Part shown: one piece after another, positions 1 to 64,000 of the stretch
How positions within the stretch are numbered: the stretch's first letter is position 1
How the letters are laid out: the number at the start of each line of letters is the position of its first letter
Assembly (NCBI GenBank): GCA_008632985.1
Contig: QPGO01000179.1
Coordinates: forward strand, 1-64,000
Source: Psammoneis japonica
Taxonomy: Eukaryota
Length of the DNA stretch: 64,000 bases
Reading direction: 5' to 3'
Notes under the pieces: generated by a model
Seen by the model: the letters and a program-made list of their open reading frames with translations, nothing else
Database searches by the model: none
Told to the model about the DNA's origin: nothing
Translations under genes and position numbers: made by a program

Positions 1-169
1 GTGCAACACAGACAGATTGACTTGAGGAGCGGGTGCCACCCCGTTGGTCACAGACGCAACCGGCAAGTGATTTGACGCGTGCGCGACCTTGAGCGAACCG
101 ACGCCATCAATGTGCACTCGAAATGAGTCCTCGTCTCCCTCATGTTTTCCTGTCACGCCATGTTCCTCA

Positions 170-470
170 CTGCAGAGGCGTTGTGGGGATAGAAGACGTT
201 GTCCGGCCTGAGGTACATGGTGCGCCATCGTCTTGACGACGAGCTCCGAGCCGTCCTCGTTGTGGAAAACCCAGGAGACGGGTCCGATGCCGGCGATGGT
301 CAAGCCATTTGCTAGACCCCCAAGCTTCAATGGGCCATCAGGGATCGTCAGAGGTCCGACAAAGTCGTTTTCATCGTAAGCAATGGCTAAGGATGCGCCA
401 GCATCGCATGTGACGGTGTGGCGCTCATGTGCTGGGCTCAGCAAAGCTTGCGGGTCGGCGGCGAGTTGCG
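170..470 (-). pseudogene. copia aspartic protease domain; catalytic DTG changed to DAG
   Basis: Manual translation of the minus strand: HTVTCDAGASLAIAYDENDFVGPL...GLANGLTIAGIGPVSWVF...AHHVPQAGQRLLSPQ. Confidence 0.8.
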
Positions 471-1031
471 CTAAAGAACGTTGGCCCGTCAACACCTGCA
501 CAGAGGCATGAGCAGGACAGGCTTCGGTTCCGTCAGTAGCTGCCTGGAGAAGCTTCACAGGGTCTTGCCATGGAGTGGTGTCCACGAAACCAAACTTGGT
601 GGACAGCTCGTCGAAACGAAAATAGTCCGGAGAGAGCTCCTCAACCGCATCAAAGTAATGGCTCGGCTCGTTCGGGAGCGGGCCGAGGGCTTCCTCTGAA
701 TCACAGGTGTCGAAGTGGGACTCGAGGTCTTCTCGAGCTGGAGGGATGCAGCGGCCTGGGGAAGAGCATGCGTCGTTCTCCCAGAGCTGCGTGAATTTCT
801 TGCTCAGATGATGGTCCGGATCGCGCTCCACAAATTCGGCAAGCACTTGTCGCGCCTTGATCTTGTTGCATTCCACCAAACTGCCCGGATCTAACACTGT
901 CTTGTCGTCCAGTTCTTCAATGATCGAGCAGACCTGAGAGCTGGCTTTGGAGAAGCGAGAAGGGACATTGGAGAATGGATGCGTGGGAAGCTGACCGTTG
1001 AAAACAGACGCCCAGACCATGATAGCTCCAG

Positions 1032-3194
1032 TCAGCACCATCCAGGTAGAGGGGAAACCGTGAATGGTTGGGATGAATGCCTTACGGCGCATGCGACGAG
1101 GTAAGACAGGAATCGGCGCACAGCAAATGTGTGGTGCCGTTTCCCAGAACATGGCAAACAGCCAGAAAACTCGGAGCTTAAAAAGTTCCAGAAAAGCTCA
1201 AGACGAGAGCTCGGCGTTGCCTCCTCGACGCTACAATCAACATCTTGGGGTTCGGGATCGTAAAATTCGAAACCGCGATGCTGGGTGCTTGGAGGTAAGT
1301 GCTCGTAGCTGTCTTCGAAAGGCAGGATGCTTGCCCCGGAAACGAGATCGTCTAACACGTCGTCGGACAGACCTTCCACGTGAGTTGCGATCGTGTCATA
1401 AAACACGTCCGGATTTTGAATCTCGTGCATGGCATAGGCCGGAAATAGCTCGATAGCTGACGGTAGGGAGTCAAAAGAGGAGTGAGCGTCGGAGCACTCG
1501 GAGTAATCGTCAGCGTCTTCAGGGTCAACCGTTTCGACCAAGATGGGAGCGGGTTTGGCCACGGTAGTCTCCCTCTCGGCCGATGGAGCAGGAGTGAACG
1601 AGACGGTCGTAGTCACTGGAGTCGAACTCAAAGAGTCGTCCACAGGTGCACACCACATGCCGCAATAAACCAGCTCGTTAGGGTCAGAGGGTTCGTCGGT
1701 AGGCGGAGACGTCGTCTGCTCGGGAGGACCAAAAGGAATGCCCGAAGAGGGGTCCGACACAGCAGATAAATTTGCCGCAGCGGTGGTTTCGGTGTTGACA
1801 GACGGTTTCCCGGTGTGTTGAGCGGAGGAGTGGCCTTGACACATGCCCTTCTTGCCCGTTTCCTTGTTCACACACTTGTCGCACCAGTGCCAGGTCGTGC
1901 CTTTCTCATCGGTGACAGTGGCACCTTTGTGAACGAAACACCAGGCCGGCTTGGGTGGTTTCTTGGAAGGGTTAGTCTTCCGGACATCCGGAGGGTCATC
2001 CTTGGACTTGTCCGCCGTGCCCTTTTTGTCCTTCTTGCATTGCTCCTTGCAGGTGGGACACGTGCGTTTGGTGCACCCAACCTTGCCACAGCCGCAGCAA
2101 TGCTTTTCCGAGTTGTCTTTGGCGAGGTTGGATTCCGGGAGCTTGGCTGCTAAGGCAGGCCAATCTTCATCGCTAATGAGTTCGCCATGGGTCTTGGTGA
2201 TCCAGCCAATGAGGCCAACAGGTCCAAGATCCGCACAGTCGGCATCCTTGGGGACTTCTGCCGGGTCACGCAAGCGATGTTTGCGCTCCAAGCGCTTGAC
2301 GGAGTCGAGCTTGGCAAAAACTTGACGATTGAAAAACTCGGAGGATGTCTTTGATGCCTTAGATAAAACAGCAGACCCAGTTTCAACTGGCAACGCATGG
2401 TCCGTCTGCATGATCTTGAGCAGGCGCAGAGCTTCGGTTGCAAGCTCGGTGCAGTCTTTGCCAGGGCAGTTGTCCAGAGTTAAGTTGTTCAACTTTTCCT
2501 TGGCGGCCTTGACGTCAACCAGAGCACTGGCGTTGCAGGTGTCCAGAGCCATCATAAATGAGACAGACCCCGGAAGATCCTTGTAGTTCTTCAAGTGATT
2601 AAACTTGGTTTCAATCTTTTCACGGAAGGTTTCGGTGATGCGCGACTTGACGATGAGTTGTGACAAGCCGATGTCATCGATTTCATGCTGATCGTAGCCT
2701 TCGTCACCTGCAGCCGCCACACGGGTCTCATGTTCCTTCTCAAGGTCTTTGACAGTGAAGGCGTGAAGATGATCAAAAAGGTGCACGACCTTGCCGTCGA
2801 CTTTCTTGAGATGGCAGAAAGTTTCTTGTCCGTGCGACTCGATTGAGTCCTGAATGGTCTTGACGAAGTGGTCTTTGTCCAGTTCAGCACTGGAACCGTT
2901 GGACAACTCAATCTGGCCGTTGAACTTGGATGTGGTTGCCGAAGCGAGTTGATCTCTGAGAGATCGCTCGATGGAGTCGACAGCTTTCGGATGGCGACGT
3001 TGCGAGGCAAAACGGCAGGTGCGGGTGTCGGTCTGCTCGCACTTGTTGTTCAGAGCCGAACCACCCAGATGCACTCCATGAGAGTGGTGGATACCGCCGC
3101 GAAGCGGCGTGGGGATCGTAGGAGGGTTGGTCGAGGTTTGCATCTTGGCGAAGGCCTCAGCAAACATCTTGACGGCATCAGGATCCATGGACAT
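1032..3194 (-). pseudogene. copia gag (start of gag-pol), frameshifted near the 3' end
   Basis: 720-aa ORF with CCGCGKVGCTKRTCPTC knuckle and WHWCDKC...H motif. Several Cys/His residues sit where Tyr is typical of this family. Confidence 0.8.
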
Positions 3195-3360
3195 GGTTGT
3201 GGATGATTCAATGTAGAGGATCGATTAGTGGGGAGGGATTGCGATGTAGATGATCGCCGTTGGATTGCGACATAGAAGATCGCCGTTGGATGGGATGTCG
3301 TCTGTAACGAGACGAACGAGTGGCAGCAACTCCGTTGCGAGTTGACACCGGTGCGTGGAT

Positions 3361-3374
3361 TGGGGTCGTAACCA
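3361..3374 (-). promoter_or_regulatory. putative primer-binding site of copia-1 (TGGTTACGACCCCA)
   Basis: TGG-initiated sequence 2 nt after a CA dinucleotide, about 170 nt upstream of the gag ATG. Cognate tRNA not identified. Confidence 0.4.
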
Positions 3375-4574
3375 CTTGGGATGCAACAATGCACTGTGTA
3401 GGATGGAGAGTTCAGGACTCTCTTGAGGTTGTACAATACAACAGAGGATGATAAGAAGCAGGTTTGGGACAATAAGATACGCTAAAGATACGAATTGTGA
3501 GAAGATCTCACGAGGGATTGGAGATGACATTATGACCTAACGGTCGTGTGTGTCACTCCGATTACTATCGCTAGAAGACTCAACGGACATTTCTTCCGGA
3601 AGAAGAGATCCATGACCGGGAGCGTCATCCGTGAATCAGACTCGGTTGTTGACTCGTGACTCGGCGCTCATTCTGAGAATATGGATGACTTCTGGGCTGT
3701 CATCTACTCTTGTTATGGAAGTTCGCTTAGCTCTTGGACTACAATAGTCGAGGCTATTCCGGATTCGTCCGTACCGTGTACACGCGGAGGAATTGCAGGC
3801 ACGAATGTGTACATTGGCAGGGCATGTCCGGGCAGTGATGTTTATTCCGCCGAGGAACTTGTGTGCACCCCCCACGGCGCTCTCTATCTTGAATCGGGTC
3901 CATCCTCTTGTTTCAACGGCGTCGGCTGTCTACAGGATTCGTGTGTTTTAAGCACTCCTCCTCTGGGTGGCGGTGTTAACGAAACATCTATTTCAGAGAA
4001 TTGCCTCTTTGAAGCGATGACTGGAACTGCCACTGTTCAGCGAATTCATCCTAAAAATTTTAAATTTAGTATGACGAACGCTTCTTTTATGGAAACCGAA
4101 CTGGATGAACAAATCATCGATGAAGCAAAGGAGGAACCAAGCAGATCTCCAGTGTCACAAACCCCAACCAGGTCCCCAAGAAACAGCTGAATGGGCATTG
4201 CGCAGAAGTCACCGCGTGAAATTCGGCTAAATTTTCTAGTGTAGTAGATCCGAAAATGGATTCCGGTACATTCGGTAGAATCGGTGAGGTACTCTAGAGA
4301 TTGAACTATTGTGAAACTGACAGCGCTAATAAGTTGGCAAAACCATAGGGCCTAAGTTGGTTCGAATTAAGGGCTCGTATAACAGCCGGAGATGCCGATT
4401 CAACAATGAGAAAATGTTGCTTAACAACTGTAAGACCCGTTGCTAGTGATAAAACTGTTTGCGATGTGTTATCTAGCTAGTGTAGTGTACTGGAAGTGTG
4501 GGTTAGCCGGCGTCGGCATAGCTGGCAAAGGAGTGATAGCACTTAGAAATTAGATTTGTTCTTTTATTTCAAAT

Positions 4575-7500
4575 CTAGCTCGAATCGTCGTCATCACTGT
4601 CTTCGCCTTCGTCTTCTTCAAGATCAAACAGATCCAAGGTATTTTTTCCAGTTGTAAACAAACCTCCAATCCCACGTGAGCCACTCATCATCATTCTTCC
4701 TGTTTTCGACGACGAATGACTAGCTTGTGATTCCAAATGAACCGTTTGCAGATGTCGCGCTAAGTGTGTGCACAGTGATGCAACGACAGCAATAGCAAGG
4801 TGTGAGGATTCGCCGCATGCGCGTAATAGTTACAATACAAGGATTGAACTCACTCCTGGCAAACACAGTGCCATCGTCGGTTGGGGAATCTTCGCCTTTT
4901 TCTTGTATTGGTTGAACATTGACCACGACGTGTGCATCACACCAGTCGATTACCAACGTACCATCCAAGATGCCTTTTCTGCTATGATGGACTGGGAGCA
5001 CTTGGAACACAAGACTGTCGTATTTAAAAAGCCACAACTCCTCGGATACTGTGTCGTCTATGTCGCGGTGCACCAAAAGGGTCATGGCTTGTCGGCCCTC
5101 TTCACCAGTTCCACTATCCGAACCAGACGACAGAGAACTCTTGCCGTCGTCCCCATAAAAACAGATCTCCTGTACATGGCAGTTTAGAGGGAGGTCGAGG
5201 CGACTCGTAAGGTAGTAGTCCATAGTAGCTTCTTCGACATGCTCTCCGCTGGCGCTGTCGTCGCCCGCTTCCTCATGACGAAGCGGAATACAAACAAGTC
5301 GGATAGAATCGCTTTCTCCAAAAGACGTGACACCGGTTGCAACAATAGCCCAATGACGGCTAAACGAAAGAGCCTTGTCGGTACTATCATTGAGAAGGCG
5401 GGGAAAGAAGAACCCGGTGGCATCGTCCGTTTCAGCCGCCGCTTCGTTTTCGATTCCGATTCTTGTGTGGATCGCAACCGCGCCGCTTGTCGATGGTAAA
5501 TTGAAACGAGTCTGTGCCACAGACTCCGTAAGAGAACGCCGCGGCTGTTCAAAGACTTCAACGACAAGGCGATCTACGTTACTCGCCGCATTAACGATTG
5601 TGGGTGTTTCAATCTGAGATTTTTCTTCGCCTCCTGTGATCAAAACAAACAGAGATCATTTAGGCTCGGGTGAACTGCAACCGAACTTAATAGCAGATCT
5701 CGCGCATACGACAGCACCGCAGCAAACTTACCGTTCAAATTTTCCTCGACTGAATTTGGCGAACGAGGACGTGGTGCATAAACAGTCTCTAAGCTTTCAG
5801 AAAAGTACTCCTAGTTGGGGAGCCGCGCCACAAACGCAGAAAAGTGTAAGATACATTCAGACGTGCCAGTTTCAGTGCCTGCATTGCATCGGTTAGCTTA
5901 CCGATAGTGGTAATCCGAGCAAGGATTCAGTGACGCTTGAGCCGGCACCGGCTTTCCCCGAATTACTCAGCGCTTGTTGCAAAAACTCCGTCATGCGTTG
6001 AACAACGACTTGTGGTACACGCCGTATTTCGGCATTTCCTCGCAAAGCCGAATCCTGCGCTGTGCCCTTGGCCTTGATTTGTGACGCAACTGCCCTTAGC
6101 CACGACATTAAATCCCTTAAACGGAAGCGGAAATCTACCAGGAGGGCAATCCAAAATTGAATCGACACCAAGAGTGTATCACTGGCGCGTACCAACTCCT
6201 CCAGAGTCTCGGGTTCTTCCGTGTCGTTGGCCAGAGCCTCGCTGTATAATTCTCCAACATGATAAACGAGCGCCTGAGCTGGAGCCAACAGCCCTCGATG
6301 AGCTTGCGTTTCTACATTGGCAACCGCACTAAAGAGCGAGCGCTCCAATCGCTGCACCAGTTGATCATTCATTTGAATCCCCGTAAAGAATTGATCCATG
6401 GCAGAAGATGCAGGCGCGTCCTTAACGTTTCCAACCAGAATAAACTGAAACAAAATCTGCGCAAGGTCCTGTTCCACTCCGTACCTTTCAAGTATCAGAA
6501 CGAGGTGCAGCAACTTTGTATCGAGTGGGTGAAGCGCTGCCCGCAAGGACGCCAAGCATTCTCGCCCGCTCGTTTGAATGGCTTTTAAATGCATTGTAAT
6601 GTTGCAATACAAAGAAGCCATGATTTGGTAGTGATATCGCTGGGTACAAAGCATCGGCATATGATGAAGCAAGAGATGATTATTGTTCCACGACAAGAGG
6701 TATGTAAGGTCGGAGCAGCATGCCATCTGCAAGTTTGTCAAGACCTGACCGCAGGGAAGCGTAGCAACGTGATAGCGTCCACAAAGATACAACCTGATGC
6801 CGTTTGTTTCTGTTGCTACACTCAAGATACTCAATGGGGTCTTGCATGATGGTAGTGAGCGTGTCGTGGCAGTGACGGACGAATTCGCATCTGTGAGGTG
6901 TTCTGCGTGCTCTGGATGATATGCCTTGTGCGGATCATGATATGCACTCGGAGGCAAAAACACATTGACTCGGTCCAGATATCGAGACCTTAACCTGTAT
7001 ATGATAGAAACGATAGCGAACGCAAATACATGTAGTTCATAAGAGTAGTTACATGCAAGATGAATGAGTCAAGAAGCAACATGCAAAGAAATTTCGTACA
7101 ACACCAAACACGCACCTCCACGTCTCCGCTTGTTCGAGTTCATCGTCGCTTAAGTTCCATTCTGAATGAGGCTTCCCCACATGTGACCAGCATAATCCCA
7201 TAATACAATCATCGATACCTGTAATTACGTGAACCAGTCCGCTTTGCGTGGCATCGCCCAACATGCTCAAGTCTCCACTCAACGTTGTTGGTGATGCGTG
7301 TGGCGACATGATTGATTCAACGTGGTGCAACTCAACGTTTCCATTCGGTAGTGCTATGCCCATTGTGCTGCCGTTGGGACTCCATACCACCGAAAGAGGT
7401 CTCGTAGCTGTCGCGTCGGCGTTTCCGTCCGTGTCGTTGTATTCGAGAGCAGCTAGTCGTTGCCAAGATACCGTTCGATGCAAATACAACTTATGCGAGA

Positions 7501-7615
7501 GAGACAGCAGGACCAAGTCCATGGAAGGACACAGAGCACATCCAGACAGTTTAAGGGGAGTTCCCAATCGTCGAGACTGAACGGAAGCAAAGCATTGCTT
7601 GGTATTCTCCGTCAT
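4575..7615 (-). CDS. ANAPC4: Anaphase-promoting complex subunit 4; exons 7615-7116, 6994-5902, 5810-5732, 5633-4854, 4759-4575 (2637 nt, 878 aa)
   Basis: N-terminal CPSMDLV...LHRTVSWQRL...WSPNG WD40 segment, central APC4 helical domain, C-terminal SGSRGIG...LFDLEEDE. Four GT-AG introns join in frame to a TAG at 4577-4575. Normal Tyr and TpA content. Confidence 0.9.
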
Positions 7616-10600
7616 GGTCAACTCATATTCTGGCCGCTGCTTTTTTTTGCGCGCATCTATCGCGCATCCAACAAGATCGTCTGTCTGGCGAAATCCAGCC
7701 GAAGAGTGCAGAAAACCCAAAGTCAGATGAGCATCGCCGTGATGAAAATCAAAACTGGCAAAATGGCTCAATGAGAGCACAATTGAGCCAAATCAAAAAG
7801 GTCACAAATTCATCATCATCATGTGAGGCCAGTGCAAGCACGTGTGGTGCATGGCATTGCAGACTCTGCTGCTCTTCTTGACTGAGTGGAGACACACATC
7901 ACCGCCAGGGGACTGTCAGAAAACTCCTCATCTCCAGACCTGGGTCATCCACTTGGAGTTTGCACAAAGAGCAAGCAAAAGGAAGAAGTTCTCACAAAAG
8001 TGTTGCCACCTGCAGCCCTTTCAAACCCAACCCTCTTCTGGCCACACCATTTCCCTGAACTCATTTTTCTTTTCTCAACCACTGGGACTCTGCAAACCCA
8101 CTTGCTCTCTGTTTTTAATGTGCTGCTCCCCATCTTGCTCCTGTTCTTCTCCCCATTCTTTTTGCCTCTCTTGCTCACACTCTTTTTTCTCTTTTCTGGC
8201 ACACTTCCAACTTTCCACATTCACTCAAACTGACCCACAACACCTTCATTGATGTCTTGAGGTTCCAACAAAATTCCCCTGGTTGTTTGCCCATCATCAT
8301 CTGACCAATGACAAGCACTGTGAGCCAAAAGCTGAGCCTTGTCTGTGAGCCAAAAGGACAGTGCCTTGGAGCAACAGAAGCACCAGCATCTGCATCTGCT
8401 GCAATGAGAGGCTTGTTTGCTTGGGTGCATTTTGCCACCATCTGCTCCCCTGCAAGTGCTTCAACAAATGTTGCTGTGTGTGCTTGGAACACGAACCTCA
8501 ATGTTGGACAGAGTCTCTGGCACCAAAGAGTCCATGGCCAAGATGTGCAGCCATCTCTGGAGCGGTCTTGTTGTTGAGCAAGCCACTTTGTTCCAAGCAG
8601 GAGAGACCACTTTGGAACAACAACAGGAGCAGCAGCACACTCCATGGATGCTTGTCAATGCTCTTCTCCTGCTTTGTCTTCCATGAAGATGCAGCAATGC
8701 TGCTGCATTGAGAAGTGTCACAGCCACATCAAGGAGTCTCTTGTTTGTGCCAAAGAAACACCAAGGTTCATGCCATCTCTTTTGGTCAATGCTCTTGTTG
8801 AGCAAACCACTTGTGGCTTGTCCAGGGGGCACTTTAACACAACAGTGGGAGCAAGAGCAGTGCTGGTGCACACAATGAGGGGCCCCATGACTGCACTCAT
8901 TCTTTTCCTCTGCCTGTCCTTCTGCCAAACATTTGACCACACCACCACATTGACTTGTTGAACATGAGCACAAGCACCATTGCTGGGCAGAATGTCTTGT
9001 GCTAAAAGAGCCACAGCTGGTGACATGTCGTGAGCAGCGTTGTCTTTGAACAAGCTGCTTCCAAGCTGGGGAAACTTTCTTTCTAAAAGAAGAAAAGGAG
9101 TGACAGCAGCACTCTGGCATCTGTGGTGAGGGGCTCTTGTGCTTTGTGGCACACTCTTCTCCTGCACCCTCTCCACTCTTCTTCTGCCAAGATTCAATCA
9201 TGCTGCTGTGCTGATTTGGGAGATGGGGGTGCTGTCACTGGTCAGAGTCTCTTGCAGCAAGATCAACACAGCCAATGTTGTCTCTTGGGCAGGGTGTGCC
9301 CAGGTTGTTGTGGAAGCAGGTGTGCTTGCTCCTGCTGTTGCCTCTTGGACACAGCTCTCTCCTGTGAATGCAAAACTTCCTCTTGTTGCCAGAGCACTTG
9401 TTGACATCCAGGTGCAGAAGTCATTTGAAGACTGTGTGGCTGTCTGTCATTGCACAATGCCCGTGAGTGCCCATTGTTTCATCAAAGCACAGTGGCTTTT
9501 TTGAACCCAGCAGGCTGTGCATCAGCAACCAGTCAGAGTGAGCTCTGGCTGCTGGGTTTCCATTTGTGATGGTCTTGAAATGAACTGGCTTGGTTCAGGG
9601 TTCAGGCCCAGATCTCATCAACTGTGCTTCAATGTCTGCTGACTCATCAAGCCAGCATGCATTGCAATTGCATGGAGTGATGCCAGACCAAGCAACAAAT
9701 GACTGTCATTGGAGATGTTTCAGAGCATGCCCAATTGCAAAAAGCAAGCGCTGTGTCATGGGAAATCTTGCTGCTTTTGAGTTGAAAGCTTGCTGTGGTT
9801 GTTTTCAACAGCAGCACAAGAGTGCCCCACGATGCCTGCCATTGGAGCTGCACAGAGAGAGAGAGGTTGCACCCCCCAATTTTTGTTCAAACATCTTGGA
9901 TGCACCTGCATGGGCTCTGTCATGAAGCAAGAGTTGCAACTCTGCTTTGAGTGCAAGCACTTGCTCTGCAGTTTCTGGTTTGTGTCACAGAAACTTGCAG
10001 CTGCATCCAGGCAAAGGCACAGATTTGGATTTCTTGGAATCCATTGTGGAAGCAAATCTTGACATTGCACTCCAAGCCATCTCAAAACCTGTGACCAGGT
10101 TTCTCAATTTGAGACATCATGTGTCTTGTCTGCCAACCCATCTGCAAAACTGGCTGCCCCCCAGCCATGACAAGACCAGACTTGCATCCTGGAACACACT
10201 TCACTTGGACATCATTCTACAACAAATCCTCTTGCATTGGTGCTGTTGTGATTCTTCAGAATCATGTGTCAGACGGCCTGGAGTTCGCAAGTGATGAAGC
10301 CCACGCTCATGGCATCAGTTCTCAAATGTGCTGCAGGTGTTTGCCTGGCAGAAGATGCATTGAGAGATCTCATTCTCAGAGCCAGCAATCTGCCATTGTG
10401 ATGGAATGGCTGTGAGTCAGTGTCAAAACATGACAACCCAAAGAATGCGAAAAGCAAACTCTGTTGCTGCCACCCTCACAAGTCAGTGGCCGAGAATGTG
10501 CGACACAGGAAGGGTGCCTTTCAAAACCTCAACCAGCTGTTGGGGTGTGGCTTTGGACCCATCAAAGAAAGATGAGGCAGCTGGGTTGTTTGATTGGAGG

Positions 10601-13600
10601 GAAGAAGAAATGGAAGAGCTCAAAAAACTGAAGCTGCCTGGAAACTGAGACAGCTTGGTGGAAAAACAGTTCTGACATTTGTGCTGTTTGTTTGAGCTCA
10701 CTTGTGCTCTTTCTTTGGAGCCCAGGAGAAACATGTCAAGCAATCCAGCATGAGAGTGGCAGCTGCACTGTCATGGCAAGGATTGAAATGGGAGTGCATG
10801 CAGAAGAGAGCAAAGCAGAGATGCGGTCGACATGATGATGCAGGCACCGTGGAACAGAGGTGCTGCCAGAGTGAAGCTGCTCTGCCGGCAGCTCTGGCTG
10901 AAGAGCAGTGGCTGGAGCAGCAGCAGCAGCAGCAGTGGTGCAGTGGGTCATTTTCTTGTTTTCGTTTCGAGCATGTGGACCCACATCCATGAATGTTTGG
11001 CAAAAAAACTGTGGCCAATGTTTTCCTCCACACTTGTGCGGCACGACAATCCGCAGTGCTGCACAGTGTTGTCACGGGCAAGTTGTTCTGCACAGAATGC
11101 TGGCATCACCTTGCGTGGGATTTTTTAATCAGACTGATCAGAAAACACTGTCAATTGACAATTTTCCCCTTGCATGGACGATGTTTTGCTTTGGAATCTT
11201 GCACAAGCACTTGCCAGCATGTTGGAGGCACAAACACTCTTGCAACTGCCCAGTGAAGCCAGACACCGTCAGCAGAATGTGAGCCACAAACAACCACTGG
11301 ATGGCCAACCCTCCTGGGCACACTTGGATTCAAAGGGAAGTGACAGGCCATCCCACTCATGCTTCCGCTGTTTGTCACAAAGGTTCCATGGAGCAGAGGC
11401 ACAAGCAGGTTGCAGAATTTCTGCCTGCAGAGGAGTGCTTGCGGGTTGATCTCAAGAATGGCACCATTTGCCAGGACGAATTTTTGTTCGTCGCCAATCA
11501 GCACCTGCAGCGGGTTTGAAATGCAAAGAACAAGGCCTGCTTGGATCATTGCCGACCTTCGCTTCACAGGGCGGGGGATGCTGGACTGGGTGTTGCATTG
11601 AACAGTGCTTTCCATCTGGAGATTGGCGAAGAGGCAAAAATTTGCCAATGGTCACTGCTCCTGGCACCTTGTTGACTGGAGAGAAAAAATGCACAACAGC
11701 TGGCAATCACAATGCATTGCTCATCAGACTTAGAATTGCTGGTGTGGAAACTGATGACTTTTTGTCTCACAGCCACATTTGGAGTTGGGTCCAATTTTGA
11801 AGTGCAAGGGAGCTTCAGCTAAAGTGCAACTGCTTTTGCATCTTTGTCCTCCACCGGCAGTCAGCTCTCCACAGATCAAGAGCAGGCACCATTGGCTTTT
11901 GTTCGGATGGCAACCCAAATTTGCAGTCCACCACATCATTGCAAGCGCACAGGCAAACAGCGCAGAAATGGTCCAGCAGTGCATTTCGATGACAGGCTTG
12001 GGACTTGGAGTGGAAAATGCCCCCCACCGGCTTGGAGGCCAGGAAAGAAAGCAAAGGACCACCCTGAAACACAGATGCAAGGGAGCATTGTGCACGAAAA
12101 CAGAAACCACGACAGCGATTCCACAAGTGCTGCGACCGTCATTGCAGTCCATGGGCGCACACACGGAATGACCAAAGCGCAATTGCAGATTGCCACACTG
12201 TCCTTTTGGTCTTTCTGCTGCCACTGCAAAGGCTCAAATTGTGCATCAAAAAAATTGAAACACACCAATGTCAAAAGCGGCAATTGAAGTCGGTTGCGCA
12301 GGGTGATGTTGCCTCAAGAGCTCCATCAAAAGATGGCGCTCAAGCTTTTGCGCATCTTCAGAGTGAAATGTCGCTCAAAAAAAGTGAAAGGGGGGATGCA
12401 CTGCGGAGACAACAAGAAAACTTCAAAGTCAACCGCATTCTAAATCAACACTCCCTGCAAGTGAAGACCTGCCGCATCATGTCACTGATGCGACGGAACC
12501 CCAAACCCGCGTTCTGTCAATGGCATGATCTGCTTTGCGAGCTTTTGCTGCTTCACAGACAAGCACTGCTGTCTGTTTCAACAGCCGTGACCTGACGGGT
12601 CAAGCAAACAGGCAACTTCCTGCACTCAAAGACACAAGAGTGACATGGTCTCAAGGCCGGAGAGACGCGCTTGATTTGCCCCAACCTCTGGACTTGGCTG
12701 GCAACACCTGCGCCACCCAGAGACAAAACGTCAGCAAGCAAAATGATTCGTGGAGCACCAAACCGGAGCTGGCATTCTGTTCCAGAGGAAGGCAAGCCAT
12801 CATTGGCAATGGCTGCAATCCTTGCTTGGTGAACAACAAACACATCATGCAAGATGACAAGTTGTGATTGATCGAAAGCAAGAGCTCAAAAGAACAAAGC
12901 TTTCCGAGAGATTTTGCGTGTCACACAACTGTTGCTGAATTTCTCAATCACTGTCCTTTTTGTGCATGTTTGTAAAATTGATGCCATGAATTTGCATGTA
13001 GAAGATTCGCAGGAACGCAGTGCTTTCATTGACATTGCCAATTCCTGCGCACACTTTGCGGCAACCATCGAAAATGCAAAAAAACTGCCAGACGTTTCGC
13101 TTGAGGCCTGAGCTCCCAAATTCTCCAGACTCCAAGCAGCACCGCACTTCACTCACCATGTGACTTGAGACTGCCGCCTGCCGCCACTCCCAGCTGGGAG
13201 GTCTGCAAGTGGTGCGGAAGGCCTGCCGCCTGCTGCCCAACATGGCAATGTCATTCAGTGAGGGCGCAAAACGCACGGGTGTCACACCCGGGCAGGCATG
13301 ACGCACGGATTCAAAAACAGGTGTTAAACTCCAATTCATTCATGGGGTGTGACACTTGGGGGTCACACCCGCATTGTTTGCACGGGTGTGAAGCACCGGG
13401 TGTGATGCCTGGTTTTCATCAGTGTAGAATTCAGCAGGACAAGTGCCAAAGAGCCAACAATCAACATCAAATCACTCAACAGTCAACCAGCACTGCGTTT
13501 GCATCCAAGTCGATGCCACAGTGTGATTCTTGCAGCATCTGTCAAGGCCAACACAAGTCCAATTGCCTCAACACATCACAAGTCAAACATTCATGCCCAC

Positions 13601-13899
13601 TGTTGACATGCCACGGTTGCTTGCAAGTCATTCTGGCGGTGCAGGTGCCGTGCACTTCAAATGCCGACGACCGCTGACACAATTTGATGGAGTCAGCACG
13701 ATGCATCAGGTGTGCAACAATGCATTCATTCCATGTGCAGCACTTCTGTGCTTTCTGACAATGCTCTTTTTTCTCTTTTGCATGCTTCAGGTGCTGAACA
13801 GTTCAAAACAATTTGAAAAGTCTTTTCAAAGAATGCACGTGACGACGGCTGCGCTGCTCTTCACTCTTCACGATGCTTGCCTGTCTTGTGCTCAACAAG

Positions 13900-14980
13900 T
13901 TCCGGCACAAGGCATGTGTGGCTGTTTGTTTTGTTCTCCCTCTTCCCTTCATTTCTGTTGTTCTGAGAGCTGCCAGTTCTTTTTTTGCCTGGTTCAGGTG
14001 CTGCTCCATTCACCATGCTAAATGCAACAATCAAAAATGCTGGTTGTCGGGATGAACGTGACGACCGCAACACCACTTTGCGATGCTCAAGGTGTGTGCG
14101 GCTGTTGCTTTAGTTCTCTCTTCTCCCTTTCTTTCTGTTGCTCGCATGACTTGTCATTTCTCCTCTTGCATGGTTCAGGTGCTGTGCAATTCATCATGTT
14201 GGAATGCAACAATGAAAAATGCTGGTGGCCCCACTTTGCGATGCTCAAGGTGCGCGCGGCTGTCACTTTAATTCCATCTGTGCCCTTCATTTCTGTGGCT
14301 TCCAAGACTTGCCATTTCTCCTCTTGCATGGTTCAGGTGTTGTGCAATTCATCATGTTGGAATGCAACAATGAAAAATGCTGTGGCTGTGATGGGCATGA
14401 CGACGTCAACACCATGCTCAAGGCACAAGCTGGCACAATTTTGATTCTCTCCATCCCTTTGTTTCTGCAGTGTTGCAGACTTGCTGCTCCACCTCTTGGG
14501 AGTGACTGCTTCTCCTCTTGCGTGGTTGACATGCAACAATCGAAAATGCTGGTGGTTGGGACAGGTGCGACGATGGCGACGTCGTGATGCTCAAGGCATG
14601 AGCGGACATTGTTTTGATTCTCAGACTCACTGCTCCACCTCGTGAGAGTCAATGCTTCTCCTCTTGCATGGTTGACATGCAACAATCAAAACCACTGGTG
14701 GTTGGGATGGGCATGATGACGGCGACCCCACTTCGTGATGCTCAAGGCACGAGAGCGCACATTGTTCGGATTCTCTCCACTCCCTTTGTTTCTGTGATGC
14801 TGTTCACTTGCTGCTTCACCTCTTGAGAGTCAACAGGACCTCACCTCTGCTCTTTCACAGTTCATTGCTGGTGGTCGGGATTTGGGATCAACGTGACAAC
14901 CGCCACACCTGCTTGCGACGCTCAGGGCATGTGCGGCTGTTGCTTTGATTCTCTCTGGTTCCTTTGTTTCTGTGTTTCTG
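13900..14980. repeat. degenerate tandem array of ~6 units of ~130-190 bp
   Basis: Recurrent TTCTCCTCTTGCATGGTT...ATGCAACAAT(G/C)AAAAATGCTGGT...GATGCTCAAGG. Confidence 0.8.
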
Positions 14981-17189
14981 TCATTTTGTTGCCACACACA
15001 GTTGTTTCATGGACTGCCATTGTCAAGCTGACGAATGTGGCATCTGTTCATCCGTTTCCAACTTTGTGTGGGCTCCCTCCAGAGTTCAGAGTTTTGCTTC
15101 TGCTTGTTTGCAAAAAGCACTTGATTTGTCCCACATGTGAGACCAAAGAGCAGTTCATCATGGTTGTAAAGAAAGTTGTTGTTGCCATGCCTCCCAGTGC
15201 AATGAGAGCCCACACCACACAGAGGCTTGGTGGTGGTGTGGGTGCTGCCGGCAGGGTGGAGCAGTGATGCGATTTTTTGCCATTGGCCACGACGACTGTG
15301 TTGTTGTCACCATCTCAATCTGCCAGGACCTGTTCCAACCTGTCTCTCTAAATGTTCATGCTGGCATCATCATGATCATGAACACCATCGTGTTCTGCAT
15401 CACTGTCGCCGCCGTGTCCCTCTTCCTCGGCCTCCACCATGTCCACCTGTGCAAAACACACTTCTGGCGGGTCGTCACCACCCACACCAACCACATCAGA
15501 GTGCACGACATCGTAATGTCTGCACACATGATAAAAACATGTTGCTGTGTTATAAAATCTGCTTGTCTGCACATGATGGTTTTTGTCATTTAGTTGATTG
15601 TCAATCTCCTGCTGTTCTTCATGTTTGAACACAGATGCTTTTTAATTTTTGTGCTCAGCCTTTTTCACAACTGCTGATGATCTTTAACGACAAGCCAAAC
15701 ATTGCAATTGCATGCAATGAAATTTTCATCATGCAAAGTGTGCGCCAATCATTTGGTCAATGACTGTGCTCCAATTGGCCTGTTCGTCCGCATCGTCCTC
15801 TTCATTCCACATGTCTTGTCCGCTCTCTTGCAAGAATTTCAAATGTGCGTGCCGCTGCTGCATTGGATGTTTCCTTGTCACCATTCCAAAAAAGCCACAC
15901 TGCATTTCTTGCATTTGGGTGAACATCATTGAGAGGAAGAGGTCCCTCGAAACGCAGAATCGTGTCGCTGCTCCCCTCTTGACGTCGTGTCGTCTGCTTC
16001 TTTTTCTCTTTCTTCATTTTTCCCGTCCCATTTTTCTCTTCCTTCTTCGTCTTGGCGCCACCTGTTTTCACCGTCTCCGGTGTCTTTCCAACCGAATCCT
16101 TCTTTTTCATCAATCCCGTCGCCGTCGCCTTCATCGTGTGTGACTTTGTTCTGGATCCATGTTTCTGACTTCTCTCTGTGCTGTCCCCATTTCCAAATGT
16201 TTCTTTGTGATTGTTCGCATGCGTCACTTGAAGGCACCCACGTGTTCTTTACGCACCTTAACGCGCATGCAGAGATCCATGTTGTTTTCCAGCACATGCA
16301 CCCTTTCTCCTGATGCTGTTCCACACAACATTTTCTTCCATCAATTCTGCACTCCGCATTGCCCTTTCCCGGTGTTGTCTCACGTGGGATTTCTCTGGGA
16401 GAAGTTGCGTGCGCGTCTGGCAGGTTTTTGTGTGTGAAACTCCAAATCCCACCAGGCACGCATGTGACTTCTCCCACGCACCACTCTGGCATGTTTCCAC
16501 AGAAACCAGAATTTGGTGACTGATGCACGACCAATCTGGTGAATGCAATGGCGGACCCACGACCACAACAATCAGAGCATTGGAAGAAAACCATGTCAGA
16601 TGAACTCTGTCCATCCGCTGCTCAGAATTTCCATCGCCGGATGATGGAGACAGTTGATGGTTTTGTTCATGCTGACGCTGCTCATTGTTTGGAGGACCAG
16701 AGAGCAAAGGATGCAAAGGCTGCTGTGTCAAGATCGGCAGAAGCAATGGCAGAAGCCCGTTGTGCTGCTGTGGCTGCAACAACTGCACTTGACAGTGCTT
16801 TGTTAAATCCAGCAACAACCGCTCACAAATTTGCGCACATCTGTGCGCAGTTGATTGAGTCATCAATCGAGACACACTGTTCAGACAACGACCACATTGT
16901 TGCAGTGGAAAATTGCAGCGAAGCGAAAATGAGTTTCCAGCACTTTCTTTGCGGCAACGCATTTGACGCAAAAGAATTGGGGCTCCCAATCTCCATTGCG
17001 GGACATCAAAAATCAGAGTTGAGGCTGCACATGCTGCACAGCTGTGACTCGACGTTGCTTCTGAGAAGCCTCAGGGCAAATTCTGACACAGATGCCAACA
17101 GAGCAGTGGAGAGGGAGCAATCTGCGATTGACAGCATCAACAAATCCATCCACCGCCGTGCCGTGCCACTCCTTTGAAGGCAACATGGT

Positions 17190-17953
17190 TTTGAAATTTT
17201 TGGTTTCTAGAGTGACAGGAATAGACTCGCTGGGTGGAAGAGGGAAATGCTTGGTTGAGGTGCACATCAACTCTTTTCTCCTTGGCAGAACTGCACCAAG
17301 CTCAATGTTGCTGTCACCAGTGTGCCTCTCAATGAAGTCAACAATGTGGTCGCACAATTCCAGGGGAGCACCGCGTGTGTCCATGAGCTTCTTGCACAAC
17401 TCTGCGCAAGCTCTGTCAAGATTTGTCAAAGAGGGAGTAGAAGCCAAGGCCTCTTCTGCAGGAGCGTCACACCTGCTCCCCAAATGTTGATCCTCATCGT
17501 CAATGTCCTCTTCCTCCTCCATTGTCACGTCCAACACTGCAGCAAAGGATTGACCACCGCCAACATCCAACTCGTTCATTGCCAAAAAAGTTCAGCTCCT
17601 TGCATGCTGTGGTTTGATGAAATGGAGGACATGTTGTCCACTCCGTGCGGCGCGTCATCCGGGGAGGGGAACAAGGGGCTGCTGCTCGGATCACTCGTTG
17701 AAGATCTTGGGAATCTGCTACGAGTTGATCGCCTGGGACAGGATTCGTCATCATCAGAGGACAAAGAGGAAGAACTGCCGCTTTCTTTGGGTGGCCCCTC
17801 TGTTGTGGCAGGAATGTCGCTTTGATCTGGGACCAGATCTTGGGTTTGCAACTCTTGGGCAACTGAGCAACACGTCGGTGAGCACCTCCAATGGCAGGCC
17901 ATTTGCAAAAAACTTTGGCCACAACCGGGACAGAGAAGAGGGGTTCCGTCCAT
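17190..17953 (-). pseudogene. N-terminal relic of a Plavaka-like transposase (Zn-finger, acidic tract, helical segment)
   Basis: CPGCGQSF...HW...C followed by LMDTRGAPLELCDHIVDFI...LPRRKEL...P..IPVTLE, resembling the APLxLYD N-terminus of Plavaka-type ORFs as I recall them. Catalytic core not seen. Confidence 0.5.
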
Positions 17954-18405
17954 TGCAAATCAGACAATGTTGACAGGGCCTTCATCAAGACTCATGCTCG
18001 TCATCCTTGTCTTGTGGATGAGAAGGGAAAAAAAGAACAACACGCAAAAAATGGCGGGAAATTGGCAAACATTGCATTGTCTTCCAGATTGGGATGATTC
18101 TCACAGGCATGATGCATCTGCATTTTGATTTTTTATCTGGCATCCACAACGAACATTGTGCTTTTTATTTGCTGTCAAAATGCAGGATGCCATCTCCATT
18201 GAAGCGCAATGACAGCCACATCAAAAAGCAAGTTGGGCCACTCATTGTCATGTGTGAACACATTTTCAAATTTCAACGTTGCTGACAACAATTTGTGCAA
18301 TGTCACAGAGAAAAATAGAGTGCCTGGCTGTCTCAACACGACCCAAATGATGGTTGCACTGTCGAACAGCACCGCTCCTCTCATTGTTGCCGTGAAAAGA
18401 TCAAG

Positions 18406-19620
18406 ATGTCGTCTTCAGCACAACCGGCAAAGAAGAGAAAGAAAAATGAGACTGTCAAGCCAATGAGCCCAAGACTTCAGGCAGTGTTGAAGAGACCAGG
18501 CACGCAGGCAGCGCATGGTGCATTGAAATCAGAAGCAGAGAAGGTGGCTGGAAATGATCTCTTTCCACAGGTGAAGTTTCTCAGTCCATCTGAATTGGCA
18601 AGCAATGGGAGCGTCTCAATGTTTGTCAAGAAACAGATTGCTGGTGGCAACATGGACACTTCAAATTGGTCAGGAACTTGGGAGGAATGGGCAAAAAAGG
18701 TGGCAAAAAGGCAAATTGACAATCGCAGAAACACGGTGTGTTCGGCTGTTGGGGCGGAGGCAATGGCACATGAGTCAAGTGGCCAATGTGTGTGATTCGA
18801 GAGTTGCGTGTGTCTCACAAGAAGATGATGGTGATGCTTTGTCCACTGGGCGTTGTCATCAAGGAAGAGGGAAAGGAAAAAGAAAAGAAACTCAAGGCGG
18901 CAGACAGGAGGAAAAAGAGGAAAAAGTCAAGCCATGACAAGAATGAAGAGAATGACATCCCGTTTGTGCCAACATGGGATCCGTTTGGCCTGGACGCTGT
19001 CACCGGCGGCAAACGAAGGAACAAGCAGGCACGCAAGTGGTTCTGTGATCACATCCTGCCTCAAACCAAGCAAAAGCAGGCGCGGAGCAGCGCCGTCAAA
19101 ACTGGGAACGCACAGGTCTCACAGTTGTTTGCGGTCGATGACGAAGCTTTGGCGCTGTCTGCTGTGGAGAATTGTTGGCAGGTGTGGGCACACAGGAACA
19201 AGGAGGAGGCGGTGGAAGAATTGGGTGAGGAAATGGAGCCCAAAGAAACAAGGCCTGCCCCTCGGTGCACGAAGCCAAAGAAACAACGACTGTCTTGGGG
19301 AGACGACGGAATCAATCGGTTCAACGATTTGTGCGAAGAGGTGACGAAAGACAGAGACTCCAAGGAGGGCAAGGAGTTTGAAAAGTGGCACGCAGAGATC
19401 AAGAAAAGCGAGCACGAGAAGTCCGGAGAAGCAAAAAAGAAGAAAAAGAAAGCACCGATGGGTGGTGCGGATGAGGTGAAGGCAATGAACAGCCTGATGG
19501 TGGAGAGCAGCAGGGACGACAATGGCAACGACGATGAGCAGGAGGAAGGCGCAAAAGGCAAAACGGACGATGGAGGAGACGAGTCCGATGGAGACGAGTC
19601 TGATGATGACCGTCAGCTTG
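18406..19620 (+). pseudogene. transposon accessory ORF relic (LFPxxKF...W...RN; DEAxALxxxENxW; RxT...SWxxxGIxRFN)
   Basis: ORFs 18406-18795 and 18786-19841. The motif order is conserved in the paralog at 31420-32590. Confidence 0.6.
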
Positions 19621-22229
19621 GTTTGAGAGAGTTGTGCAGCAAGAAAATGTGTGCACAGTTTGCATGGCACTCGGTCATTGCACTGCAGATGCAACAAGGG
19701 ATTGACTTAACCGATGAAATGCTTTTCTCGTTTAAGATGATGTTTACGAAAATTGACAAACCAAGGATTGTGTGGAAATGCAGTCGCGCACTGGCACATG
19801 GCAACAAGGTGGAGGCAGACACAGTGATGTGGACACAGTGAAAAACAGCGTGCACAATTCTTAACAAGTTGTTGCAACATTGGTGTGGCAAACTTGTGAC
19901 CAGAGGTTGGCCTTTCATTATATGACAACAATGTTTTGCAACATTTTGACAAATTGTCATCATGCAAATCCACACATTTTTGACATTTCGTGCACTCTGA
20001 TGCACCGTGCAGCCTGGAGGACTCAAGGATGAGCCTCCCACTTCTATCTCATCTGCCACACCTAGTTGCCATCGACACTGTAAAGTCGATGGTACGACGA
20101 GAAACAAACGTTTGTTGCTCTTGTCGAGCATTCTGTGGTTCTTTCGGCAACAAGCTCACGTGTTGATGTTGATTTGTCGTGAGTTGCGGTACAGCTTTTA
20201 CGGGCGCGAAGCGCGCATAAAAACCCGGGAAAATGCCCCCGAGTACCCCAGGCGTCACGCCCCTTCGCGTACAGTATTGATAACGGCAACGAACCAACTG
20301 TTCGGACCGTTGCAACTATTGATTCATCGATCAACGCTCCTGATAAAGGCGAAAAAGTGTTTACACGTCTTAGTGTTCCAATAAATTTTATTGCAGCTCA
20401 ACGGCCTTCGCCAAAGTGAAAAACGCGCGTCACACCCGGGTTTTTCGCGCGCCCTCACTGAACGATAGCCTTATAACATGCAACACAAAGTGAACAGCAG
20501 ATCGAAGATAAAGAACGGAATATCTGCAGAGAAGAAGGAATCGAGATTCTCTACAATAAGAGTCAACCGAGAATGGAGATTGAAGATGTGTATTTTATAT
20601 TGTCGAGTCGTCGTCGTCAGAGCATCCGGAGCTGACGCAATCGCAATCGGCTCGCATTCGAGACCACGAACGCATAGAGAAACTGGACGGGACTCTATTC
20701 CGATGGCGCATTCTTGGGAGGCAGGCAATATGTGAGCTTCGTACGGATCGCAAACCTCGAAACTTTTGGTACAGTTGGTCTGTTCAAGTGCTTGGCTTGT
20801 TCACGTACATGGTGACCGTCTCAGTGCCCTGGAGAATGGCCAACTTTTGGCACGCTGTTGGTTGCGGTTTACGGAAGAACACTCCAGGCCTCGATCTCTA
20901 TGCCCTACCCACCAAAGACATTTGGAACGTAAGTGTCTTCGAACTGACTTTCATTTCATCGTTTCTGCTCGTTTCGCAGACGACCATGACACCCGTCATG
21001 CCGGTAGGCCGGCAACAGGCAACAGGCGGTGCTAGATTTTGTCGCCGACACTTTTCCTACCAAATTTTCCAATAAAGTATGCTTTGTGTATTGTCCTGAT
21101 AAGTTTACACATGAAAAGAGAGGTGAGATGAACTCCAGAAATGAACAAAAACTGCCTTGTATGATTTTGCTGCACTTCACGCTTGTTGCTTGTTGCTCAC
21201 CGCTAGCGTTGCAATTTCTATTCTTTCTCGACAGATTCAATAGTGTAGAACCAACCCATTGCGTGGGGGTACATAATTATGTGGACAGCAAAGTTTCTTT
21301 CGTCTTAAGTGGTGTCACTCGATTTGGTTGAGGACATACAAGAGAGCCTTTCTACATTCTGCCCGTTACACAGAACACAGAGCGTCATGCTTTTTCGTCT
21401 TTCACGATGCCGTGAGTAGCACTCCCTCGTTAGGGGATCGAAAACTGGCAAAAGAGTGTGAAGAACATGAAAGGAAACGCAGTGGTATTAAGGTGGTCTG
21501 TCTGGCAGGTATGCTTGCGGTAGGAGCAACAGTGTCGTTTTGCTGGCGGTGCTCAGTTGTCATTTGCAGAGCTTCTCTGCCCACAAAAGGACTTGCAGTG
21601 GGCCCATCACCATATCCGGATGCTTATGATGTACGGGTGAGTCTCGTATTGCCTGAAGAGAGCATGGTTTGCGTCTACGGGTTGTTTCTGACTCGGTTCC
21701 CTATTGCTCCTCCTGTTTTATCGACACAGGCTTCAGCCTGCACTGTTCAGGGACATCGCTTGTACATGAAGGACAACTATTTGCTACGTGATGGGCAGTT
21801 TCTCCTCTAGCCTAGTCACCATATTTATTGTCCAAAGCCTTTTTGTCAGTGTCTTTGACTCTGACAACAAGGATGGTTACGGGCGCAGTAGGGCCTGTTA
21901 CATGCAATTGTATCTTCACCGTTGAACTCATTGTGGTGCTGTAATGGACGGTGATACAGTGACGGCGTCTCCTGAATACATTCGTCCTCCAGAAAAAGTC
22001 GTTGAGCGCCGCCTTCAAGCAAAGGAAGTGGACGAAGAGTAAGAGGAAGATGAAACGCACGAAAAGAGGCTGGACAGTGAGAAGAAGATATTCATAAACG
22101 AGAAGACAAATAGCGTGCCGTCGTTTTGGAAATGCTGGGGGACTTGCCATCTGCCGGTGAGTATGCACTTGCAAGCGTTCTACCACATTGCTGCTTGTTC
22201 TCTTATATGCACTGTGTTTCGTTTTACAG

Positions 22230-23938
22230 ATATCAAAGCTCCTGAGAAAATTGTGCTTGTTTGCAAATATTGAATCCAGCGACGAACTACCGGAACAGGC
22301 TGATTCGGGCCGTTCATGGATGCGCTGTGTGATTATTCAATTTTGCCGAGTCGGTTGTTACTGCCCTCATGGACCTTTTGGCCGCGGATAGTGCTATGCA
22401 GGTTGCTCTTTTTGTCAGAGCCATTGTGGAACAGTACCCCGCACTTTCGTCGAGGATATTTCTTCCAGCATGTCTCTGGATCTTGGGTGAATACTCGGAT
22501 ACGGAGGAAACCGATGTGGAGGCCTTTGAAACTACTTCCGATCAGTTAGGTCCGACCCCATTCTTGATCGCCAAGGAAGAGAATCATGAAAAAAGCACGA
22601 AGAAGGAGAGGCTCCCAAAACGATTTCTAAGAACGTTGTGTCGGCCGACGTTACTTATGCGACCCAAACCTCTACTCTGAAGCCTTTTTCCGGACGAGTC
22701 GGATAATACTCCTCATTTGCGCAAGATGGTGAGTGGCGACTTCTTTCTCGGGAAACATTATAGCGTCCTGCCTGACCAAGTTGTGTTTAAGGGCGACAGA
22801 TCAGCCTCAAATGGTTGCATTGGCGATTAAGAAAATGACGTCCGATACGCTGCTTATCATGTGCGGCGTAGTCGAAATGGCCGAGGCCAGCGTTTCTGGT
22901 AAGCGTCCCGCCGTAGCTGATTGTTTGGAACGCATTACACTATGCTGCCGTGCGCTTTTGGGCTCAAAGGCTTGTATTTTACTCAAGGATACTCCCCGGA
23001 ATTATCACAAAGAAAGTAACGTTTGCCCAGTTTCTCAAGACGCTCAGGGACGAAGAAACCACAGATGCTTCGGCCGACGACGAGGACTACGCAAGCAAGC
23101 TGGCCACGGGGCAGCTTGACGACTTGATCCACTTTCGTCAGCTGCGTTCCATGGCTGTTCAGGGTGGTGATGTCGACCTTGACGACTGAGACGATTCGGA
23201 ACGTGCCACTGGGTATGCCGATGCCAACGATTTGCTTAGTTCCGAACTCAATCATTTCTGCCAACTCAGTGGTTTAGCGGATAATGCTTGTGCGGAGGCC
23301 TTTGTCATGGTCCATGATTATGACATTGTCTTCGAGATTCTGGTCATCAATTGTACTCCCAACACACTAGCCAACTTGACGGTGGGGCTCGCAACGATGG
23401 GTGACATGAAGACTGTCGAACGCCCGCAGTCTCAAAATATTGGCCCTCTTGATCAGATAACGTTTCGCGCCTCCATCAAGGTGTCCTCCACCGAGCCGGG
23501 GCACATCTTTGGAACCATTGTCTACGAAGACACGGCGACACGAGAGAAGGGATGCATCAATCTCAATGATGTTCATTATGGATTACATCCGCCCCGCAAC
23601 TTGTACCGACAAAGCCTTTCGATCCACGAGAGCGTGCCCGCGTGTGGGATCAGTCCTTACGCGTACCTTTAGGCACTGGTAGTGTATCATGTCTATTTGC
23701 TGATACGACTCGAGTTTCGCAGTCTTTGAACCACCAACTAACACACTCGTGCTTTTTTTGTTCTTGTAGTGTCTTTGGCGAAGACGCCCTCTTACATGTT
23801 TCGGTCGAGAAGAAGGACGACAATGACGGCAAGTTGGCTGGGTACATACGGATTCGCTTCAAGACACAAGGGATTGCTCTTAGTTTGGGAGATCGCATCA
23901 CCAGCGTTCAGAGATCCATGCCTGAAGCCAAGCAGTAA
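22230..23938 (+). pseudogene. COPB1: coatomer beta subunit, C-terminal half; frameshifts, stops and internal deletions
   Basis: LWILGEY, TYATQT, GDFFLG...LTKL, IHFRQL, VHDYDIV, IKVSSTE.GHIFG.IVY, MDYIRPATC, SVFGEDAL, GYIRIR.KTQGIALSLGD spread over several frames. N-terminal half absent. Confidence 0.9.
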
Positions 23939-24911
23939 AACAAACGATCGGGATAGAGAACACCGAGTGTATTCTAAACTAAAAAATACCACTTCTTTAG
24001 CATTAACACTGCACGAACTAGCCCCACTGGTGTGTATTGATCCTACTCTCTATAGAGAGGCTTCTCTCCCTCGGTTTGATTTCCCGGGCTACTACTAGGG
24101 TCGATCGCTTCCTTGACGCCAATAGGGAACGGGCCTTACAAGGAAAAGAACCGTGAGGCTGGGCATTAGGCTGTGTGGCTCAAGCCGCCTCTACTACTAG
24201 CAAGATGTAGGGACCCATTTTTGAACAAGAAGATTGAAAAGCTACATGAATACGAATATCAAAGTTCTATACATTTATTCTAGACGCCACGGAATGTTAT
24301 CCTTCGTTTACTACCATTGAGAGGAGCCGCTATCCTTCTTGGCGCATAAACAAAGTTATTCCGTGACGCCAATACTTACCTAACTATCCGTTCTTCTACA
24401 ATTCATTCTCCACGTCCGAAATAAGTAAGGGTTTGGTTCATTGACTACCGCGGGTCTTGAACAAATACTGAGTCGTCGTTTCGCATTGAAGCACCAATCA
24501 TGCCTGGTACACATTTTGTTCCGGAAAACATAAGTTGCGGGGCGGGACCCACGGTTACTTGAACCTTAGTATTTCAACAAAGACTGTCTGTCGTATCGTT
24601 TCTAGTCGGGTGGTCGAACCGGGTAAAGGGTGTATTTCTATGTTGTGAAATGAAAACAAAAAGCAAGGTTAGAAAACAAGTCTCAATGGAAAATGGAGAG
24701 GAGGCACGAACTTTACTTACATTGGGGGTGCATTCGAATGTAACGTGATATAACGAGTGCACCCCATGGTTTTATGAATTGCACGACAAACTCGTACAAT
24801 GTTGGCGAGTCTTTGATGCGCATAAAAGTTGTATTGTACCGTGAAATGGAATCAAGAGATGCCCCCATGCATGCTCGATTTCCAAGGATACAAAAGAAGC
24901 AGATAATGAGT

Positions 24912-26447
24912 CTAGCGGCGACTCATGATCCTTGCGGATCTACGCACGACACGCCCAGTATTAGACGAAAGAAAGACACTGCCAGCGGCTTGACGGAGCC
25001 TAGGCGAGCGTCTCAATTGGCCAGTGTGGGCTTGCTTTTCCTTGTTTCTCACAAGTACAGCATCAGGAACAGCATCCTCCTCTGCCACTGGATTGTTGTC
25101 GGCAGCCATATCGTGAAGGTCGAAAGTATCGTCAGGCTCTTCGGCTACAGCTCCAAGAACAACTTCCTCGTCGTGTACAGCAATCACGGGATCGTCCGTA
25201 GCGTCAGCAACAGCAGGTTCCCCAACGTCAGCAACGGGAACGCCCACCTCCGCATTGACTGGAGCATCGTCAATAGCCACAGCAGGATGGTCCACGGCTT
25301 CAAAAACAGGTTCCTTTACTACAGCAACAGGAACGCCCACCTCCGCATCGTCTGGTGCGTCGTCAACAGTCGCAGCAGGCTCGTTCAAGGCTTCCCAAGG
25401 CTCTTCAACAACATCAGGAACTGCTTCCTCCACAGCATTTAGATTGTTGTCCGTATCCTCAGCCGGTTCCATATCCAAAATATCCGAGGCATCGTCAGCA
25501 ATGGGGTTGTTGTCCGTAGCATCAGCGGGTCCAATGGCAGCTAGAGTCCGCACCCAGCCACGCCAGTGATCACACGAAAGATCAGAGTCCCAGCAATGAA
25601 TACTTTCTTCTTGACCCGCATCAAATTCAAGCATCACCACAGCCAACTGCTCATCATTCAATACGGGTATCACACGGGTGTAACGTGCACGTCGAAGAAC
25701 GCGTTTGGCAGGCACACGGGTTGGGACTGGAGGAATGTCACCAACGAGAAAGTCTTGAATCACATCTCGGTCGGGTTTCCACCTGACATGCCTTTCTACT
25801 GGATCAGCAAGAGCCTCGGCCGGTTCCATGGCCGCTGGAGTCCGCACCCAGCCACGCCAGTGATCATACCTTGGATCCGTACGATACTCACGAATGTATC
25901 GGTCTTGCTTCCAGTCAAACTCAAGCAGTGCAGCAGCCAATTGCTGATCATTCAGGACGGGAATGACACGGGTGTATCGAGGGATCCGAAGACATCGTGG
26001 AGCGGCCACGCCGGTAGGGACTGGAGGAGCGTCACCAACGTAACGGTTCTTCAGCAACATTCGGTCCGGTTTCCATCTGATGCGCCCACGACCAACTAGT
26101 TTGCGCTTCAACAGCAGCAACCATGGGAACAGAAATCGCAAGGGAACGTAGATGAAGTAGGAGAACCAATACATGGTCCATACAATCAATGCAACCGCGA
26201 GAGTAACCGCAACAGCATCGCACGCTCGATCCCAAAGAAGAGTGGTAAGGTCGTCGATTTCCATAATCCGGTAGTACAAGAAATAGACCTTATCACCAAT
26301 CAACTTCAACGAGGAGTGTATGAATATCCCAGCATACAAGGCAAGGAGAACTTGCCAGATCGCAACGACAAAGGACACGACAGCGTGAATCACGCTTTTT
26401 AAGTTTTGACGGGATGTTGCGGCACGTTTGCGTTCGGTTAGTCGCAT
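24912..26447 (-). CDS. hypothetical 511-aa protein: hydrophobic N-terminus, 2x ~98-aa repeat, acidic Ala/Asp/Pro/Val repeats, basic LRRSPRL...RRSARI tail
   Basis: Uninterrupted ORF with normal TpA content and a 294-bp-period internal duplication (25545 vs 25839). Confidence 0.6.
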   Translation of the reverse strand: MRLTERKRAATSRQNLKSVIHAVVSFVVAIWQVLLALYAGIFIHSSLKLIGDKVYFLYYRIMEIDDLTTLLWDRACDAVAVTLAVALIVWTMYWFSYFIYVPLRFLFPWLLLLKRKLVGRGRIRWKPDRMLLKNRYVGDAPPVPTGVAAPRCLRIPRYTRVIPVLNDQQLAAALLEFDWKQDRYIREYRTDPRYDHWRGWVRTPAAMEPAEALADPVERHVRWKPDRDVIQDFLVGDIPPVPTRVPAKRVLRRARYTRVIPVLNDEQLAVVMLEFDAGQEESIHCWDSDLSCDHWRGWVRTLAAIGPADATDNNPIADDASDILDMEPAEDTDNNLNAVEEAVPDVVEEPWEALNEPAATVDDAPDDAEVGVPVAVVKEPVFEAVDHPAVAIDDAPVNAEVGVPVADVGEPAVADATDDPVIAVHDEEVVLGAVAEEPDDTFDLHDMAADNNPVAEEDAVPDAVLVRNKEKQAHTGQLRRSPRLRQAAGSVFLSSNTGRVVRRSARIMSRR

Positions 26448-27604
26448 GGGCTTCTTGGCAGGAACAATCAGAGACCGAGACTGACGACGGATTTATGCAC
26501 AATGAATGCCATCTATTTTAGAGCTATTTCTCGCTTCCTGCATCCGCAGCGCATTCCGGGCACACTTTGGCACGTCAAGTGGACCATCCGCTTGGGGGCT
26601 CAGACTCGAGAGCTCACACCATCCACTCGTGTCCTCAGCATCGCACATTCGCAGATCAAAGAAGCATGCCTGCATCATTTTTTGCATCACTCACCAATTC
26701 AGTTCTTCTCGTCTCTTGACCAAGTCCAGTGTGACGCGAACCGCGTCCAAGCCACTGAACAGTGCTTCACTTTTTTCGAAAGGCTTTGGGGTCATCAGCT
26801 GGGAAGGGGGAAAACCATCGAACAAGCGGTTGCTTCAATTTTGAACACTTCCGCACCAACAGCAGTGGACAACATGCTTGACCATTGCCATTCCAGCACA
26901 TGCCTTTTCAGGAAACAAGTGCCACAACAGCTGTGGGACTGAAGCAAATGGGGGGCGTTCCGCTCGATCGAGGAAATGATGGATGATGTCCCCACGCACA
27001 TTGGCAACCCGTCGTGCACACATGAGTCGCAACGGAGGTGTCTCAATCACCCCACTCGTCCAAGGATCAATGATGGGGATGCGCTGCAAGGAACAGGATG
27101 CATTGTGCGCACATGACTTGCCCACCCGCCTGAGCAAACGATCCAGGTCTGGGCGTCATCATGTCTGTCATCAACTCTGTCCTTGGCATTTGCTGGCAAA
27201 GTGCGCAGAAACGGGTGATGCGAATGAGGCTTGCTGCCAATTATGCGCCGATGGCAGTCGGAGAAGAAAACCCGAGCGGGTCACAACTGTGGAGACCCTG
27301 TGGCTCACCACACTGACACTGTGCTCACACTGTGAGGACAACGGAGTTTGGAGCACTGATCAAGGTGTTCCCTTCTTGTGCCTGAAAACACTCAAGCATT
27401 TTGCTCTTTCAGTTGACGAGACTGCCTTTCTTGGTGCTGTCCTTGAATTTGAAGATCCCCGTCAGGCAGAAGGAAGACCTCTCATGTGACTCAGCCAGTT
27501 GACCCTTGAAATGAAGCGTCAATGTGCACAACACCAAAATCGAATGACCACGACAGAAGCAGAACATGCAAAGGAAGCATTTGCCTGCAATCCGGGATTG
27601 ATCT

Positions 27605-27810
27605 TCAATGCTCCAAACTCGTTTCCAACTCTTGGAGACATTCCATGAAGGAGCAATTTGGTTGGATGCAACTCCAGCCTTTCTTGGCTAGCACCAATGC
27701 ATCAGCACGGCTCAGTGCAAACTTTTGCATCAAGTGTGCAACAACAATGGCCCCAGATCGCGAAACGCCCACACTGCAGTGCGCCAACACATGTTTGCCA
27801 CTGCGGACAT
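27605..27810 (-). pseudogene. dual-specificity protein phosphatase, C-terminal fragment
   Basis: VLAHCSVGVSRSGAIVVAHLM...IQPN.SFM..L matches the VLVHCxxGxSRS...AYLM...IxPN DSP motif. Confidence 0.85.
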
Positions 27811-27829
27811 TCCTCGCATTGTTTTCATC

Positions 27830-29870
27830 TGAATGTGGAAGACTCTGTTTGTTTCAAAAAAGTCGGGTTGCTGAGAAGACATGTCCCCACCCAGAAACGA
27901 GCCGCATCATTGAAAACAGTTGACATCTTGACGGTGCTGTCAAACACATTTTCTTCAATTTTGGGCACCTCATCCAACGAAGCTGCAAGCTGCCAAGCAT
28001 CATTTCCCAACATCAAATTTCTGTCAAATGTCATCGTTGAAAGCTGCACTTGAGTCATCAGTTTGTCCCAGATGACACCAGCTTGCGTCGGCGGCACCAC
28101 CTCAAAACATCCCTGCCACACCTCGCCTTGCATGCCGCCGGCAAACTCCTCCTGCCAGAAAAGAGCAGCAACTCAAATGAGGTGCAGTGGCTTGGTCGAA
28201 AGGAGAAATGTGTGCATCGCAGAGAATGCTTGCCTTTGGCTTTTGGAAAAATTGAGAACCGTTCACAGCCATGAAGTCTGTCTCTTTTGAAACATTGCCA
28301 AGAATGGCTTTTGCTGCATTTTCTGGGAGGCATTTGAACATTCCGTCATCTCCCACTGGTGAGCCGATCTTTGCGTCGTGCAGCTTTTTTTTTCACCTTC
28401 AATTCCATGTTTTCTGCCGCATCGTTGTGTCATGGATGTTTCTTTTTTGTCATTTTAGCCCAGATCAATGGTTTGAGTCGAAGGATGGTTTGGCAGCACA
28501 CCAACAGATGTGGCTTCGTCGTCTTGCATGAGAAGCATGATTGACTTGTGAAACTCCTGGTTGTCTGATGAGAAGGGTGACCGCGCCAATGAAGAACCTT
28601 GCAACAGCGTTCCTGCGCAAATCTCGCTTGTCCCGTTCATTGACTCTGCAGCACGTTTGATCAACAAGTCAATGGAGTCAAGCTGTGTGTTGCCGCCATC
28701 GCCACCAAGCATTGATGCGACAATTTTTTCAAGTTCGTCTTCTGTCATCTCTGAGTTTTCATCATTGTCAAAGACAAGCATTTCTCTGCAGTGGCCCATT
28801 CCTGCAGCATGAGATCTTCAAAGTTGTTCTCAGACGTGGCCGCCTTTGTCTCCTCCTTGCAATCAATCATCGTCATGAGTGCATTCCATCAAGTTTCGAT
28901 CCCCGCTTCACGTGGATCTCGGTTCTCTGACCTTGCTTGGCAAGCTGTTGCAACAGAGTTTTAGAGTCTTCTGCCACCACACACCAGGACTTTTGTTCCA
29001 ATTCATCCAAAAGTTGCCCAGCATTCCAACCACTGCATCCGCAGAACACCCAAAAGTTGGTTGAAACTGCGTCACCATCATCAACTGGCTTTCGAGCTCC
29101 TTCAAAAGATGTCCACTGCCGGTGAGTCAAAAAGAAAAATTAGACACAACCATCTCAGAAGTGCCGCAGAGATGAAAAAAAGCAAGTGATTGAACAAACC
29201 TCAACTCCATTCAGCACTGTCCTTGAAACCTCTTCAGCTGCACCACTTGTCAAAGAGTGCAGGCAAACAATCTTGGGATTTTCTGATGACAAACCTTTTG
29301 CGTCCCCACCAAACCAAACATGCCATTTGTTTTTCTCGTCGGCATTGTCCAATGGAGAACCATCCTGGCAAATAAAATCTTCATCAGATGGCACCAGATT
29401 TGTGGGGCGATTCAGTGTCACGCCCCTCGCAAACATGATTTCATCGTGTTCCAACACCAAAATTGCACATTTGTGAAAGCATTGTTGCTGCAATCCATTG
29501 CAGAAGTCTTGTTGCAGATGACTCAATGCAATTGAGCCTTCTTTGACAGTGTTGCCACTCTCATGAACCCACGATGCACCAAGCTTGCTCGAAGAAAGAG
29601 TGTTGCTAGAGTCCATCCGAGGCATTTTTGCCGAGATTGCCATTTCCAGTCACCAACTGTGCGCGAAATTGCCGCTGATCCTTGTCTTCAATGTTGATCA
29701 AGTCATCTTCATCATCTTTGTCTGGATCTTCAGAACTCATTTTGAGGATCCAGCCATGTTTCATTGGGTTCTGCACATTTCGTGAAGTTCTGCAAGAGAG
29801 CGATGCTTTGGCTGCAGAAAGGGTTGAACTTTGGCCAGCGACAACGTGACAAAAGAGATCTGGACAAGCA
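27830..29870 (-). pseudogene. tandem DUF179 (AlgH/UPF0301)-domain protein, TpA-mutated, intron 29116-29199 retained
   Basis: FRAQLV, QQCFHK.AILVLEH, LNRPT, VWFGGD, FCGCSGW..GQL..EL...SWC, and a second QEFHKS...SVGV..NHP. Confidence 0.85.
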
Positions 29871-31419
29871 TGGAGTGCCTTTGACGTGATGACTTTGTCA
29901 TCGCAGATTCTCTTGTCTCTGCAGTCTCCATTTGCTTTGCCATTCATGATGGTTTGTCCCATCATCACTGTCAGGGGCCGAGTGAGAGACCGTTTGATGC
30001 TGTCACATGGCAAGGTCACATGCGGTGGTGACTTTGGCAAAGAACCTGTCCATGTCGATGCAGCTTGGGACATTTGTTGGAAAAACATGGAGAGTGAAGA
30101 ACAAACCATCAAGCAAAAATGGAAGAAACTTTGGGTGACCAAGTGCAGGATTGTGAGCCAGGTGCACAAGAACATTCATGAATGGAGCATGGAAGTGAGG
30201 GAATGCATGCACACCACCCAGGCCATGTTCTCCATTCACAACAAGGATGAGCGTGCAAGTGTGATCACAGAGCATGCGAGGAAGGCTCACAGGAAGGCTC
30301 ACAAATCATGACAGTGTTGGAACTCAATGGCAACACACCCGGACAGGCAGGGAGAACAGTTTTGTGAAAGCGGCCAGTTGACCCACCCCATCAAAGAGAT
30401 GGCATGCCAGATGTTTTTGCAGCTGGATCAAGGGGGGGCAAGCTCCGTCTGGTGATTGACAAGCAAGACGCGGGTGGGTTGAGAGAAGAGTCAACCATTG
30501 GTTTGCTCACATGTGGAATGGACCAAGGCAGCAGATGCGGGCCACTTGCATTGGATGATGGTTTGGGAGGTGTGTGCTCACCAGTCATGGACAGAAAAGG
30601 CATCGTGTTTGATGCTTGGAAACTGGCAGAATTGTTCAAGCAACAAATGACATGAGACACATGCCACAGGTTGTGGCAGTGCAATGAATTGGAGTTCTTT
30701 TGAATTGACACAAAGGATGGTTGACAGTTGGACATTGGAAATCATCAAGAAAATGAACCCAGGTGTGGATTCCAGCCATTGTTGCAAGGATAAAATGGAG
30801 AGATGTTGGAAGAGACATTGTCCAAAAATGAAGAAAGAAAAGATCCGTCATCATCACGTGGAGCATTTTGTTGGTTGTGTTCATGAGGCAACAGATGCGT
30901 TTGATCGCATGACTGATTGCTCAAATGAGGGTGGGCACAGCAATTTTGTCTTTGTCCATTTAGAGGATGATGCTGTGGAAGAAGTGGGTTGGAGAGCGAT
31001 TTCGGCACCAAGCATCTGTCAGAGGTTAAGAGCTCATGAATGCGAGCTTCTGCCCTGTGTGGGGGCTGATGTTCATGTGTGAATCTGCACAATTAAAAGT
31101 TTCAAATGCAATGATCAAGTTGCACATCAAATTTGTCATTGACAATTGGCTGCAGTGTTTGAGTTGAACATTTCATCTTTTGAACTAAAACAAACACAAC
31201 CATGGATGTTGTTTTCAAAGAAAAATGATGAACATCAGTGTTTGTGATTGTTTTGGAAAGAAGTGCCAGCCAAAAATGCACAAGGAGGGGCAGCAGCATC
31301 ACCTTCAGAGTGCAGGAAACAGGTTTGAAATTTTGCAAAGCCGGTCTTCCTCTGAAGAGCTGTTGCACCACAGGATTGTGGCAAATGGAGAAACTGACAA
31401 CAACACAATGAGTTGAGGG

Positions 31420-32590
31420 CAATGGCAAGGAGGACAAAAGCAGCAAAGAAGGATGCTGCAGGGGCAGGGCCCAATGGCCCAAGGCTGACAGCGGTGTTGC
31501 AGGGGTTGGTGGCAGCGCTGATCACCAATCTCTGAAGAGAGAGGCGGAAGAGGTGGCATGGAGAGAGCTGTTCCCAAAGGCAAAATTCCTCATGAAGACG
31601 ACATGGCGAGTGGTGGCAAGGTGTCCCGGCTGGTGCAAAAAAACACAGCAGATGGCAAGTTCAGCAAACGCGAATGGGTGGGATCATGGGAGGACTGGGT
31701 GAAGAAAAGCATGCTCAATGCAATCAACGCAAAAAGAAACACCATGTGTCAGATGACAATGAAGAGTGCAATGAGTGGCAAGTGCAGCGGACTGGGGCAA
31801 AGCAGAAACAGGTGTGGTGCCACTGACAACTTTCTCATTTCACTGCAATCATCATGACAGAAAAACAAGCCGGGGAAATCTGCAGAAAAAGGAAGAAAGA
31901 GAAGCAAGGAAGAAGGCAGCCTGAAAAAAGCAGAAACAGAACAAAGCTGACATTGAAGAAACACTCCATGCAACTTGGGAGGATGGGACAGTTGACACCA
32001 CTGCACTTGAGAAGCAAAAGAACAGGGAGGTGTGCGCATGGTTCTACGACAACATCCTAAAATTCACGAAGAGCACTGCTGTGTGGAGAAGGATGGCAGA
32101 GTCTGGCAGCACACCAAGGCCACAGATCTGGCTGCGGCAAGTGACAGGCACTGGCCCTGTTGATGATGGAAAACTGCTGGAAGGTTTGGGAGCACAAGAA
32201 AGTGCAGAAGGGAAACAACAAGGGGAGCGAAAAGGACAAACTGGAGCCCTTGTACACAGACCCATTGCAACAGCGTGACTCTTGGAACGATGGAGGATCA
32301 GTGCACTTCAACGACCTGCTGAAGGAGGAAGAAGAAGACAGGGCAAGTGAGGATGGTGTGCATTTTGACATGTGGTGCACAGATGGAAAGAAAGAGGAGA
32401 GCAAAGGCAAAGGAAAAAAGGGAAGAAACACATTAAAAAACCAGCGGAATCGCAGACGAGAACGCAAGCGATGACACAGAGCTTTCTGGTGACGACGAGG
32501 AGGACGATGACAAAACGGATGAACCAGGTGGCAAAAGACATGAGGAGGAAGACAAAGCTGGCCAAGAAGGCAGCAACGGAAGTGTAAAAA
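31420..32590 (+). pseudogene. paralog of the transposon accessory ORF at 18406-19620
   Basis: ASGGKVS...WVGSWEDWVKK...INAKRNT; WFYDNIL; ENCWKVW; YT...SWNDGG..HFNDL. Confidence 0.65.
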
Positions 32591-34343
32591 GTTGGACTGC
32601 AGCACAAGCAAATTGGAAATGCAAAACAACCAGGGCTGCAGCATTGGCTTGGCATCGGTTGACGATCAACATCAAAAAGCCAAAGCAATGCATCGCTGTT
32701 GACTGAGAAGAGTGGACTGAGTTCATTGCATGTGTCAACACAAATGGCAAAACTGGTGCATGATGCAAAACAAACCAATGACATTGATTGTCAGCTGCTG
32801 TGGTTGACGAAGGCATGTGCAAAAAGGGAAAAGGGGGGGCTTTGGAGAGTTGAAGTTGTTTTCTCACAGACAAAAAAAATTCTCCACAGCCAAACAAATT
32901 GTCTGTGATGGATTAAATTTTATTGCCAGCTGCACAACCAACAAGGTTTGAAACTGTAAAAAGTTTGTCCACAAAAGGGACAAAAATCACTGTGAGAAGA
33001 CATGAGAGGATCGCTGCATTGCGGCATCTGATGTGGTCTGTCCCATTGCAAGCATTGAGTGACCCTGCTTGAGCCAGACCACTCATGTGGAAAGATTGCC
33101 AACCTGCTGCTCACAGAGATCACTGACACCACACCGAGAAGACAACAAAAACCCAGCAACATGCCGATCACGGCGCCAGAACAGATTCGGATCTCACGCG
33201 CACAGCCCTCGAAAACTGCGCGCAACAACCACCCCTCATTCGCATGACTGCATTAAATGCACGTTGTGCACTTAATAATTTATTTATCATGTGTGGCTGA
33301 AAGTGAGTACGAAATTTTAATGTTGATTGGATTGCACATGTTTGTGATATAAATCGACGCACTATCGTCAAAATTGGGTTGATATTTTGTACCATTGCAA
33401 AGATTTATGATTCAATTTTTCACACTATCACCAAAAGAGGTGAGAGATTTTGTAAGATTCAATTTTCGTTACTGTGGAAAATCGTTTTATGTTTTTATGC
33501 AGTCCCAGGGACACACGGCATTTTGTCGCATTTAGGTTTTGTCATAAAAAGACGCAATTGAGACAAACTGAAATTGTTCGCGATAAACAGGACAAGAATA
33601 TTGTAAAATTTAGCGAAAAATGTTTTATGTCATTATTTATGCACAACATTTGCTTTGGCGATGTCTTTTCGTTAAGTGTTGCATTTAACAAAATTTGGCG
33701 ATCTTTGTCATCGCCAAAACTTTCTACGACAAAATTTGTCGTGTGCGACACGACAAGACAAGACACGACACGTCACGACACGATTCACGAAAACAAACAC
33801 CCACGCACGGCGCGCGACTGAGCCTGTGGTCTCGGCGGACACCTTGTTTCTTGTGCACGATGATGATGCATCGACACATCGACGCGATGCGGCCCCTTCT
33901 GGCAGAATGAGGAGGAATGAGTTTTTCCATTAAATTCTCCATGTTGACATTGGTCGCAAACTGCTGCAAAGTGACCTTGGCCTTTGCTGTGGGTGCCTTG
34001 CAGCGCGCATTTGTGACCACACAAAAAAAGCACGACAATGCGATCTGCTGCGTTCTGCACATAAGATGCAACAAAGGGAGGAAACAACGTGACCATTCAA
34101 TCCACCATGTTTTCATTGGCCATGTGAGGTTCTACTTTTGCCTTGGACATCACTCCAGTCGCCTTGTGATTCGAATTTGTGATGACACGACACAAGAAGA
34201 GTGCTTTTCTGACAACCGATCCATTGCACAAGTGTTCTGCACATGTGAGCTGCCACATTTCACCTCATCTTTTGTGCTGTGGATGACATTCAATCAACAG
34301 TGTCGACTGTGTTGACTTGTGTCATGACCAGCCAACAATTGTT

Positions 34344-34741
34344 GACGGGTTCCAGCCCCAGGTGGGACTTTTTGTGACACTGGGCCCGCAGAATTCTACG
34401 TGCGAGCTCCGCAGCAAAATTGTTGAGCAATGCACAAATGAATGATTGCCAACAGAAAAAGAGGCAATTTTGCAAATGTGTTTCCTCCTCCACACTTGAA
34501 GCGCATTCTTTGCAGCATGCCCGGGTGTGTTCTTCAGACGTCAAAGAACACACCCAGCGCATTTTTGTTGTCACAAATGCAGACAACAGAAAGCCTTTGG
34601 CTTCGTAAAACAGGCAGTGTGGAACAATTCTTTACAATGAAACACGCAGAAATGTGCGTGTGAAACATGTGACGGATGACAAAAAACAATTGTGTCACAG
34701 TTCAGCAGTGCGAGGTCCCACCCAGAGAGCTGGAGCGCATC
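34344..34741 (+). mobile_element. ~400-bp MITE (family X, variant interior)
   Basis: Ends GACGGGTTCCAGCCCCAGGTGGGAC / GTCCCACCCAGAGAGCTGGAGCGCATC. Absent from the matching site of Z copy 2. Confidence 0.75.
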
Positions 34742-34916
34742 AATTGCTGTCGTAAAATGGATTTGAACACGCCATTGTGTGTCTTGCCCCTTTTGTTTGT
34801 TGTGGTCTGTGGTCATCTGGATGGAGCCTGTGTTGTTGTGTGTGGCTCTGAAGGGCCCTGCTGTGCAAGTGCGCAGGGCCCCACATGGTTTGGCACAACA
34901 CATTTGTCCTGCGTTT

Positions 34917-35305
34917 GACGGGTTCCAGTCCCAGGTGGGACTTTTTGTGACATTGGGCCCGCAGAATTCTACGTGCGAGCTTTGCAGTGCAAGAATTTAA
35001 TTGATGGATGTTTTTGTCTCCAACATCAAACACATGACCAAGTTTGTGGTGCAATTGTGCCCGTTGTCACTTGACTTTTTTGCAAGTGCGCCTGCCCTGC
35101 GTGATTCTTGAGACATTTGAGAATCGTGCTGCAAAAGAAATGTCAAAAGTTGTTGGACAGATTGCTCAACAAGCGCACCACAAAATGATGCAAAATCATC
35201 CCAAAATCACGCAGAAATGCGTGCGCGTGACATGTGGTGCAATCCAAAAAACTGTCGATGTCACAGTTCAGCAGTGCAAGGTCCCACCCAGAGCTGGAAC
35301 TTGTC
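34917..35305 (+). mobile_element. 389-bp MITE (family X), 4-bp TSD GTTT
   Basis: Imperfect ~25-bp TIRs with GTTT on both sides. The empty site is visible in Z copy 2 (~61980-62010). Confidence 0.85.
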
Positions 35306-38219
35306 GTTTGTCTGCTTTTGTCTGATTTTGTCTGCTTTTGTCGGCATTTGTTGCATGGTGTCGGCGTTTGTTGCATGGTGTCAGCATTTGTTGCAAGGTG
35401 TTGGCATTTGTTGGACGCATGACAAACTTGTTGTGCGCATGACAAAATTTGTTGTGCACAACAAATGTGTCGGACGCATGACAGGATTGCCAAAAAACAT
35501 TTGACGCACTTGTCTTCGCCAACAGCAAATTTGATCATTCATCCCTTGAGTGGCAGCATGTTTGTGAAGGAGACATGGCATCACCAATTAAATGTTGATT
35601 TTGTCTTGTTCATTGCCAATGATTGAAACCTGTCTCAAAGTGCGTTTTTCATGACAAATCGTCCAACTCATTTGTGGGAATGTTGCAATTGGCAACAAAA
35701 TGCTGTGTGTCCCAGGTGATGCTCTTCACACTGCAGTGCCATGATCACAATGTCACAAAACATCTTCACAACTGTGCCGCTGTTTGTTTCCGCCAGGTTG
35801 CAACCTCATCTGCAACAAACATCCATTTTCTCCTGCCATGTTGTTGTCACACTCCAGCTGTCGCCACACGTCTCGTCTGCCACCCATTTTGACAGGACTT
35901 GATTGCCAAAACAACAAAAATTCACGGCAACGTGTGCATTTCCAACCTGGTCAGCGTGTCAGCAAGAGGACCTTGACACACAAGAAGGTTGCTTCCATTG
36001 GACTGTCCCGCTGACATCAATCATTTGTTCTGCACTCTCGACACGGATGGATTTCTTGACACACTTCCAACTGGACAAGCTTTGGTCATCTGGCCAACAG
36101 CGCTGCATTGCCATTCAACAGTGAGCAAAAACAAACATCTGTCATCTGCACTGAGGGAGGTTGCAGAGGAATTGTCACTGCAGACAGCCAGACCAAAAGA
36201 GGCTGATGCTGGGAGAAAATCTCTTGCCAGGAAAAGGAAGTGCGTGCAAGATGACAACTCATTGGAAAAGAGCGCACCTGCTGATGTGGTTTGTGGTCAT
36301 TCTGTTGGTTCCTGTGTGGAGGGACTTTCAAATCAATGAAGGACATGTCAGCAGACTTTCGACTGCACTCAGACCGCTTTGGACAGTCAAAGTCCATCCA
36401 TCCATTGTTGTTTGGTCCTTCTTCAAGACAAGATTTGCAAACCTCCAATGACAGCAAAATTGGAAATTCTGCAAAAAACACACAAGATGACACAAGTGTT
36501 TGTCAAGTGCCAGTTTCTTCCACAAACACCGTTGTCCAACAACTGCCAGAAGGAACATTTGGAGACGACTGTTGCAATGAGCCCCTTTTTGCTGATCAAG
36601 CGGTGTTGGACAACCATTGCTTCGGATGTTGCAATGCCTCATCAGACTTTCTTGAGATCTGCGCTGCCGAGAACGTTGTTGTCAACAATGACACATTGGT
36701 TGTTGGCCTTGTTGTTGGCAACAAGATGACTGACACATCCACCCAGGAATGCAGAGATGCCGCAGTTTGCAAGGCACTGGTCAAAAACAGATTCAACGTC
36801 CACACTGTTGACTGCCATCACACAGACACTCTAAATCCCAATTGCGTGATCGTCGGTGCATGGGCTCTCAACCAATGCAACAATTGGGCTGCCACGGAAT
36901 GTGCCCATGACTCAATGTCGATGGACATTGTGTCCATGACCAAATGGCATTTCAACGACAGTGTCTTGACAGATTCTTTTTTCAGTCATTCGTCAACTTG
37001 CTTCTGTCAAAAGCTGTTGGATGTTGGCAATGTGTTTTTGCCAGTCAACCCAATGACAGCCCATTGCCTTTGTGAAAGCTGGGCTGTGGTTGGCAAAGTG
37101 TGGATTTTCAGGCACTTGTGCCATGATCAGTTGGAGAAAATGCCTCTTTTCCATCCATCTGCAGTTGCACACCTGCGCTGTCACGGAAAGGAGGGAGGCA
37201 TGCATCCTCATTGTGAAAAGATCATGGAGTGACATTGTCGGAGGTGTGTGTGTTGTTTGGCTTTTTTGCACTGGCTCATCCTTTTGGTTGGCAATCACTG
37301 CTGGGATTTTGTTGTTTTCTAGATCAAGGACTTTGTCTCCAACAAAAATCATGAACCAGTTAGAACATTCCCACTGGCCATTGAGAAAATCAACTGCGTT
37401 GGCTCTTGCTCCACAAAGAAGCAACTGCATTGCTGCCACTTGTGAGGTTGCAAATTCATTGCAGGCAGGCAAAGGTGTTGATGGCAAGGTTTGTGCAAGA
37501 CACTCCTTTGAACATCTAGAAAGCTGTGCAATCTGTCCGATGTGCTGTCAGATGCCACTGCAAAAAGGCTTGGACTGCCAAGTCTCTTGTGGACAGTGAT
37601 CACAAGCCAGACAAAGCTTTGGTGCAACAGATGCAAATTGCGGTCGCTTGGGCAGAAGGAGCAAGTGCAAGACTGGGGAAATCAGCATCGCGGACATTCT
37701 CAAGCAAAAAAATTGCAGCTGTTGGGCAAAACAGCACCAACCGCTGGACACCCCGAATGGGCAAGACAACAAGCACTGGAGAGCCACCTCATTCTTCCCA
37801 ATGGACAAGAAGAAGTCACAAGCACAGTTGTTCCCAGATTTTGATCTCACCAGTTTTGCAAAAGATCAAAAATTCATGGAAAAGACAGCCGTTGTTTGTT
37901 GAGAAAAAACGTGGATGCCAGATTCAAGTGCATTTCTGTTTGCACTTGAGCTGGCATGCATCAACAGGATTGGAGTCTGCAAATCAACTTGCATCAGATC
38001 TTGGCGGTGACATTTGTGTGTTGCCAAACTCGCGCAATCATCCTCATTTGTCATCATGCCCAATGGATCTGATCATCATTGATGGGCACAATGTCGCTGG
38101 TGTTGGTGCTCCTGCTGATGGCAAACCTGTTTTTCAAATGCTTCAATTGCCGCCGGATGTTGCCAAAAAGAACCTTTTGTGTCTAACTGCCAGAGTTGTT
38201 GAGGATGGGTTGTGCAGTG

Positions 38220-38770
38220 GACTTGGAGATGAGTTTGTCACCCTTTCAAAAGCAGACAAATGCAGAAAGTTTTGCTCCATGGACAGTGGGGTCAATGCAG
38301 CTGGTGGGAAATGGGGCAGAAGCTGTGGTGTGGGAGTGGCAATGCCGGGATGCCCACCCAGAGCAACTGACCAAGCATCTCCAAGGTTGTGTCAGTGGAT
38401 GCTCCAGCTCTCTGCAATGGCAGTGCATGGCACATGCTGTGGGATGCTTGATGGAACGCAACGATTGCAACAGGGTGCAACAAGTGCCATGAGATGAAGG
38501 GTTGCCTCAAAATGTCAAAGATGGCCAAGGTGCCCCGACAATCTGTGGGACGTTCCACGCACACACCTCCCCAATTGGAGCAGCAACTTGGCATTCAGAT
38601 GCAAGCAATGGGAAGGACATTGATCACGATCACATTGCAATGGCCTCACACTTTGTTGAGGACTGGCCCATGTTCCCATCCAAAAAAATGTCAACAAGCT
38701 CATGGAGAATTGTGCGCCAGCAACAAACAGATGCTTCGCTTGCTTGTTGCACACTGGGTTGATTGTTGAC
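38220..38770 (+). pseudogene. degenerate paralog of the TET/JBP-like domain at 53890-54600
   Basis: Colinear motifs DEFVTL~GEFVHI, GVGVA..P..T...M..LS~GGGYA..P..T...M..MS, WHSDASN~CHVDDLN, SLACCT~SLIGYS. By-eye alignment across frames. Confidence 0.45.
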
Positions 38771-39109
38771 AGCCAGTTAAAGAAGCTGGATTTAAGTGTG
38801 AATTGTCCTCATGTGGAGTCCCTGGTTGCAGCACCAAAGGAACACTTGGGTGCCATTTGCCTTTGCACACTCATCACCCAGGAAGAAATTGCCAAGGTGA
38901 CGGAAAGGATTCTGTCTGCCGGCACATCCGATCACTGCAGCGAAGGGAGGTGCGTCAAGATGAAGAAGGGTGAGACTCAAATGACAATGCTTGGGTGCAT
39001 TGCGTGGCTGTGGATTCTGTTTTGTGGTTGCTGCAATGAAGCTGTTTGCCTCCAACACACTGCAGAGCACAAAAGGGATTGGTTTGCAGGAAACGCAACA
39101 GAACACCTT

Positions 39110-40126
39110 TGAAAGCTTGGAATGGGCAGCAGCCAGGAAGGGCTGTGTAAATTCCAGGACTGAATTGAATTGAGCTGTTGTCTTGCATTCATTCCAGCAC
39201 ATTAACACCCGGGTTGCTTTGGTGTGTTGAGTCTTGCTGCACTCAAGTTGAGTCAATCAAAACGCTCTGCCCACACCAGGTGAAAAATTGCCCTGCATGG
39301 CAGCTCATCAAACAGTGTGGGCAAAGCTGCATGATGACGACATTCAAGCAAATGGTCACTCTCCAAACAAATCTCCCTTGTGCAGCTTGTGACTTTGTGA
39401 GCTGTGCAAGGGAAGTTCACAAGCAACACAACGTGACCTTTCACAGCTCACCCTTGTGCAGCTTGCACTTGTGACTTTCCAAGCTGCATGAGGAAAGTTC
39501 ACAAGCTGGGCGATGCAACTTTTTGTTGCTCACCCTTGTGCAGCTTGCAACTCTGTGAGCTGCGTGAAGGAAGTTTGCAAGCTGCATGATGCTGCTTTTC
39601 ATTGCTCACCCTCACGCAGCTCACAACTTTGTGAGCTGCACAAAGCATTGTTTCATGTGCCACATGGCAACATTCTTTCAACTGCTTGACATGAGTCATT
39701 TTTCACAATGGCGAATTTGCACGCACAACTCCCAGACATTGCTTGCTCAAAACAACACAATGAAGCAGACCACATGACAGCAGCAACAGCAGATGCTGGG
39801 TTGTGCCACCAAACCTTTTCCCACAAAAACACCAACACATTGCATTCCACATTTTGCTCTGGCAAGCATGTCCATGAAAAGATGCATGTGTGCTTGACCC
39901 TGTTCATGGTTGTGGATTGAATGGCATGCCATGCATTGTTGAAAGCTTGAAATGGGCAGCAATTGGGAAGGGCTGTGTAAACTCCAGGATTGAATAGAAT
40001 TGAGTTGTTGTCATGCATCAGTTCCAACACTTTAACATCCGGGTTGCTTTGGTGTGTTGACTCTTGCTGCGCTTGAGTCAAGTCAATCAAAATGCTTTGC
40101 CCACACCAGGTGAAAAATTGCTGCAT
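39110..40126. repeat. ~190-bp direct repeat (39110-39298 and 39940-40126) enclosing ~4 short CCCTTGTGCAGCTTG-type repeats
   Basis: TGAAAGCTTG.AATGGGCAGC...CCCACACCAGGTGAAAAATTGC occurs twice. Confidence 0.85.
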
Positions 40127-41887
40127 GCACTCTTTTTCCATTCTTGCACACAACACACGCAAGTGAAACCCGGAGCATCAGGGATTGTCTGCCATGGCAG
40201 TTGAGGTGGTGGCACTGTGATGTGGCACATCAGAGGGAAACTCTGCAACCACAGAAATGGTCTCACTCTTGCTGCAGTTGCAGTTGTGACAGGCCCAGAA
40301 GCACCTTGTTGGTTGCACTTGCGTTGTCACACCAAGACTGCTGTGAGCAGCTGAGCCTGTCCAGCTGCTGGATTTGCTTGCTTTGTCAGAGCCAAGCTGT
40401 TGCTCACGTGTTCAGTTTGACAAAAAAACAACAAACAACTGTGAAGAGACAATCGCGCCATGATGGCAGGGTCATGACGACAAATGCCAGTTGATTGAAG
40501 GGTGCGCAATGATTGTTGTCACCTGGCATCAGCGAACATGCAAGCAGTGAGGAGACATGGCAAATCTCCATGCCTCCAATGGCCATGTGTTGTCATCAGC
40601 ACAAAATTGAGACATCATCTCATCATGTGATCTCTCACACAACTCTGTTTTTCCACTGGCCCAGGCACCACCATGGCGGCTGCTCCTCTGGATCCAATCA
40701 AGACAGCTCTTGAATGGATCAGATTTGTTGATCCAGCTCAATGAGTCTTGCTTGTGGCAGATTTTGCATCTTTCAATGATTTGGAAGACCTTGAAGAACA
40801 AGGTGTTGACTCTTTTGCATCATCATGTGCTGGAAGCACAGTTGCTGAAGGGTGCATTCTCACTTGGTTTGGCCTGCAGTCACCAACTCAAGGCTCTCAT
40901 CCATTGGGCTCAGGACTTTGGTCACATGAGTGAAGATCCTGCCCTTGATGGGCTTGATCAGGCAACTCTTTGTGCTGCACTGTAGACGGCACTCAGTCGT
41001 GCTGAGAGCTGCCACCAGACTGAGGCCACTGCTGAATCTTCTGGCAAAAAGGCATCACCTGGGATGTTGGAGAGCAAGAAGGATTGGGTTGAACGGTGCG
41101 CTGGTTTGACAACCTTGCTTGGCATCATGCTGGGAGTCTCTGGCATGCCGTTGGTGCATTGCACTCGTCCCAATGATGAGCCTGAACCTGAAGGTCACAA
41201 CACTTTTGTCCAGAATTGCACTGCACGTGCACCTCTTGAAGGTTCTGTTTTTGAAGCAGACACTCGTGCAGCTCACTTGTTGATTGAATCCCTTGCTGTG
41301 GGGGCACCAAGCAAACAGTGGTTGAAAAACCACAAGGATGAGCAGAACGGATGAGTGGACTTCAGAGCATGGTGCAACCACTGCCAGGTAGAAGGAAACA
41401 CATTCCATTGCATCTCTAAAGCCAAGCACACTCTCCACTGCAGGAGCAAGCGCACTGTGCCTTTTGAGTCATTCATTGACAAACTTCAAGAAATGTTTGG
41501 TGTCTTTGAAGAGAATGATGAGCCAAAGACAGAGGCCCAGAAATTGTGCAAGCTGCAGTTGAACCCTTGAAGGCACACAACAAGTTTGGAGGAGGAATCA
41601 CATTTGCTGTGGTGGCTGACCATCTTGCTGCAAAGGTTGCCACTCTTCCAGAGATGATTGCACACTGTCATGCCATGGCCACAGTTGCCTCTGGAGGAGG
41701 AAGAGAGGGTGGCACCATCTGCAACAACAAAGGATTCATTGGCGCTGGATGCCACAAGGATTGGCGCCAGTTGAGCAAGGAGGACAAACAGTCTGGGTGT
41801 TGCCAAACAACCCAGAAACCCCAAACGCCACACTGCATCTGTCAAGTTGCTCATGAAGAAGAATCAGAAGCTGTTGTTGCAGCTTGA

Positions 41888-42392
41888 GGCTGGATTGTTG
41901 TTTTCCCCCCCTTTTTTTTAAATGGCTTGCAATTTTTGAATTTTTCCACACTTTGCCTGCGTTGCTCAGCGATGCCTCTGAGCACCCCCAAACACACATG
42001 AGTGTGTCCAACCCCCATCAGGGCTGTCAGACCTCTGTGTGAACTGTGCACACTGACCTTCAAATGTCAATTGTCACATTTGTCACATGGAAAAACCGCC
42101 ATTTTCTGAAAAGGTTGGGCTGTTTGTGTTGCAGACAAGCCACAGCTTTCCAGGAAATGCCAACAATTGGCTTTTGACTGGCCATGGACACATTTGCAGT
42201 CATTGAGCTGCACATCGTGCATGGTTGCAACCATCACATGTGAGCCCCATGATGTCCCACAAACAGACAAACTTCAGCCTGTTGATGAATTGTTTTTTGG
42301 CAAATGTGCACATTGTCAAAGTGACAAATCTGGTTTGTTTTTAAACAACCACAAGCTCTAAACAAAATCAACCACAAAATGACAATCCATCC
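41888..42392. mobile_element. 505-bp TIR element at a former TTAA site (GG...CC ends, Kolobok-like)
   Basis: GGCTGGATTGTTGTTTT / AAAATGACAATCCATCC flanked by TTGA and TCAA. Confidence 0.7.
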
Positions 42393-42396
42393 TCAA

Positions 42397-42893
42397 CCCT
42401 TCAACCACCGGACGTGAGCAAATCTCAGCGGGTGGAGATTTGCTTGTTTGTGTCATAAATGTGACAAATGTGGCATTTCCAGATGTGAACAACAAATGAT
42501 CCGCGTGAATTTGTTTTGGAGCACGCATTTGCTGAAAGCTCTGGGGGGGACCATTTTTGCAACCAAGAAGTTCAATGTTGACTTTTGACACAGGGTTTTT
42601 TGCATGCTTCATCCATGTGCAGAGAGGAGCCATTCTCAACCTTTGACAATGAAATTTGCAATGTGTCGCCATCACAATGGAGTGGCAAATGCCACACTCT
42701 TGGAGCAAATCTCTGCCGGTGGAGATTTGCTTGCAATGAGCAAATGCCTGTGGTGCGTTTTACGCAGATTGCACATGATGTGACATTTTCATGACATGTG
42801 CACTGCATTGTCATTCAAATGCATGACACATCACAATTCCTTGAGCAGAGCAAATCTCCACCCATGGAGATTTGCTCTGTGGTGGTTGAAGGG
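42397..42893. mobile_element. 497-bp piggyBac-like MITE (CCC...GGG ends, former TTAA TSD) with three GAGCAAATCTC..GAGATTTGCT hairpins
   Basis: CCCTTCAACCACC / GGTGGTTGAAGGG flanked by TCAA and TTGA. Confidence 0.8.
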
Positions 42894-45800
42894 TTGAAGA
42901 AGTGAGCTGCAAAATCTCTGCCTTGAACGCCAGCATCAACACTGACTCTGGTGCAATGGCAGTTTGGGGCATGACGCTCAAGATGGGCACAATGTTGGGG
43001 ATGCATTTGGTGGTCACAGTGGAAGGTGCAAGGGAAAGTGGAGTTGACTGCCAAGCTGGATCCTGCTCAGCAGCATCTTGGACCTCATTCTGTGGTTGCC
43101 ACATTGGGCGGGAGACAGCCATGTCAATCAGAGAAACAAAATCCATGCGGTTGTTGCCTTGACATGATGCATCTCAGCAGTGCCATCTGACACACAAGTC
43201 ACCCACACATGAAATGGATTTGCATGCTGACGCCACAGTTTTTGGTCAAAACTTTACCCTCTCAGGTTGTTCTGGACAAGAATGCAATGTGTCGCCTTTC
43301 AATGAGGGGTGCAATTCCATCAAGAGTGTCCTGACAGTTTTAGCGGCCACAGTGTGGATGTCACCAACATTGGGAGCAATGCTCACTCTGGTCCTCAACC
43401 AGGGCTTGTTGATGCCTGATTCCATGGAGAACTTGTTGGTTGACCCAAACCAGCTGCGGCACTTTGGCATCAAGGTTCAGGAAAATCCCTGCTCTGACTT
43501 GCCACTGCACATCATCCTTGCAGAGGACAAGTCATTCATGATGCCACTTGAAGCCACGGGGACCAACATTGTTGCGTTGCGGCAACCCACACTCCCACAG
43601 AGCAGGGCACTGGCACGAATGACTTAAGATCCAGATGACCTCCCAACAACCTTGGAATCCACAGACCATGAAGCTCAAGTGTGTCAATGTGGAAGCAGAG
43701 TCGGAAATCCAGATCTCCACATTGGAAGCCCAGATCTCTGCCATGGAGGCAATCAGTGAAGGACAAGAAAGACTCAGTGCTCCAAAAGACTTTCATGCCT
43801 GAGGAGAGGCATGGCAATTTGTTGGCCGCTGACCACTGACTCAAGCAAACAACGGTGCATCAGGCTCAAGCAAATGGCAAACACGCTCAAGAAGACCACA
43901 CAAAGACTCGTCAGATCAGCACCAACGCTGGAGGTGGCTGATTGGGGATGTCTCAACATGGAAGTTGCACGTCCATCAAGAGATGACAATGGCCCTGAGT
44001 TTGCTTTTGTGTCACAAAGAGGTTGAGAGATGCCAATGACAATCCCATCCTTGACACAAGGGTGCGCGAGGCAGAGCACGCTGACGGGCATTGCACTGTG
44101 CTCTCAGCTGACTCCATTGCTGTGAGAGTGTTTGCACAGATTGTCAAGGTTGGGAGTCGGCACCTCCCATTTGATGAGATGGCAGATTGCTGTGCAAATG
44201 GGGACATTCCAGAATCTGTGTTCTTCAAGACTGAGCTGGGCATTGGGAAGATGCGCAAGTCCGCCAAAAGGATGGGAGCTTGTGCTCCAATGGAAGGATA
44301 GAAGCACAACATGGGTCAACTTGAAGGACGCCAAAGACAGTTTTCCTGTGCAAGTTGCCAAGTTTGCCATTCAATGCAGGATCTTAAAGAAGGTGGCATT
44401 TGCTTGGTGGGTCCTCATGTTGTGAGAACTTGCAAGCATTCCATTGCAAAGGTCAAGTCAAAGTGCTGGCTTCCAACACATGAGTTTGGCACTTGGATTC
44501 TGAAGAGCATCAAGGAGGCAATTCAGATCAATTGTGCAAATGGCAACACCCTCTGGCAGGATGCCCGCTTGCATGGAGATGAAGAATGTGTGGGTTGCTT
44601 TTGAAAAGTGTGAAGGGGAGCTTGATGACATGGTGCCTGGGTTCCTGGAAGTGAAGTGCTGTGTGACTGCTGCACACACACCCCCCCCCCCTGCACACAT
44701 CACCTGCTCTTCTGTTGTCTCTCCACATTTGGCCAGAAATTCGCTCATGCTTGCAGCGCTCAATGACTTGCAAGTTTTTGCACGCTGCATCCAGAAAGCA
44801 TGCCTTGCTGCCCGTTGCAGGGAGAAGATTTGGACTCATGCAGGATCTGAACTTGGTGAGGATGAAGGCTGCATCATGATTGTGGTCAGGGCTCTGTGTG
44901 GATTTGAGAGTTCTGGAGCAGTGTTCAGAGCATTTCAAGTGGAGACGCTTTGTGAGCTGGGGCACAAACCAAGCAAGGCCGATCCGGATGCATGGATGAG
45001 ACCTGTGGTGAAAATGGATGGATTCAAGCACTGCAAGTGCACCCCAGTTTATGTTGATGGCATGCTGTTGATTGGTCATGAACCCACAAAGATGATGAAT
45101 GGCATCAGGTCCAACTTCAAGCTCAAGGGTGACAAGGCAGCTGAGTCAGATTTTCATCTTGATGCCGCACTTTGCAAGATGATTTTTTGCCAGTGGGGCT
45201 GCATGTTGGGCCATGTCTGCAGAGAACTGCTGCAAGGCCGCTGTTCAGAATGTCAAGGATGGACTTGGCAAGGAAGGGAAAGGTCTGCCTGGCAAGGCAA
45301 CAACACCGCTGAGCAGCGGGCACAAACCCAAGTTGGACATGACTGGCAAATGAGATGCCAAAGGACTGATCCACTGCCAAGAGTTGACTGGCATGTTGGT
45401 TTGGGCTGCAGAACTTGGCAGAGCTGACATGCATTTGGAAGCTTCATTGATGTCTGCTCACCTTGCACTGCCTTGCATTGGCCACCTGGAACAGGTGCTG
45501 TGCATCTTTGTGCATCTCAAACAGGTTCCAAAGCACCAAATTGCATTTGACCTGGCTCATCCTGAGACAGATGAGTTGCAATTTGTGAAGTGCGACATTG
45601 ACGCAACTTTCACTGGCAGCCATCCCAACCAATGTGCTGCCTGCTCAAGGCAACACAGTGTTGACACATTGTTTTGTGGATGACAGCCATGCTGGCAATG
45701 TTGCTGATCATTGCAGCCATGCAGGCATCTTGACATTTGTCAATCAGGCACCTTTCATGTGCTGGCACTTGAAGCGTCAGAATGCTGTGGAGGCCAGCAC

Positions 45801-47209
45801 ATTTGGAGCTGAGATTGTCATGCTCAAGAATGCTGTTGAGATCACAGAGGGTTTGTGATGCAAGCTTCAAATGTTTGGTGCACCAATCAAAGGGCCAACC
45901 AATGTCTTTTGTGACAACAAGGCCATCTGCAAGAACTGCTCCATTGCTGAGTCTACACTCAAGAAGACACATCATTCCATGGCCATTGGGATTGTGAAGG
46001 AAGGAACAGAGACAAACCTGAGCAATCAGTTCACAAAGATTGTGTCATCCATCAGACGGAATTTTCTGTTGGACAAGTCCATGCATTGAGTTTGGTGTGT
46101 GGAGCAGTGGTGATTTTCTTCCCCAGCAAGGGTTTGCACCATGCTCAAAGATTGTGGTTGGTGATTTTGTCCCCAGCGAGGGTTTGCACATGCTCAGAGA
46201 TTGCAGTTGTTGTTTGGGAGATGCTGGGTCAGCACCAGGATGAATTGTCCCTGCCAAGTCTGCCAGGAACACTTCAAGGGGACCAAGTGAGCTCTGGAGC
46301 ATCAGGGATTGTCTCCTGTGCTTTGGTGCTCTTGTTGCAATTGTGGTTGCAACAGGCCTGGAAGCATCTTGTTGGTCACATTTGCGTTGTGGCACCAAGA
46401 CTGTGAGTGGCTGAGCCCATCTGGCAGCTGGATTCACTTGTGCAATGCCATGCAGTGGGCATGCAGTCTTGCAGCCAGCTGGTCTACAACCACCCTTGAC
46501 GAGAATGTTCAACCAAAACACTTTGACAATGTTTTCCCACTCACACAAATGTCAATCCAAACACATGTGCTTTTCCATCATTGGATGTTTTTTGACTTGT
46601 TTCTGTTGCTTTGGCAATGGTCATTGCCACAGAACACTCTACACAGAATCTGAGAGTTTGTGGCAGTCAGCAGCTCCAGGAGAGATGGAGAGAGAGAGCA
46701 AAAGAGAAGAGCAAAGGAGAGAGGAACAGCTTTGGCCTGTGACAAAAAGCCCCCCCCCCCCCCCCCCCCCACCTGCAACATTGACGTTGTGGAAAACATT
46801 GCTTGTGCATTTGAGCCTCCTTTGAATTTGTTGAGACAGCCTGTCAGAGCCAATGGGGGCTGGCATCCTGGCCAGGCAAAAGTTGGCAACTGCAACAAAA
46901 GGTGGTGCCCAAAGCTGCAAACCCAAATCTGAGTTGCTGCAAGGTCTCACACCTGCTCTTGAAAGGCAGAACAGCTGTGCTTGAGTGTTTTGCTTTTTCC
47001 AATGATTGCAAGCACCAGCCCTTTTGACTGCAGGATGATGCTGTGGTTGTCTTGTTTGAAATGCAGGTTGGCGCAATTGTGCGGTGCAAACACAGGCCAG
47101 CTGCGCTCACTTTTGCATTCAGAGAGACCCTGCAGCACCAAGACAACAGCTTTTTTCCCCCCTGCAGCTGTGTGACAGAAGTCATTGCACAACTTTGGGT
47201 GGGGATCCC

Positions 47210-47387
47210 AGCTGCTGTTGTGCAGTTTGACATGGCAAGAGGCACAGTTGCACCACAAACTTGGTCGTTCATTTTTGATGTTGAAGCCAAATGTGTCTGT
47301 TGATTAAATTCTTGTGCTGTGGAGTGCACACATGGAATTCTGTGGGCCCAATGTCGCACGGAGTCCCACCTGGGACTGGAGCCCATC
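47210..47387 (-). mobile_element. truncated MITE (family X)
   Basis: GTCCCACCTGGGACTGGAGCCCATC end plus the adjacent interior shared with other copies. Confidence 0.7.
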
Positions 47388-48699
47388 CAGCAGTGCACAT
47401 GAGAGCATTCGAGTTCCACACTTGCTGTTGGATGTCTTGTCATTTGTGCCACTGCTTTGGACCAATGGCACAGCATGTGCTGGTGATTTGGAGATTTCAG
47501 GTTGCACGCCACTCTCCACCATGCTCAGATTCAGCATTCTTTGTTTTGAAGAAGGCCTGGCAAAAGAAAACTGGGAAGAAGCCACACAGCCACAGAAGGG
47601 GCTGCACACACAAAGCTGATTGATTCTCGGACGATGTTGCACTCTCGTCAAGGAATCATGTGTGTCAACTGAAATGGCCAGTGCTTTGCACAGGGCCAAG
47701 ACTGCATGCCATGTGCTGTGTGCCATGCCCACTCCATCAAGAGTGTCATCAGCGATTCTCCCTTGTGGTGCATCCACTTTCCAAATTGATCACTCAGACT
47801 CACAAAGTGTGTGTCGTCAACTTCCATGTGCGTCTTGTCTCAACCCCCAACATCGCCCCATTGTTGTGGCTGCTGAACCAAATTTTGTTGTGCCTCAAGC
47901 ACCCACGAAACATTGCAAAACACACATTGAAATTTTGCTCAAGAAACTTGATGAGTGGCTCAATGTGGCAGCCAGGAGGTCGGGTGAGACGGTGCTGAGA
48001 CAGAGCTGGAAATGAGCATGAAATCAAGTCAAGCTGGCTGTCGTGTGCCAGAGCATTGAATGCATCAAGCATGAAGCTCATTGGTCTTCCACTCAACTCA
48101 CAACATGTGTCTGCACTGTTGCCCGGCTCATCAAAGCACCCGATGATCTCGGTCAGGTTCAGACCTTTTCCGCACCTTGTTCAAACTCATCTTTGCACAC
48201 CGGATCACGGCCATGAAAGCATTGAACGTAAACAAATTAGGAAGAACAGGGTCCAACAAACACTCGTTGGTGTTGAGGCATTCATTGTGAGCTGAGACTA
48301 ACAGCGTGAAGCGTGAGCGACCGATCTTTTTTTTTCGTTGCTCGCTCGTGTTAATTGTCTCGCGCGCAGTCAGCATCCTGTGAGTTCGCTTGGCGGTTTT
48401 TTGGGTGCGAAAGACAGAAGAAAGTTTTTTTTGCTTCCAGCCACGTGGCTTGTCTCTCGTCCACAAGTGATTTTGAAATTCGTGAATTTGCTTCCAAGAA
48501 AATGACGATGAGCATGTTCAATAACATAACGTTCTACCGCTACCGGTACAAAGCAGCAGCGCGCAGTACGACAAGAGAGGGTAACATCCGTTTCCAGATT
48601 CGAGAAGTGACTTTACTGCACCTAAGGCTTTTGTCGCCCGTGAATGACAGAGTCCAGCACAAGGCTTCACGTGTTGCGTGTTGCCGATTCGCGATTCGA

Positions 48700-49275
48700 C
48701 GAATGGGATAGACCATGGCTCTTTTGATGCACAAACTCGATGTTTTGGAGAATCGCTCTCCGTGAACGATACTGTACAGCTTTGTGCCGATCCTTGAAGG
48801 TCGCGGTGGTCATTGTACCCAGTTATGGCGCTAAGCACAACTCCTTGAATGAGCTCTTTAGAGGAGCGCGTGTCTCCTATATTTTCACGGAGGCGTTTTC
48901 GTCTTCCTTGAATTCTGTCGGCGCCTTCGATGGACTGAGCGACGAGGAGATTCGCACCACGATTTGCAATGCCAACGGAATGAGACCTGCTCTCTTTGTC
49001 CCTGACATTAGTTTCGACATTCTAGTCAAGCGCCAAACTGGTTGTATCTAATCTCTTGGAACGATGCGTGGGACCAACTCAAATGATGGTTTCTAATCTT
49101 GTCAAGAGTGAACTTGCTGTGAGTGTGCCACACGGTGTGCGATTCCTGTCGTTGCATAGAACGCGTGTCGCGATTTTTTAATATGTTTTGCCTTGTGGGT
49201 TTCTAGTATATTAGCACCAGTCACCATGATTTCATTGGAGGATCCCGGGCTGTCGCACGTCTTATTGAAAAAGAT
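48700..49275 (+). pseudogene. dynamin-related protein middle-domain fragment with deletion and intron
   Basis: EL.RGARVSYIF...FDGLSDEEIRTTICNANGMRPALFVP.ISFDILVKRQ; MVSNLV..ELA / YISTSH.DFIGG. Confidence 0.85.
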
Positions 49276-49293
49276 TGGATGTTTGTGTCTTAA

Positions 49294-49485
49294 GTGCCGG
49301 TTTTGCCGTTTGATGGCTCCATTATCCTACTAGTTCCATTTCAGGAAGCCGTCCATGGAGAGGAAGCGCGTTCCAAGTTTCCCGGTGTTTATAGGAGAGT
49401 TATTCTTTGCGTCATTGCCTTTGAAGCCTTCTTCGGCATGGTGTGCTGGCCGGGTTTTGGAGATTCCGTTCGAGCTGTCCTGACA
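49294..49485 (+). pseudogene. amino-acid transporter (Aa_trans/SLC36-like) fragment
   Basis: FDGSIILLVPFQEAV...KFP.VY...FG.VCW.GFGD.V resembles FEG..L..P.......F..V...G...Y..FG. Confidence 0.6.
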
Positions 49486-50994
49486 GACAAGAGCCCCGAG
49501 CCATCAAGGCTTGGTTTTAGGGGTATTTCCATTTGGGACAAGATTATCAAGATTCCATTACATTACCCACCATTGACCAATCCGAGGGGCGGCCCTATCC
49601 AAACGGAGGAAGTTGCGTCTTTGCACAAACGTCCGTTTGCGAGCAGACATGTCGAGAGATGGGCGACAACAATCGCGGTTGTTACGAGGGAACAAGAGGG
49701 TTTTTTAGATTTATGCCGTGGACCGTAAACTGGGAGGCAAAGTGCGACGCGACCGTCACCCACAAGGATTCGGGACACGAGGTTGGTATTTATGCCCATG
49801 ACGACGAGGCGTACGATCATGATATCTATTTCAAAGTGCACCAGTGCACGGAAAGATAAATCCTACTCTTTCAATCCTACTCTTGCGATGCATAGACAGA
49901 TGTGGAGTGCTCCATTACAGACGTTAAACCCGTTGGAACCGAGAATTTTGTGACGATTTAAGTTATGCGAGAGTCCTGGGTATCATGAATGAGATGCTCC
50001 TCGAGTATGATAGCTTCGTCGTGGCACCGTTGGCAGTTGTCTTATACCCAAAAGAACTTTTAGGAAGAACCATTGCTTTATGGTTGTCTCTGATATTGTC
50101 GAGTGTATCAGTACGGACGACGAAGATGCAATGGAGGGTGTCGAATGTCGAGATAGATGGGAACAAGCCGGAATTGTCTTTGGTCCAGAAACAGAAAAAA
50201 TCACCGTTGTTCAACTAAATGAAGATATGGGTCGCATTGGAGAAAGATTGTCGGCAACAAGTTTGCAAGGATGAAAGAAAAGCGGATGGAGCAAGTTGAA
50301 AGTGGCTGATCTATCTGAAGCCGCCGCGACCACCCCCCCCCCCCCATGTTGTGTTTATTACTGATTCCCCCGAGTGATCCTAATACGTAAGAAAGCTAAA
50401 GCCAAAAGGACGGGCTAACTCGTTTGGTCGAGCATTTCCCACATATCAATATGCCAGTCCTCAAAAGTCAAGAGTTCTGGATAAATTCGTGCGTTTCTAA
50501 CACATACGGATGTTTTCTTCAATGCGCTTTGGAGACCAATAACAGAACTTTGACTGTTTCAAAAACTTTAAATCGAGATCGACAATCCCTGACTTGATGT
50601 GATCTAAACAGCGATTGGATCATGTGAAGATGAAAGAGTTTATGATTCCAAGGGGGAATTAAAAGCCGCTTACTTTAGCCGAGCACAAGCAAGGCGTGAA
50701 ATATGTCAAGGTCGCTTGCCGCACGGCAGTCCAACAGACAAGGACGCTTCGCATTCGAACGACGCACTTGGCAAAAGGAATCATAAACATCAACAAAGCA
50801 AAGACTCAGCAACACTCTTCACGCCGGTACCACTCCGTAAGCTAAATACATTAGGCATTGCATATCGTTGGTTATGAGATGCGGCGTACAACATGGTTTA
50901 CCTCCCGTCTTGTACTCTTCGTGGCGTTTACCACCCGGTGCACAAGTTTGAACATTTCTACCTGGACTTGCTGGAACTTCATGCTGCACCGGAC

Positions 50995-51450
50995 CTATTC
51001 GGCGCCATCGCCATTGGAGTTCTCACTCTGTCCGTGGCTCGAGCCGGCGGCAGCAGCAGCCGTCTTAAGACACTTTACAAGAGAATCCCGAGTGCCGTCG
51101 GGACTGAGTTCCGCTTCCTCAAGCTTTCTACGCATCCCAGCTACACTCATTTTTTTCGAAATCGCCCTCGTCTTGGTCAAAAGCCACGGGCTCAAATGCA
51201 GCCGCCACCAGCTCTTGGATGGATGAATCTAGCGACAGAAAAGCTTCTAATTTTCTCACTGCCTCGTCGCTGTGGGCAACAAAAAAGGCCAGCGCGGATT
51301 CCTTGAGAAGGGCGCAGTTCTTGCGTTCGGCGAATAGGATCAAGTCGATAACGCTCTCCACGGTGATGGCCGATTCCACCATCTTGGCTTCCACACGAAG
51401 CTTGAGACTAACACTGTCACACTTGTCAGCAAATTCAAGAAGCGCCATTT
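50995..51450 (-). pseudogene. BTB/POZ-BACK protein C-terminal fragment with SAP-like tail; +1 slip in an A7 run
   Basis: ADK...LKL.VEA...ITVE..IDL.LFA..KNCALLKE; MSV..MRRKL....L..DGTR..LV..L. No BTB N-terminus upstream. Confidence 0.7.
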
Positions 51451-51888
51451 AGCCTTTATCGTTCATGGTAGCAGAGCTGGGAGAGAGACGTTAGAAGCTG
51501 TGTGGCAAAACGCAATACATCAATGTCGACGTTCTGCATCAGCCGACGCTGCCTACGACATTGCTTGGGAGAAAGTACTTGAATGGAATGAAGCTGGGAA
51601 CGACTTGCGGATCGTCCATTTGGCAGTGTGGAGTTGCCATCAGGTGCTCCGAGCCACAGACGTGCAAGAGCAAACGTCGACAGAGAGGAGCAACGTCGTC
51701 GACAACGCCAACGAACGGATGACCAATAATCTCAATCGTGATGTCGACACCTTCACAAATGGGCAATTTTGCCAAATTATAAGACGGCTGTACGACGATT
51801 ATGGTGGAAACGGAACACTTGTCAGCGACACAATAACATTGAACGACTTAATCGTTAACAAGCACTTCCTCACAGTTACACACTTTAA

Positions 51889-54800
51889 CTATAACTTTTG
51901 TAAACAGTAGTCTTGCCACATTCTTTTCAAATCCCTTTTGTCAGTAGGGATGGACAAAATCCGGCATCCTCCTCGAAAGAACAGCACACCGAGCAACGTA
52001 TTCACTGCTCTTGAGTTTTTGCCATGACCAGTGGTAGTGCATGTGTACAACACCACAAAATCTCTACCCAAAACATTCATTCTTGAAGCTGGTAGAAGGT
52101 CAACAGCCCATTTTGGGTCCGTCTTGATCCCCGACGGAGTCTTAGTTTCCGGCGTGTGATACAAGATAGCTTTCAGAAGAACAGCGGCTTCGGCTTGTGC
52201 ACGTGTCCGGTAGAACGCGACATCTCTTTCATGTGCCACCAGTCCTTCCAATGGCAAGACGCAATCGTTGTAGTTCCTCCGCAAAAGCACTTGTTTCGCT
52301 GAATTAACGGTGGCAGTAAAAATTGGATCCCGACCAAATTGTTCATTGGTTGTGCAATGGACCAATTGACGTTTCCCTCTTTTCCTTTTCCGAGAAGCCA
52401 CTGCACCAAGACTCGTCATAGCCAGTTTCGCCAGTTCTATCATTCTATATGTGCCGTCTGATCGGTTAGCTCCAAACATGCTTTCCAAGTCAGGACGTGT
52501 CGAGTTCCGAGTGACGCTTCTTCTGCTAAGAGTCAGCGTTAACTTAAGATCTTTGTTGACACTGGTGTAGCAAGGTTGATCATCCTCTTCACATTTGCTG
52601 ACATCGAAGTCAAGCTCAGAATCTTTGTCCACCTTTGCCCGAAGAGATGCTTCCCAAGCGTAATTTCTTCCTATGCCAGAGTGACTGTTCTTGTTGAACT
52701 TGGCCCTCTTCTTCTTTCGAGTCTCGTTCTTCTTGCGGTCTTCTGGGAGCACAGACGTTTCGGAAGTTTTCACTTCTACCGGCTTCAAGGATGCAAACTT
52801 CCCAAGCACCCAAGGACAATCCATTTCAATTCTATTGTTGATCTTGTATTGGGGAAGTTTCATTGGCTCACGCACCAGATCATGCTCCTCTCCTTCATCC
52901 GAATGGTACTTCTTGAACGATTCTATCCTAACTCCGTTTTCAATTTCAAAGATAGATTGATCGTGGTGAACAGTGTCTGGCCTGTAGCAATGGCCATTCT
53001 TTTGAATCCGTTGAGACATGCCACTCTTGACAAGCTCAGACGTCACACAGTCCGCATTTTCACCCAAAGTTCTGAGTTTTTCACAAGGAACATTCTCGGC
53101 CACAGCTGCACTTGTGCCAGTGAGTTGGGCAAACTTCTTATAACACTCATTCACCACAGGAGTTCTAATGCCAAACGTCTCGTTGATGACCTTGTATGTG
53201 CGTGTGGAAGGACACACTCGAGCTTGCTCCACCAATGTCGCATCCTCGTACATGGCCACTATGCTGCCGACTGCAACCAAAGTCTGTGCTCCAATGTCCG
53301 CCACACCAACGACATTTTGAATTGGAACGCCATTCTTCTTGTCGCAGTGAGTGAGAAGCTTGAGCACTCCGTCGTAATCTAACTCTCCAGCATCAGACTT
53401 GCGAATGGATTGAAGAAGATTAAACAGTGAACGATAAATCCCCACATTTGTAGTGGAGCAGGTGAATGCCGGCTGCAAGCGACTGCCGTCGCCACGCAAC
53501 AGCCCACCATAACGACGCACGCATTCATCAATGAACGCCTCTGTGAGATTACACTTGGGAAGACCGTTCTTCGCCCACCCTTTGTACACTTCGTACATCT
53601 GATTAGGGGTGGTCAACCATCCCACTGGTAGAAGCAATTCGCAAGCTCGCTCCTTAGAGACTGGAAAAGACCGCAGCACGCACAGTGTGGCAGAGGCGAA
53701 GGCTGCGTGCCACACTATTTTGTTCATGTTGGGGAAAGGATAGTGGACCCCAATAGAACGTGATGGCAGCAAGAAACGTGCATCGATTTGGCGATACTCT
53801 TCCGGCAAGGAGTGGAAGAAGTCCAACATCTGGCGAAGCAACTCGTCACTGCCAGCTAGACGGATGAAGTACTCGGAGCAGCAACGACGACTGTATCCGA
53901 TTAGACTTATTCGATGCCATTTGCCTAACAGGTAATAAATCAATAATGACGTTAGAGCGTATACATTGCACGAATCAAAAATGAAAGACACGCTATAGTA
54001 ATAACTCACCATCAATGCACACATGAAAGTAGATACACATCAGAGCGTTGTAGTTCTTTTTCCTACAATTCAAGTCGTCTACATGGCAACCAAGCAATAC
54101 AGCCAGTTTTGTAATAGGATCTAACTCATCCGCCGAGGTCATAGCCAATGTAAAGTGCTCAAACAGTTGTGCTTGTTTGCCGTTCTTGTTGATCCGGTTC
54201 AAACCAAATTTGTCGCAAAGTTTGGAGGCAAAGTAATCGTTCCGCCGTTTGTCTGCAGTAAACGGCACTTCGTCCCATCCAGGAGTAGCTTTTACCCAAT
54301 CATAAAGTATGTCAGACATGCAACACATTGTTTCCACGTGCTGTTTCCTAAGCCCTTTAGTGACCTGAGGTTCTGTTACTCCGTCTTCATTCAACCGTGT
54401 GTTTTGTGAAGCATATCCACCGCCTGTAGTGACATTGCCCCTTAGGCGGTCACCAGTATCTTCCGAATGAGACTTCAATATGTCATCAACCAATCCCTTG
54501 ACATCCAACTTGGACAAATGGGGTGCAAAACAATCACGCCAAAAATCACTTTCATGGTCAATGTGCACGAACTCGCCAGGGTCAATGTACGTCCCTTTTA
54601 TTCTATTGATAGGAACACCTTGTTCTTTCGCCAGTTTGTTAAGCTTCCCACGATCAGAACGGGGATTTTGGCAATGCGGTTTACTGTGTCCGTCCCATAA
54701 CATATAAGCTCCAGCTTCCGACACCTCTAATCTGTTGACAGATTCCGTCTTCCACTTTTTGGAAAGTAATCCATATCTTTTCACGTTCTCAGGTTTGAAC

Positions 54801-54904
54801 TTGAACGGTGCTTTCGGTTTCTCAAATACCAAATCTGGTTGTTGTTCAACTGGCCATCGAGGCCTCGGAGCGTCGCCGTACCATGGAATGCCAGGTATAC
54901 CCAT
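51889..54904 (-). CDS. 976-aa protein, putative TET/JBP-like 2OG-Fe(II) dioxygenase domain plus HhH/aGPT-Pplase-like helical domain; exons 54904-54010 and 53924-51889
   Basis: An 85-nt GT-AG intron joins two long ORFs in frame (2931 nt). Motifs CHVDDLN, RISLIGYSR, VVGVADIGAQ, AENVPCEKLR. The gene model is firm; the domain identity is inferred from motifs only. Confidence 0.6.
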
Positions 54905-54927
54905 TTCTTAAAATCTTTGAAGTTCTG

Positions 54928-55268
54928 CAGTTGTTTCCGACCAACTTCACAACGGATCTCACTCAAAGGCAAGAACTCAGCGTGACTGTAGCCGAAACCA
55001 CCGAAGTAGCAATAAAGCTAGCCCGATGCCCGAGCCAGTAGCTCTTGGGACGACTTTAGAACAAGATGTCAGATTTAGGATACCTCACAACCCAAAAGCA
55101 CGACAGCAGCTAAACCGGTGTCAATAAACAGGTGTGGCTTTACAGTTGTTTCCGACCAGTTTTCACAACGGATCTCACTCAAAGGCAAGAACTCAGCGTG
55201 ACTGTAGTCGCGAACCACCGAAGTAGCAATAAAGCTAGCCCGATGCCCGAGCCAGTAGCTCTTGGGAC
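54928..55268. repeat. near-identical ~125-bp direct duplication (54928-55051, 55143-55268) just upstream of the 976-aa gene
   Basis: CAGTTGTTTCCGACCA...GCCAGTAGCTCTTGGGAC occurs twice, with TA sites intact. Confidence 0.9.
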
Positions 55269-56784
55269 AACATTAAAACAACAAATCGACATCGATCCCG
55301 ATCCAGATAGCTCCAACAATGAGAAAATAATGAGAGTGCCGTTTCGAGTGGCAGGCACAAGGAGTGAAAACATTTTTGCACAACATTTGTCTTGCACTTT
55401 AGAGCACGTTTTTTTTTTTGGTGGGTGGTTAAGTGGCAAACCACACATCACTTTTAAAGGAGGTGCTGCAATAAGTCATTCTCAAGAGGATGTGATCATT
55501 TTTTGTGCGTGACATAAAATGTCATAAGAAGTCATTTGCACGGCTCAAAATGACTTTTAACTCAGACGTTGAGCACCGTTGTGCAGCACCGGCTCGTTGA
55601 AGAACTGGGGCAAAATCCTGTGAAATGGACCAAAAAATCGCATGTCACGCACGGCATCTATTTTAAGTGGTCTCACACACAGCACAGGTGCGGGACAGGG
55701 CATGAAACGAGAGCGAACATTTTGCACAATGCCTCGCCACAACAAACAGCACAAAGACCATCAGCCCAGCGGCACTCAATCTTGATCAAACCCCAATCAT
55801 GCTCACCTTGCAGCAACCAAGGATCCTCTCAGGAACAAACCATGACAGCAACACCACCAACGCAAACCCGCGCCGCCTCAGATTTGTGGCTGCTGTGGCA
55901 AACAAAACCATGGCACCACTGAATGTTGCTCCTGCTTTCAGGATTTAAAAATGGCACAATCAGCCCACCTTCAACCAAGAAGCTCCCTTGTGACCTGAGT
56001 GAAGTCACCTGCTTTCAATGCAAGAAAACAGGCCATCTTCATTCTCAGCGCCCCGAGCTCCAGCAGACAGACAAACAAGCTGCTCTCACTGCCACCACTG
56101 CCAAAACCTGCCGCAACGCTGTCTGGCCTCCCGGCAATGAAGTTGTTTTTTGTGCTGCCTGCGCTGGTCTTGACGACATGTTCTCTTGTGATTCATCCTC
56201 AAAAGACTCTGTTCCACCCCCCAAATCACCTCCTCTGTTGCCCGATGACGACTCCTCATCCAACTCATCTCTCAGCTCAGACCCATCTGATCATTTTTCC
56301 CCTGTCGACTCATAGATCCATGCCCACCCTGACCCCACAGGAGCTGCTTGACAAATCCAACGCCAAATGTGCAGCCAACAACGACCAGTCCATTGACTCT
56401 GACACCACCTGTCCCCCGCCTCTTGCATGTCATGACCGCAACTCCAGCATGGACTCGTCCTCAGCTGCACCAATTCTGTGTCAGCCTGAACTTGCTCCCG
56501 CCGCCATGGCACTGACGCTGCCATTGGACTTGAATGACACGTGATGAGTCATCCGCAATCTCAGAGCTCAGCACCGATGCTCTCAAGCAACCTTCATTCT
56601 CCCTGTCCAATCCAGCTGATCACATTGCAATGTGTCAAGTTGTGCACGTGGCCAACGATGCCACCCGATGCCAACCCCAGCAGCTCCCATGTGATGACAA
56701 CCTCTCTGACATTTGCAGCTGGTTTGTTGGCTCTGGTGCCTCCTCCCATGCCACAACTTTCTTGACAATCCCGTTGACTGTCAT

Positions 56785-57173
56785 GACGGGTTCCAGCCCC
56801 AGGTGGGACTTTTTGTGACATTTGCCCCGCAGAATTCCACGTGTGAGCTCTGCAGTTCATGCTCTGGTCAATGAATGCATTTGTCTTCGACATGAAAAAA
56901 ATGGCCAAGTTTGTGGCACATCTGTCCCTGTTTGCACTCGAAGTTTTGGACAATGCACCTGCCCTGCACCATTCTTAAGACACTCGAGAATGGCGCAGAA
57001 GAAAAAAATGTCAAAAGTTGTTCAATGGACAGCCTGATGACTGCACTGTAAAATCATGCAAAATTTCGCCAAAATCACGTAGAAATGTGCGTGCGCGACA
57101 TGCGACGCGATTCAAAAAACTGTCGATGTCACAGTTCAGCAGTGCAAGGTCCCACCCAGACCTGGAGCGCGTC
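56785..57173 (+). mobile_element. 389-bp MITE (family X) inserted in the copia protease, TSD TCAT
   Basis: TCAT-GACGGGTTCCAG...CTGGAGCGCGTC-TCAT; protease-like sequence resumes after it. Confidence 0.85.
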
Positions 57174-57273
57174 TCATGCCCCTGTTGTGATCACGGATGG
57201 TGTGCTGCCATCCATGCCACAAAAGTTGGCTCCGTCACCCTGAATTTCCAGGATGATCAAGGATGCTCTGTCA

Positions 57274-57490
57274 GACATGCTCCAGCTCCAGGTGGGGCCT
57301 TGCACTTCTGAACTGTGACATCAACAGTTTTTTGGATCATGTTGCATGTCCCGTGCGTGCATTTCTGCGTGTGACATCCATTCTGCAAAATTGTTTCACA
57401 CTCCCTGTTTTGCGAAGCCAAAGGCTTTCCATTTCCAACATTTGCGAGAACGAAAATGCAACGGGTGAGCTCTTCAATGTCTGTGGAATG
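57274..57490 (-). mobile_element. truncated MITE (family X variant, like 34344-34741)
   Basis: GACATGCTCCAGCTCCAGGTGGGG end; the interior matches the reverse complement of 34520-34740. Confidence 0.7.
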
Positions 57491-60189
57491 CAGACATTGA
57501 TGAAGGCATGAACAATCCACCCCAGGACCAGATGCCTGCAAATGTCATCTGTTTGCAATGAACACAGAATGGCAAACCCCTCTCTGCAGAGACTCAAGAG
57601 TCCACGGCCGATCAACTCCATTTTTTGCCAACCCATTTGCCAATGTTGTGTCATGTTGCATGGCACAATCTCCCTCTGATGAGATGTTTGGCATGAAGGT
57701 GACCACTGATGCGCTGCTCAATTGGGCGTGTGTTTTGGGAATCACAAGCGAAAGTTCTGCCTTGCTCCTTTTTTCATCTTCAAAGGCTGCTCTGAACAAG
57801 ATCATGGGAGTGTGTGTTGCATCAATTGATGGCGTGGATGTTTTCACAAGTGACCAAGTCATTGCTGAACTCCGTTGCCTTCATGATGCCAACAACCCAG
57901 ATTTCAAGATTGGCTTTGCACCTGAACACCACCTGGACTCAAAGCAACTCCAACGGGCTCTTGTGGAGCATGACATTTTTGACATTCTGACAGAGGATGA
58001 GGGGCACGTCCCTGATCTCACCTTGGCCAACGTGCACTTGATTGCTGTGTTGCCTTTCCCTGACATTGATTTTTTGGTGATTGATGATGTGGGTGCTCCT
58101 CTCACACCGTTGACTGACCATGATGTGGGTGCTTTCAACCTCTTTGCTGTTTTTTCTCATGCTGTCACCCCTGAAGAACAGGCTCCAGACAGGCACACTT
58201 GCCAACATCTTCAGAAACTTCTGACTTGGCCCCTCTGGCATGATGGTGAATTCAAACAACTCAATCACTTCAACTCGCTTGGCATGTTTGGCACTCCAAT
58301 GCCTTGCCCACAAGGTGCCATTGTGCTGTGCCCTTGCTGGCAATGCAACGTCATGACAGATGGCACAAAGCCAGCCCCACTGCTGCTGTGATGGGTCCCC
58401 TCAAGCAGCCCCTGCGTTGCACTGTTTGCAGCCCACCCATTTGTCATGTGTGGAACAACCCATCCAACATCTCTTTTTTGCTTTTTTGGCCACCATGGGC
58501 TGCCAGGCAGGTTCTGGCAATGCTCAGGATGCTTGTGCTCACTCCTGCCTCCATCTGCTCCAGCACATGTCCAGATTGATGATGCCTGCGCTGCATGGCA
58601 TTTGGGTCATTTGGCATTGCTCTGGATCATTCCGCGGTCCTGCCCATCTTGTGCACATTGCAGGGGAACCCTGTGTCTGGCATTTTTTGGGAAGATCATG
58701 TCAATTCCATCCTGGCAGATCCCAAGTTGCTGTTTTGGAACACCGCCCACAACAAGTGCATCCACTCTGGCACGTGCAATGGAAAACGGGTCTGCCTGTT
58801 GCACCAAGTTGACAATTTTGCAATTGCCTGCCCCTCTGAGCCACATGCCATCAAGATTTTTGATGCTGTTGGAAAAGCTCTCCAACTCCCTGGTGAGGAC
58901 TCCATTCCTTTCAAATGTTCGGGCCTTTGCACACAGAATTCAATGGTGCGGACATGCACCAATGCAATGACTTGGCATCCATTGCCTGCAACAACTGCAT
59001 TGGACGCACGCTGCTTTCCCATGGATGGTTGCACCTGGCTGCGAATGAATCTGACTTCAATTTTGTGGTTGCCCCTGTTCCTGTTGACTCCATTTCCCAA
59101 TTGTGCTTGGATGTTGGTCCCAAGGAAGGTGCACCTGAGTTTGCTGAGCTGGCGGAAGCCCAAGGTTTTGGGTGTCAGAATCTCCTTGGCAAGCTGGTGC
59201 ATGCTTGCATCATTTGTTGCCTTGGCATCAGCCATGCTGTCACCAACCTCTCTAAGTTTGCATTGCATCTGGCACCTGTTCATTGACAAGCCTTGAAAGG
59301 TGTTGCCAAGTGTCTTCAGCACACAAAACACTGGGGCATCAGCTGTTGCAAGCCCTCCAAGGACAACACTTTGCCACCCTTTCCATTTGAATGGCTTGAA
59401 GCAGACTCCTCCCTGCCCCCCTTTCCTGTTTTGGATTTTTTGACTCAATTGCAGGATTTTTTGGATGCAGCTCATGGGAATGATCTCTGCGATTGTCGCT
59501 CCACTGTGGGACATGCTTGTGTGTTGGCTGGTGCCGCCATTGCGTGCTGCTGCAGAACACAGACGGTGACCGCCACCAGCTTGAGGGAGACGGAATTTCA
59601 GGCTGATGCCGGCACACTGCAAAGTTGGTTTTGTGCCTCCATTCAGTCCTGCGTGAGCTTGGATTCCCTCAAGACTCCCCAACCCCGTTGCATGTTCTTG
59701 ACAATGAATTGGCTGTCAAGATTGTCAACCACTGCATCCCGGCTGAACGCAATCACCACATTGACATCCAGTGGTTTGCTCTTCAAGACTGGAAAGAGGG
59801 CCGGTCATGTTGTCACATGACGTGTCCCTGGCATCATCAACCCAAGCAATGACACTTGCGCTGATCCACTGTTGCTGGCATCTGCCAAGTTGCTCCCTTT
59901 TTTTGTGCTGTCTGACTCTTTTTTCCAGTCATCCGGTTTGCTCCATGTCCCCACTTCTTGTTGAGACTGTCTTCCCTTTCTTTGTGTTTCTTGATCTGCG
60001 TCATGCAAATTCAAGACATGTTGGATCAGGGGAGAGTGCCAGCTTGCCCTGCACAGGACACACAGTCAGACTGTGTGTGGACGACAGTCAGACTCTTTTT
60101 AGAGAGACGAGATGATCTCTCTGAGATTTTCTCTCACTTGTTCTTGCCAGTGTGCGTGTTGTCCACTGTTGCTGGTCTGCAGGGAGCTC

Positions 60190-61340
60190 TTCAGCTTGTT
60201 GCTCTTGCCACAGGTGTTCTGACAATTCCCCCTTGCCCTTGCCATTTTGGGGGATTCCCAAATGGGCAAAACCAAACTGAGTGCTGCAAGATGCATCATG
60301 GTCAGTTCAACAGACATGCAATGCAACCTTGTTGTGCTCAATGTGAGCGACTTTCTTGAAAAGAATTCCCAGATGCTTGAATGCCACAATTCCTGTCCCA
60401 ACACCAACAAAAACCACCAGAACAACTGCGCCATGATGTTCTTCTGGTTTTTGCTCAACAAGCTCCTTGTGTTTCTTGCAAGGGTCCAGCACAGCTTCCT
60501 TGAGCTCCCCGCTCCTCATGAGCCTTTGGCGCTCCCCTCCACACTTGCCTTGATTGCACAAATGTGACTCCACTTGTTTTGCATGTTGTGTGCCTTGCAA
60601 ATTTGCTCTCCCTTCACCCACCCAATGGTCCTGGGAAACTCAGGCAAAAGTGGCTTGCAATGGGACATTCGCTCAGCTGCTTCATCCTCAACAGCTGCTG
60701 TCAATGGATCACACCACTTGCTTTGCTCCTCATCAATTTCTGCTGTTGTTTGTCCTTCTTTTGGAAGAACCCTGTGACAGCACTTTGGGTGGAGAAGGTG
60801 CTGTTCACTTGGTGAGATCCAACAGTCAACCTCACCTTTGGCTGGAGCACCCCACATTTCCGGGTGCTTGACGTGACAACCACACCCAGAGCAGCAGAGT
60901 GGAGGAGGTTGCATTTGAAGCACTGCTTTGTCCCCATCTTCCAAACCACCAAATCCCTTCTCCATGCATTTTGCATGGCTCTGGTCTGTGCAACAAGGCT
61001 CATGGAGCTTGTTGCAGCTGGTGGGGATGACGGTGTGCCATTGTCTGGACCACCCCACATTTGTCAGAACAGTGCGCAAGTTGTCCACAACATGCAGAGT
61101 CTTGAGAGTCTGTTTTAAAGAAGAAGTGTCCAGCTTGACATGCTGCCATGTCACAAGGGAGCTGGTGGCAATGTGCAAGTCACTTGCTGGACACATTTTT
61201 GTTGGGAATGCAATCCAGCGGACATTGCAAGCAAAATCATGTGCTGGAGATGTGCTCCAGCCGCACATGAACCAAACTGTGCACAAAAACAACACTGACT
61301 TGCGATCAAGTTTTTTTTCACCAAAAGCATGGGTTCATGC
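60190..61340 (-). pseudogene. C5-cytosine DNA methyltransferase (DNMT3-like) relic, truncated by copia-3
   Basis: AVVLVVFVGVGTGIVAFKHLGI..KKVAHIEHNKVALHVC resembles motif I-II (VLDLFAGIG.G...LK.LGI.....E.D..A); ERQRLM just upstream resembles the ERERLMG segment. Upstream extent uncertain. Confidence 0.55.
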
Positions 61341-61559
61341 AAATTTGAATGTTTTGCAACACTGACAACACTCATGTCAGTGTTTCAACGTCACTGTTTT
61401 TGTGCAATCTATGTTTTTCATGGCAGCAAATGAGTTGCAACACAACAGGTGATTTTCAGCAAAACTGCTGCATCATTTTGATGTTGACATGAGCAATTTT
61501 TCTGCACTGCCATCTGGTGTGCCTTCTGCCTGCAGACAATGCTCTGCATGCAATGCGTT

Positions 61560-63078
61560 GGGACACATGGCATTTTGTTGCCAAGTGCAACATTCCCCCA
61601 AATGAATTGGACAATTTGTCATGAAAAACGCACTTTGAGACAAATTTCAATCGTTGGTGATGAACAAGACAAAATCATCATTTAATTGGCAATGCCATGT
61701 CTCCTTCACAAACATGCTGCCAACTCATGGGATGAATGACAAAAAATGCTTTTTTGGCAAAGACAAGCACACCAAACAATTTTTTGGCAATTTTGTTGTG
61801 TGCACAACAAATTTTGTCGTGCGTGCAACAAATTTGTCATTCGTCTGACAAACGCTGACAAACGCCAACAAACGCACACCACACAAGAACAAACACCAAC
61901 ACCATGTGACAAATGCAGACACCACACGACAAACACAGACACCATGCGACAAATGCCAACACCATGCAACAAATGCTGACAAAAGCAGACAAATGCAGGA
62001 CAAATGTGTTTCGCCAAACCATGCACGCACTTGCACAGCACACACCTTGGTCCACCAAGGGCCCTTTGGAGCCATGTGCAACAACACCTGCTCCATCCAG
62101 ACGACCGCAGACCGCAACAAACAAAAGGGGCAAGACATGCAATGGCATGTTCGAGTCCATTTTATGATGGCAATTGTTGGTCAATCATGACACAAGTCAG
62201 CGCAGTTGATGCCATTGATTGAATGTCATCTGCATCATAAAAGACAAGGTGAGATGTGGCAGCTCATGTGCAGAACACTTGTGCAACAGATCGGTTGTCA
62301 TGGAAGCACTGTTCTTGTGTCGTTTCATCACAAGCGCGGATCACAAAAGGCAGCAAGAGTGGTGTCTGGGGCAAAAGTGGAGCCTCACATGGCCAACAAA
62401 AATGTGGCAGATTGAATGTTCATGTTGTTTCCTCCCTTTGTTGCATCTCATGTGAAGAGTGCTGCAATCGCATTGTCATGCTTTTGTTGTGTGGTCACAA
62501 ATGCATGCCGCAAGGCATCTGTCGCAAAGGCTGAGGCCACAGCAGAGCCGCACAGCACCAATGTTGACATGGAGAATTCAGTGGAAAAATTCATTCCTCC
62601 TCATTCTTCCAGAAGGGGCCACATTGCGTTGATGTGTCGATGCATCATCATCGTGCACAAGGGACAATGTGTCAGCCAAGACCACAGGCTCACGCCAGTT
62701 GCATGCTGTGGGTGTTCATTTTTGTGAGTCGTGACGTGTCGTGGCATGATGTGTCATGTGGTGTCTTGTCATGTCGTGTCATGTGCGACAAATTTTGTCA
62801 TGTGTGCGACAAATTTTGTTGTTCAAATTTTGTGGCAGAGAAAGTTTTTGCGATGACAAAGATTGCCAAATTTTGTCAAATGCAGCACTCAGTGAAAGGA
62901 CATCACCAAAGCACATGTTGTGCATGAATGACATCAAACATTTTGTCGCTGAATTTTACAATGTTTTTGTTGCATTTGTCGCAAACAATTTCAGTTTGTC
63001 ACAATTGCATCTTTTCAAGACAAAACATTGATCCATTTGAGAAAATGTTGCCAAGTGCGACAAAATGCCATGTGTCCC
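61560..63078 (-). mobile_element. non-autonomous TIR element (family Z) copy 2, no nested MITEs
   Basis: GGGACACATGGCATTTTGTTGC / GCGACAAAATGCCATGTGTCCC; reverse-complement homolog of 33508-35713. Confidence 0.8.
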
Positions 63079-63192
63079 TGATGCACAATCAGGGTGCACA
63101 ATCAGCGCTGAGTTGGCTGAGGGAGCTCATGACGACACACGTCCCATGAGGACTTGCATGCCAACAAAAAAACCAATTGAATGTTCACACTT

Positions 63193-63584
63193 GATGCACT
63201 CCAGGTCCAGGTGGGACCTGGCACTGCTGAGCTGTGACCTCAACAGTTTTTTGAATCGTGCTGCATGTTGCGCATGTGGATTTCTACGTGACTTTGGCAA
63301 CGTTTTGCTTCATTTTGTGGCACACTTGTCGAGCAATCTGCCCAACAACTTTTGACATTTTTTGTTGCAGCACCACTCTGTGATGTCTCAAGAATTGCAC
63401 GGGGCAGGCAAATTTGCAAAAAGGTCAAGTGGCAAGAGGCACAATTGTGCCACAAACTTGGCCACTCATTTGATGTTGAAGATGAACACATCCATTGATT
63501 AAATTCTTGCACTGTGGAGCTCATGTGCAGAATTCTGTGGGCCCAATGTCACGTGGAGTCCCACCTGCGGGGCTGGAACGTGTC
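63193..63584 (-). mobile_element. ~390-bp MITE (family X), TSD ACTT/ACTC
   Basis: GATGCACTCCAGGTCCAGGTGGGAC ... GTCCCACCTGCGGGGCTGGAACGTGTC. Confidence 0.75.
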
Positions 63585-64000
63585 ACTCCAGACACCTGTG
63601 AAAGCACATCCACTCAAGTGTTTTGTGCGCAAATGCTGCACACACAAGAGACACATGATTTGCGCTCAAAATTGATTGTTGTTTTGTGCATCACCTGGGG
63701 CTGGAACATGTCTTGGGCATGAAACGAGATGGGCTCATGGGGGTGATTCTCTCCACAACATCTGTGCAAAGATTGGTGCACAGTCTGCACCCGGCTCCCT
63801 TTTCACTGGGGTTTTGCTGCAGGCTGCCAGGGTTGGGGTTGGGGTCAGGGTTGGGGCTTGAGCGGACTGAAGAATTTGCCATGTGTGCAATCAAAAACAG
63901 TTTTGTGTGCTTTGGCATTGGCGACAGAGCATTGCATCAACCATGGCCCCCGGTGCTTGGTCTCACTTCTGGAGTTGGCAGCACAATGTCACAACCTTTC

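Follow-up and report, generated by a model that had tools for sequence, protein, structure and literature searches.

The first 3,230 nucleotides of the window, the 64,000-nucleotide stretch of Psammoneis japonica DNA analysed here, carry part of a putative Ty1/copia-like element (copia-1) that seems to be caught midway through the TA-to-CA/TG hypermutation known from a recent report on a marine alga. TpA is scarce in this segment, and the depleted class is TAY on the plus strand, whatever the 5' base. The element is encoded on the minus strand, the plus strand being its antisense strand. The features at this end of the window are the following.

1-1197, minus strand: second ORF, in another frame (P0002), protease/beta-barrel part, truncated by the window start
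1035-3224, minus strand: gag-like ORF (P0001) of 730 codons, from its translation and 12 homologues at 29-42% identity
1-3400, no strand assigned: TAY-poor, CpG-normal zone, from plus-strand TAY counts (antisense strand of the element)
3373-4090, minus strand: putative 5' LTR and upstream repeat, TpA normal, with no second LTR within the window
4575-7792, minus strand: ANAPC4, a spliced host gene used as unaffected control (PF12896 and PF12894)

The window covers the gag and protease part of the element, i.e. its 5' 3.2 kb, and the copia label comes through homologues. Pfam matched no family in P0001 or P0002. One of the 12 homologues of P0001, P0036, bears PF22936, and P0002 aligns with P0061 (E 6e-31) over residues 667-993, within which the Pol_BBD domain of P0061 lies; several tyrosines of P0061 face histidine in P0002. 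The domain order of P0061, a 90%-cluster member of a homologue, is Pol_BBD, a weak gag_pre-integrase match, SH3_retrovirus and RVT_2; in Ty1/copia elements gag, protease and integrase precede the RVT_2 reverse transcriptase.

Positions 1-3230 hold 46 TpA (observed/expected ratio, o/e, 0.28) and 227 CpG (o/e 0.94), compared with a TA o/e of ~0.6 and a CG o/e of ~1 in host sequence; CpG and GC content are normal. A scan in 1-kb windows over 1-3000 gave TA o/e of 0.16-0.46 and CA/TG o/e of 1.08-1.30. By class, the plus strand retains 28 RTAR and 14 YTAR, two RTAY (GTAC at 213 and ATAC at 3091) and two YTAY (TTAC at 1082 and CTAC at 1231). The sequence-only reading had called CG abundant and RTAY almost gone, with one GTAC near 213, and the counts agree, adding the ATAC. 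Its list of surviving contexts stands for RTAR and YTAR and fails for YTAY, which makes up just 2 of the 46 TA. We used 2000 dinucleotide-preserving shuffles of 1-3230 as a null. RTAY was expected 9.5 +/- 2.7 times and fell to two or fewer in 2 of 2000 shuffles; plus-strand TAY, 4 of the 46 TA, fell to four or fewer in none. Compared with the pooled light regions (205 RTAY among 720 TA), the RTAY deficit has a Fisher p of 1e-4. The strand asymmetry, RTAR 28 vs YTAY 2, gave a binomial p of 9e-7, and p 0.003 when tested against the natural asymmetry of the gag genes of relatives.

Host genes were spared. ANAPC4 and a coatomer-beta gene, whose domains alone passed the Pfam cut-offs in the window, show a TA o/e of ~0.6. 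Across ANAPC4, the segments 4868-5632, 5901-6992 and 7114-7540 are contiguous in an X2 contig, and the closest protein match to this gene is 48% identical, full-length proteins lying outside the length band searched. Within 4575-7615 there are 121 TA, distributed as RTAY/RTAR/YTAY/YTAR 41/39/19/22. In the comparison with ANAPC4 named by the sequence-only reading, RTAY is 2/46 in copia-1 vs 41/121.

The loss of TpA in copia-1 is mutational, since all three codon phases are affected, conserved tyrosines are replaced and the gag genes of relatives keep RTAY. On the sense strand RTA is depleted in every phase (0/13, 2/17 and 2/15), and YTAY is retained in all three (13, 7 and 8), leucine codons with synonymous loss included. 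At the 18 tyrosine columns conserved in homologues, P0001 has cysteine at 7, histidine at 5, tyrosine at 1 and other residues at 5; cysteine and histidine are the two single-step TA-loss products of tyrosine codons. Because seven of these changes, those to cysteine, lie on the sense strand, the strand bias is one of degree and not absolute. The gag genes of 11 relatives have no RTAY deficit (149 of 540 TpA). Sense RTA:YTA is 4:42 in copia-1 vs 240:300 in the gag DNA of these relatives (p 5e-7), and sense TAY:TAR is 30:16 vs 350:190, an odds ratio of 1.0. Some asymmetry is native to such genes, as YTAY exceeds RTAR on the sense strand of the relatives' gag, 201 vs 91. Bulk product counts in copia-1 gave no signal of one-strand asymmetry, neither plus-strand TGY 117 vs RCA 118 nor RTGY 59 vs RCAY 53.

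The depletion stops at the putative LTR. Positions 2-3372 contain 4 TAY vs 46 TAR on the plus strand (TA o/e 0.29, CG o/e 0.96), and 3373-4090 contain 21 vs 13 (TA o/e 0.69; Fisher p 2e-7 between the two). The run ends with a TAR at 3399, and TAY resumes at 3432; the effect stops ~30-60 bp upstream of a sequence that resembles a primer binding site; a tRNA scan of the window, aimed at this sequence, returned 0 genes. The neighbouring host non-coding stretch 4091-4574 has a plus-strand TAY:TAR of 7:24 without TpA depletion, hence some asymmetry is natural. The far end of the putative LTR and repeat, ~4090, is interpolated from the next depth bin: contigs add up to a depth of 3860 over 3336-4002 vs ~100-190 in most single-copy bins.

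Over 1-3335 the summed depth is ~1700-2900. The family reaches ~15-25x single-copy depth in sequencing run X1, so the depleted state may be common to many copies and not peculiar to the copy in the window. X1 was the single run matched for 1-3230, with no RNA run among the matches, and it contains 0.61 of the sampled words of this segment. High-depth contigs (~740-1020) differ from the window at just a few of the listed places; the copy comparison covers nine listed differences out of a larger number in 1-3230, a further 1017 over the 20 kb going unlisted. Among those listed, the window has CA at 301 where the contig has TA, TA at 1023 and 1232 where it has CA, and TG at 261-262 and 2278-2279 where it has CA.

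The saturated form of the same loss is found in four heavy domains, given here with the zones beside them.

7750-19500, no strand: heavy domain H1, TpA o/e ~0.03-0.1, CpA/TpG o/e 1.5-1.85, CpG o/e 0.03-0.8
26700-33250, no strand: heavy domain H2, from dinucleotide o/e and TA counts
33251-33750, no strand: island of normal TpA density, 30 TA in 500 bp, the rest of this repeat copy being TpA-free
33751-48250, no strand: heavy domain H3, from dinucleotide o/e and TA counts
55001-55800, no strand: second possible intermediate zone, plus-strand TAY 3/27, classes 1/13/2/11
55801-64000, no strand: heavy domain H4, from dinucleotide o/e and TA counts

Together H1-H4 span 41,002 bp with TA o/e of 0-0.13 and mean CA/TG o/e of 1.52-2.12. 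They hold 112 TA, divided into RTAY 1, RTAR 29, YTAY 23 and YTAR 59, against 205/187/183/145 in light regions (chi-square p 1e-15); the survivors in heavy domains are mostly YTAR, as the sequence-only reading had it. GC content near 49% is retained, and the loss of TpA removes the TAA and TAG stops, leaving long spurious ORFs in all frames that can be expected to mislead gene callers. Pfam searches of 32 ORFs of at least 180 aa and, in the 110-179 aa class, of 148 out of 159 (the remaining 11, in 1-7577, were omitted from that run) found nothing credible in the heavy domains; H1 gave two matches with the 110-179 aa ORFs, both below threshold. A Cys-His zinc-knuckle-like stretch, recognised by eye at the start of H4 (~56010-56050, plus strand), is a candidate without a profile match, and P0064 (51892-54039), outside these domains, matches no Pfam family. 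We set aside 55001-55800 as a second strand-biased example, as a stretch of ~125 bp occurs twice there by reading, near 54926-55050 and 55146-55270, and its sites are not independent. Counting likeness of at least 80%, much of H1 shows single-copy depth.

The edges of the heavy domains are sharp, and one falls within a repeat copy. This repeat, at 33.5-34.3 kb, aligns to 62.2-63.0 kb, and of 27 aligned TA in one copy 9 face CA and 8 face TG in the other. The change is therefore an A:T to G:C transition at TpA, yielding TpG or CpA. At 44 further sites one copy has CA and the other TG, indicating that the copies were edited independently.

The flanking bases define the target. Per-strand survival fitted in the saturated domains is 0.08 for TAT, 0.14 for TAC, 0.29 for TAG and 0.57 for TAA, and the 16 tetramer counts are recovered by a model that multiplies per-strand terms. 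Each NTAN site would offer two target adenines, one per strand: RTAY comprises two good targets and YTAR none, which yields the order RTAY > RTAR = YTAY > YTAR, with TTAA most resistant. The sequence-only reading had proposed such an order from RTAY to YTAR; it describes the survivors in saturated domains and breaks down in copia-1, where YTAY is depleted like RTAY and RTAR is kept. Stating the rule strand by strand is preferable: TAY loses its A faster than TAG does, and TAG faster than TAA. A rule based on the 3' pyrimidine is favoured over one based on a purine at -2. Where one repeat copy keeps TA, RTAR has become RCAR over RTGR by 7:1 and YTAY has become YTGY over YCAY by 5:3; concordant sites show RCAR 94 vs RTGR 64 and YTGY 109 vs YCAY 58; and the sum of YTGY and RCAR vs that of RTGR and YCAY is 2867 vs 1941 in heavy domains (1.48) and 666 vs 555 in light ones (1.20). 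The context of CA/TG-discordant sites was uninformative (RR 21, YR 19, YY 25, RY 27), this test being probably blurred by admixed CpG-derived sites.

CpG decay is independent of TpA loss. In agreement with the earlier suggestion that TpA loss is the separate and faster process, copia-1 combines a TpA o/e of 0.28 with a CpG o/e of 0.94, and the heavy windows and the flank bias point the same way. All of 39 heavy 1-kb windows have a TpA o/e within 0-0.14, and their CpG o/e ranges over 0.05-0.79, with no significant correlation between the two (rho 0.27, p 0.09). Comparison of repeat copies shows TpG or CpA in place of CpG in heavy domains. YCGR is lost most and GCGC best kept: survival is 0.20-0.24 for CCGA, TCGA and TCGG, 0.38 for CCGG and 0.76 for GCGC. 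CpG-to-TpG/CpA decay would be a second process that runs more slowly and prefers different flanks.

We tentatively favour, while holding it a little short of probable, the explanation that 1-3230 is a Ty1/copia-like gag-protease segment partly processed in place by the hypermutation of the four domains, at an early, strand-biased stage. An adenine in DNA would be deaminated when T is 5' to it, much faster with a pyrimidine 3' (5'-TAY-3'). In copia-1 the antisense-strand TAY is nearly all gone, the sense strand far less affected and the putative LTR spared; in saturated domains both strands would be edited. Editing of the integrated copy would probably be coupled to some step in which one strand becomes exposed, transcription from the LTR being the likeliest candidate. 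Action in place is suggested by the sharp domain edges, one of them inside a repeat copy, and by the main text of a preprint on Bigelowiella natans, in which integrated viral DNA mutates de novo (bioRxiv 10.64898/2026.01.13.699255). Against an in-place process acting on whole elements, the LTR and both strands would be expected to be affected as in the saturated domains, and neither is seen: the LTR-sparing contrast is 4:46 internally vs 21:13 in 3373-4090. The label of an early-stage snapshot is plausible; alternatively, the copy could owe its state to editing of cDNA or have received it from the source copy of its family. Editing on cDNA, by a single-strand adenine deaminase acting on minus-strand cDNA during reverse transcription as APOBEC3 does, with A in place of C, such that the copy integrated already edited, seems unlikely to us, yet serious enough to weigh. 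During retroviral reverse transcription the LTR DNA becomes double-stranded early, and the minus strand near the primer binding site is single-stranded for the shortest time. The spared LTR is in keeping with such editing, as are the antisense identity of the edited strand (sense RTA 4 vs YTA 42 with TAY:TAR unchanged) and the frequency of Tyr-to-His changes, sense T-to-C, in both ORFs. It predicts a gradient, and none appears within the 5' 3.2 kb, depletion being already full beside the primer-binding-site-like sequence; it also requires sense-strand editing for the seven Tyr-to-Cys changes and leaves unexplained the saturated domains, with edges that cut through a repeat copy, and the mutation that integrated DNA viruses undergo in B. 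natans.

We consider it rather improbable that the state is a lineage footprint, in which source copies long under mutation pressure lost the motif from the vulnerable strand and still transposed. The depth over 1-3335, high-depth contigs that differ at few listed places, both ORFs being open and CpG being intact are compatible with it. Open frames, however, carry no weight here, since TA-to-CA/TG changes create no stop codon under the genetic code; 12 of the 18 conserved tyrosines are now cysteine or histidine, more like damage than adaptation; and the listed differences between window and contigs lie at TA, CA and TG in both directions, which argues that editing went on after the copies diverged. 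It is very unlikely that chance, or the element's normal composition or codon usage, accounts for the pattern without a special mutation process. The 7:24 ratio of the host non-coding stretch and the native excess of YTAY in relatives' gag lend it something; the shuffles, the independence from codon phase, the RTAY content of relatives, the fate of the conserved tyrosines and a saturated version of the same signature across 41 kb nearby weigh against it. Least credible of all, indeed hardly so, is a sequencing or assembly artefact such as systematic miscalls at modified bases. Of the words sampled from 1-3230, X1 has just 0.61, and it may itself be the source data; on the other side, X1 contigs match the heavy stretches 13268-13815 and 12616-13214 with 0-1 differences, paralogous copies are discordant between CA and TG, and the protein-level changes are coherent. 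In B. natans, Illumina data gave the same signature as well, according to the main text of the preprint (bioRxiv 10.64898/2026.01.13.699255).

If editing in place with a 5'-TAY-3' target is correct, it sets three limits on a genome defence that has only lately been reported and lacks a mechanistic explanation. A target of 5'-TAY-3', and not TpA alone, would be a biochemical prediction for any candidate deaminase. First edits on one strand that end near the LTR boundary would point away from duplex DNA and towards a substrate that is single-stranded or linked to transcription or cDNA. CpG decay that is later and separate would make TpA and CpG independent clocks for dating insertions. We also entertain, as a rather doubtful possibility, an adenine counterpart of APOBEC3: a single-strand adenine deaminase that edits 5'-TAY-3' on the antisense strand where a retrotransposon exposes it, spares the LTR, first leaves a footprint confined to one strand and later, once chromatin is silenced, removes TpA from whole domains on both strands. 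Its substrate would be minus-strand cDNA, or a strand that an RNA guide or a transcript has displaced. As the TA-to-CA/TG chemistry creates no stops, elements would lose function through missense changes, Tyr to His or Cys, and through loss of TA-containing signals.

The closest known system is B. natans, in which the main text of the preprint describes TpA-to-TpG/CpA hypermutation of integrated foreign (viral) DNA (Mettrop et al., bioRxiv 10.64898/2026.01.13.699255). The preprint counts 231 de novo mutations for its mutation-accumulation lines and reports changes of this kind in the integrated viral DNA of such lines, ongoing in some lines at ~1e-7 to 1e-6 mutations per site per generation; kb-size clusters depleted of TpA and enriched in CpA+TpG, with mostly unannotatable ORFs; and enrichment of reverse transcriptase and transposase domains in TpA-poor coding sequences (bioRxiv 10.64898/2026.01.13.699255). 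The cut-offs given there are <= 0.43 for Rho TpA and, for Rho CpA+TpG, >= 1.52 (bioRxiv 10.64898/2026.01.13.699255). Our window resembles this system in the change, TpA to TpG/CpA only, and in the kb-size clusters, a likeness of signature; heavy 1-kb windows reach or approach both cut-offs, and copia-1, unlike the clusters, falls below that for CpA+TpG (o/e 1.08-1.30). The transition, A:T to G:C at TpA, is the same in the fates of repeat-copy TA and in the tyrosine changes (Cys 7, His 5), and here too mobile DNA is edited and host DNA spared, a copia-like gag-protease as opposed to ANAPC4 and coatomer-beta. The preprint's main text has nothing on flanking context, CpG or a bias between strands, and states neither the preference for a 3' pyrimidine nor the strand bias, the sparing of the LTR or a separate decay of CpG. 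Our search of the literature on TpA-directed hypermutation found no report besides this preprint, and a Lemnamoeba paper was set aside, as the part seen concerns AC/GT microsatellites and not hypermutation (PMC13746701).

Like repeat-induced point mutation (RIP), the process would be a host one that makes dinucleotide-context transitions in repeated or foreign DNA and leaves skewed domains with sharp edges. RIP in Neurospora and other fungi converts CpA to TpA (C-to-T), raises TpA and AT, and creates stops. Here TpA becomes CpA or TpG (A-to-G), GC stays at ~49% and TAA/TAG stops are removed, and we rejected RIP for its opposite direction (TpA o/e ~0.03, CpA/TpG o/e 1.5-2.1). APOBEC3 deaminates cytosine on minus-strand cDNA, read as plus-strand G-to-A. 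The footprint on the minus (antisense) strand, the short context and the less affected LTR, whose limits are putative, are alike in pattern; the base differs, being adenine in TpA, no gradient is seen along the element, and whole domains are saturated on both strands. Cytosine deamination of the APOBEC3 type was rejected, as the changed base is A:T at TpA and CpG and GC are normal in 1-3230. The Discussion of the B. natans preprint likewise draws a comparison with RIP and refers to APOBEC3 (bioRxiv 10.64898/2026.01.13.699255).

ADAR favours a 3' G, and ADAT/TadA naturally act on A34, a base that invariably comes after U33, the TadA substrate reading UAC. A preference of ADAR for a 5' U/T is given in the Discussion of the B. 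natans preprint, and the preprint names ADAT2/ADAT3 homologues (bioRxiv 10.64898/2026.01.13.699255). ADAR and the tRNA deaminases (ADAT2/3, TadA) share with the present case the A-to-I change read as G and the preferred 5' U/T. ADAR acts on RNA, unlike the process seen here, in which TAG and TAA are slow and the change is fixed in DNA, single-copy DNA included; the 5' T agrees, and we rejected ADAR-type editing because the 3' G preference is contradicted (TAG 0.29 and TAA 0.57 vs TAC 0.14 and TAT 0.08). By analogy, the substrate preference of ADAT/TadA would fit a TA(Y) target; no deaminase gene lies within the window. Finally, the heavy-domain change of CpG to TpG/CpA, strongest in YCGR, is like methylation-driven CpG decay and like the TCG-biased hypermutation described for basidiomycete transposons in the part of that report seen (PMC3318451). 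It forms a second layer beside the main finding, absent from copia-1 and of variable depth in TpA-free domains, where CpG o/e is 0.05-0.79.

The window is eukaryotic sequence, and its dinucleotide profile distinguishes two kinds: light stretches, with TpA observed/expected (o/e) ~0.4-0.9 and CpG o/e ~0.7-1.25, and four heavy domains (H1-H4), with TpA o/e 0-0.14, CpA/TpG o/e 1.5-2.1, a CpG o/e that varies and a GC content that stays near 49%. The edges of the heavy domains are sharp at 250-bp resolution. The features are as follows:

~4575-7792, minus strand: spliced ANAPC4 gene (Pfam PF12896 and PF12894)
~7750-19500: heavy domain H1
~23.2-23.9 kb: coatomer-beta gene
26700-33250: heavy domain H2
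33251-33770: island of normal TpA density (30 TA in 500 bp)
33751-48250: heavy domain H3
55801-64000: heavy domain H4

Two ANAPC4 introns are revealed by a contig of sequencing run X2 that joins 4868-5632, 5901-6992 and 7114-7540, omitting 5633-5900 and 6993-7113; the run is labelled 'DNA?', yet this contig (4868-7540, minus strand) behaves like spliced RNA. Depth is that of single-copy sequence, at 80% likeness or more, on 7338-12006 and 13341-15341. On 15342-20000 summed contig depth is 5800-21000, vs ~100-190 in most single-copy bins, placing this end of H1 in a highly abundant repeat family. At 51892-54907 (minus strand) a pair of long ORFs (716 and 304 aa) has normal TpA and CpG and gave no Pfam family. 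A stretch of ~125 bp is present twice, at 54926-55050 and 55146-55270, ~220 bp apart; it adjoins a zone directly before H4 (55001-55800) where only 3 of 27 plus-strand TpA are TAY (Y, pyrimidine; R, purine). At the start of H4, a Cys-His stretch recognized by eye (56010-56050, plus strand) resembles a zinc knuckle, which no profile confirmed, and may derive from a heavily mutated retroelement gag on that strand.

Copia-1, the probable gag-protease part of a copia-like LTR retrotransposon (1-3230, ORFs on the minus strand), has 46 TpA (o/e 0.28) and 227 CpG (o/e 0.94), in agreement with the sequence-only reading that CpG is untouched. Sorting the plus-strand TpA by their flanks yielded RTAY 2, RTAR 28, YTAY 2 and YTAR 14. 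The near absence of RTAY holds as proposed, the two sites being the GTAC at 213 already seen and an ATAC at 3091, but the claimed survival of YTAY was wrong: what is missing is plus-strand TAY, irrespective of the preceding base, and plus-strand RTA is kept (30 of 46). In 2000 dinucleotide-preserving shuffles, 9.5 +/- 2.7 RTAY were expected (two or fewer in 2/2000) and 19.1 +/- 3.3 plus-strand TAY (four or fewer in 0/2000). Since the ORFs are on the minus strand, the loss in the element's own sense is that of RTA.

The TpA loss in copia-1 is mutation and not codon usage. Depletion of sense RTA extends to every one of the three codon phases, and sense YTAY persists in every phase (13, 7 and 8 sites), including Leu TTA/CTA codons where TA-to-TG is silent, indicating that selection on the protein does not explain the asymmetry. 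A pyrimidine precedes 13 of 13 Tyr codons, vs 14 purines and 9 pyrimidines in three ANAPC4 ORFs. The gag-like protein P0001 (1035..3224, minus strand) has 12 homologues at 29-42% identity. When it was aligned with 11 of these, omitting the weakest (P0044), 18 columns had Tyr in at least 60% of relatives, at which P0001 carries Cys 7, His 5, Val 2, Leu 2, Phe 1 and Tyr 1; a Tyr codon that loses its TA in one step becomes either Cys (TGY) or His (CAY). The second ORF, P0002 (1..1197, minus strand), aligns to a related protein, P0061 (E 6e-31), several Tyr of which face His in P0002.

The relatives do not lack RTAY: the metagenome DNA of 11 related gag genes (TA o/e 0.35-0.82) has sense classes RTAY 149, RTAR 91, YTAY 201 and YTAR 99. 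The outcome that would have counted against the sequence-only reading, a shortage of RTAY in relatives too, was thus not observed. Sense RTA:YTA is 4:42 in copia-1 vs 240:300 in the relatives (p 5e-7), whereas sense TAY:TAR is 30:16 vs 350:190 (odds ratio 1.0), so that one flank alone matters, equivalent to antisense-strand TAY. Three of the gag-relative loci (L007, L009, L010) have CpG o/e of 0.08-0.37, CpA/TpG o/e of 1.6-1.7 and mildly low TpA (0.35-0.45) with RTAY present; these relatives, in other hosts, thus show CpG decay first, the reverse of the order in copia-1.

Contig depth is ~1700-2900 on 1-3335 and 3860 on 3336-4002 and then drops to ~100-190 across most single-copy bins, which points to a family of roughly 15-25 copies and to an LTR that extends to ~4090, its end interpolated from depth. 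Plus-strand TAY:TAR is 4:46 in 2-3372 vs 21:13 in 3373-4090 (p 2e-7), and the depletion switches between 3399 and 3432. The switch is placed just upstream of a sequence at ~3372-3357 (minus strand) which, by its TGG start, we read as a candidate primer binding site; the window contains no tRNA gene usable for checking it. In the host 3' UTR or intergenic sequence at 4091-4574, plus-strand TAY:TAR is 7:24 at normal TpA density (o/e 0.82), showing that strand asymmetry of TA flanks is possible without hypermutation.

The 112 TpA surviving in the heavy domains (RTAY 1, RTAR 29, YTAY 23, YTAR 59) differ from those of light regions (205/187/183/145, p 1e-15); RTAR and YTAY are balanced, and TTAA accounts for 30. 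The 16 tetramer counts were reproduced by a model that lets the adenines of the two strands survive independently, each as set by its 3' neighbour, with fitted per-strand survival of 0.57 for TAA, 0.29 for TAG, 0.14 for TAC and 0.08 for TAT, assuming that the heavy domains began with light-region composition. A rule based on the purine two bases upstream would leave the same survivors and different products. In repeat-copy pairs where one copy keeps TA, RTAR went to RCAR 7:1 and YTAY to YTGY 5:3; concordant sites are RCAR 94 vs RTGR 64 and YTGY 109 vs YCAY 58; the ratio of YTGY+RCAR to RTGR+YCAY is 1.48 for heavy domains vs 1.20 for light regions. These products speak for the 3'-pyrimidine rule, moderately and not decisively.

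Heavy domains also show CpG decay to TpG/CpA. Across 39 heavy 1-kb windows CpG o/e is 0.05-0.79 with TpA at 0-0.14 everywhere (rho 0.27, p 0.09). The flank bias of surviving CpGs is opposite to that of TpA, YCGR being most lost and GCGC best kept (survival relative to light regions 0.20-0.24 for CCGA/TCGA/TCGG, 0.58-0.76 for GCGA/GCGG/GCGC), which suggests that C after a pyrimidine is lost preferentially. This range and bias, with the normal CpG of copia-1, bear out the earlier view that TpA loss is separate from CpG decay, and indicate that it saturates first.

Two repeat copies, at 33.5-34.3 kb and 62.2-63.0 kb, share 77% identity and differ overall by transitions, with 44 CA/TG discordances, as expected when a single ancestral TA or CG has turned into CA in one of them and into TG in the other. 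From ~33500 the island of normal TpA belongs to the first of these copies, whose remainder, from ~33770, is TpA-free. A domain edge therefore cuts through the element, in favour of a process that acts on DNA in place.

For copia-1 we tentatively favour editing of the integrated copy, which would have been caught at an early, strand-biased stage. Editing of minus-strand cDNA, ranked second and rather unlikely, would fit both the strand bias and the sparing of the LTR, but is opposed by the absence of a gradient, by the Tyr-to-Cys changes and by the evidence for in-place action in the heavy domains and in Bigelowiella natans. A footprint inherited by the family comes third, slightly less probable still, and chance or artefact has a small probability. 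Differences of the window from the high-depth contigs (9 listed for 1-3230) are at TA, CA and TG sites and go either way, indicating that editing continued after the copies diverged.

Given the genetic code, this chemistry can create no stop codon and eliminates TAA and TAG, which are almost absent from heavy domains, leaving TGA as nearly the sole stop. Heavy domains are consequently full of long ORFs, and open frames are uninformative on function. All six frames contain long ORFs (over the whole window, 38 of at least 180 aa and 159 of 110-179 aa); those of the heavy domains gave no credible Pfam match and would mislead gene callers.

A literature search for TpA-directed chemistry returned a single report, a preprint on B. 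natans (bioRxiv 10.64898/2026.01.13.699255). Among the 302 nuclear single-nucleotide mutations of its 15 mutation-accumulation lines, 231 fell in two integrated viral regions, where all GC-biased mutations (230 of the 231) were on TpA, A-to-G or T-to-C; the genome has 124 TpA-poor, CpA+TpG-rich clusters, and the enzyme proposed is an ADAT2 homologue. The preprint's main text, to which this comparison is confined, has no match for 'context', 'flanking', 'trinucleotide' or 'CpG'. The general phenomenon of TpA hypermutation is thus not new. The depletion in copia-1 is real, an instance, partly mis-described at first, of this recently reported kind of hypermutation, and contributes useful mechanistic detail: subject to the preprint's supplements, the additions over its main text are the flank rule, the early stage confined to one strand, the sparing of the LTR and the separate layer of CpG decay.

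Follow-up and report, generated by a model that had tools for sequence, protein, structure and literature searches.

In fungal RIP, CpA and TpG are converted to TpA, which raises TA and AT content and creates stop codons, and the process depends on duplication length and on a cytosine methyltransferase-like protein. The tRNA deaminases TadA and ADAT2-ADAT3 target A34, which follows the invariant U33, and TadA reads U-A-C-G. To our knowledge, no genome defence that mutates A:T pairs was known before a 2026 preprint on Bigelowiella natans. In mutation-accumulation lines of this alga, 230 of 231 mutations in two viral regions were de novo TpA→TpG/CpA changes (Mettrop et al., bioRxiv 10.64898/2026.01.13.699255), arising in some lines at about 1e-7 to 1e-6 per site per generation. 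The B. natans genome contains clusters of 1-kb windows that are depleted in TpA and enriched in CpA+TpG, and RT and DDE Pfams are enriched among its low-TpA CDS; the authors read the process as defence, name an ADAT2-like deaminase as candidate and cite DNA activity of amphioxus and trypanosome ADAT2 (bioRxiv 10.64898/2026.01.13.699255). The preprint deals with a single species and with two insertions of viral DNA (bioRxiv 10.64898/2026.01.13.699255). A literature search for this kind of footprint, in diatoms and stramenopiles and beyond, yielded this preprint alone.

The window analysed here is a stretch of 64,000 nucleotides in which TA is erased from three blocks. Block edges were set from TA positions and fall at 7658|8116 to 18316|19708, 26525|27242 to 48352|48522, and 55664|55946 to the window end. 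Block 1 (7659..19707, 12 kb) has 35 TA in 7751-19500, block 2 (26526..48521, 22 kb) has 94 TA in 26751-48500, 30 of them in a single pocket, and block 3 (55665..64000), which leaves the window, has 15 TA in 55751-64000. By dinucleotide counts, 41,824 bp of block DNA hold 114 TA (0.27% of positions, o/e 0.04), compared with 746 TA in 18,297 bp of gene islands (4.1%, o/e 0.60); had the blocks kept the frequency of the islands, they would hold about 1,700 TA. Per kb, TA o/e is 0.00-0.13 in blocks and about 0.4-0.9 in islands, while in blocks TG reaches 1.46-2.24 and CA 1.45-2.23 (1.75-1.78 overall). The erasure is thus confirmed, and the initial annotation, which had put about two thirds of the window in TA-poor, TG/CA-rich DNA, agrees with the block total of 66.2%.

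The gains balance the losses. Per 1000 tetranucleotides, 37.6 TA and 34.5 CG were lost (72.2 together) and 72.3 TG+CA were gained; GC% is flat (48.8 in blocks vs 47.9 in islands) and the GC dinucleotide rises to 1.22. AA is not depleted in blocks (o/e 1.0-1.44), and neither are AT and TT. Ancestral block composition was approximated from the coding islands and from three foreign Copia loci, retrieved in a metagenome scan with the protein P0271 that recovered no TA-erased DNA. These unmutated relatives show island-like values (TA o/e 0.50-0.84, CG 0.81-1.26), which supports the choice of the islands as baseline.

The islands contain ordinary host genes. Island 1 (3301..7658) carries ANAPC4 on the minus strand (PF12896, E 6.5e-9; PF12894, E 1.5e-8) with TA o/e 0.42-0.65. 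Island 2 (19708..26525) carries coatomer beta on the plus strand (PF07718, E 1.2e-37; PF14806, E 5.2e-14) and a 526-aa repeat-bearing ORF on the minus strand. Island 3 (48522..55664; TA o/e 0.34-0.64) holds a plus-strand dynamin exon (PF01031, E 3.3e-15) and two minus-strand ORFs, 51892-54039 and 53996-54907, for the first of which a homologue search was empty. With TA o/e of about 0.6 and these three genes inside them, the islands are compositionally normal, as the initial annotation had it. The left edge of block 1 lies about 45 bp upstream of the likely ANAPC4 start codon, and one contig of sequencing run X1 terminates at 7647, near this edge. Since genes, island 2 included, show GT..AG joints in run X2, this run behaves like RNA; its cover falls in 15 of 30 bins, nearly all in islands, with block 1 uncovered. 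Among the 120 coatomer matches listed, every named one comes from a diatom (73-77% identity), identity goes up to 80% in the unnamed ones, and none is near-identical; the best ANAPC4 cluster is Bacillariophyta. With diatoms as its best matches, the window looks like a second lineage beside B. natans.

Proteins are hard to recognise within the blocks. Pfam was run on 146 stop-free ORFs of at least 90 aa from 7.5-42 kb and on 129 further ORFs. None of the 244 located wholly or partly in the non-island portion of 7.5-64 kb passed the cut-offs, and a relaxed scan of 20 block ORFs returned only RVT_2, weakly (E 0.0022, below cut-off). That hit lies in a plus-strand Copia-type reverse transcriptase/RNase H remnant at 44032..46110, which aligns by tblastn to residues 705-1347 of polyprotein P0129 and gives 2141 HMMER matches at E≤1e-3 and 564 at E≤1e-10; 44.0-46.1 kb is the sole region with a firmly recognisable transposon protein. 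ORF 57504-58388, considered as Copia-like, was supported neither by Pfam nor by tblastn with Copia polyproteins. Homologue search with ORF 18774-19838, which lies in a multi-copy segment, was empty, and tRNA and Rfam family searches found none; tandem arrays are short only.

The longest ORF of the Copia remnant keeps a single Tyr. At eight conserved Tyr columns of its reverse transcriptase (44504-45424), five residues are Cys, two are His and one is still Tyr, and of the 38 conserved columns that changed, 13 can be reached from the consensus residue by a single TA→TG/CA step, a number attained in 1 of 2000 shuffles (mean 4.07). Tyr is missing altogether from seven of the 150 best reverse transcriptase homologues, which come from ENA, Logan and JGI/IMG, and P0271 (1377 aa, from the cluster of P0133) is an additional Tyr-free member. 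In these eight proteins, the 70 cells at conserved-Tyr columns hold C in 39, H in 20, Y in 1 and other residues in 10, while eight normal matches have Y in 63 of 74. The residue changes that the initial annotation had described for block proteins are therefore borne out by the Copia reverse transcriptase; its mention of recognisable proteins needs correction, since such proteins are rare and none of the 244 ORFs exceeds the Pfam cut-offs. The change from TA to TG/CA eliminates TAA and TAG together with the Tyr codons (which become Cys or His), ATA-Ile and others. As it cannot create a stop codon, it cripples elements by missense rather than by truncation, and the presence of a long ORF in a block does not argue for a gene.

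Repeats within the window show the direction of the change. Block 2 contains an unmutated pocket (33254..33725) with 29-30 TA in 472 bp, GC of 33% and CpG o/e of 1.35. Eight of its TA sites can be aligned to a repeat copy (the reverse complement of 62839-63026), where they read CA four times, TG three times and TA once. The TA edge at 33725 falls inside one repeat unit. The family to which this unit belongs has one copy at 33536..35715 on the plus strand and another at 61558..63585 on the minus strand, with shorter members at 56784-57173 and 47232-47387. The two long copies are 74-87% identical by blastn and 91-98% identical when collapsed to purines and pyrimidines. Over 566 bp (33779-34344) they differ by 17 CA↔TG swaps, compared with about 1.6 predicted by a CpG-only model fitted to the alignment. 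In a five-copy family, TA persists at five sites in part of the copies, the rest having TG or CA. In a 390-bp family CpG decay rather than TpA loss dominates: 26 variable TG/CA sites are also CG in some copy, 11 are TG/CA only and 5 include TA. A purine/pyrimidine-collapsed self-comparison of the window found no hidden LTR pairs or further repeats. The pocket and its copy, the independent outcomes among copies and the loss of Tyr from the Copia remnant show that the direction is TA to TG/CA, as first proposed, and the CA↔TG swaps show that mutation took place in situ after the copies diverged.

The loss obeys a 3′ context rule. Survival relative to the islands is 0/110 for ATAC, 0/41 for ATAT and 1/57 for GTAC, compared with 0.32 for TTAA and 0.13 for CTAA; RTAR is converted to RCAR (+13.9) well above RTGR (+6.1). 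Thus, T-A-Y, best T-A-C, was changed and T-A-R changed poorly; since the remaining TA lie in YTAR, the preferred target is the A in T-A-Y, TAC above all. Contrary to a simple rule, TA is retained in the favoured C-TA-C context in two copies, and two of ten pocket-site outcomes, read by eye, also run against it. The same rule is visible at an intermediate stage in two long minus-strand open frames at 1..3224, one of 399 aa that runs off the window and one of 730 aa. These are weakly retroelement-like (Pol_BBD E 0.029, below cut-off; Tyr 0.8-1.4%) and have lost TA in part (o/e 0.28) with normal CpG (0.94). They hold 2 RTAY sites where about 37 are expected (survival 0.05), while sites with one good strand survive at 0.44 and YTAR at 0.51. 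Pocket, open frames and blocks thus form a graded series under one rule, from unmutated through partial to saturated.

We consider it probable that the blocks are transposon-rich DNA saturated by a DNA-level mutator that turns TpA into TpG/CpA. They would represent probably silenced DNA lying between host genes of a diatom-like alga, in which A:T→G:C transitions at the A of T-A, on either strand, would have been driven to saturation; the agent may be an enzyme directed to foreign or repeated chromatin, and its role may be genome defence. The most likely agent, put forward tentatively, would be a TadA/ADAT2-like adenine deaminase with DNA as its substrate, in line with the proposal made for B. 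natans. Alternatively, the attacked base could be the T of R-T-A, oxidised by a TET/JBP-like enzyme to 5hmU or 5fU that pairs with G. Mispairing of 5-formyluracil is expected to give T→C, and since each T-A-Y on one strand is R-T-A on the other, attack on A and attack on T leave the same sequence. We regard thymine chemistry as unlikely. The preferred T-A-C is similar to the U-A-C that TadA reads in the tRNA anticodon loop, a match confined to the target motif. The B. natans authors, moreover, found an ADAT2-like candidate (bioRxiv 10.64898/2026.01.13.699255).

Both strands were changed equally. Whole blocks contain 4626 TG and 4574 CA, four block stretches contain 1265/1265, 653/727, 1738/1633 and 970/949, and runs-test z values for these stretches lie between -0.87 and 1.67; strand-coordinated clusters (kataegis-like TG or CA runs) were looked for in the blocks and not found. 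Tyr→Cys, a sense A→G change, and Tyr→His, an antisense one, stand side by side in one Copia ORF. Since both strands were changed equally, mutation occurred on DNA in place, and the two-strand mutator of the initial annotation stands. ADAR hyper-editing and APOBEC3 hypermutation are comparable in being host deaminase activities that leave clustered transitions with a neighbour-base preference on invaders. APOBEC, however, makes C→T/G→A changes, while here A:T→G:C transitions occur without strand-coordinated runs, and ADAR acts on RNA and marks one strand, while both DNA strands are changed here. One could nevertheless imagine that retrotransposon transcripts underwent ADAR-like A-to-I hyper-editing that was fixed by reverse transcription, so that the blocks are pre-edited insertions; a Copia remnant does lie in one block, and ADARs prefer a 5′ U (Discussion of bioRxiv 10.64898/2026.01.13.699255). 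This explanation is largely contradicted and highly improbable: besides the strand equality and the mixed Tyr outcomes within one ORF, AA is undepleted, the 3′ preference is Y and not G, the edge at 33725 splits one repeat unit, and sequence without retroelement signal was erased to the same degree. The ADAR-type signature (transcribed strand only, 5′ U/A, 3′ G) is absent from the blocks.

As to where the change occurs, TA loss is confined to sharp-edged domains with transposon remnants and multi-copy DNA, and the flanking genes are spared. Multi-copy DNA and repeat families are found among the TA-erased sequence. In block 1, a multi-copy segment at 15005..20003 extends about 300 bp beyond the TA edge; the summed depth of X1 contigs (5,354 placed), which does not equal copy number, is 3,400-24,800 over this segment vs about 90-200 in adjacent bins, and loose X1 contig ends accumulate at 20003. 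Other parts of block 1 (7.7-12.3 and 13-15 kb) have the summed contig depth of genes, and therefore not all mutated DNA is demonstrably repeated. Short duplications in the islands are unaffected, a 140-bp one retaining six of six TA. Targeting of repeats, as claimed in the initial annotation, is thus shown only in part, given the gene-depth stretches of block 1 and the intact island duplications.

A second process has marked the same blocks. CpG o/e is 0.39 in blocks vs 1.00 in islands, a depletion overlooked in the first reading of the composition, which was otherwise right about TA loss and TG/CA gain. CpG loss supplies about half of the TG/CA excess in the blocks. Deamination of 5-methylcytosine resembles what is seen here in the CG→TG/CA changes of the blocks and in the differences between copies (CG/TG 29, CG/CA 23), but is unable to remove TA or to make Tyr→Cys/His. 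The depth of CpG decay varies 25-fold between sub-blocks (o/e 0.03-0.80 per kb, the range found in block 1), against a uniform loss of TA; at 16-17 kb and 19-20 kb, for instance, the two do not go together. CpG→TpG/CpA decay is thus a separate, variable process, and it does not account for the TA loss.

The CpG depletion in the same blocks could also suggest that there is no dedicated mutator and that methylation decay was accompanied by error-prone patch repair (Pol eta-type, WA) or GC-biased gene conversion within methylated heterochromatin. Deaminated 5-methylcytosine does trigger non-canonical mismatch repair, and Pol eta errors favour A in WA motifs. Such a side effect is hard to reconcile with a TA loss that stays at 0.00-0.13 per kb while CpG ranges from 0.03 to 0.80, with the partly erased ORFs at 1-3224 in which CpG is normal, with untouched AA, and with 97% removal at near-absolute dinucleotide specificity, unlike polymerase error spectra or gene conversion; we find it even harder to credit than RNA editing.

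Modified bases can give systematic miscalls on some platforms. That silenced DNA still reads TA and was miscalled at a modified base is the least probable explanation of all: although the runs found are all from one sample, X1 contigs of 446-599 bp in block 1 differ by 0-1 letters at a word depth of 55-110, each outcome is settled as TG or CA, with paralogous copies disagreeing on which, strand-discordant miscalls should give CG and TA too, ENA, Logan and JGI/IMG data contain Copia proteins that lack Tyr, and Illumina data in B. natans show the same spectrum (bioRxiv 10.64898/2026.01.13.699255). The TA-less X1 contigs and the Tyr-free proteins from three other data sources argue that the blocks are not an assembly artefact; as X1 may be the sample from which the window was assembled, its contigs are read-level and not independent support.

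The preferred reading, a TpA-directed DNA mutator, can now be set against the described systems. As the available text of two reports describes it, fungal RIP resembles the window in that transitions on both strands, specific for a dinucleotide and arranged in domains, disable transposons beside intact genes, and in a footprint readable from dinucleotide indices (PMC2621366, PMC7882544). The direction is opposite: here TA is erased, GC% stays flat and stops are never created, and C→T at CpA raising TpA is not seen, in line with the "reverse RIP" proposed at the outset. The statement that no described pathway does this is, however, out of date, since the spectrum has been reported de novo in B. 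natans (bioRxiv 10.64898/2026.01.13.699255). According to the main text of that preprint, the B. natans changes are exclusively TpA→TpG/CpA, on both strands; they are likewise here, as a footprint rather than as de novo events. Regional confinement with normal host genes alongside, a feature of the B. natans type, is also found. Low-TpA CDS of B. natans have a mean TpA frequency of 0.0018 per bp, compared with 0.0027 in the blocks, while saturation here reaches an o/e of 0.04 over domains of 8-22 kb vs a Rho of 0.45 in the B. natans NCLDV region. The targets differ as well, being integrated giant-virus or virophage DNA in B. natans and a Copia remnant plus multi-copy DNA here; block ORFs 37520-38494 and 58699-59715, each scanned against viral contigs, had no relative there, and these two ORFs thus give no viral signal. 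A viral target may not be defining, because the preprint finds RT and DDE domains in TpA-depleted CDS. The T-A-Y context, the lack of new stops, Tyr loss and co-located CpG decay are features of the window; the main text of the preprint, supplements aside, has no occurrence of the words context, trinucleotide, stop codon, tyrosine or CpG.

Together, these observations indicate that the same TpA-specific process has run its full course across tens of kilobases of transposon DNA in a diatom-like genome, which would make the mechanism a widespread and ecologically relevant one, in a group with good genetic tools. The window adds the T-A-Y (best T-A-C) rule, the independence from CpG methylation decay, and the Tyr-free, stop-poor pseudo-ORFs. 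These pseudo-ORFs warn against annotating long ORFs in TA-erased DNA as genes, and the footprint could be screened for in any protein database by looking for transposon proteins that lack Tyr and abound in Cys and His. Base-editing research would also have an interest in a natural enzyme, if there is one, with dinucleotide precision for A in double-stranded genomic DNA. It is possible, though we advance it with reserve, that a TpA-directed DNA adenine deaminase defence is common to distant SAR algae (a chlorarachniophyte and diatoms), acting against transposons and viruses, reading T-A-Y as a tRNA anticodon-loop deaminase would and disabling elements by missense alone; intact elements such as the ORFs at 1-3224 would then be partly footprinted, either by present mutation or by an evolved shedding of R-TA-Y.

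Across the window, 943 TA and 2289 CG dinucleotides are very unevenly distributed. In 1-kb bins, the observed/expected ratio of TA is 0.00–0.13 across 8–20, 27–48 and 56–64 kb, with the 33–34 kb bin (0.39) as the sole exception; TG reaches 1.46–2.24 and CA 1.45–2.23 in such bins, and gene-holding bins have TA at ca. 0.4–0.9 and TG/CA near 1.1–1.3. Edges drawn from TA positions (7658/8116, 18316/19708, 26525/27242, 48352/48522 and 55664/55946) delimit three TA-erased blocks (7659–19707, 26526–48521 and 55665–64000, the last continuing past the window end) that occupy 66.2% of the window. Pooled, the blocks contain 114 TA in 41,824 bp (observed/expected 0.04) versus 746 TA in 18,297 bp (0.60) in islands of normal composition (3301–7658, 19708–26525 and 48522–55664), which house the ANAPC4, coatomer beta and dynamin genes. 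The best matches of the coatomer exon are 73–80% identical, with none near-identical, and the named ones among the 120 listed are all diatoms; the nearest cluster of ANAPC4 is mostly Bacillariophyta. By these best matches the window is diatom-like and not from Bigelowiella natans, for which ca. 100% identity would be expected, assuming its proteins are in the collection searched. The initial annotation was correct in describing TA-poor, TG/CA-rich blocks beside normal islands. The sliding TpA and CpG calculation that it proposed, when run within the window, also revealed what its dinucleotide picture had overlooked, namely that CpG is low in the blocks too (0.39 pooled, 0.03–0.80 per kb).

Within-window comparison identified a repeat family at 33.5–35.7 kb, with an inverted copy at 61.6–63.6 kb and shorter members at 56.8–57.2 and 47.2–47.4 kb. 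A 472-bp pocket inside block 2 (33254–33725) retains 29–30 TA, and at its eight aligned TA sites the other family copy has CA (4), TG (3) or TA (1). Regions 33779–34344 and 62168–62733 both lack TA and differ by 17 adjacent double CA/TG differences. When fitted to this alignment (CG/CG 8, CG/mutated 13, mutated/CG 2), a CpG-only model predicts ca. 1.6 such swaps. About 15 therefore stem from ancestral TA that mutated separately in the two copies; it follows that ca. 30 former TA were present in 566 bp, a density equal to that of the pocket. Copies are 91–98% identical in purine/pyrimidine letters versus 74–87% in full letters, and six informative pairs contain 229 transitions versus 88 transversions, CA/TG being the most frequent dinucleotide difference (46); a seventh pair was left out because it overlaps itself. 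In a CpG-rich five-copy 390-bp family, 26 sites involve CG, versus five at which TA persists in part of the copies and the rest have TG or CA, and CpG decay therefore dominates there. The pocket is AT-rich (GC 33%, CpG observed/expected 1.35), while the neighbouring repeat part and the other copy are erased. No ORF, tRNA or Rfam match was found in the pocket, which may lie in protected chromatin, have arisen by later conversion or be a recent insertion.

The TG and CA counts of the four block stretches are close to equal (1265/1265, 653/727, 1738/1633 and 970/949), and a runs test detected no strand-coordinated stretches in them (z from −0.87 to 1.67), in agreement with the both-strand action claimed earlier. 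The 114 surviving block TA are non-random: 47% have T at −1 and 55% have A at +1, the island figures being 25% and 24%. Compared with the islands, survival is 0/110 for ATAC/GTAT, 0/41 for ATAT and 1/57 for GTAC, 0.03–0.08 at sites with one Y 3′ of either strand's A, and it reaches 0.13 in CTAA and 0.32 in TTAA. This context dependence indicates that A is efficiently mutated in T-A-Y and poorly in T-A-R. The products at R-TA-R agree with this rule, since the loss reappears as R-CA-R (+13.9 per 1000) over R-TG-R (+6.1), with the greatest bias at G-TA-R, where the opposite-strand target is T-A-C. The GC dinucleotide rises to 1.22 in the blocks. The sequence fits an attack on the T of R-T-A just as well as one on the A. 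The equality of strands, the lack of coordinated runs and the presence of both Tyr→Cys and Tyr→His in one ORF exclude the editing of a single-stranded RNA intermediate as the main source.

With the islands as baseline (an approximation of ancestral block composition), TA lost (37.6 per 1000) and CG lost (34.5) match TG+CA gained (72.3); dinucleotide values at three unmutated metagenomic Copia loci resemble those of the islands. GC content stays flat (48.8% in blocks vs. 47.9% in islands) because the two processes push it in opposite ways. TA erasure and CpG decay are separate processes. TA loss is uniform across blocks while CpG loss varies 25-fold, and positions 1–3224, where two long minus-strand frames are open (one of 730 aa, and one of 399 aa that reaches the window edge unclosed), have normal CpG (0.94) at a TA observed/expected of 0.28, which contradicts side effects of polymerase errors or gene conversion as the cause. 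These frames, matched by Pol_BBD below cut-off (E 0.029), follow the same context rule as the blocks: two R-TA-Y are observed vs. ca. 37 expected (survival 0.05), and survival is 0.44 at TA sites with one good strand and 0.51 at Y-TA-R. The frames are either being mutated now or adapted to avoid the target motif. Their Tyr content is low (0.8–1.4%), and the 730-aa frame has a Cys-rich, knuckle-like stretch. The pocket, the partly erased 1–3224 element and the saturated blocks form a graded dose series. Short island duplications are untouched, a 140-bp pair (94% alike) keeping 6/6 TA in both copies. This direct duplication (54921–55281, island 3, copies 215 bp apart) lies just ahead of block 3.

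At the protein level, 106 conserved columns were defined from 143 normal homologues of the block reverse transcriptase. Eight are Tyr columns, at which the window has Cys (5), His (2) or Tyr (1), as expected from the Tyr→Cys/His changes reported for block proteins in the initial annotation. A single TA→TG/CA step separates the window's residue from the consensus in 13 of the 38 changed columns, a count reached in 1/2000 shuffles (mean 4.07), and a single CpG step does so in five (18/2000 shuffles, mean 1.63). In a 1.84-billion-protein library, Tyr was below 0.5% in seven of the best 150 homologues (median 4.4%). At 16 conserved-Tyr columns, these seven and a 1377-aa Tyr-free cluster member have C in 39, H in 20, Y in 1 and other residues in 10 of 70 cells; eight normal matches have Y in 63/74. 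Being only 34–48% identical to the window's copy, the Tyr-free proteins represent other lineages.

The seven proteins come from ENA, Logan and JGI/IMG, and are independent support against an assembly artefact. Three runs of one sample were found, and contigs of one run (X1), perhaps the source sample of the window and hence not independent, were compared over 7001–27000, where they cover 30/30 bins. Four X1 contigs in block 1 (446, 599, 548 and 452 bp; word depth 55–110) are 0–1 letters off the window, so the TA-less sequence exists at read level, and miscalling is contradicted by these contigs and by the Tyr-free proteins. At 7145 and 7151, inside ANAPC4, X1 and a second run (X2) both have C at full depth where the window has G and T, respectively; this slight difference is an allele, a strain difference or an assembly error.

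Summed X1 contig depth, which is not a copy number, is 3,400–24,800 over 15.0–20.3 kb and 3,587 at 12.3–13.0 kb, and ca. 90–200 in the rest of block 1 and in gene bins (5,354 contigs); the high values fit a multi-copy family. Multi-copy depth and loose ends at 20003 continue for ca. 300 bp after 19707, where the TA-free stretch stops; the repeat end thus keeps normal TA density, and the element and the mutated domain end at different bases. One X1 contig terminates at 7647, next to the start of block 1. Another (depth 68, placed at 85% likeness) connects 9916 and 19952 through 26 other letters, and could be a haplotype or paralogue from which this 10-kb segment, multi-copy element included, is missing. 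None of 244 block ORFs matched a Pfam family above cut-off. ORF 44504–45424 has RVT_2 at E 0.0022 and, in an exhaustive HMMER search, 2141 matches at E ≤ 1e-3 (564 at ≤ 1e-10); residues 705–1347 of a 1368-aa Copia-type polyprotein align to 44270–46077 by tblastn. No viral-contig relatives were found for the two block ORFs searched. Two island frames also lack a Pfam family. The 526-aa minus-strand ORF 24915–26492 (island 2) has internal direct repeats (93-bp units at 25208–25393 and 166-bp units at 25621–26080, 72–80% alike) and several irregular joints in X1 and X2. The 716-aa minus-strand frame 51892–54039 (island 3) has normal composition and no homologue among proteins of the lengths searched.

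The best-supported reading is that a chromatin- or repeat-directed enzyme would act on DNA and turn the A of T-A-Y into a base that pairs with G, on both strands and one site at a time until targets run out, with ordinary 5mC decay proceeding in parallel. The anticodon loop of tRNA has a motif, U-A-C, that resembles the T-A-Y target. This likeness, together with the candidate proposed in Bigelowiella natans, suggests an adenine deaminase. The view that no such pathway had been described was not borne out: according to the main text of a preprint (bioRxiv 10.64898/2026.01.13.699255), 230/231 mutations in integrated NCLDV and virophage regions of B. natans mutation-accumulation lines were A→G/T→C, all GC-biased mutations of those regions were at TpA, rates were ~6e-7 with only some lines affected, the genome has 124 TpA-depleted, CpA+TpG-enriched clusters, and an ADAT2-like protein is the proposed agent. 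CpG, flanking context, stop codons and tyrosine are absent from that main text, and our literature search for the TpA-loss signature, in diatoms or elsewhere, found no further report. The B. natans system as presented there concerns viral insertions and de novo mutations, whereas the window holds a footprint in sequence alone, over a Copia remnant and multi-copy DNA.

The TA→TG/CA change eliminates TAA and TAG and never creates a stop, since no stop codon contains C, and a new G behind a T completes TGA only where TAA, already a stop, stood before. Per 1000 triplets, the blocks have 1.4 TAA, 0.7 TAG and 24.4 TGA, and the islands 10.1, 8.9 and 17.7. The many long block ORFs and the 1377-aa Tyr-free "polyprotein" are thus explained by the removal of TAA and TAG without creation of new stops. 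In erased blocks, a long ORF is no evidence of a gene.

Follow-up and report, generated by a model that had tools for sequence, protein, structure and literature searches.

Loss of TpA dinucleotides in the genome of Psammoneis japonica depends on the position of a sequence. In the analysed stretch of 64,000 nt (assembly GCA_008632985.1, contig QPGO01000179.1, positions 1 to 64,000; the window), TpA-poor DNA lies in blocks, and some repeats are spared. The right edge of one block falls on two nested transposons, of which the outer one is split into a mutated and a spared arm; this suggests that the neighbourhood, and not sequence alone, picks the targets of mutation. The best explanation as a whole is probably that silent zones are seeded by certain elements and mutated by a host TpA process, with position setting the edge.

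An earlier note on this DNA had described 13249-20467 as a single transposon. This reading was rejected: positions 15494-20002 are a separate insert that has terminal inverted repeats (TIRs) as well as a target duplication of its own, and the two arms around it are contiguous in most other outer copies (directly joined in 5/6). The region consists of a PlavakaB-type element nested inside a low-copy outer element, with the following features:
7660 to 13248, unstranded: left part of the mutated block, made up of decayed low-copy DNA as far as about 11900 and a high-copy repeat at about 12100-13100
13249 to 13250, forward strand: TG at the left end of the outer element; probable mutated TA target duplication (or terminal dinucleotide)
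13249 to 15491, unstranded: left arm of the outer element, heavily mutated, with internal 150-180-bp repeats
13251 to 13267, forward strand: left TIR of the low-copy outer element, with matching left ends on C196, C2 and C160
15492 to 15493, forward strand: left copy of the 2-bp target duplication (CA) of the inner element
15494 to 20002, unstranded: inner high-copy PlavakaB-type DNA transposon, internally deleted
15494 to 15508, forward strand: left TIR of the inner element, CATCAGAGTGCACGA
17164 to 17186, unstranded: deletion junction in the inner element (about 2.9 kb, which took most of the transposase ORF)
17164 to 17900, reverse strand: 5' remnant of a transposase-like ORF, right limit approximate
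18774 to 19841, forward strand: 355-aa ORF without a Pfam match, the second long one in the inner element
19700 to 20130, unstranded: TA-mutation transition zone, straddling the right end of the inner element
19988 to 20002, reverse strand: right TIR of the inner element
20003 to 20004, forward strand: right copy of the 2-bp target duplication (CA) of the inner element
20005 to 20467, unstranded: right arm of the outer element, spared
20449 to 20467, reverse strand: right TIR of the outer element and terminal TA (20466-20467)

The 19-bp inverted match between 13249-13267 and the reverse of 20449-20467, on which the earlier reading was based, is real and marks the ends of the low-copy element. 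Both 19-mers are the sole matches in the window at up to two mismatches, and coincidence is not the explanation: in a search of the 91.4-Mb genome, a 17-letter core gave eight matches at up to one mismatch, seven of them ends of the outer family (a control pattern gave one). The right end is matched at five other places, four of which reach the terminus or come within a few bases of it. The TA/TG and CG/CA differences between the two TIRs do fit both mutation types, as had been claimed, but were rejected as a record of the boundary, since both variants recur in other copies and are non-diagnostic: TG is also found at the left end of the C196 copy, itself largely TA-normal, and the CG/CA variant at the right ends of C196 and C2. 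The TA/TG difference in the outermost dinucleotide looks like part of a target duplication rather than of the TIR; the flanking dinucleotide is TA, TG or CA at eight of nine intact aligned ends and AA at one. No target duplication longer than 2 bp was seen at the aligned ends, and no empty site among the aligned copies. TIR superfamilies that duplicate TA (Tc1/mariner, ESTA, PHISTA) served as the comparison set. An autonomous copy was not found, and ORFs in or near the copies gave no Pfam family.

For the inner family, 40 of 146 candidates at first look were scored. Copies in this analysis were picked by similarity to the window copy, so the samples are biased toward its state. The termini 5'-CATCA..TGATG-3' are present in the window copy and in 18 of the 21 copies in which both ends could be placed. 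The 2-bp target duplication (CA/CA in the window) has a counterpart in the matching flanks of 15/18 intact-terminus copies, a count that leaves out three copies with damaged ends. Full-length copies measure about 7.4 kb; in copies that match both 15494-17186 and 17164-20002, the two matches are separated by about 2.9 kb. The window ORF at 17013-17591, read by eye, repeats the N-terminal part of a 1113-aa ORF of copy L060. Atlas features of the putative transposase matched PF18759 clusters (0.94-0.95; best 10/10 in agreement), and a Pfam scan and PDB search of the inner-element protein gave no match at threshold. Tyr-to-Cys/His changes in inner copies confound the PlavakaB motifs C(2)C and H(3-4)H, which are located between the catalytic D and E. 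PlavakaB elements of the CMCT clade have the termini 5'-CATCA..TGATG-3' and a 2- or 3-bp target duplication (PMC12730594). The inner element shares their termini and a 2-bp target duplication and may share Plavaka-like transposase features. The published ones are fungal; the copy in the window carries an internal deletion and is mutated.

The changes are TpA to TpG or CpA on both strands, with a TG share per inner copy of 0.40-0.58. All 29 inner copies compared are heavily mutated. Inner copies retain about 10% of TA and 60-68% of CG. A 1113-aa ORF of the family contains no tyrosine, as TpA mutation strips this residue without making stop codons. Survival of TA varies with context (TTAA 0.39, CTAG 0.24, GTAC/ATAC/ATAT <0.01). 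Each copy was mutated independently. Among 30 aligned inner copies, 87% of the differences are transitions, 139 balanced TG/CA columns agree at 0.543 against 0.564 expected at random, and the four-gamete test is failed by 8834 of 9591 column pairs; the LTR pairs of 15 full-length retrotransposon copies differ at 147 positions, about 133 of them at TA sites (hand count). On account of the unlinked TG/CA states and the LTR pair differences, inheritance from a depleted master copy was rejected as the main cause. Some TA-loss sites may still be inherited.

The same map could also result from another chemistry, in which T is changed (a modified thymine being misread as C), A is methylated or repair is error-prone. 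A-to-G on one strand and T-to-C on the other are inseparable by sequence, and some fungal Plavaka elements carry TET/JBP genes, so that thymine-modifying enzymes travel with elements of this class. However, A was changed more often before a pyrimidine (0.49-0.68 vs 0.32-0.50), resembling the UAC preference of TadA-type enzymes, and a chemistry other than adenine deamination appears fairly unlikely. Nine PF00383 matches were found in the genome, none of them linked to the mutation process.

The arms of the outer element were compared with C160a, a little-mutated outer copy and the closest relative, as reference. The left arm has lost 74 of 80 TA sites (41 to TG, 33 to CA), and 32 of 83 CG sites have become TG or CA. 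The right arm keeps 9/12 TA, with one changed to TG and a single comparator behind each of the three lost sites, and none of 24 CG sites has become TG or CA. By arm, the loss amounts to 74/79 in the left vs 1/10 in the right for TA (p=3e-8), and to 32/80 vs 0/22 for CG (p=1e-4). Elsewhere, C160a, C160b and C196 are largely TA-normal, and C2 and C38 are TA-poor. Intrinsic protection of the right arm was rejected: in C2 the whole of this arm is mutated, and in C28 most of it. The C28 arm lies beside TA-normal DNA, which counts against an effect of position.

In the window, TA is near-absent between about 7660 and about 19700 and is back at normal levels by about 20040. The left edge of the block (about 7660) adjoins the 5' part of the APC4 gene, whose region is the same in both haplotypes compared. 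At the right edge, the TA sites kept number 0/22 in 19000-19700, 6/21 and then 0/6 in 19700-20002, 4/7 in 20005-20130 and 14/14 beyond, to 20468. The first to return are at 19708, 19733, 19745, 19862, 19919 and 19921, followed by 20045, 20063, 20081 and 20093. The gradual return over 19700-20090 that had been described is matched by a gradient in TA kept, and the edge is centred on the right end of the inner element. An 800-bp ramp beats a step by 2.8 log-likelihood units here; at the four other edges fitted in the window, the step does equally well or better, to within 0.2 units. A fade across 19000-20468 is modestly supported.

The boundary might instead simply be the end of the inner element. 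Mutation would then be bound to elements, the fade would be an artefact of resistant TA contexts and of sparse TA in the outer arm, and the left arm would have been mutated earlier, in an episode of its own. The best single step lies at 20040, about 40 bp from the inner/outer junction, TA survival is strongly context-dependent, and one inner copy beside TA-normal DNA keeps 1/27 terminal TAs, with a sharp edge at the element end. On the other hand, four of six TAs kept in 19700-19925 survive in no more than 3 of 39-40 other copies, no reason is offered for an episode confined to one arm, and the flank effect and orientation-linked gradient of the LTRs (below) are left unexplained; this account is considered improbable. 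The window copy shows an excess of TA retention near its right end (p=0.001; post hoc and partly due to two adjacent sites), and its last six TA sites before the junction are all mutated. The three inner copies that have a TA-normal right flank show no significant sparing (12/81 vs 89/880, p=0.19), and general edge sparing across the inner family was not shown. Spread beyond the seed is indicated by the other inner copies, in which 43 of 46 flanks are without TA-normal DNA within 500 bp. A mutated flank of about 1 kb at one inner copy gave no scored match except an 80-bp repeat (40/69 candidates scored), and a test of flank repetitiveness, with 15/46 flanks matched, has little power. A gene island right of the outer element was not found: 21542-26400 is multi-copy, Pfam matches on this side were limited to fragments of coatomer-beta and weak ones below threshold, and a 526-aa ORF there had no usable Atlas match.

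The best evidence for position dependence is provided by an LTR retrotransposon family near the left end of the window, with two features there:
1032 to 3224, reverse strand: 730-aa ORF in the LTR element (the "gag" of the earlier note), partly mutated, without a Pfam match
3374 to 3661, reverse strand: LTR of a young LTR retrotransposon (7.2-7.3 kb), situated upstream of its long ORF, 13/16 TA sites kept

That the LTR is spared and the gag hit agrees with these counts, but the LTR does not extend over 3380-3870 as had been proposed: the sequence from 3662 onward is flank, also present at the empty site of C36, where the LTR is absent. The "copia" label is right as to an LTR element, with an LTR pair and 5-bp target duplications flanking the pairs in 15 full-length copies; the superfamily is not shown by these features, and pol falls outside the window. 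With sparing defined as at least 10 TA kept, one and the same LTR is spared in 21/27 cases beside a TA-normal flank vs 0/11 beside a TA-poor one (p=1e-5; two duplicate-flank rows and one copy with a 9-base flank left out). Intrinsic protection was rejected, since the LTR is mutated in other copies. For 3' LTRs alone the flank effect is weak (7/12 vs 0/4, p=0.09), a within-element paired LTR test was null (rho 0.18, p=0.53, n=15), and in four or five 3' LTRs mutation runs all the way to a TA-normal flank. The five sites in 3531-3572 are mutated in 5/75 instances facing outward (5' LTR) vs 21/60 facing inward (3' LTR), so the gradient follows orientation, not sequence. LTR duplicates with the same flank differ in TA kept (13 vs 16 and 13 vs 9). 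Young copies keep about 95% of CG sites and have lost half to three quarters of interior TA; their interiors are mutated while the flanks are TA-normal, which suggests that elements seed the zone and the neighbourhood sets its edge.

The arm and LTR-flank contrasts uphold the earlier proposal of targeting by chromatin domain insofar as position matters, and copies of three families vary widely in mutation state. The exclusion of sequence family was too strong, because the edge lies on the end of a high-copy element, all 29 inner copies compared are heavily mutated, young LTR interiors are hit and one inner copy has its sharp edge at the element end. A rival explanation is a RIP-like sensing of homology, in which repeats would be recognised by pairing and mutation would fade near the ends of paired tracts and leak into neighbours; spared LTRs would then be tract ends, and the left arm would reflect leakage from both sides. 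The most abundant families are indeed the most uniformly mutated, and young LTR elements are mutated inside and spared near their ends. RIP shows edge effects, and its leakage into flanking single-copy DNA is a published term. For duplication as a trigger the evidence is mixed, as abundant families are hit, but so is low-copy DNA, and a multi-copy repeat to the right (21542-26400, copies 94-96% identical) escapes both in the window and in the copies nearest to it, with at least 65% of TA kept in 12/15 copies and 3/72 in one. The left arm is uniformly mutated over 2.2 kb while C160a is TA-normal, the right arm adjoins that seed as well and escapes, and neighbouring TG/CA choices are alike in 1443/2748 cases against 1417 expected, without strand-coordinated runs. 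The main target in Bigelowiella natans is, moreover, single copy (bioRxiv 10.64898/2026.01.13.699255). Pairing as the guide is considered unlikely.

Under the preferred reading of seeded zones, a host process would act on inserted, silenced DNA and change TpA to TpG or CpA there, through A-to-G on either strand. Abundant elements, such as the inner PlavakaB-type and the LTR element, would seed the silent zone, which would fill across low-copy DNA between seeds and halt, or retreat by about 150-450 bp, on meeting unmutated DNA. The outer element by itself would not be a strong target; its left arm may have been trapped, with the inserted element on one side and a further mutated block on the other, and its right arm may have escaped by bordering unmutated DNA. 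CpG loss would track this map at a slower pace, as decay of methylated CpG in those zones would predict. We infer that the zone is heterochromatin, the chemistry adenine deamination, and the order of events as given. More tentatively, and with less confidence than in the zones themselves, a DNA adenine deaminase steered by heterochromatin could act as a genome defence; the zones seeded by silenced elements would extend into bystander DNA and draw back by one to two nucleosomes where they meet open chromatin.

Target choice by the TpA mutator is the question left by the one paper describing it. As a locus this is a further example, and what it offers is the test design. Identical LTR pairs and split elements are natural controls that part sequence from position and pinpoint predicted changes in chromatin marks. 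If the model of seeded zones is true, transposable element ages from divergence would be badly overestimated in such genomes (73% of inner-copy differences are in TG/CA columns), and the enzyme could be of use as a natural DNA adenine editor. On the more tentative deaminase reading, TpA loss would preserve a lasting record of silent chromatin at nucleosome scale that sequence alone reveals, and the enzyme would be a natural editor of A to G that is guided by chromatin.

The TpA signature itself is already published for B. natans, the only report found in a literature search, which gave none for diatoms or transposable elements. There, TpA hypermutation affects integrated NCLDV and virophage DNA, silent single-copy DNA is mutated, and an A-deaminase is proposed, with an ADAT2-like candidate (Mettrop et al., bioRxiv 10.64898/2026.01.13.699255). 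Both systems share TpA to TpG/CpA changes on both strands, confinement to regions and TpA-poor clusters with transposon-related domains. In B. natans, two viral regions were seen mutating, with about half of TpA left, whereas DNA transposons and LTR elements of P. japonica reach about 90% TpA loss; ongoing mutation was measured there and is only inferred here. The main text of that study does not treat diatoms, edges inside elements or a flank effect. In Phaeodactylum tricornutum, CG methylation by DNMT5 is a transposon-focused mark, of a kind whose decay would yield the loss of CG to TG/CA found here, and the DNMT5 study, in the part considered, makes no mention of TpA loss (PMC9998398). Diatom transposable elements carry CG methylation together with H3K27me3/H3K9me.

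The process, if guided by chromatin state, would be a second and chemically opposite counterpart of RIP. RIP of ascomycetes is a C-to-T process that makes TpA from CpA, is tied to the sexual cycle and involves the RID methyltransferase. Both produce dense transitions in transposon copies after insertion, mutated and clean compartments, and leakage into flanks. The direction is opposite, as the P. japonica process destroys TpA and makes none; here, close repeats can be spared, runs are not strand-coordinated, and tyrosine is removed with no stops created.

The window lies at G000:C180:1-64000 in a eukaryotic assembly of 91.4 Mb and 597 contigs. Three blocks of the window have nearly lost TA, with TG and CA raised, and show CG loss of variable depth. 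The features concerned are the following:

3374-3661, LTR of a 7.2-7.3-kb retrotransposon
about 5900-7800, APC4 gene
about 7660-20000, first TA-poor block
13249-15491, left arm of the outer element (low-copy, with terminal inverted repeats)
15494-20002, high-copy inner element
20005-20467, right arm of the outer element
21542-26400, multi-copy repeat with coatomer-beta fragments
about 26540-48200, second TA-poor block
about 55600 to the end, third TA-poor block

The interval 13249-20467, described as a single transposon in the earlier note, is an outer element interrupted by an inner one that has its own termini and 2-bp target duplication. A similarity search with the interval (best 40 of 285 candidates scored) was dominated by 15494-17186 and 17164-20002, found in many places at 86-93% identity. 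Inner copies are about 7.4 kb long, begin CATCAGAG and finish CTCTGATG; the duplication is present in 15 of 18 copies with intact ends (CA in the window copy, which lacks about 2.9 kb). These terminal features match those published for PlavakaB (PMC12730594). Feature comparison groups the long ORF of one inner copy with Plavaka clusters, though a Pfam scan gave no match. In one copy the 1113-residue transposase ORF is devoid of tyrosine. In five of six other outer copies the arms are joined directly. The sixth, the little-mutated reference copy C160a, holds an independent insertion of a distinct element of 13.9 kb that shares the CATCAGAG..CTCTGATG termini and has a CA duplication (L047:6790 to L049:698; G000:C160, about 96790-110700). 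It sits just 7 bp away from the position used in the window, possibly by target preference or by chance. This insertion is largely TA-normal and has long ORFs, one of which shows weak similarity to the inner transposase (23% over 381 aa).

The two 19-mer termini of the outer element are the sole such matches within the window. Seven of the eight genome matches to the terminal core pattern (at most one mismatch) are ends of this family, and homology among copies stops at the termini, so the match is not coincidental. The family is small. Six other copies still have a right end or the bulk of the body (C160 twice, C196, C2, C28, C38), C210 and C289 carry fragments, and no autonomous member was found. 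Of 9 intact ends that were aligned, 8 terminate in TA, TG or CA; since no longer duplication is visible there, this outermost dinucleotide probably represents a TA target duplication. A 37-bp motif (13184-13220) immediately to the left of the outer element has at least 15 near-identical matches elsewhere and is probably the end of another element.

The mutation edge runs through the outer element. Relative to C160a, the left arm has 74 of 80 TA sites changed (41 to TG, 33 to CA), evenly across five bins, and 32 of 83 CG sites changed to TG or CA, whereas the right arm keeps 9 of 12 TA sites (one TG) and has none of 24 CG sites so changed (p=3e-8 for TA, p=1e-4 for CG). The evidence for a split is this bulk contrast and not the two terminal bases said to record both mutation types: the C196 copy, although largely TA-normal, has TG at its left end too, and both C196 and C2 carry the CA variant at their right ends.

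A gradual return of TA over 19700-20090 had also been proposed. The fade falls within that range and is modestly supported: the best single step lies at 20040, and an 800-bp ramp centred at 20000 beats a step by 2.8 log units; at four other window edges steps do as well. Among sites of ancestral state, TA is kept at 0/22 (19000-19700), 6/27 (19700-20002), 4/7 (20005-20130) and 14/14 beyond. The fade is thus centred on the right junction of the inner element, whose final 300 bp retain rare TAs above every other copy tested (p=0.001, post hoc). Against this excess, the last six TA sites before the junction are all mutated, and the three inner copies with a TA-normal right flank show no significant sparing when taken together (12/81 vs 89/880, p=0.19), one of them keeping 1/27. 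An edge bound purely to the element seems quite unlikely to us; it does not account for the LTR flank effect described below.

The LTR family is a better test of position dependence than this edge. Instead of the canonical TG..CA ends the LTR has ACTTG..GACT (+ strand), and its 5-bp target duplications are clean. The element is young, its copies being 91-97% alike and retaining about 95% of CG sites; the matching site on contig C36 lacks it. Between half and three quarters of the interior TA sites are nevertheless gone, also in copies with TA-normal DNA on both sides. Among 38 LTRs with distinct flanks, from copies selected for resembling that in the window, 10 or more TA sites are kept by 21/27 with a TA-normal flank vs 0/11 with a TA-poor one. 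This flank effect is strong at 5' LTRs (14/15 vs 0/7) and weak at 3' LTRs (7/12 vs 0/4), and a paired test within elements was null. In one copy (L134) one LTR keeps 16/16 TA sites and its partner 1/16, in line with their flanks, and the same five LTR sites are mutated in 5/75 cases facing outward vs 21/60 facing inward. Copy pairs sharing a flank are unequal in TA kept (L111/L112, 13 vs 16; L150/L106, 13 vs 9), so mutation continued after the copies separated.

Mutation occurs in each copy separately. Across an alignment of 30 inner copies, a given column has TG in some copies and CA in others. Copies agree at 0.543 where 0.564 is expected, and the four-gamete test fails for 8834 of 9591 column pairs, which indicates no linkage; both strands are equally mutated, without runs. 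These unlinked states mean that each copy was mutated in place. Two copies that agree throughout probably represent a single insertion that was assembled twice. TA survival depends on context (TTAA 0.39, CTAG 0.24; GTAC, ATAC and ATAT <0.01), and an A with a 3' pyrimidine tends to be changed first.

Sequence family alone does not decide mutation state, as outer copies vary from TA-normal to TA-poor. The earlier note's observation is confirmed in part. Its suggestion of chromatin domains rather than sequence family has partial support: position dependence is borne out by the arms and the LTR flanks, but elements probably seed the zone, and the edge here follows a nested insertion. Conversely, of 46 inner-element flanks, 43 stay TA-poor over 500 bp or more, or as far as the examined stretch extends, and one such flank is mostly without other matches. 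A process based on pairing, in which mutation fades at the edges and leaks into neighbouring DNA, is unlikely in our estimate.

The DNA right of the outer element is no gene island: 21542-26400 is the coatomer-beta repeat. It is TA-normal in the window and in 12 of 15 copies examined (of about 40 among the matches listed), two being half mutated and one keeping 3/72. The repeat contains an internally repetitive ORF of 526 aa. Its copies are mostly unmutated, at times amid TA-poor flanks, and it may be an element that captures genes or a family that is expressed.

Several further observations concern the blocks. The strongest CG loss of its block (8000-10500, o/e 0.03-0.18), in low-copy DNA adjoining the gene edge, suggests the oldest silent DNA. 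The C36 contig end matches 3662-8308 at 94-99%, is probably the other haplotype and likewise has a mutation edge near 7660-7790. The stretch 7516-9902, covering the 5' part of APC4 and DNA upstream of it, is duplicated at G000:C47:457840-460419 (68-72% identity); essentially all TA of the duplicate is gone, which shows that a fragment of a host gene can be mutated where it is silent. In the second block, TA is partly retained over a short island (33000-34000); this is part of a repeat that recurs in inverted orientation at about 62300-63000, a further before/after pair. A weak, sub-threshold RVT_2 match (E 0.002) lies in the same block at 44504-45427.

Silenced elements may seed a chromatin zone in which a TpA-directed A-to-G activity would act fast and CpG decay slowly on the same map; the zone would span bystander DNA between seeds and pull back near open DNA. 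Taken jointly, this model seems to us moderately probable. The context of the changed A resembles that of TadA. Adenine deamination, a question apart from the zone model, is the favoured candidate chemistry, on this likeness and the proposal published for B. natans. Nine cytidine/deoxycytidylate-deaminase-family matches were found in the genome, none tied to this activity.

The process is RIP-like in effect, but its direction of change is not the one that defines RIP. A literature search, with thin coverage of subscription journals, found no report of the TpA signature in diatoms or of edges inside elements, and the B. natans preprint mentions neither diatoms nor boundaries in its main text (bioRxiv 10.64898/2026.01.13.699255). 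According to that preprint, B. natans viral regions carry a TpA signature whose main target is single copy and silent, and the signature found here is the same.

Follow-up and report, generated by a model that had tools for sequence, protein, structure and literature searches.

TpA-specific hypermutation of integrated NCLDV and virophage DNA has been described for Bigelowiella natans (Mettrop et al., bioRxiv 10.64898/2026.01.13.699255). According to this preprint, mutation-accumulation lines carried 230/231 A→G/T→C changes in two integrated viral regions, all of them at TpA, and transposase and reverse-transcriptase domains are overrepresented among the TpA-depleted coding sequences of the alga, whose mean TpA frequency is 0.0018; an ADAT2/TadA-like deaminase is put forward there as the agent, as a proposal (10.64898/2026.01.13.699255). 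In our search of the literature, the same preprint was the sole source for a process that turns TpA into CpA/TpG (10.64898/2026.01.13.699255).

The stretch of DNA analyzed here, called the window below, is 64 kb long, and it has much in common with B. natans as the preprint portrays it: TpA→TpG together with TpA→CpA changes on both strands, a regional distribution with sharp contrasts in which host genes are spared, and a lasting depletion of TpA with enrichment of CpA and TpG. A:T→G:C change at TpA was seen in the left end of a transposon, in the TpA-poor regions that we call deserts and as CA↔TG swaps between transposon copies; both strands were affected, and mobile DNA was targeted while genes were spared. 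The TpA frequency in the deserts, 0.0027 (110 TpA in 41,124 bp), is of the same order as that reported for the depleted B. natans coding sequences. On the preprint's account there are also differences. Mutation in B. natans is live, in viral regions that still contain 3.3% and 9.2% TpA, whereas here an end state is read from the sequence. Depleted 1-kb windows make up a 5% tail of the B. natans genome, whereas ~41 of the 64 kb are saturated here (observed/expected ratio, obs/exp, 0.03-0.05). The targets are viral regions in B. natans but decayed transposons with CpG decay here, and small exempt islands, which are present here, do not figure in the description of B. natans on which we draw.

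No ADAT2/TadA-like deaminase gene was found in the 64-kb window. The genes of the window are long uninterrupted ORFs, which does not point to B. natans, an intron-rich organism. As far as the preprint's account goes, the window would represent the end state of a TpA hypermutation known since 2026 from the mutation-accumulation lines of one alga, a state in which transposon DNA has throughout lost ~95% of its TpA and the boundaries at genes are very sharp. Should the DNA come from an organism other than Bigelowiella, the system would be widespread and able to reach saturation.

Fungal RIP changes C to T at CpA and so produces TpA, leaving repeats enriched in TpA and depleted of CpA/TpG. Like RIP, the process seen here makes dinucleotide-specific transitions in transposon copies after their insertion, spares genes and involves CA/TG and TA, but its polarity is opposite (TpA→CpA/TpG); RIP itself was rejected because the repeats are at least 20-fold TpA-depleted and are CA/TG-enriched. 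The deserts resemble CpG methylation-deamination decay in their low CpG obs/exp (0.31-0.48, against 1.0-1.3 in the island and gene blocks) with CA/TG as the product. Unlike in CpG decay alone, however, TpA loss is separate here and the CpG-exempt zone of Z copy 1 is ~600 bp longer than the TpA-exempt one. ADAR A-to-I RNA editing prefers a 5′ U and reaches the genome via retro-copied elements, on the sense strand. The A→G change after T (U) is a shared feature, but retro-copied editing was rejected because a DNA transposon with terminal inverted repeats (TIRs) and whole deserts were hit, with the strands equal, and because the transposon copies changed independently after insertion.

Gene blocks and TpA deserts

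The gene blocks of the window, which contain APC4 (closest relatives 48% identical) and coatomer beta, have obs/exp ratios of 0.55-0.64 for TpA, 1.15-1.20 for CA/TG and ~1.0 for CpG. The corresponding ratios in the deserts are 0.03-0.05, 1.65-1.84 and 0.31-0.48, and the deserts contain transposon relics, namely an element that we call Z, small elements of a family N and a weak match to a copia-type reverse transcriptase (Table 1). A search with a fragment of the coatomer gene placed it in Eukaryota and no lower. The steps in TpA are sharp: gene-block protection stops at 7658 and 26525, less than 100 bp upstream of start codons near 7615 and 26447, respectively. Within the gene blocks, the stretches highest in TpA are non-coding, with obs/exp ~1.0 at 4251-4500, 23876-24500 and 53876-54125.

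CA and TG were alike in number in all 10 desert segments, and the left end of Z copy 2 had 4 CA and 4 TG; the process thus acts on DNA and on both strands. The CpG content of the deserts is uneven (from 0-2 to 6-11 per 200 bp), with TpA near zero throughout, and CpG decay is a second process alongside TpA loss. We propose that the window, as eukaryotic nuclear DNA, falls into two compartments, gene blocks with TpA and CpG and transposon-filled deserts, and that in the latter ~95% of TpA would have been turned into CpA/TpG on both strands with CpG partly lost as well. Adenine deamination in a T-A context, the chemistry proposed for B. natans, would be the most likely one here.

Table 1 Features of the window around the two copies of element Z
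Feature	Position	Strand	Description
TpA desert left of the island	26600..33253	.	TpA obs/exp 0.04, CA/TG 1.65, CpG 0.48
TpA- and CpG-keeping island	33254..33726	.	29-30 TpA, GC 0.33, TpA obs/exp 0.56, CpG obs/exp 1.32
Island portion outside Z	33254..33505	.	AT-rich; no ORF, Pfam or Rfam match
Z copy 1	33506..35716	+	non-autonomous transposon, TIRs ~100 bp
Z copy 1 left TIR	33506..33605	+	begins CAGGGACACA
Z copy 1 segment with TpA gone, CpG retained	33727..34340	+	
TpA desert right of the island	33727..48200	.	TpA obs/exp 0.04, CA/TG 1.84, CpG 0.31
Nested insertion N1, small TIR element of family N	34341..34740	+	CAATTG at both flanks
Nested insertion N2, family N	34912..35304	+	CGTTTG at both flanks
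Z copy 1 right TIR	35620..35716	+	TpA-depleted
Degenerate copia-type reverse transcriptase (weak match)	44504..45427		in the right desert
Z copy 2	61559..63080	-	TpA-depleted along full length (TpA obs/exp 0.03-0.05)
Copy 2 left end (proposed 'after' state)	62839..63080	-	aligned to 33506-33725

Two copies of element Z and the direction of change

The two copies of Z occupy unrelated sites and have inverted ends, as expected of a TIR DNA transposon. A four-way alignment of ~100 bp joins the left TIR of copy 1, the reverse-complemented right TIR of that copy and the two ends of copy 2, all of which share GGGACACAYRGCATTTTGT. The start of Z, CAGGG, is reminiscent of hAT termini, a likeness that we take to be suggestive of that group at most. 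No target-site duplication was recognizable at either copy, a Pfam scan of 4 ORFs of Z matched no family, and a BLAST search of the window with seven segments from Z plus flank returned just the two copies, with no second flank of the island type. A metagenome scan with the terminal-repeat motif gave 6 loci that matched in the motif region alone and had TpA obs/exp of 0.53-1.0, and these were rejected as chance matches. The sites of N1 and N2 are empty in copy 2 in the pairwise alignment, so both insertions are later than Z.

We aligned 33480-35740 with the reverse complement of 61540-63100 by MAFFT. At the left end (33506-33725), 28 of 215 aligned positions were mismatched. Ten aligned TpA of copy 1 were read in copy 2 as TG (4), CA (4), TA (1) and GA (1), with 0 reverse cases, and the sole TpA of the copy 2 left end is the one common to both; the ten sites begin at 33533, 33545, 33584, 33599, 33604, 33611, 33626, 33638, 33673 and 33686. 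Copy 1 has 10 TpA and 10 CpG in this stretch and copy 2 has 1 and 4. A/T→G/C differences in copy 2 fell on 8/21 positions in TpA context versus 5/120 other A/T positions (Fisher p = 5e-5), i.e., 8/13 of such transitions were in TpA context. For CpG, 6 sites of copy 1 were read as TG/CA in copy 2, with 0 in the opposite direction. The alignment recovered all six cases named in the original prediction: GATAAA/GACAAA (33584), AATATT/AACATT (33599), TTTAGC/TTCAGC (33611), TTTATG/TTCATG (33638) and TTTAAC/TTTGAC (33686-7), together with a GTAA (33604) that is the same in both copies. That prediction had called these differences direct evidence for the change; the differences are real, but "direct" is overstated, as two copies alone give no polarity.

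Several lines of sequence comparison, short of a full family consensus, support the view that TpA was lost in copy 2 and retained in copy 1. Site 33584 reads TA (L1), CA (L2), TG (R1) and TG (R2) across the four termini. At CpG sites 33516, 33553 and 33581, L1 has CG, the ancestor implied by the spread over the four termini. A gain of TA in copy 1 would be unlikely, since CA/TG would have to yield TA by one transition and CG by the opposite one. In the rest of Z, we counted 34 adjacent double transitions of the CA↔TG type versus ~9 expected from CpG decay, and other double transitions were AC/GT (5), CC/TT (5), AT/GC (3) and three other types (1 each). Within 33726-34340 alone, 18 CA↔TG swaps stand against ~1.2 predicted by CpG decay; they imply ~38 ancestral TpA in 615 bp (6.2%, a normal density), of which ~3 survive. 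In the alignment of family N, of which the window contains 6 copies or fragments, TA, CA and TG occur together in 2 columns, all of these plus CG in 1 column, and CG, CA and TG in 10 columns.

Two TpA sites within the terminal repeat, 33533-4 and 33545-6, read differently: all three other termini have TG, and by plain parsimony the TpA of copy 1 would have arisen there through G→A change, as retention would need 2-3 parallel like losses. Site 33533-4 adjoins a 25-bp deletion. Only 1 of the 10 TpA sites (33584) is polarized directly, and the left-end comparison rests on two copies. A consensus that reads CA/TG at such sites would be an unsafe refutation of retention, because parallel loss of ~95% gives CA/TG even from a TA ancestor; the valid test of polarity is the presence of both CA and TG at one site. 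Every test that we ran agrees with the original assignment of copy 1 as carrying the ancestral TpA of the left end and copy 2 as a CpA/TpG derivative, and we consider it probable that copy 1 preserves the "before" state over 33533-33687 and that a TpA-loss process produced the other. Because the Z pair is a non-coding before/after control, codon selection is excluded as the cause.

A TpA- and CpG-keeping island

The spared left end of copy 1, its first ~220 bp, belongs to an island that takes in a further 252 bp of flanking DNA. An island keeping TA at ~33255-33700 had been predicted; it is real, and its limits were refined to 33254-33726. TpA numbered 29 in 33200-33699 versus 61 in the surrounding 21.1 kb (26600-33199 and 33700-48199), or ~0.3 per 100 bp. 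The description as a TpA island needs one correction, since CpG is lost outside and kept inside as well (obs/exp 1.32 versus 0.31-0.48), as in an unmethylated island. The CA/TG obs/exp of the island, 1.48, is above the genic value and TpA is at 0.56; the island is thus partly decayed or oddly composed rather than pristine.

The possibility that the island merely has a refractory sequence context was rejected: 7 of its 29 TpA are in the contexts most fully erased elsewhere (3 ATAT, 2 GTAC and 2 ATAG), and the regime of the surrounding desert would be expected to leave only ~3 of the 29. A sequencing or assembly artefact was also rejected, as contigs of a public run from the same organism were identical (0 differences) to 33230-33533, 33504-33775 and 33923-34302, in island and desert at an equal, single-copy depth of 60-67, although this run is possibly the assembly's own source and would then not be independent support. 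Contigs mapped on 33230-34345 at 80% likeness or more comprised 165 pieces from run X1 and 0 from X2 or X3; the three runs are of one DNA sample. For 33382-33457, 4-5 similar contigs lie elsewhere in the genome, 4 of which read TG at the island TA 33426-7, and for 33650-33671 there were 2-3 further contigs besides copy 2 among the matches listed.

The protection of CpG reaches farther than that of TpA. In copy 1 it extends ~600 bp past the TpA limit, to ~34300, so that the exempt zones are 470 bp long for TpA and ~1 kb for CpG. CpG survival in 33727-34340 was 0.86 for copy 1 and 0.44 for copy 2, and the ratio of CpG kept by copy 1 only to that kept by copy 2 only was 21:2 in 33506-34310 and 8:10 in 34748-35716 (Fisher p = 0.0017). 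Because the two zones differ, a single "unmethylated open patch" fails to explain both limits.

Explanations for the spared patch

Our proposal is that Z is an old element whose copies, after their separation, would have been mutated independently and in situ by a TpA-specific A:T→G:C process. Copy 2 would have been struck from end to end and copy 1 except in its first ~220 bp, which together with ~250 bp of flank would form a sharply bounded patch, largely but not fully exempt. One possible interpretation of the escape, which we offer tentatively, is that the chromatin was locally unmethylated and either open, transcribed or bound by protein, and that this state excluded the mutator or permitted repair, as it would in the gene blocks. 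It is more doubtful whether the mutator responds to chromatin state almost to the base pair, the island then being an unannotated functional element in heterochromatin (a promoter or boundary at the transposon end with protein bound to it, or else a short transcription unit) and the two mutation processes being linked to silencing with different reach. If that were true, micro-islands across the genome would provide a sequence-only map of regulatory elements together with the targeting rule.

Targeting of repeats, by RIP-like pairing or small-RNA guidance, would instead strike high-copy DNA and spare the island as low-copy DNA, which we consider unlikely. Contig depth, a poor measure of copy number and profiled here from 33230 onward, summed to 88-272 over 33230-33685, which amounts to 1.5-4 copies if one copy has a depth of 60-70, and among the matches listed for contigs of X1, copy 2 alone matched 33534-33647 at 80% or more. 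Depth then climbed to 1116 (33686-33723) and 5190 (33724-33761), a rise that is no more than one 38-bp bin away from the final TpA of the island (33725), and it was 450-1714 over most of 33838-34330. However, the depth peak falls on a (CGACA)n-type simple repeat at 33724-33799, 33800-33837 has low depth (99) yet lies outside the island, and 33382-33457 keeps TpA despite its similar contigs. The 186-kb viral region hypermutated in B. natans is moreover single-copy, as the preprint describes it (10.64898/2026.01.13.699255).

It appears improbable that 33254-33726 is younger than its surroundings, having been inserted later or acquired from an unmutated Z by recombination or gene conversion, and had less time to lose TpA. 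The island limits are sharp, the right one within ~25 bp and adjoining an inter-copy length difference at 33725/6, and the island seems partly decayed, all of which would suit such a history. But the length difference is one in the number of the tandem unit ACAAAATTTGTCG... (three in copy 2, one in copy 1), the alignment to copy 2 continues across the right limit, and the island takes in non-Z DNA that could not be transferred by conversion from another Z. The CpG protection that reaches past the island also speaks against it. Divergence outside TA/CG sites was 13/215 (6.0%) at the left end and 90/1163 (7.7%) in the rest of Z; as these values are similar, the left end is not younger than the rest.

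Purifying selection on TpA, with the island as a small RNA gene or a base-critical regulatory element, seems decidedly improbable. The island folds somewhat better than shuffled sequences (z = −3.1 on the + strand and −3.3 on the − strand) and keeps both TpA and CpG, but the fold signal is similar on both strands, as with inverted repeats in DNA. The whole window had 0 Rfam matches at gathering score. A separate Rfam search of 33100-33900 gave 3 weak matches below that score (E 0.19 to 3.8), the best of them (E = 0.19) to a bacterial CRISPR repeat model. No tRNA was found in a tRNA search, and Pfam on 4 island ORFs gave nothing real (one match over the island and Z ORFs, E = 0.086, below cut-off). 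Half of the island is a transposon end whose other copy decayed freely, and selection on 29 separate TpA and 16-17 CpG in 470 bp is implausible. The fact that non-coding stretches are the TpA-richest part of the gene blocks points to regional exemption rather than selection.

A gain of TpA in copy 1 by local C→T change at CpA/TpG (RIP-like or AT-biased decay), with copy 2 ancestral, is highly improbable: the TG of three termini at 33533-4 and 33545-6, the AT-richness of the island and the lack of polarity in a two-copy comparison would allow it, but C→T change would have destroyed the CpG that copy 1 keeps 6:0 in the same 220 bp, site 33584 reads TA/CA/TG/TG, the island ratios (TpA not >1, CA/TG not depleted) are the reverse of a RIP signature, and a second process of opposite polarity would be needed, limited to 470 bp amid repeats that lose TpA.

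For TpA loss in the deserts, the exempt island, the ranking of surviving contexts and the different reach of TpA and CpG protection are concrete starting points for learning how the mutator finds its targets. TpA survival in the deserts was 0.34 in TTAA, 0.13 in CTAA, 0.03-0.08 in the contexts next in rank, 0.008 in GTAC and 0 in ATAC and ATAT; judged from these contexts, an enzyme preferring R-T-A-Y would fit, which we regard as a lead. The window has 154 ORFs of at least 120 aa in its 64 kb, and many of the long ORFs in the deserts are false because TpA depletion removes TAA and TAG stops.

Differences between the two copies of element Z

The ends of each copy of Z, a transposon with two copies in the window, are inverted repeats of ~100 bp, and all four termini (L1 and R1, the left and right ends of copy 1; L2 and R2, those of copy 2) could be aligned. 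Four ORFs scanned in Z gave no Pfam match, no target-site duplication was recognisable when looked for at both copies, and we call Z a non-autonomous TIR transposon. Six metagenome hits with the Z terminal motif were chance hits. Copy 1 carries two insertions of family N, a small TIR element of ~390-400 bp whose termini contain CAGGTGGGAC; they are later than Z, have empty sites in copy 2 and are flanked by 6-bp direct repeats (CAATTG and CGTTTG).

The original prediction had quoted six TA differences or retentions between the left ends of the copies, and all were present in our alignment. Over 33506-33725 there were 28 mismatches in 215 aligned positions. The 10 aligned TpA of copy 1 read TG (4), CA (4), TA (1) and GA (1) in copy 2, and copy 2 had no TpA that was absent from copy 1. 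An A or T of copy 1 read G or C in copy 2 at 8/21 positions within TpA, compared with 5/120 other A/T positions (Fisher p = 5e-5).

A difference between two copies alone has no polarity, and among the matches listed for 33534-33647 at 80% identity or above in public-run contigs, copy 2 was the only one. The predicted TpA change was confirmed as an observation and its interpretation is supported, with the direction coming from five indirect lines that agree: TpA appears to have been lost in copy 2 and kept in copy 1. The pair is useful as an internal control and for learning how the mutator finds its targets. In the left-end 220 bp, six CpG of copy 1 read TG (4) or CA (2) in copy 2, and the reverse was never seen. 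Turning CA/TG into both TA and CG would take opposite transitions in one short stretch, which counts against a gain; losing TpA and CpG needs only two decay processes, both seen in every desert, as we call the TpA-poor, transposon-filled segments. At site 33584 the four-terminus alignment has TA in L1, CA in L2 and TG in R1 and R2, and the ancestor there would be TA, from which one step explains all states, unlike from any other ancestor. L1 reads CG at 33516, 33553 and 33581, where the states seen at the four termini together make CG the ancestral one.

Outside the left end, adjacent CA<->TG double transitions between the copies number 34, and those of the other types 5, 5, 3, 1, 1 and 1. CpG decay predicts ~1.2 such swaps in 33726-34340, where CpG survival in copy 1 is 0.86, and 18 were found, so both copies lost TpA independently, after separating. 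If hidden concordant losses are assumed to be as numerous as the swaps, these 615 bp had ~38 ancestral TpA (6.2%, an ordinary density), of which copy 1 kept ~3/38, compared with ~10/12 in the left end (p = 1.6e-6). Among the six copies or fragments of family N, two alignment columns have TA, CA and TG, one more has CG too, and 10 have CG, CA and TG. The fifth line is the similar divergence of the left end and the rest of Z outside TA/CG sites, given below with the island.

At 33533-4 and 33545-6 all three other termini are TG, and plain parsimony would favour G->A changes gained by copy 1. For TpA to have been retained, these sites would need two or three like parallel losses, which is not unlikely at ~95% loss. 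A family consensus with CA/TG had been proposed as the sign of a gain, but it is unsafe because saturated copies give such a consensus whatever the ancestor; a valid sign of polarity is the occurrence of both CA and TG at one site.

Gene blocks and deserts

The window is eukaryotic nuclear DNA. Its overall obs/exp values are 0.22 for TpA, 1.57 for CpA, 1.55 for TpG and 0.60 for CpG, and the TpA depletion is a mosaic of three TpA-keeping gene blocks and four deserts.

Features of the window, with obs/exp values for gene blocks and deserts
Feature	Position	Strand	Remarks
Gene blocks	1250-7600, 20000-26500, 48400-55500		TpA 0.55-0.64, CA/TG 1.15-1.20, CpG ~1.0
Deserts	7700-19900, 26600-33250, 33701-48200, 55600-64000		TpA 0.03-0.05, CA/TG 1.65-1.84, CpG 0.31-0.48
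Anaphase-promoting complex subunit 4 (APC4)	5893-7792	minus	Pfam, both domains
Coatomer beta C-terminal domains	23190-23938		Pfam
TpA-keeping island	33254-33726		limits as set here
Z copy 1	33506-35716	plus	
Z copy 2	63080-61559	minus	
Family N, inserted in Z copy 1	34341-34740, 34912-35304		
Family N, other copies or fragments	56784-57170, 57279-57483, 63200-63585, 47233-47387		
Copia-type reverse transcriptase match	44504-45427	plus	inside a desert
ORFs of 716 and 304 aa	51889-54907	minus	in the third gene block
69-nt direct repeats	54996, 55213		96% alike

The highest TpA within the gene blocks is non-coding (obs/exp ~1.0 at 4251-4500, 23876-24500 and 53876-54125), so the contrast reflects a regional exemption rather than selection on codons. 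TpA changes sharply at the block edges. The last TpA before the desert lies at 7658 for APC4 (likely start codon ~7615), the next being only at 8116, and at 26525 for the ORF at 24912-26492 (start ~26447); protection ends ~45-80 bp (<100 bp) upstream of both likely start codons. What is exempt seems to be the transcribed region rather than the promoter.

CpG decay differs by desert: counted per 200 bp, CpG number 0-2 at 8001-10000 and 44000-47000 and 6-11 at 12000-19600 and 26600-29900. As TpA is near zero in every desert, its loss is faster than, or separate from, CpG decay. A stop-to-stop scan of the 64 kb gave 154 ORFs of at least 120 aa, mostly spurious because TAA and TAG are almost gone from the deserts, which are a trap for gene callers. 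The reverse transcriptase match is weak (RVT_2, E = 0.0022, under the Pfam cut-off) and is consistent with deserts filled by decayed retrotransposons. The plus strand of 30000-33000 is strongly purine-rich (GC skew +0.20 to +0.25, AT skew +0.15 to +0.35) and TpA-depleted; three ORFs tried there against Pfam had no match, and the segment is probably a decayed element. The 716- and 304-aa ORFs, which the direct repeats adjoin, are without a Pfam family, and for the former none of 7999 scored candidates in the range of 393-1253 residues was a homologue at E <= 0.001. They may represent a host orphan gene, or else mobile or viral DNA inserted too recently to have been mutated.

The island that keeps TpA

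The predicted TA-keeping island, made up of flank and the first ~220 bp of Z copy 1, was borne out, with 29 TpA in 33200-33699 and 61 in the surrounding 21.1 kb. The island and the part of Z that continues into the desert show no differences from contigs of a public run of the same organism, which have single-copy depth there; the assembly may itself derive from that run. TpA survival by context was counted in the deserts (7800-19600, 26600-33250, 33730-48200 and 55800-64000) relative to the gene blocks: it was 0.34 for TTAA, 0.13 for CTAA, 0.03-0.08 for GTAA, CTAG, CTAC, ATAA and ATAG, 0.008 for GTAC, and 0 for ATAC and ATAT, which number 0 among 110 desert TpA versus 109 and 39 in genes. A hard-to-mutate context as the make-up of the island is ruled out by its ATAT (3), GTAC (2) and ATAG (2) sites, and by the desert regime, which would leave only ~3 of its 29 TpA.

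CpG is also kept in the island (obs/exp 1.32). CpG kept in copy 1 only versus copy 2 only was 21:2 over 33506-34310 and 8:10 over 34748-35716 (p = 0.0017), so the CpG-protected zone of copy 1 reaches ~600 bp past the TpA island.

We infer the cause of the escape, and tentatively prefer a small open, transcribed or protein-bound, unmethylated patch, which would exclude the mutator or permit repair. The CpG retention, the longer CpG zone and the gene-block protection ending <100 bp upstream of two start codons bear on this question. Targeting by homology or copy number, with the island spared, is unlikely: summed contig depth, a weak measure of copy number, is 88-272 over 33230-33685 and then 1116 and 5190 in the two bins with the right limit, but this jump is partly simple repeat, and part of the island flank has 4-5 look-alikes and kept TpA nonetheless. 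A younger origin of the segment fits less well and is improbable, because divergence outside TA/CG sites is similar in the left end (13/215, 6.0%) and the rest (90/1163, 7.7%), and the left end is thus not a younger graft. That a functional RNA or site here is under selection is very improbable; the island folds better than shuffles, but alike on both strands (z = -3.1 and -3.3), and had no match in Rfam, tRNA or Pfam searches. A gain of TpA in copy 1, toward which parsimony leans at two sites but which the CpG kept only by copy 1 would burden with opposite transitions, is highly improbable.

The predicted fold pairs the island's left edge (33259-33285) with 33625-33650, inside the left end of Z, via an imperfect inverted repeat around GTTGTGCA / TGCACAAC; this pairing may be chance.

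Kind of process and sequence context

The TpA loss occurs in situ, in DNA that has already been inserted, and affects both strands; CA equals TG in all 10 desert segments, and the two are 4:4 in copy 2. Retro-copied RNA editing is excluded by such action, and fungal RIP has the reverse polarity. The loss matches a process described for Bigelowiella natans in 2026: mutation-accumulation lines acquired, in two integrated viral regions, 230 of 231 A->G/T->C changes, all at TpA, and the authors propose that an ADAT2-like enzyme deaminates adenine (10.64898/2026.01.13.699255). In B. natans the TpA frequency is 0.0018 in a subset of coding sequences enriched for transposase and reverse-transcriptase domains (10.64898/2026.01.13.699255), compared with 0.0027 in the deserts here (110 TpA in 41,124 bp). 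A full-text literature search found no further report of such a process beyond B. natans, and the process here belongs to this recently described kind. The extent of the depletion in the window, and its long ORFs free of interruptions, suggest an organism other than the intron-rich B. natans. The context survival suggests that the mutator prefers R-T-A-Y and dislikes T-T-A-A, and this ranking, with R-T-A-Y erased and T-T-A-A most spared, would suit an ADAT2-like enzyme.

Follow-up and report, generated by a model that had tools for sequence, protein, structure and literature searches.

Two abutting terminal-inverted-repeat elements at a single tetranucleotide target within a TpA-depleted copia retrotransposon of Psammoneis japonica

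The closest described counterpart of the locus analysed here is the TpA→TpG/CpA hypermutation of integrated viral DNA reported for Bigelowiella natans in a 2026 bioRxiv preprint (10.64898/2026.01.13.699255). According to the available text of this preprint, de novo TpA→TpG/CpA mutations were recovered directly in mutation-accumulation lines of B. natans, and RT and DDE domains are enriched among its TpA-depleted coding sequences. Its list of de novo mutations comprises 231 entries, and it names an ADAT2-like candidate for the enzyme. The preprint was the sole report of TpA-specific repeat decay that our literature search brought up. As regards transposon ends and targets, the accessible part of a survey of piggyBac-like elements (PMC5381638) describes terminal inverted repeats (TIRs) of 12–19 bp starting with C[C/A/T][C/A/T], subterminal inverted repeats placed at unequal distances, and TTAA as the target in 152 of 157 elements, with TCGA in none.

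The window, i.e. the whole stretch of 64,000 nucleotides of contig QPGO01000179.1 that was analysed, contains four TpA-depleted blocks, with borders sharp to ~100–400 nt. Over ~42 kb of repeat blocks the observed/expected ratio (o/e) of TpA is ~0.05 (0.036–0.056) and the CpA excess equals the TpG excess, while the gene regions between the blocks have TA o/e values of 0.56–0.65. CA/TG symmetry holds for every repeat block of the window, of whatever kind, and the depletion is confined to foreign or repeated DNA. The block relevant here (34001..48500, no strand assigned; TA o/e 0.044, CG o/e 0.31, CA 1609, TG 1710) holds the retrotransposon copia-2 together with two insertions nested in it. As in the B. 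natans preprint, so far as its available text describes the process, both strands lose TpA exclusively to TpG and CpA, with matching gains of the two products, and only foreign DNA is affected, neighbouring genes being spared. The window differs from that system in its targets (a copia element carrying nested MITEs, as well as further repeats), in its near saturation (TA o/e ~0.05 over 42 kb, versus 0.45 in the NCLDV region of the preprint), in the co-depletion of CpG, and in a visible 3'-neighbour rule, unmentioned in the main text of the preprint. Fungal RIP likewise degrades repeats by DNA-level, dinucleotide-specific transitions in sharply bordered domains; however, RIP proceeds by C→T at CpA and enriches TpA, whereas here the direction is opposite, with A→G changes, removal of TpA and a raised GC content. 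ADAR and APOBEC act on RNA or reverse-transcription intermediates and leave a strand bias. They share with the window a concentration of deamination-type transitions in mobile elements, but here both strands are equally hit and DNA transposons are included. As a separate observation, the borders of hypermutated domains can cut through a repeat and are independent of repeat borders.

The survival of TpA relative to gene DNA depends on its neighbours, being 0.40 for TTAA, ~0.14 for CTAA/TTAG and ≤0.008 for ATAC, GTAC and GTAT. TTAA is the slowest-decaying TpA context, with 36 copies left in 42 kb (density 0.40 of control), two of them remaining inside E1, the first of the two nested elements. 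The decay fits the product of two per-strand factors under a 5'-T-A-Y-3' rule, and the bias of the products is the one the rule predicts (YTAY→YTGY, RTAR→RCAR). In a polarised repeat pair (33506–34341, less mutated, versus 62171–63080), 10 of 11 aligned TpA were altered, five to TG and five to CA, including all three TTAA, each of which gave a TG form; in the same pair 20 of 36 aligned CpG and two of four TCGA were altered. The same blocks have CG o/e values of 0.31–0.48, compared with ~1.0 in gene regions, and this loss of CpG, accompanied there by a gain of TpG/CpA, is the signature of methyl-CpG deamination. TCGA is the fastest-decaying CpG context (density 0.20 of control), with no copy remaining in copia-2. 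Thirteen repeat-pair alignments contain 109 half-mutated CpG pairs, and an independence model estimates that CpG accounts for ~59 of their 93 CA|TG double mismatches; within the T..A context of these alignments, ten TCGA are half-mutated and one is intact, versus three and five for TTAA. CpG decay coexists with the TpA process and is the rival source for the present site, as TTGA and TCAA are equally the C→T and G→A products of TCGA.

The host element, copia-2 (40160..46440, + strand), is a degraded Ty1/copia-type LTR retrotransposon, recognised by tblastn, phmmer and alignment of its candidate LTRs (40160–40380 and 46284–46440; 115 + 31 nt aligned at 77–87% identity). Searches by tblastn with related proteins located gag (40881–41555), a protease-like domain (43118–43594) and the C-terminal region of the integrase (43987–44565), followed by the heavily mutated RT (44504–45424), whose RVT_2 match (E 0.0022, 18.1 bits) lies below the cut-off of 31.6. 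The order gag, protease, integrase, RT, together with the flanking candidate LTRs, is the Ty1/copia arrangement, and the integrase core appears to be deleted. In Pfam, the ORFs of the window and 11 related proteins gave no gag or protease family and only a weak rve match. The protease-like part has 938 relatives by phmmer, covering only query residues ~70–240 and not the linker with the insertion site, where the ancestral codon pair would have been Leu-Lys (CTT AAA) for TTAA or Leu-Glu (CTC GAA) for TCGA. A search for homologous proteins with the 87-aa ORF that immediately follows the site yielded no candidate. Of three conserved Tyr columns, two now read Cys and Tyr is left in none; conserved Ile was changed to Thr twice and Leu to Ser twice, and Tyr is reduced to none in 242 aa and one in 307 aa. 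Such coding changes are evidence that TA, and not CG alone, was the source of mutation.

In the linker between gag and protease, copia-2 is interrupted by a block of two abutting TIR elements and three tetranucleotides (41884–42897). The left edge, also the left limit of the sequence missing from a paralogous contig described below, is a first target-site copy, now TTGA (41884..41887, + strand). It is followed by E1, a non-coding element of 505 bp (41888..42392, no strand assigned), identified by its ends and by matches to contigs of the coded run X1; its 17-nt TIRs (41888–41904 and 42376–42392) agree at 14 positions, and two of the three mismatches form one TG-versus-CA pair. The second target-site copy, now TCAA (42393..42396, + strand), is common to E1 and E2. 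E2, likewise non-coding and supported by TIRs and X1 contigs, measures 497 bp (42397..42893, no strand assigned) and has perfect 13-nt TIRs (42397–42409 and 42881–42893), starting with CCC and ending with GGG. Palindromic subterminal repeats of 29–31 nt (42416–42446 and 42848–42878) lie 6 nt inside the left TIR and 2–3 nt inside the right one, where the arms are D1 (42848–42878) and I1 (42849–42877), and a third, internal copy lies at 42703–42733. A third target-site copy, now TTGA (42894..42897, + strand), closes the block at the right limit of the sequence missing from the paralogous contig. The letters are exactly those of the initial annotation, which had placed the two elements in gag itself; the site is outside the gag core.

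No tRNA and no Rfam family was recognised in E1; from Rfam, the sole hit was a miRNA hairpin below threshold (25.7 bits versus 95). Within the window, blastn at word size 7 brought up no further copy of either element, and TIR patterns with 2–3 mismatches gave 8 matches versus 4.9 expected and 5 versus 1.9, with no convincing extra copy. Pattern scans with the E2 ends returned no match and then two unrelated bacterial hairpins in metagenome contigs, and no match in viral contigs. A scan of the window for inverted ends of 12 nt bordered by TTAA, TTGA, TCAA or TCGA yielded 13 pairs with ≤2 mismatches, two of them perfect (E2 and one at 57123) and one abutting (E1/E2). The candidate MITE at 57123–57321, flanked by TCGA and TCAA, was rejected, its inverted repeat continuing through the tetranucleotides as part of a longer hairpin. 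A 3-nt (TWA) duplication for E1 was also rejected, as its two flanks would require different ancestors.

Record 2 of the X1 contigs aligns with 41680–41873, continues for 27 letters and resumes its alignment at 42911. These 27 letters are the window's own 10 + 4 + 13, and the site reads GCAGC TCAA AGAAG, with exactly four letters between the same flanks. Record 2 is therefore an uninterrupted paralogue of the copia-2 site, such as the initial annotation had proposed to look for, and because it joins the flanks by exactly four letters, the block represents a pair of insertions at a single 4-nt target. At the empty site of the paralogue the letters are TCAA, not TTAA. A second contig, in which 41814 is joined to 42897 via 36 letters, resembles a further paralogue without the insertions, with 36 nt missing in addition; it was not counted, its shorter side being 24 letters. 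The gag-to-protease spacing points the same way: it is 1653 nt in the window, and subtraction of 1010 nt leaves 214 aa, which fits the 222 and 245 aa of two related proteins. Replacing the block by a single tetranucleotide does join upstream frame 0 to an open downstream frame, as had been noted, yet this is weak evidence, since a third of all joins would have this effect and three TGA stops already lie in the upstream frame.

Elsewhere in X1, the E1 core (41966–42187) matches many contigs, 42 of them at position 42011, and both E2 ends match many contigs as well, six of which diverge just past 42894. The copia/E1 junction has a second copy, ~90% identical (record 3, 41776–41999, 21 other letters), so the composite was copied at least once after the insertion of E1. 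Record 8, which would bridge the right junction, has only 21 letters within E2 and was not counted. In a reading without any duplication, the tetranucleotides would form part of the inverted termini, or the inverted repeats would have come together by chance. TTGA/TCAA and TCAA/TTGA are indeed reverse complementary, extending each TIR by 4 nt, and such a symmetric pattern is expected in only 2 of 8 cases under independent decay. Nevertheless, the two elements would have to share the middle tetranucleotide, the paralogous contig retains precisely the four letters, and the E2 ends are repeat-family boundaries in X1. As to chance, perfect pairs averaged 0 and abutting pairs 0.025 per window over 40 composition-preserving shuffles, and neither kind occurred in reverse-only or complement-only decoys. 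This reading is accordingly considered highly improbable.

The identity of the original target is a matter of weighing TTAA, the site named in the initial annotation, against TCGA. E2 resembles piggyBac-like elements, as described in the available part of PMC5381638, in its perfect 13-nt TIR starting with CCC, which falls within the 12–19 bp rule, in subterminal inverted repeats unequally spaced from the TIRs, and in a 4-nt duplication. It differs in that the duplication is now TCAA/TTGA, each one transition away from both TTAA and TCGA. Pfam scans of 116 and 37 window ORFs matched no piggyBac transposase. E1 starts with GG, outside the piggyBac end rule, and is not of piggyBac type; it may instead target TA and have inserted at the central one. 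Two unrelated TIR families at the same tetranucleotide imply sequence-specific targeting, and the specific palindromic targets known to us for TIR transposons (TA, TTAA, TWA) all include TpA. These considerations, namely the piggyBac-like ends of E2, the shared site of two unrelated elements, and the conversion of all three TTAA to TG forms in the polarised pair, favour TTAA.

If the target were instead TCGA, its three copies would have decayed by ordinary deamination of methylated CpG, and the site would be uninformative on the TpA process. A single step leads from TCGA to TTGA or TCAA too, and the low CpG o/e of the domain (0.31), the scarcity of TCGA and its absence from copia-2, the large estimated share of CpG in the CA|TG double mismatches and the ten half-mutated TCGA versus three TTAA all suit such an origin. 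The slow decay of TTAA among TpA contexts, the TCAA of the paralogous empty site, the GG start of E1 and the failure to see any E1 or E2 copy with an intact duplication, the window having no further copies, also count against a TTAA ancestor. On the other side, a preference for TCGA would have to be shared by two unrelated elements, and we know of no TIR superfamily with this target. None of the 157 piggyBac-like elements surveyed in the available part of PMC5381638 uses it. The candidate LTRs contain eight CA|TG double mismatches in 115 nt but one half-mutated and one intact CpG, too few for a mostly CpG origin, and in the polarised pair TTAA was altered in every case, TCGA in half. A TCGA target is thus regarded as unlikely. 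What holds of the original claim is that two TIR elements share one 4-nt target, as the empty paralogue demonstrates; its TTAA ancestry is probable rather than established, TCGA giving the same products.

Whatever the ancestral letters, copies of a target are identical at the start and now differ, so that they changed in chromosomal DNA after insertion, as previously proposed. The changes affect both strands, also in agreement with the first reading: TTGA stands against TCAA at the site, TG against CA at 645 to 605 in the copia body, and the LTR double mismatches run in both directions. The further argument that an RNA intermediate was not the edited molecule is likewise borne out. ADAR-like A-to-I editing of RNA, fixed by reverse transcription of a copia already carrying both insertions, would draw on the copying of the composite after E1 insertion, on the double-stranded RNA that MITE hairpins would yield and on the preference of ADARs for U before the edited A, mentioned in the available text of 10.64898/2026.01.13.699255. 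Editing of sense RNA, however, yields + strand A→G only, and fails to explain the T→C change of the middle target copy, the near parity of TG and CA in the copia body, Ile→Thr and Leu→Ser alongside Tyr→Cys, the two-way LTR differences and the symmetry of every repeat block in the window. E1 and E2, which lack an RNA stage, retain only three and two TpA, respectively, and in B. natans, as far as the preprint's accessible text goes, the mutations arose in single-copy chromosomal DNA (10.64898/2026.01.13.699255). Such editing is deemed extremely improbable.

The reading we favour, and hold to be probably correct, is that two non-autonomous transposons inserted at one TTAA, whose three copies were later hit by TpA hypermutation of DNA. 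A defective Ty1/copia-type element on the + strand would have received, in its gag–protease linker, two unrelated non-autonomous cut-and-paste transposons. The first insertion would have duplicated TTAA, and the second would have entered one of the copies, via the whole TTAA or its central TA, leaving three. The domain at 34.0–48.5 kb would then have undergone, or may still be undergoing, DNA-level hypermutation in which the A of TpA becomes G on either strand, read on the + strand as TpA→TpG or TpA→CpA, and the three TTAA copies would have been hit independently to give TTGA, TCAA and TTGA. From its mutational signature, we infer that the process is of the B. natans type, limited to foreign or repeated DNA, and adenine deamination in DNA would be its simplest account.

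The triple duplication is a natural experiment, in which mechanistically identical copies now differ, placing the mutation after insertion and in DNA. The TpA process itself is already known, and this DNA-level conclusion is more directly established by the mutation-accumulation lines, as described in the available text of 10.64898/2026.01.13.699255; the present locus chiefly corroborates the process and extends its range to saturated transposable elements. Three points may be new. The 3'-neighbour rule limits the enzymes to be considered, the CpG decay at the same places must be kept apart from TpA decay whenever CA/TG counts are analysed, and the borders of hypermutated domains are independent of those of repeats. 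The natural RNA target of TadA contains U-A-C. On the basis of the 5'-T-A-Y-3' rule, the saturated chromatin-like domains and the coincident CpG decay, we tentatively suggest, as a possibility less likely to hold than to fail, that methylated, silenced chromatin recruits a TadA/ADAT-like DNA adenine deaminase, which would defend the genome in a RIP-like manner. If this were true, TTAA, the piggyBac-type target, would be the TpA context that best evades the defence.

Two non-coding elements with terminal inverted repeats (MITEs), E1 (505 bp, 41888-42392) and E2 (497 bp, 42397-42893), lie back to back among three tetranucleotides, TTGA (41884-87) on the left, TCAA (42393-96) between them and TTGA (42894-97) on the right, as the initial annotation had described. 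The inverted ends of E1 span 17 nt with 14/17 positions matching, two of the three mismatches being a single TG-versus-CA pair; those of E2 are 13 nt long and perfect (CCC...GGG), with subterminal palindromic repeats spaced 6 nt from the left and 2-3 nt from the right end, and a third copy located internally. No tRNA or Rfam family was found in E1 or E2, and no further copies of either within the window. A window-wide search for inverted ends of 12 nt bordered by TTAA, TTGA, TCAA or TCGA returned 13 pairs, two of them perfect and one, E1/E2, abutting; the second perfect pair was discounted, as it lies inside a longer hairpin. Forty shuffles gave on average 0 perfect and 0.025 abutting pairs, and two decoys neither kind. 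The coded public run X1 contains 62% of the sampled words of the stretch, with 567 contigs placed at 80% likeness; both E2 ends and the E1 core match many of its contigs (16-42 at single positions), so both elements are members of repeat families. Six X1 contigs match the right E2 end to 42894 and diverge from there. E1 may equally have used the central TA only: A+E1+T flanked by a TA duplication would read identically.

The elements interrupt copia-2, a degraded Ty1/copia-type LTR retrotransposon on the forward strand (40160-46440), whose protease-like part has 938 phmmer relatives at an E-value of 0.001 or better (best 8.9e-28). Related proteins position gag at 40881-41555, a protease-like domain at 43118-43594 and the integrase C-terminal region at 43987-44565, followed by a weak RVT_2 match (44504-45424), all on the same strand. 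These positions place the insertion site within copia-2, as annotated, and more precisely in the gag-protease linker rather than in the gag core. The gag-to-protease distance is 1653 nt with the block and, after subtraction of 1010 nt, 214 aa; two relatives have a spacing of 222 and 245 aa. Relatives of the protease-like domain carry a D-S-H-A-D type motif and then a conserved N-P-N-Q-L-R motif; Pfam gave no match on the window copy and 11 relatives except a weak rve match, elsewhere in one relative. About 130-150 aa (43594-43987) separate this domain from the next match, vs 470-540 aa in relatives, which suggests that the integrase core of copia-2 is missing. The candidate LTRs (40160-40380 and 46284-46440) differ at 23 positions in 115 aligned nt, and the 5' one has about 60 nt extra between its two aligned parts.

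An uninterrupted copia-2 copy was identified in X1. The 327-nt record 2 matches 41680-41873 (24 letters differ, and there are 23 gaps), then has 27 letters before the alignment picks up at 42911, the same number as in the window without the block (10 + 4 + 13), and reads ...GCAGC TCAA AGAAG... at the site. It is a diverged paralogue with exactly one tetranucleotide, which rules out that TTGA and TCAA are part of the elements' own termini, the finding that the initial annotation held would refute its reading. In record 3, which bridges the copia/E1 junction (41776-41999), there are 21 differences and 4 gaps; one or more rounds of copying of the composite must therefore have followed the arrival of E1, and two or more diverged copies of it exist.

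The window is eukaryotic, with exons of the ordinary host genes ANAPC4 (5896-7792, reverse strand, two Pfam domains) and coatomer beta (C-terminal region, 23190-23669, forward strand). Gene regions (TA o/e 0.56-0.65, CG about 1.0) are interleaved with four repeat blocks (7.5-20, 26.5-33, 34-48.5 and 55.5-64 kb), the third containing E1/E2, in which almost no TpA is left (o/e 0.036-0.056), CpG is lowered (0.31-0.48) and CpA and TpG are over-represented to an equal degree. Blocks begin and end sharply, within about 100-400 nt. Inside repeat land, some 470 nt (33254-33725) form a TA-normal island, which covers the first part of the repeat copy 33506-34341; the partner of that copy (62171-63080) is fully depleted, so the limits of hypermutated domains do not coincide with those of repeats. 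A long hairpin-like inverted repeat (57100-57345; arms about 26 nt, 194 nt apart, with one C/T difference at a CpG) belongs to a repeat family with further members at 34916-35298 and 63200-63585.

Evidence from the window identifies TA, and not CG alone, as the source of the changes. Three Tyr columns conserved in 60 relatives are Cys, Phe and Cys in the window copy, conserved Ile is twice Thr and conserved Leu twice Ser, and Tyr counts are 0 in 242 aa and 1 in 307 aa. In the repeat pair polarised by the island, the first copy being partly inside it, 10/11 aligned TpA are altered in the second copy, five to TG and five to CA. The signature is that of Bigelowiella natans mutation-accumulation lines, where, according to a 2026 preprint, 231 of the 302 point mutations in nuclear DNA were located in two integrated viral regions, 230 of these 231 being A->G or T->C, all at TpA steps; RT and DDE domains were over-represented among TpA-depleted coding sequences, and the deaminase was suggested to be an ADAT2-like protein (10.64898/2026.01.13.699255).

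The proposal that the change took place in chromosomal DNA, on both strands and after insertion, holds. Downstream of the site the sense strand of the copia body has 645 TG and 605 CA. The two LTRs of one element are identical at integration, and the candidate LTRs show, over 115 nt, four CA|TG double mismatches in either direction, 8 in all. E1 and E2, DNA elements without an RNA stage, retain 3 and 2 TpA, respectively, in about 500 nt each. The same counts exclude sense-RNA editing as the main cause, in line with the earlier argument against an edited RNA intermediate.

The reading of the tetranucleotides as decayed TTAA stands as to the level of the mechanism and its timing; the TTAA ancestor itself is not proven, since CpG deamination of TCGA likewise yields TTGA and TCAA, and CpG too is decaying in this DNA. 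As both dinucleotides are depleted, CA|TG mismatches between repeats stem from two different ancestors: pairs in 13 repeat-pair alignments (3752 columns) were intact in 25 cases, half-mutated in 109 and oppositely mutated (CA|TG) in 93, and an independence model attributes about 59 of these 93 to CpG. Context also speaks against TTAA: 36 of the 131 TpA surviving in 42 kb are TTAA (0.40 of control density; ATAC, GTAC and GTAT together left 2, vs 166 in control DNA), among CpG contexts TCGA has decayed furthest (41 vs 86, 0.20 of control density), and in the T..A context the repeat pairs hold 10 half-mutated and 1 intact TCGA vs 3 half-mutated and 5 intact TTAA. However, TTAA was altered in 3/3 and TCGA in 2/4 cases in the polarised pair, and the candidate LTR pair contains one half-mutated CpG, too few for CpG to be the main source of its 8 double mismatches. 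Choice of the same tetranucleotide by two unrelated elements indicates sequence-specific targeting, and the specific palindromic targets known to us (TA, TTAA, TWA) all contain TpA. In addition, E2 shows the published piggyBac end architecture, and TCGA was the target in none of 157 piggyBac-like elements surveyed (PMC5381638). TTAA is the probable ancestor, TCGA an unlikely one, and the remaining explanations together are somewhat less likely still; the observation is confirmed and its interpretation partly supported.

Neighbouring bases were compared between depleted blocks (7501-20000, 26501-33000, 34001-48500, 55501-64000) and control gene DNA (3001-7500, 20001-26500, 48501-55500). TpA decay varies with the base 3' of A on each strand: survival is 0.40 for TTAA, 0.11-0.16 for CTAA/TTAG and 0-0.008 for ATAC, GTAC and GTAT, roughly fitting a product of per-strand factors (A > G > T > C), and products are biased as predicted, with the largest gains in YTGY and RCAR. 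The co-located CpG decay has a 5'-pyrimidine bias, loss being greatest in CCGA, TCGA and TCGG (0.18-0.23 of control) and least in GCGC (0.85).

The underlying process is striking but already in print and shown there more directly, with its extension to transposable elements foreshadowed (10.64898/2026.01.13.699255). The main text of that preprint contains no neighbouring-base analysis, though its supplements might (10.64898/2026.01.13.699255). The window may add to this a T-A-Y rule that applies per strand, CpG decay at the same locations with its 5'-pyrimidine bias, and domain borders able to cut through a repeat.
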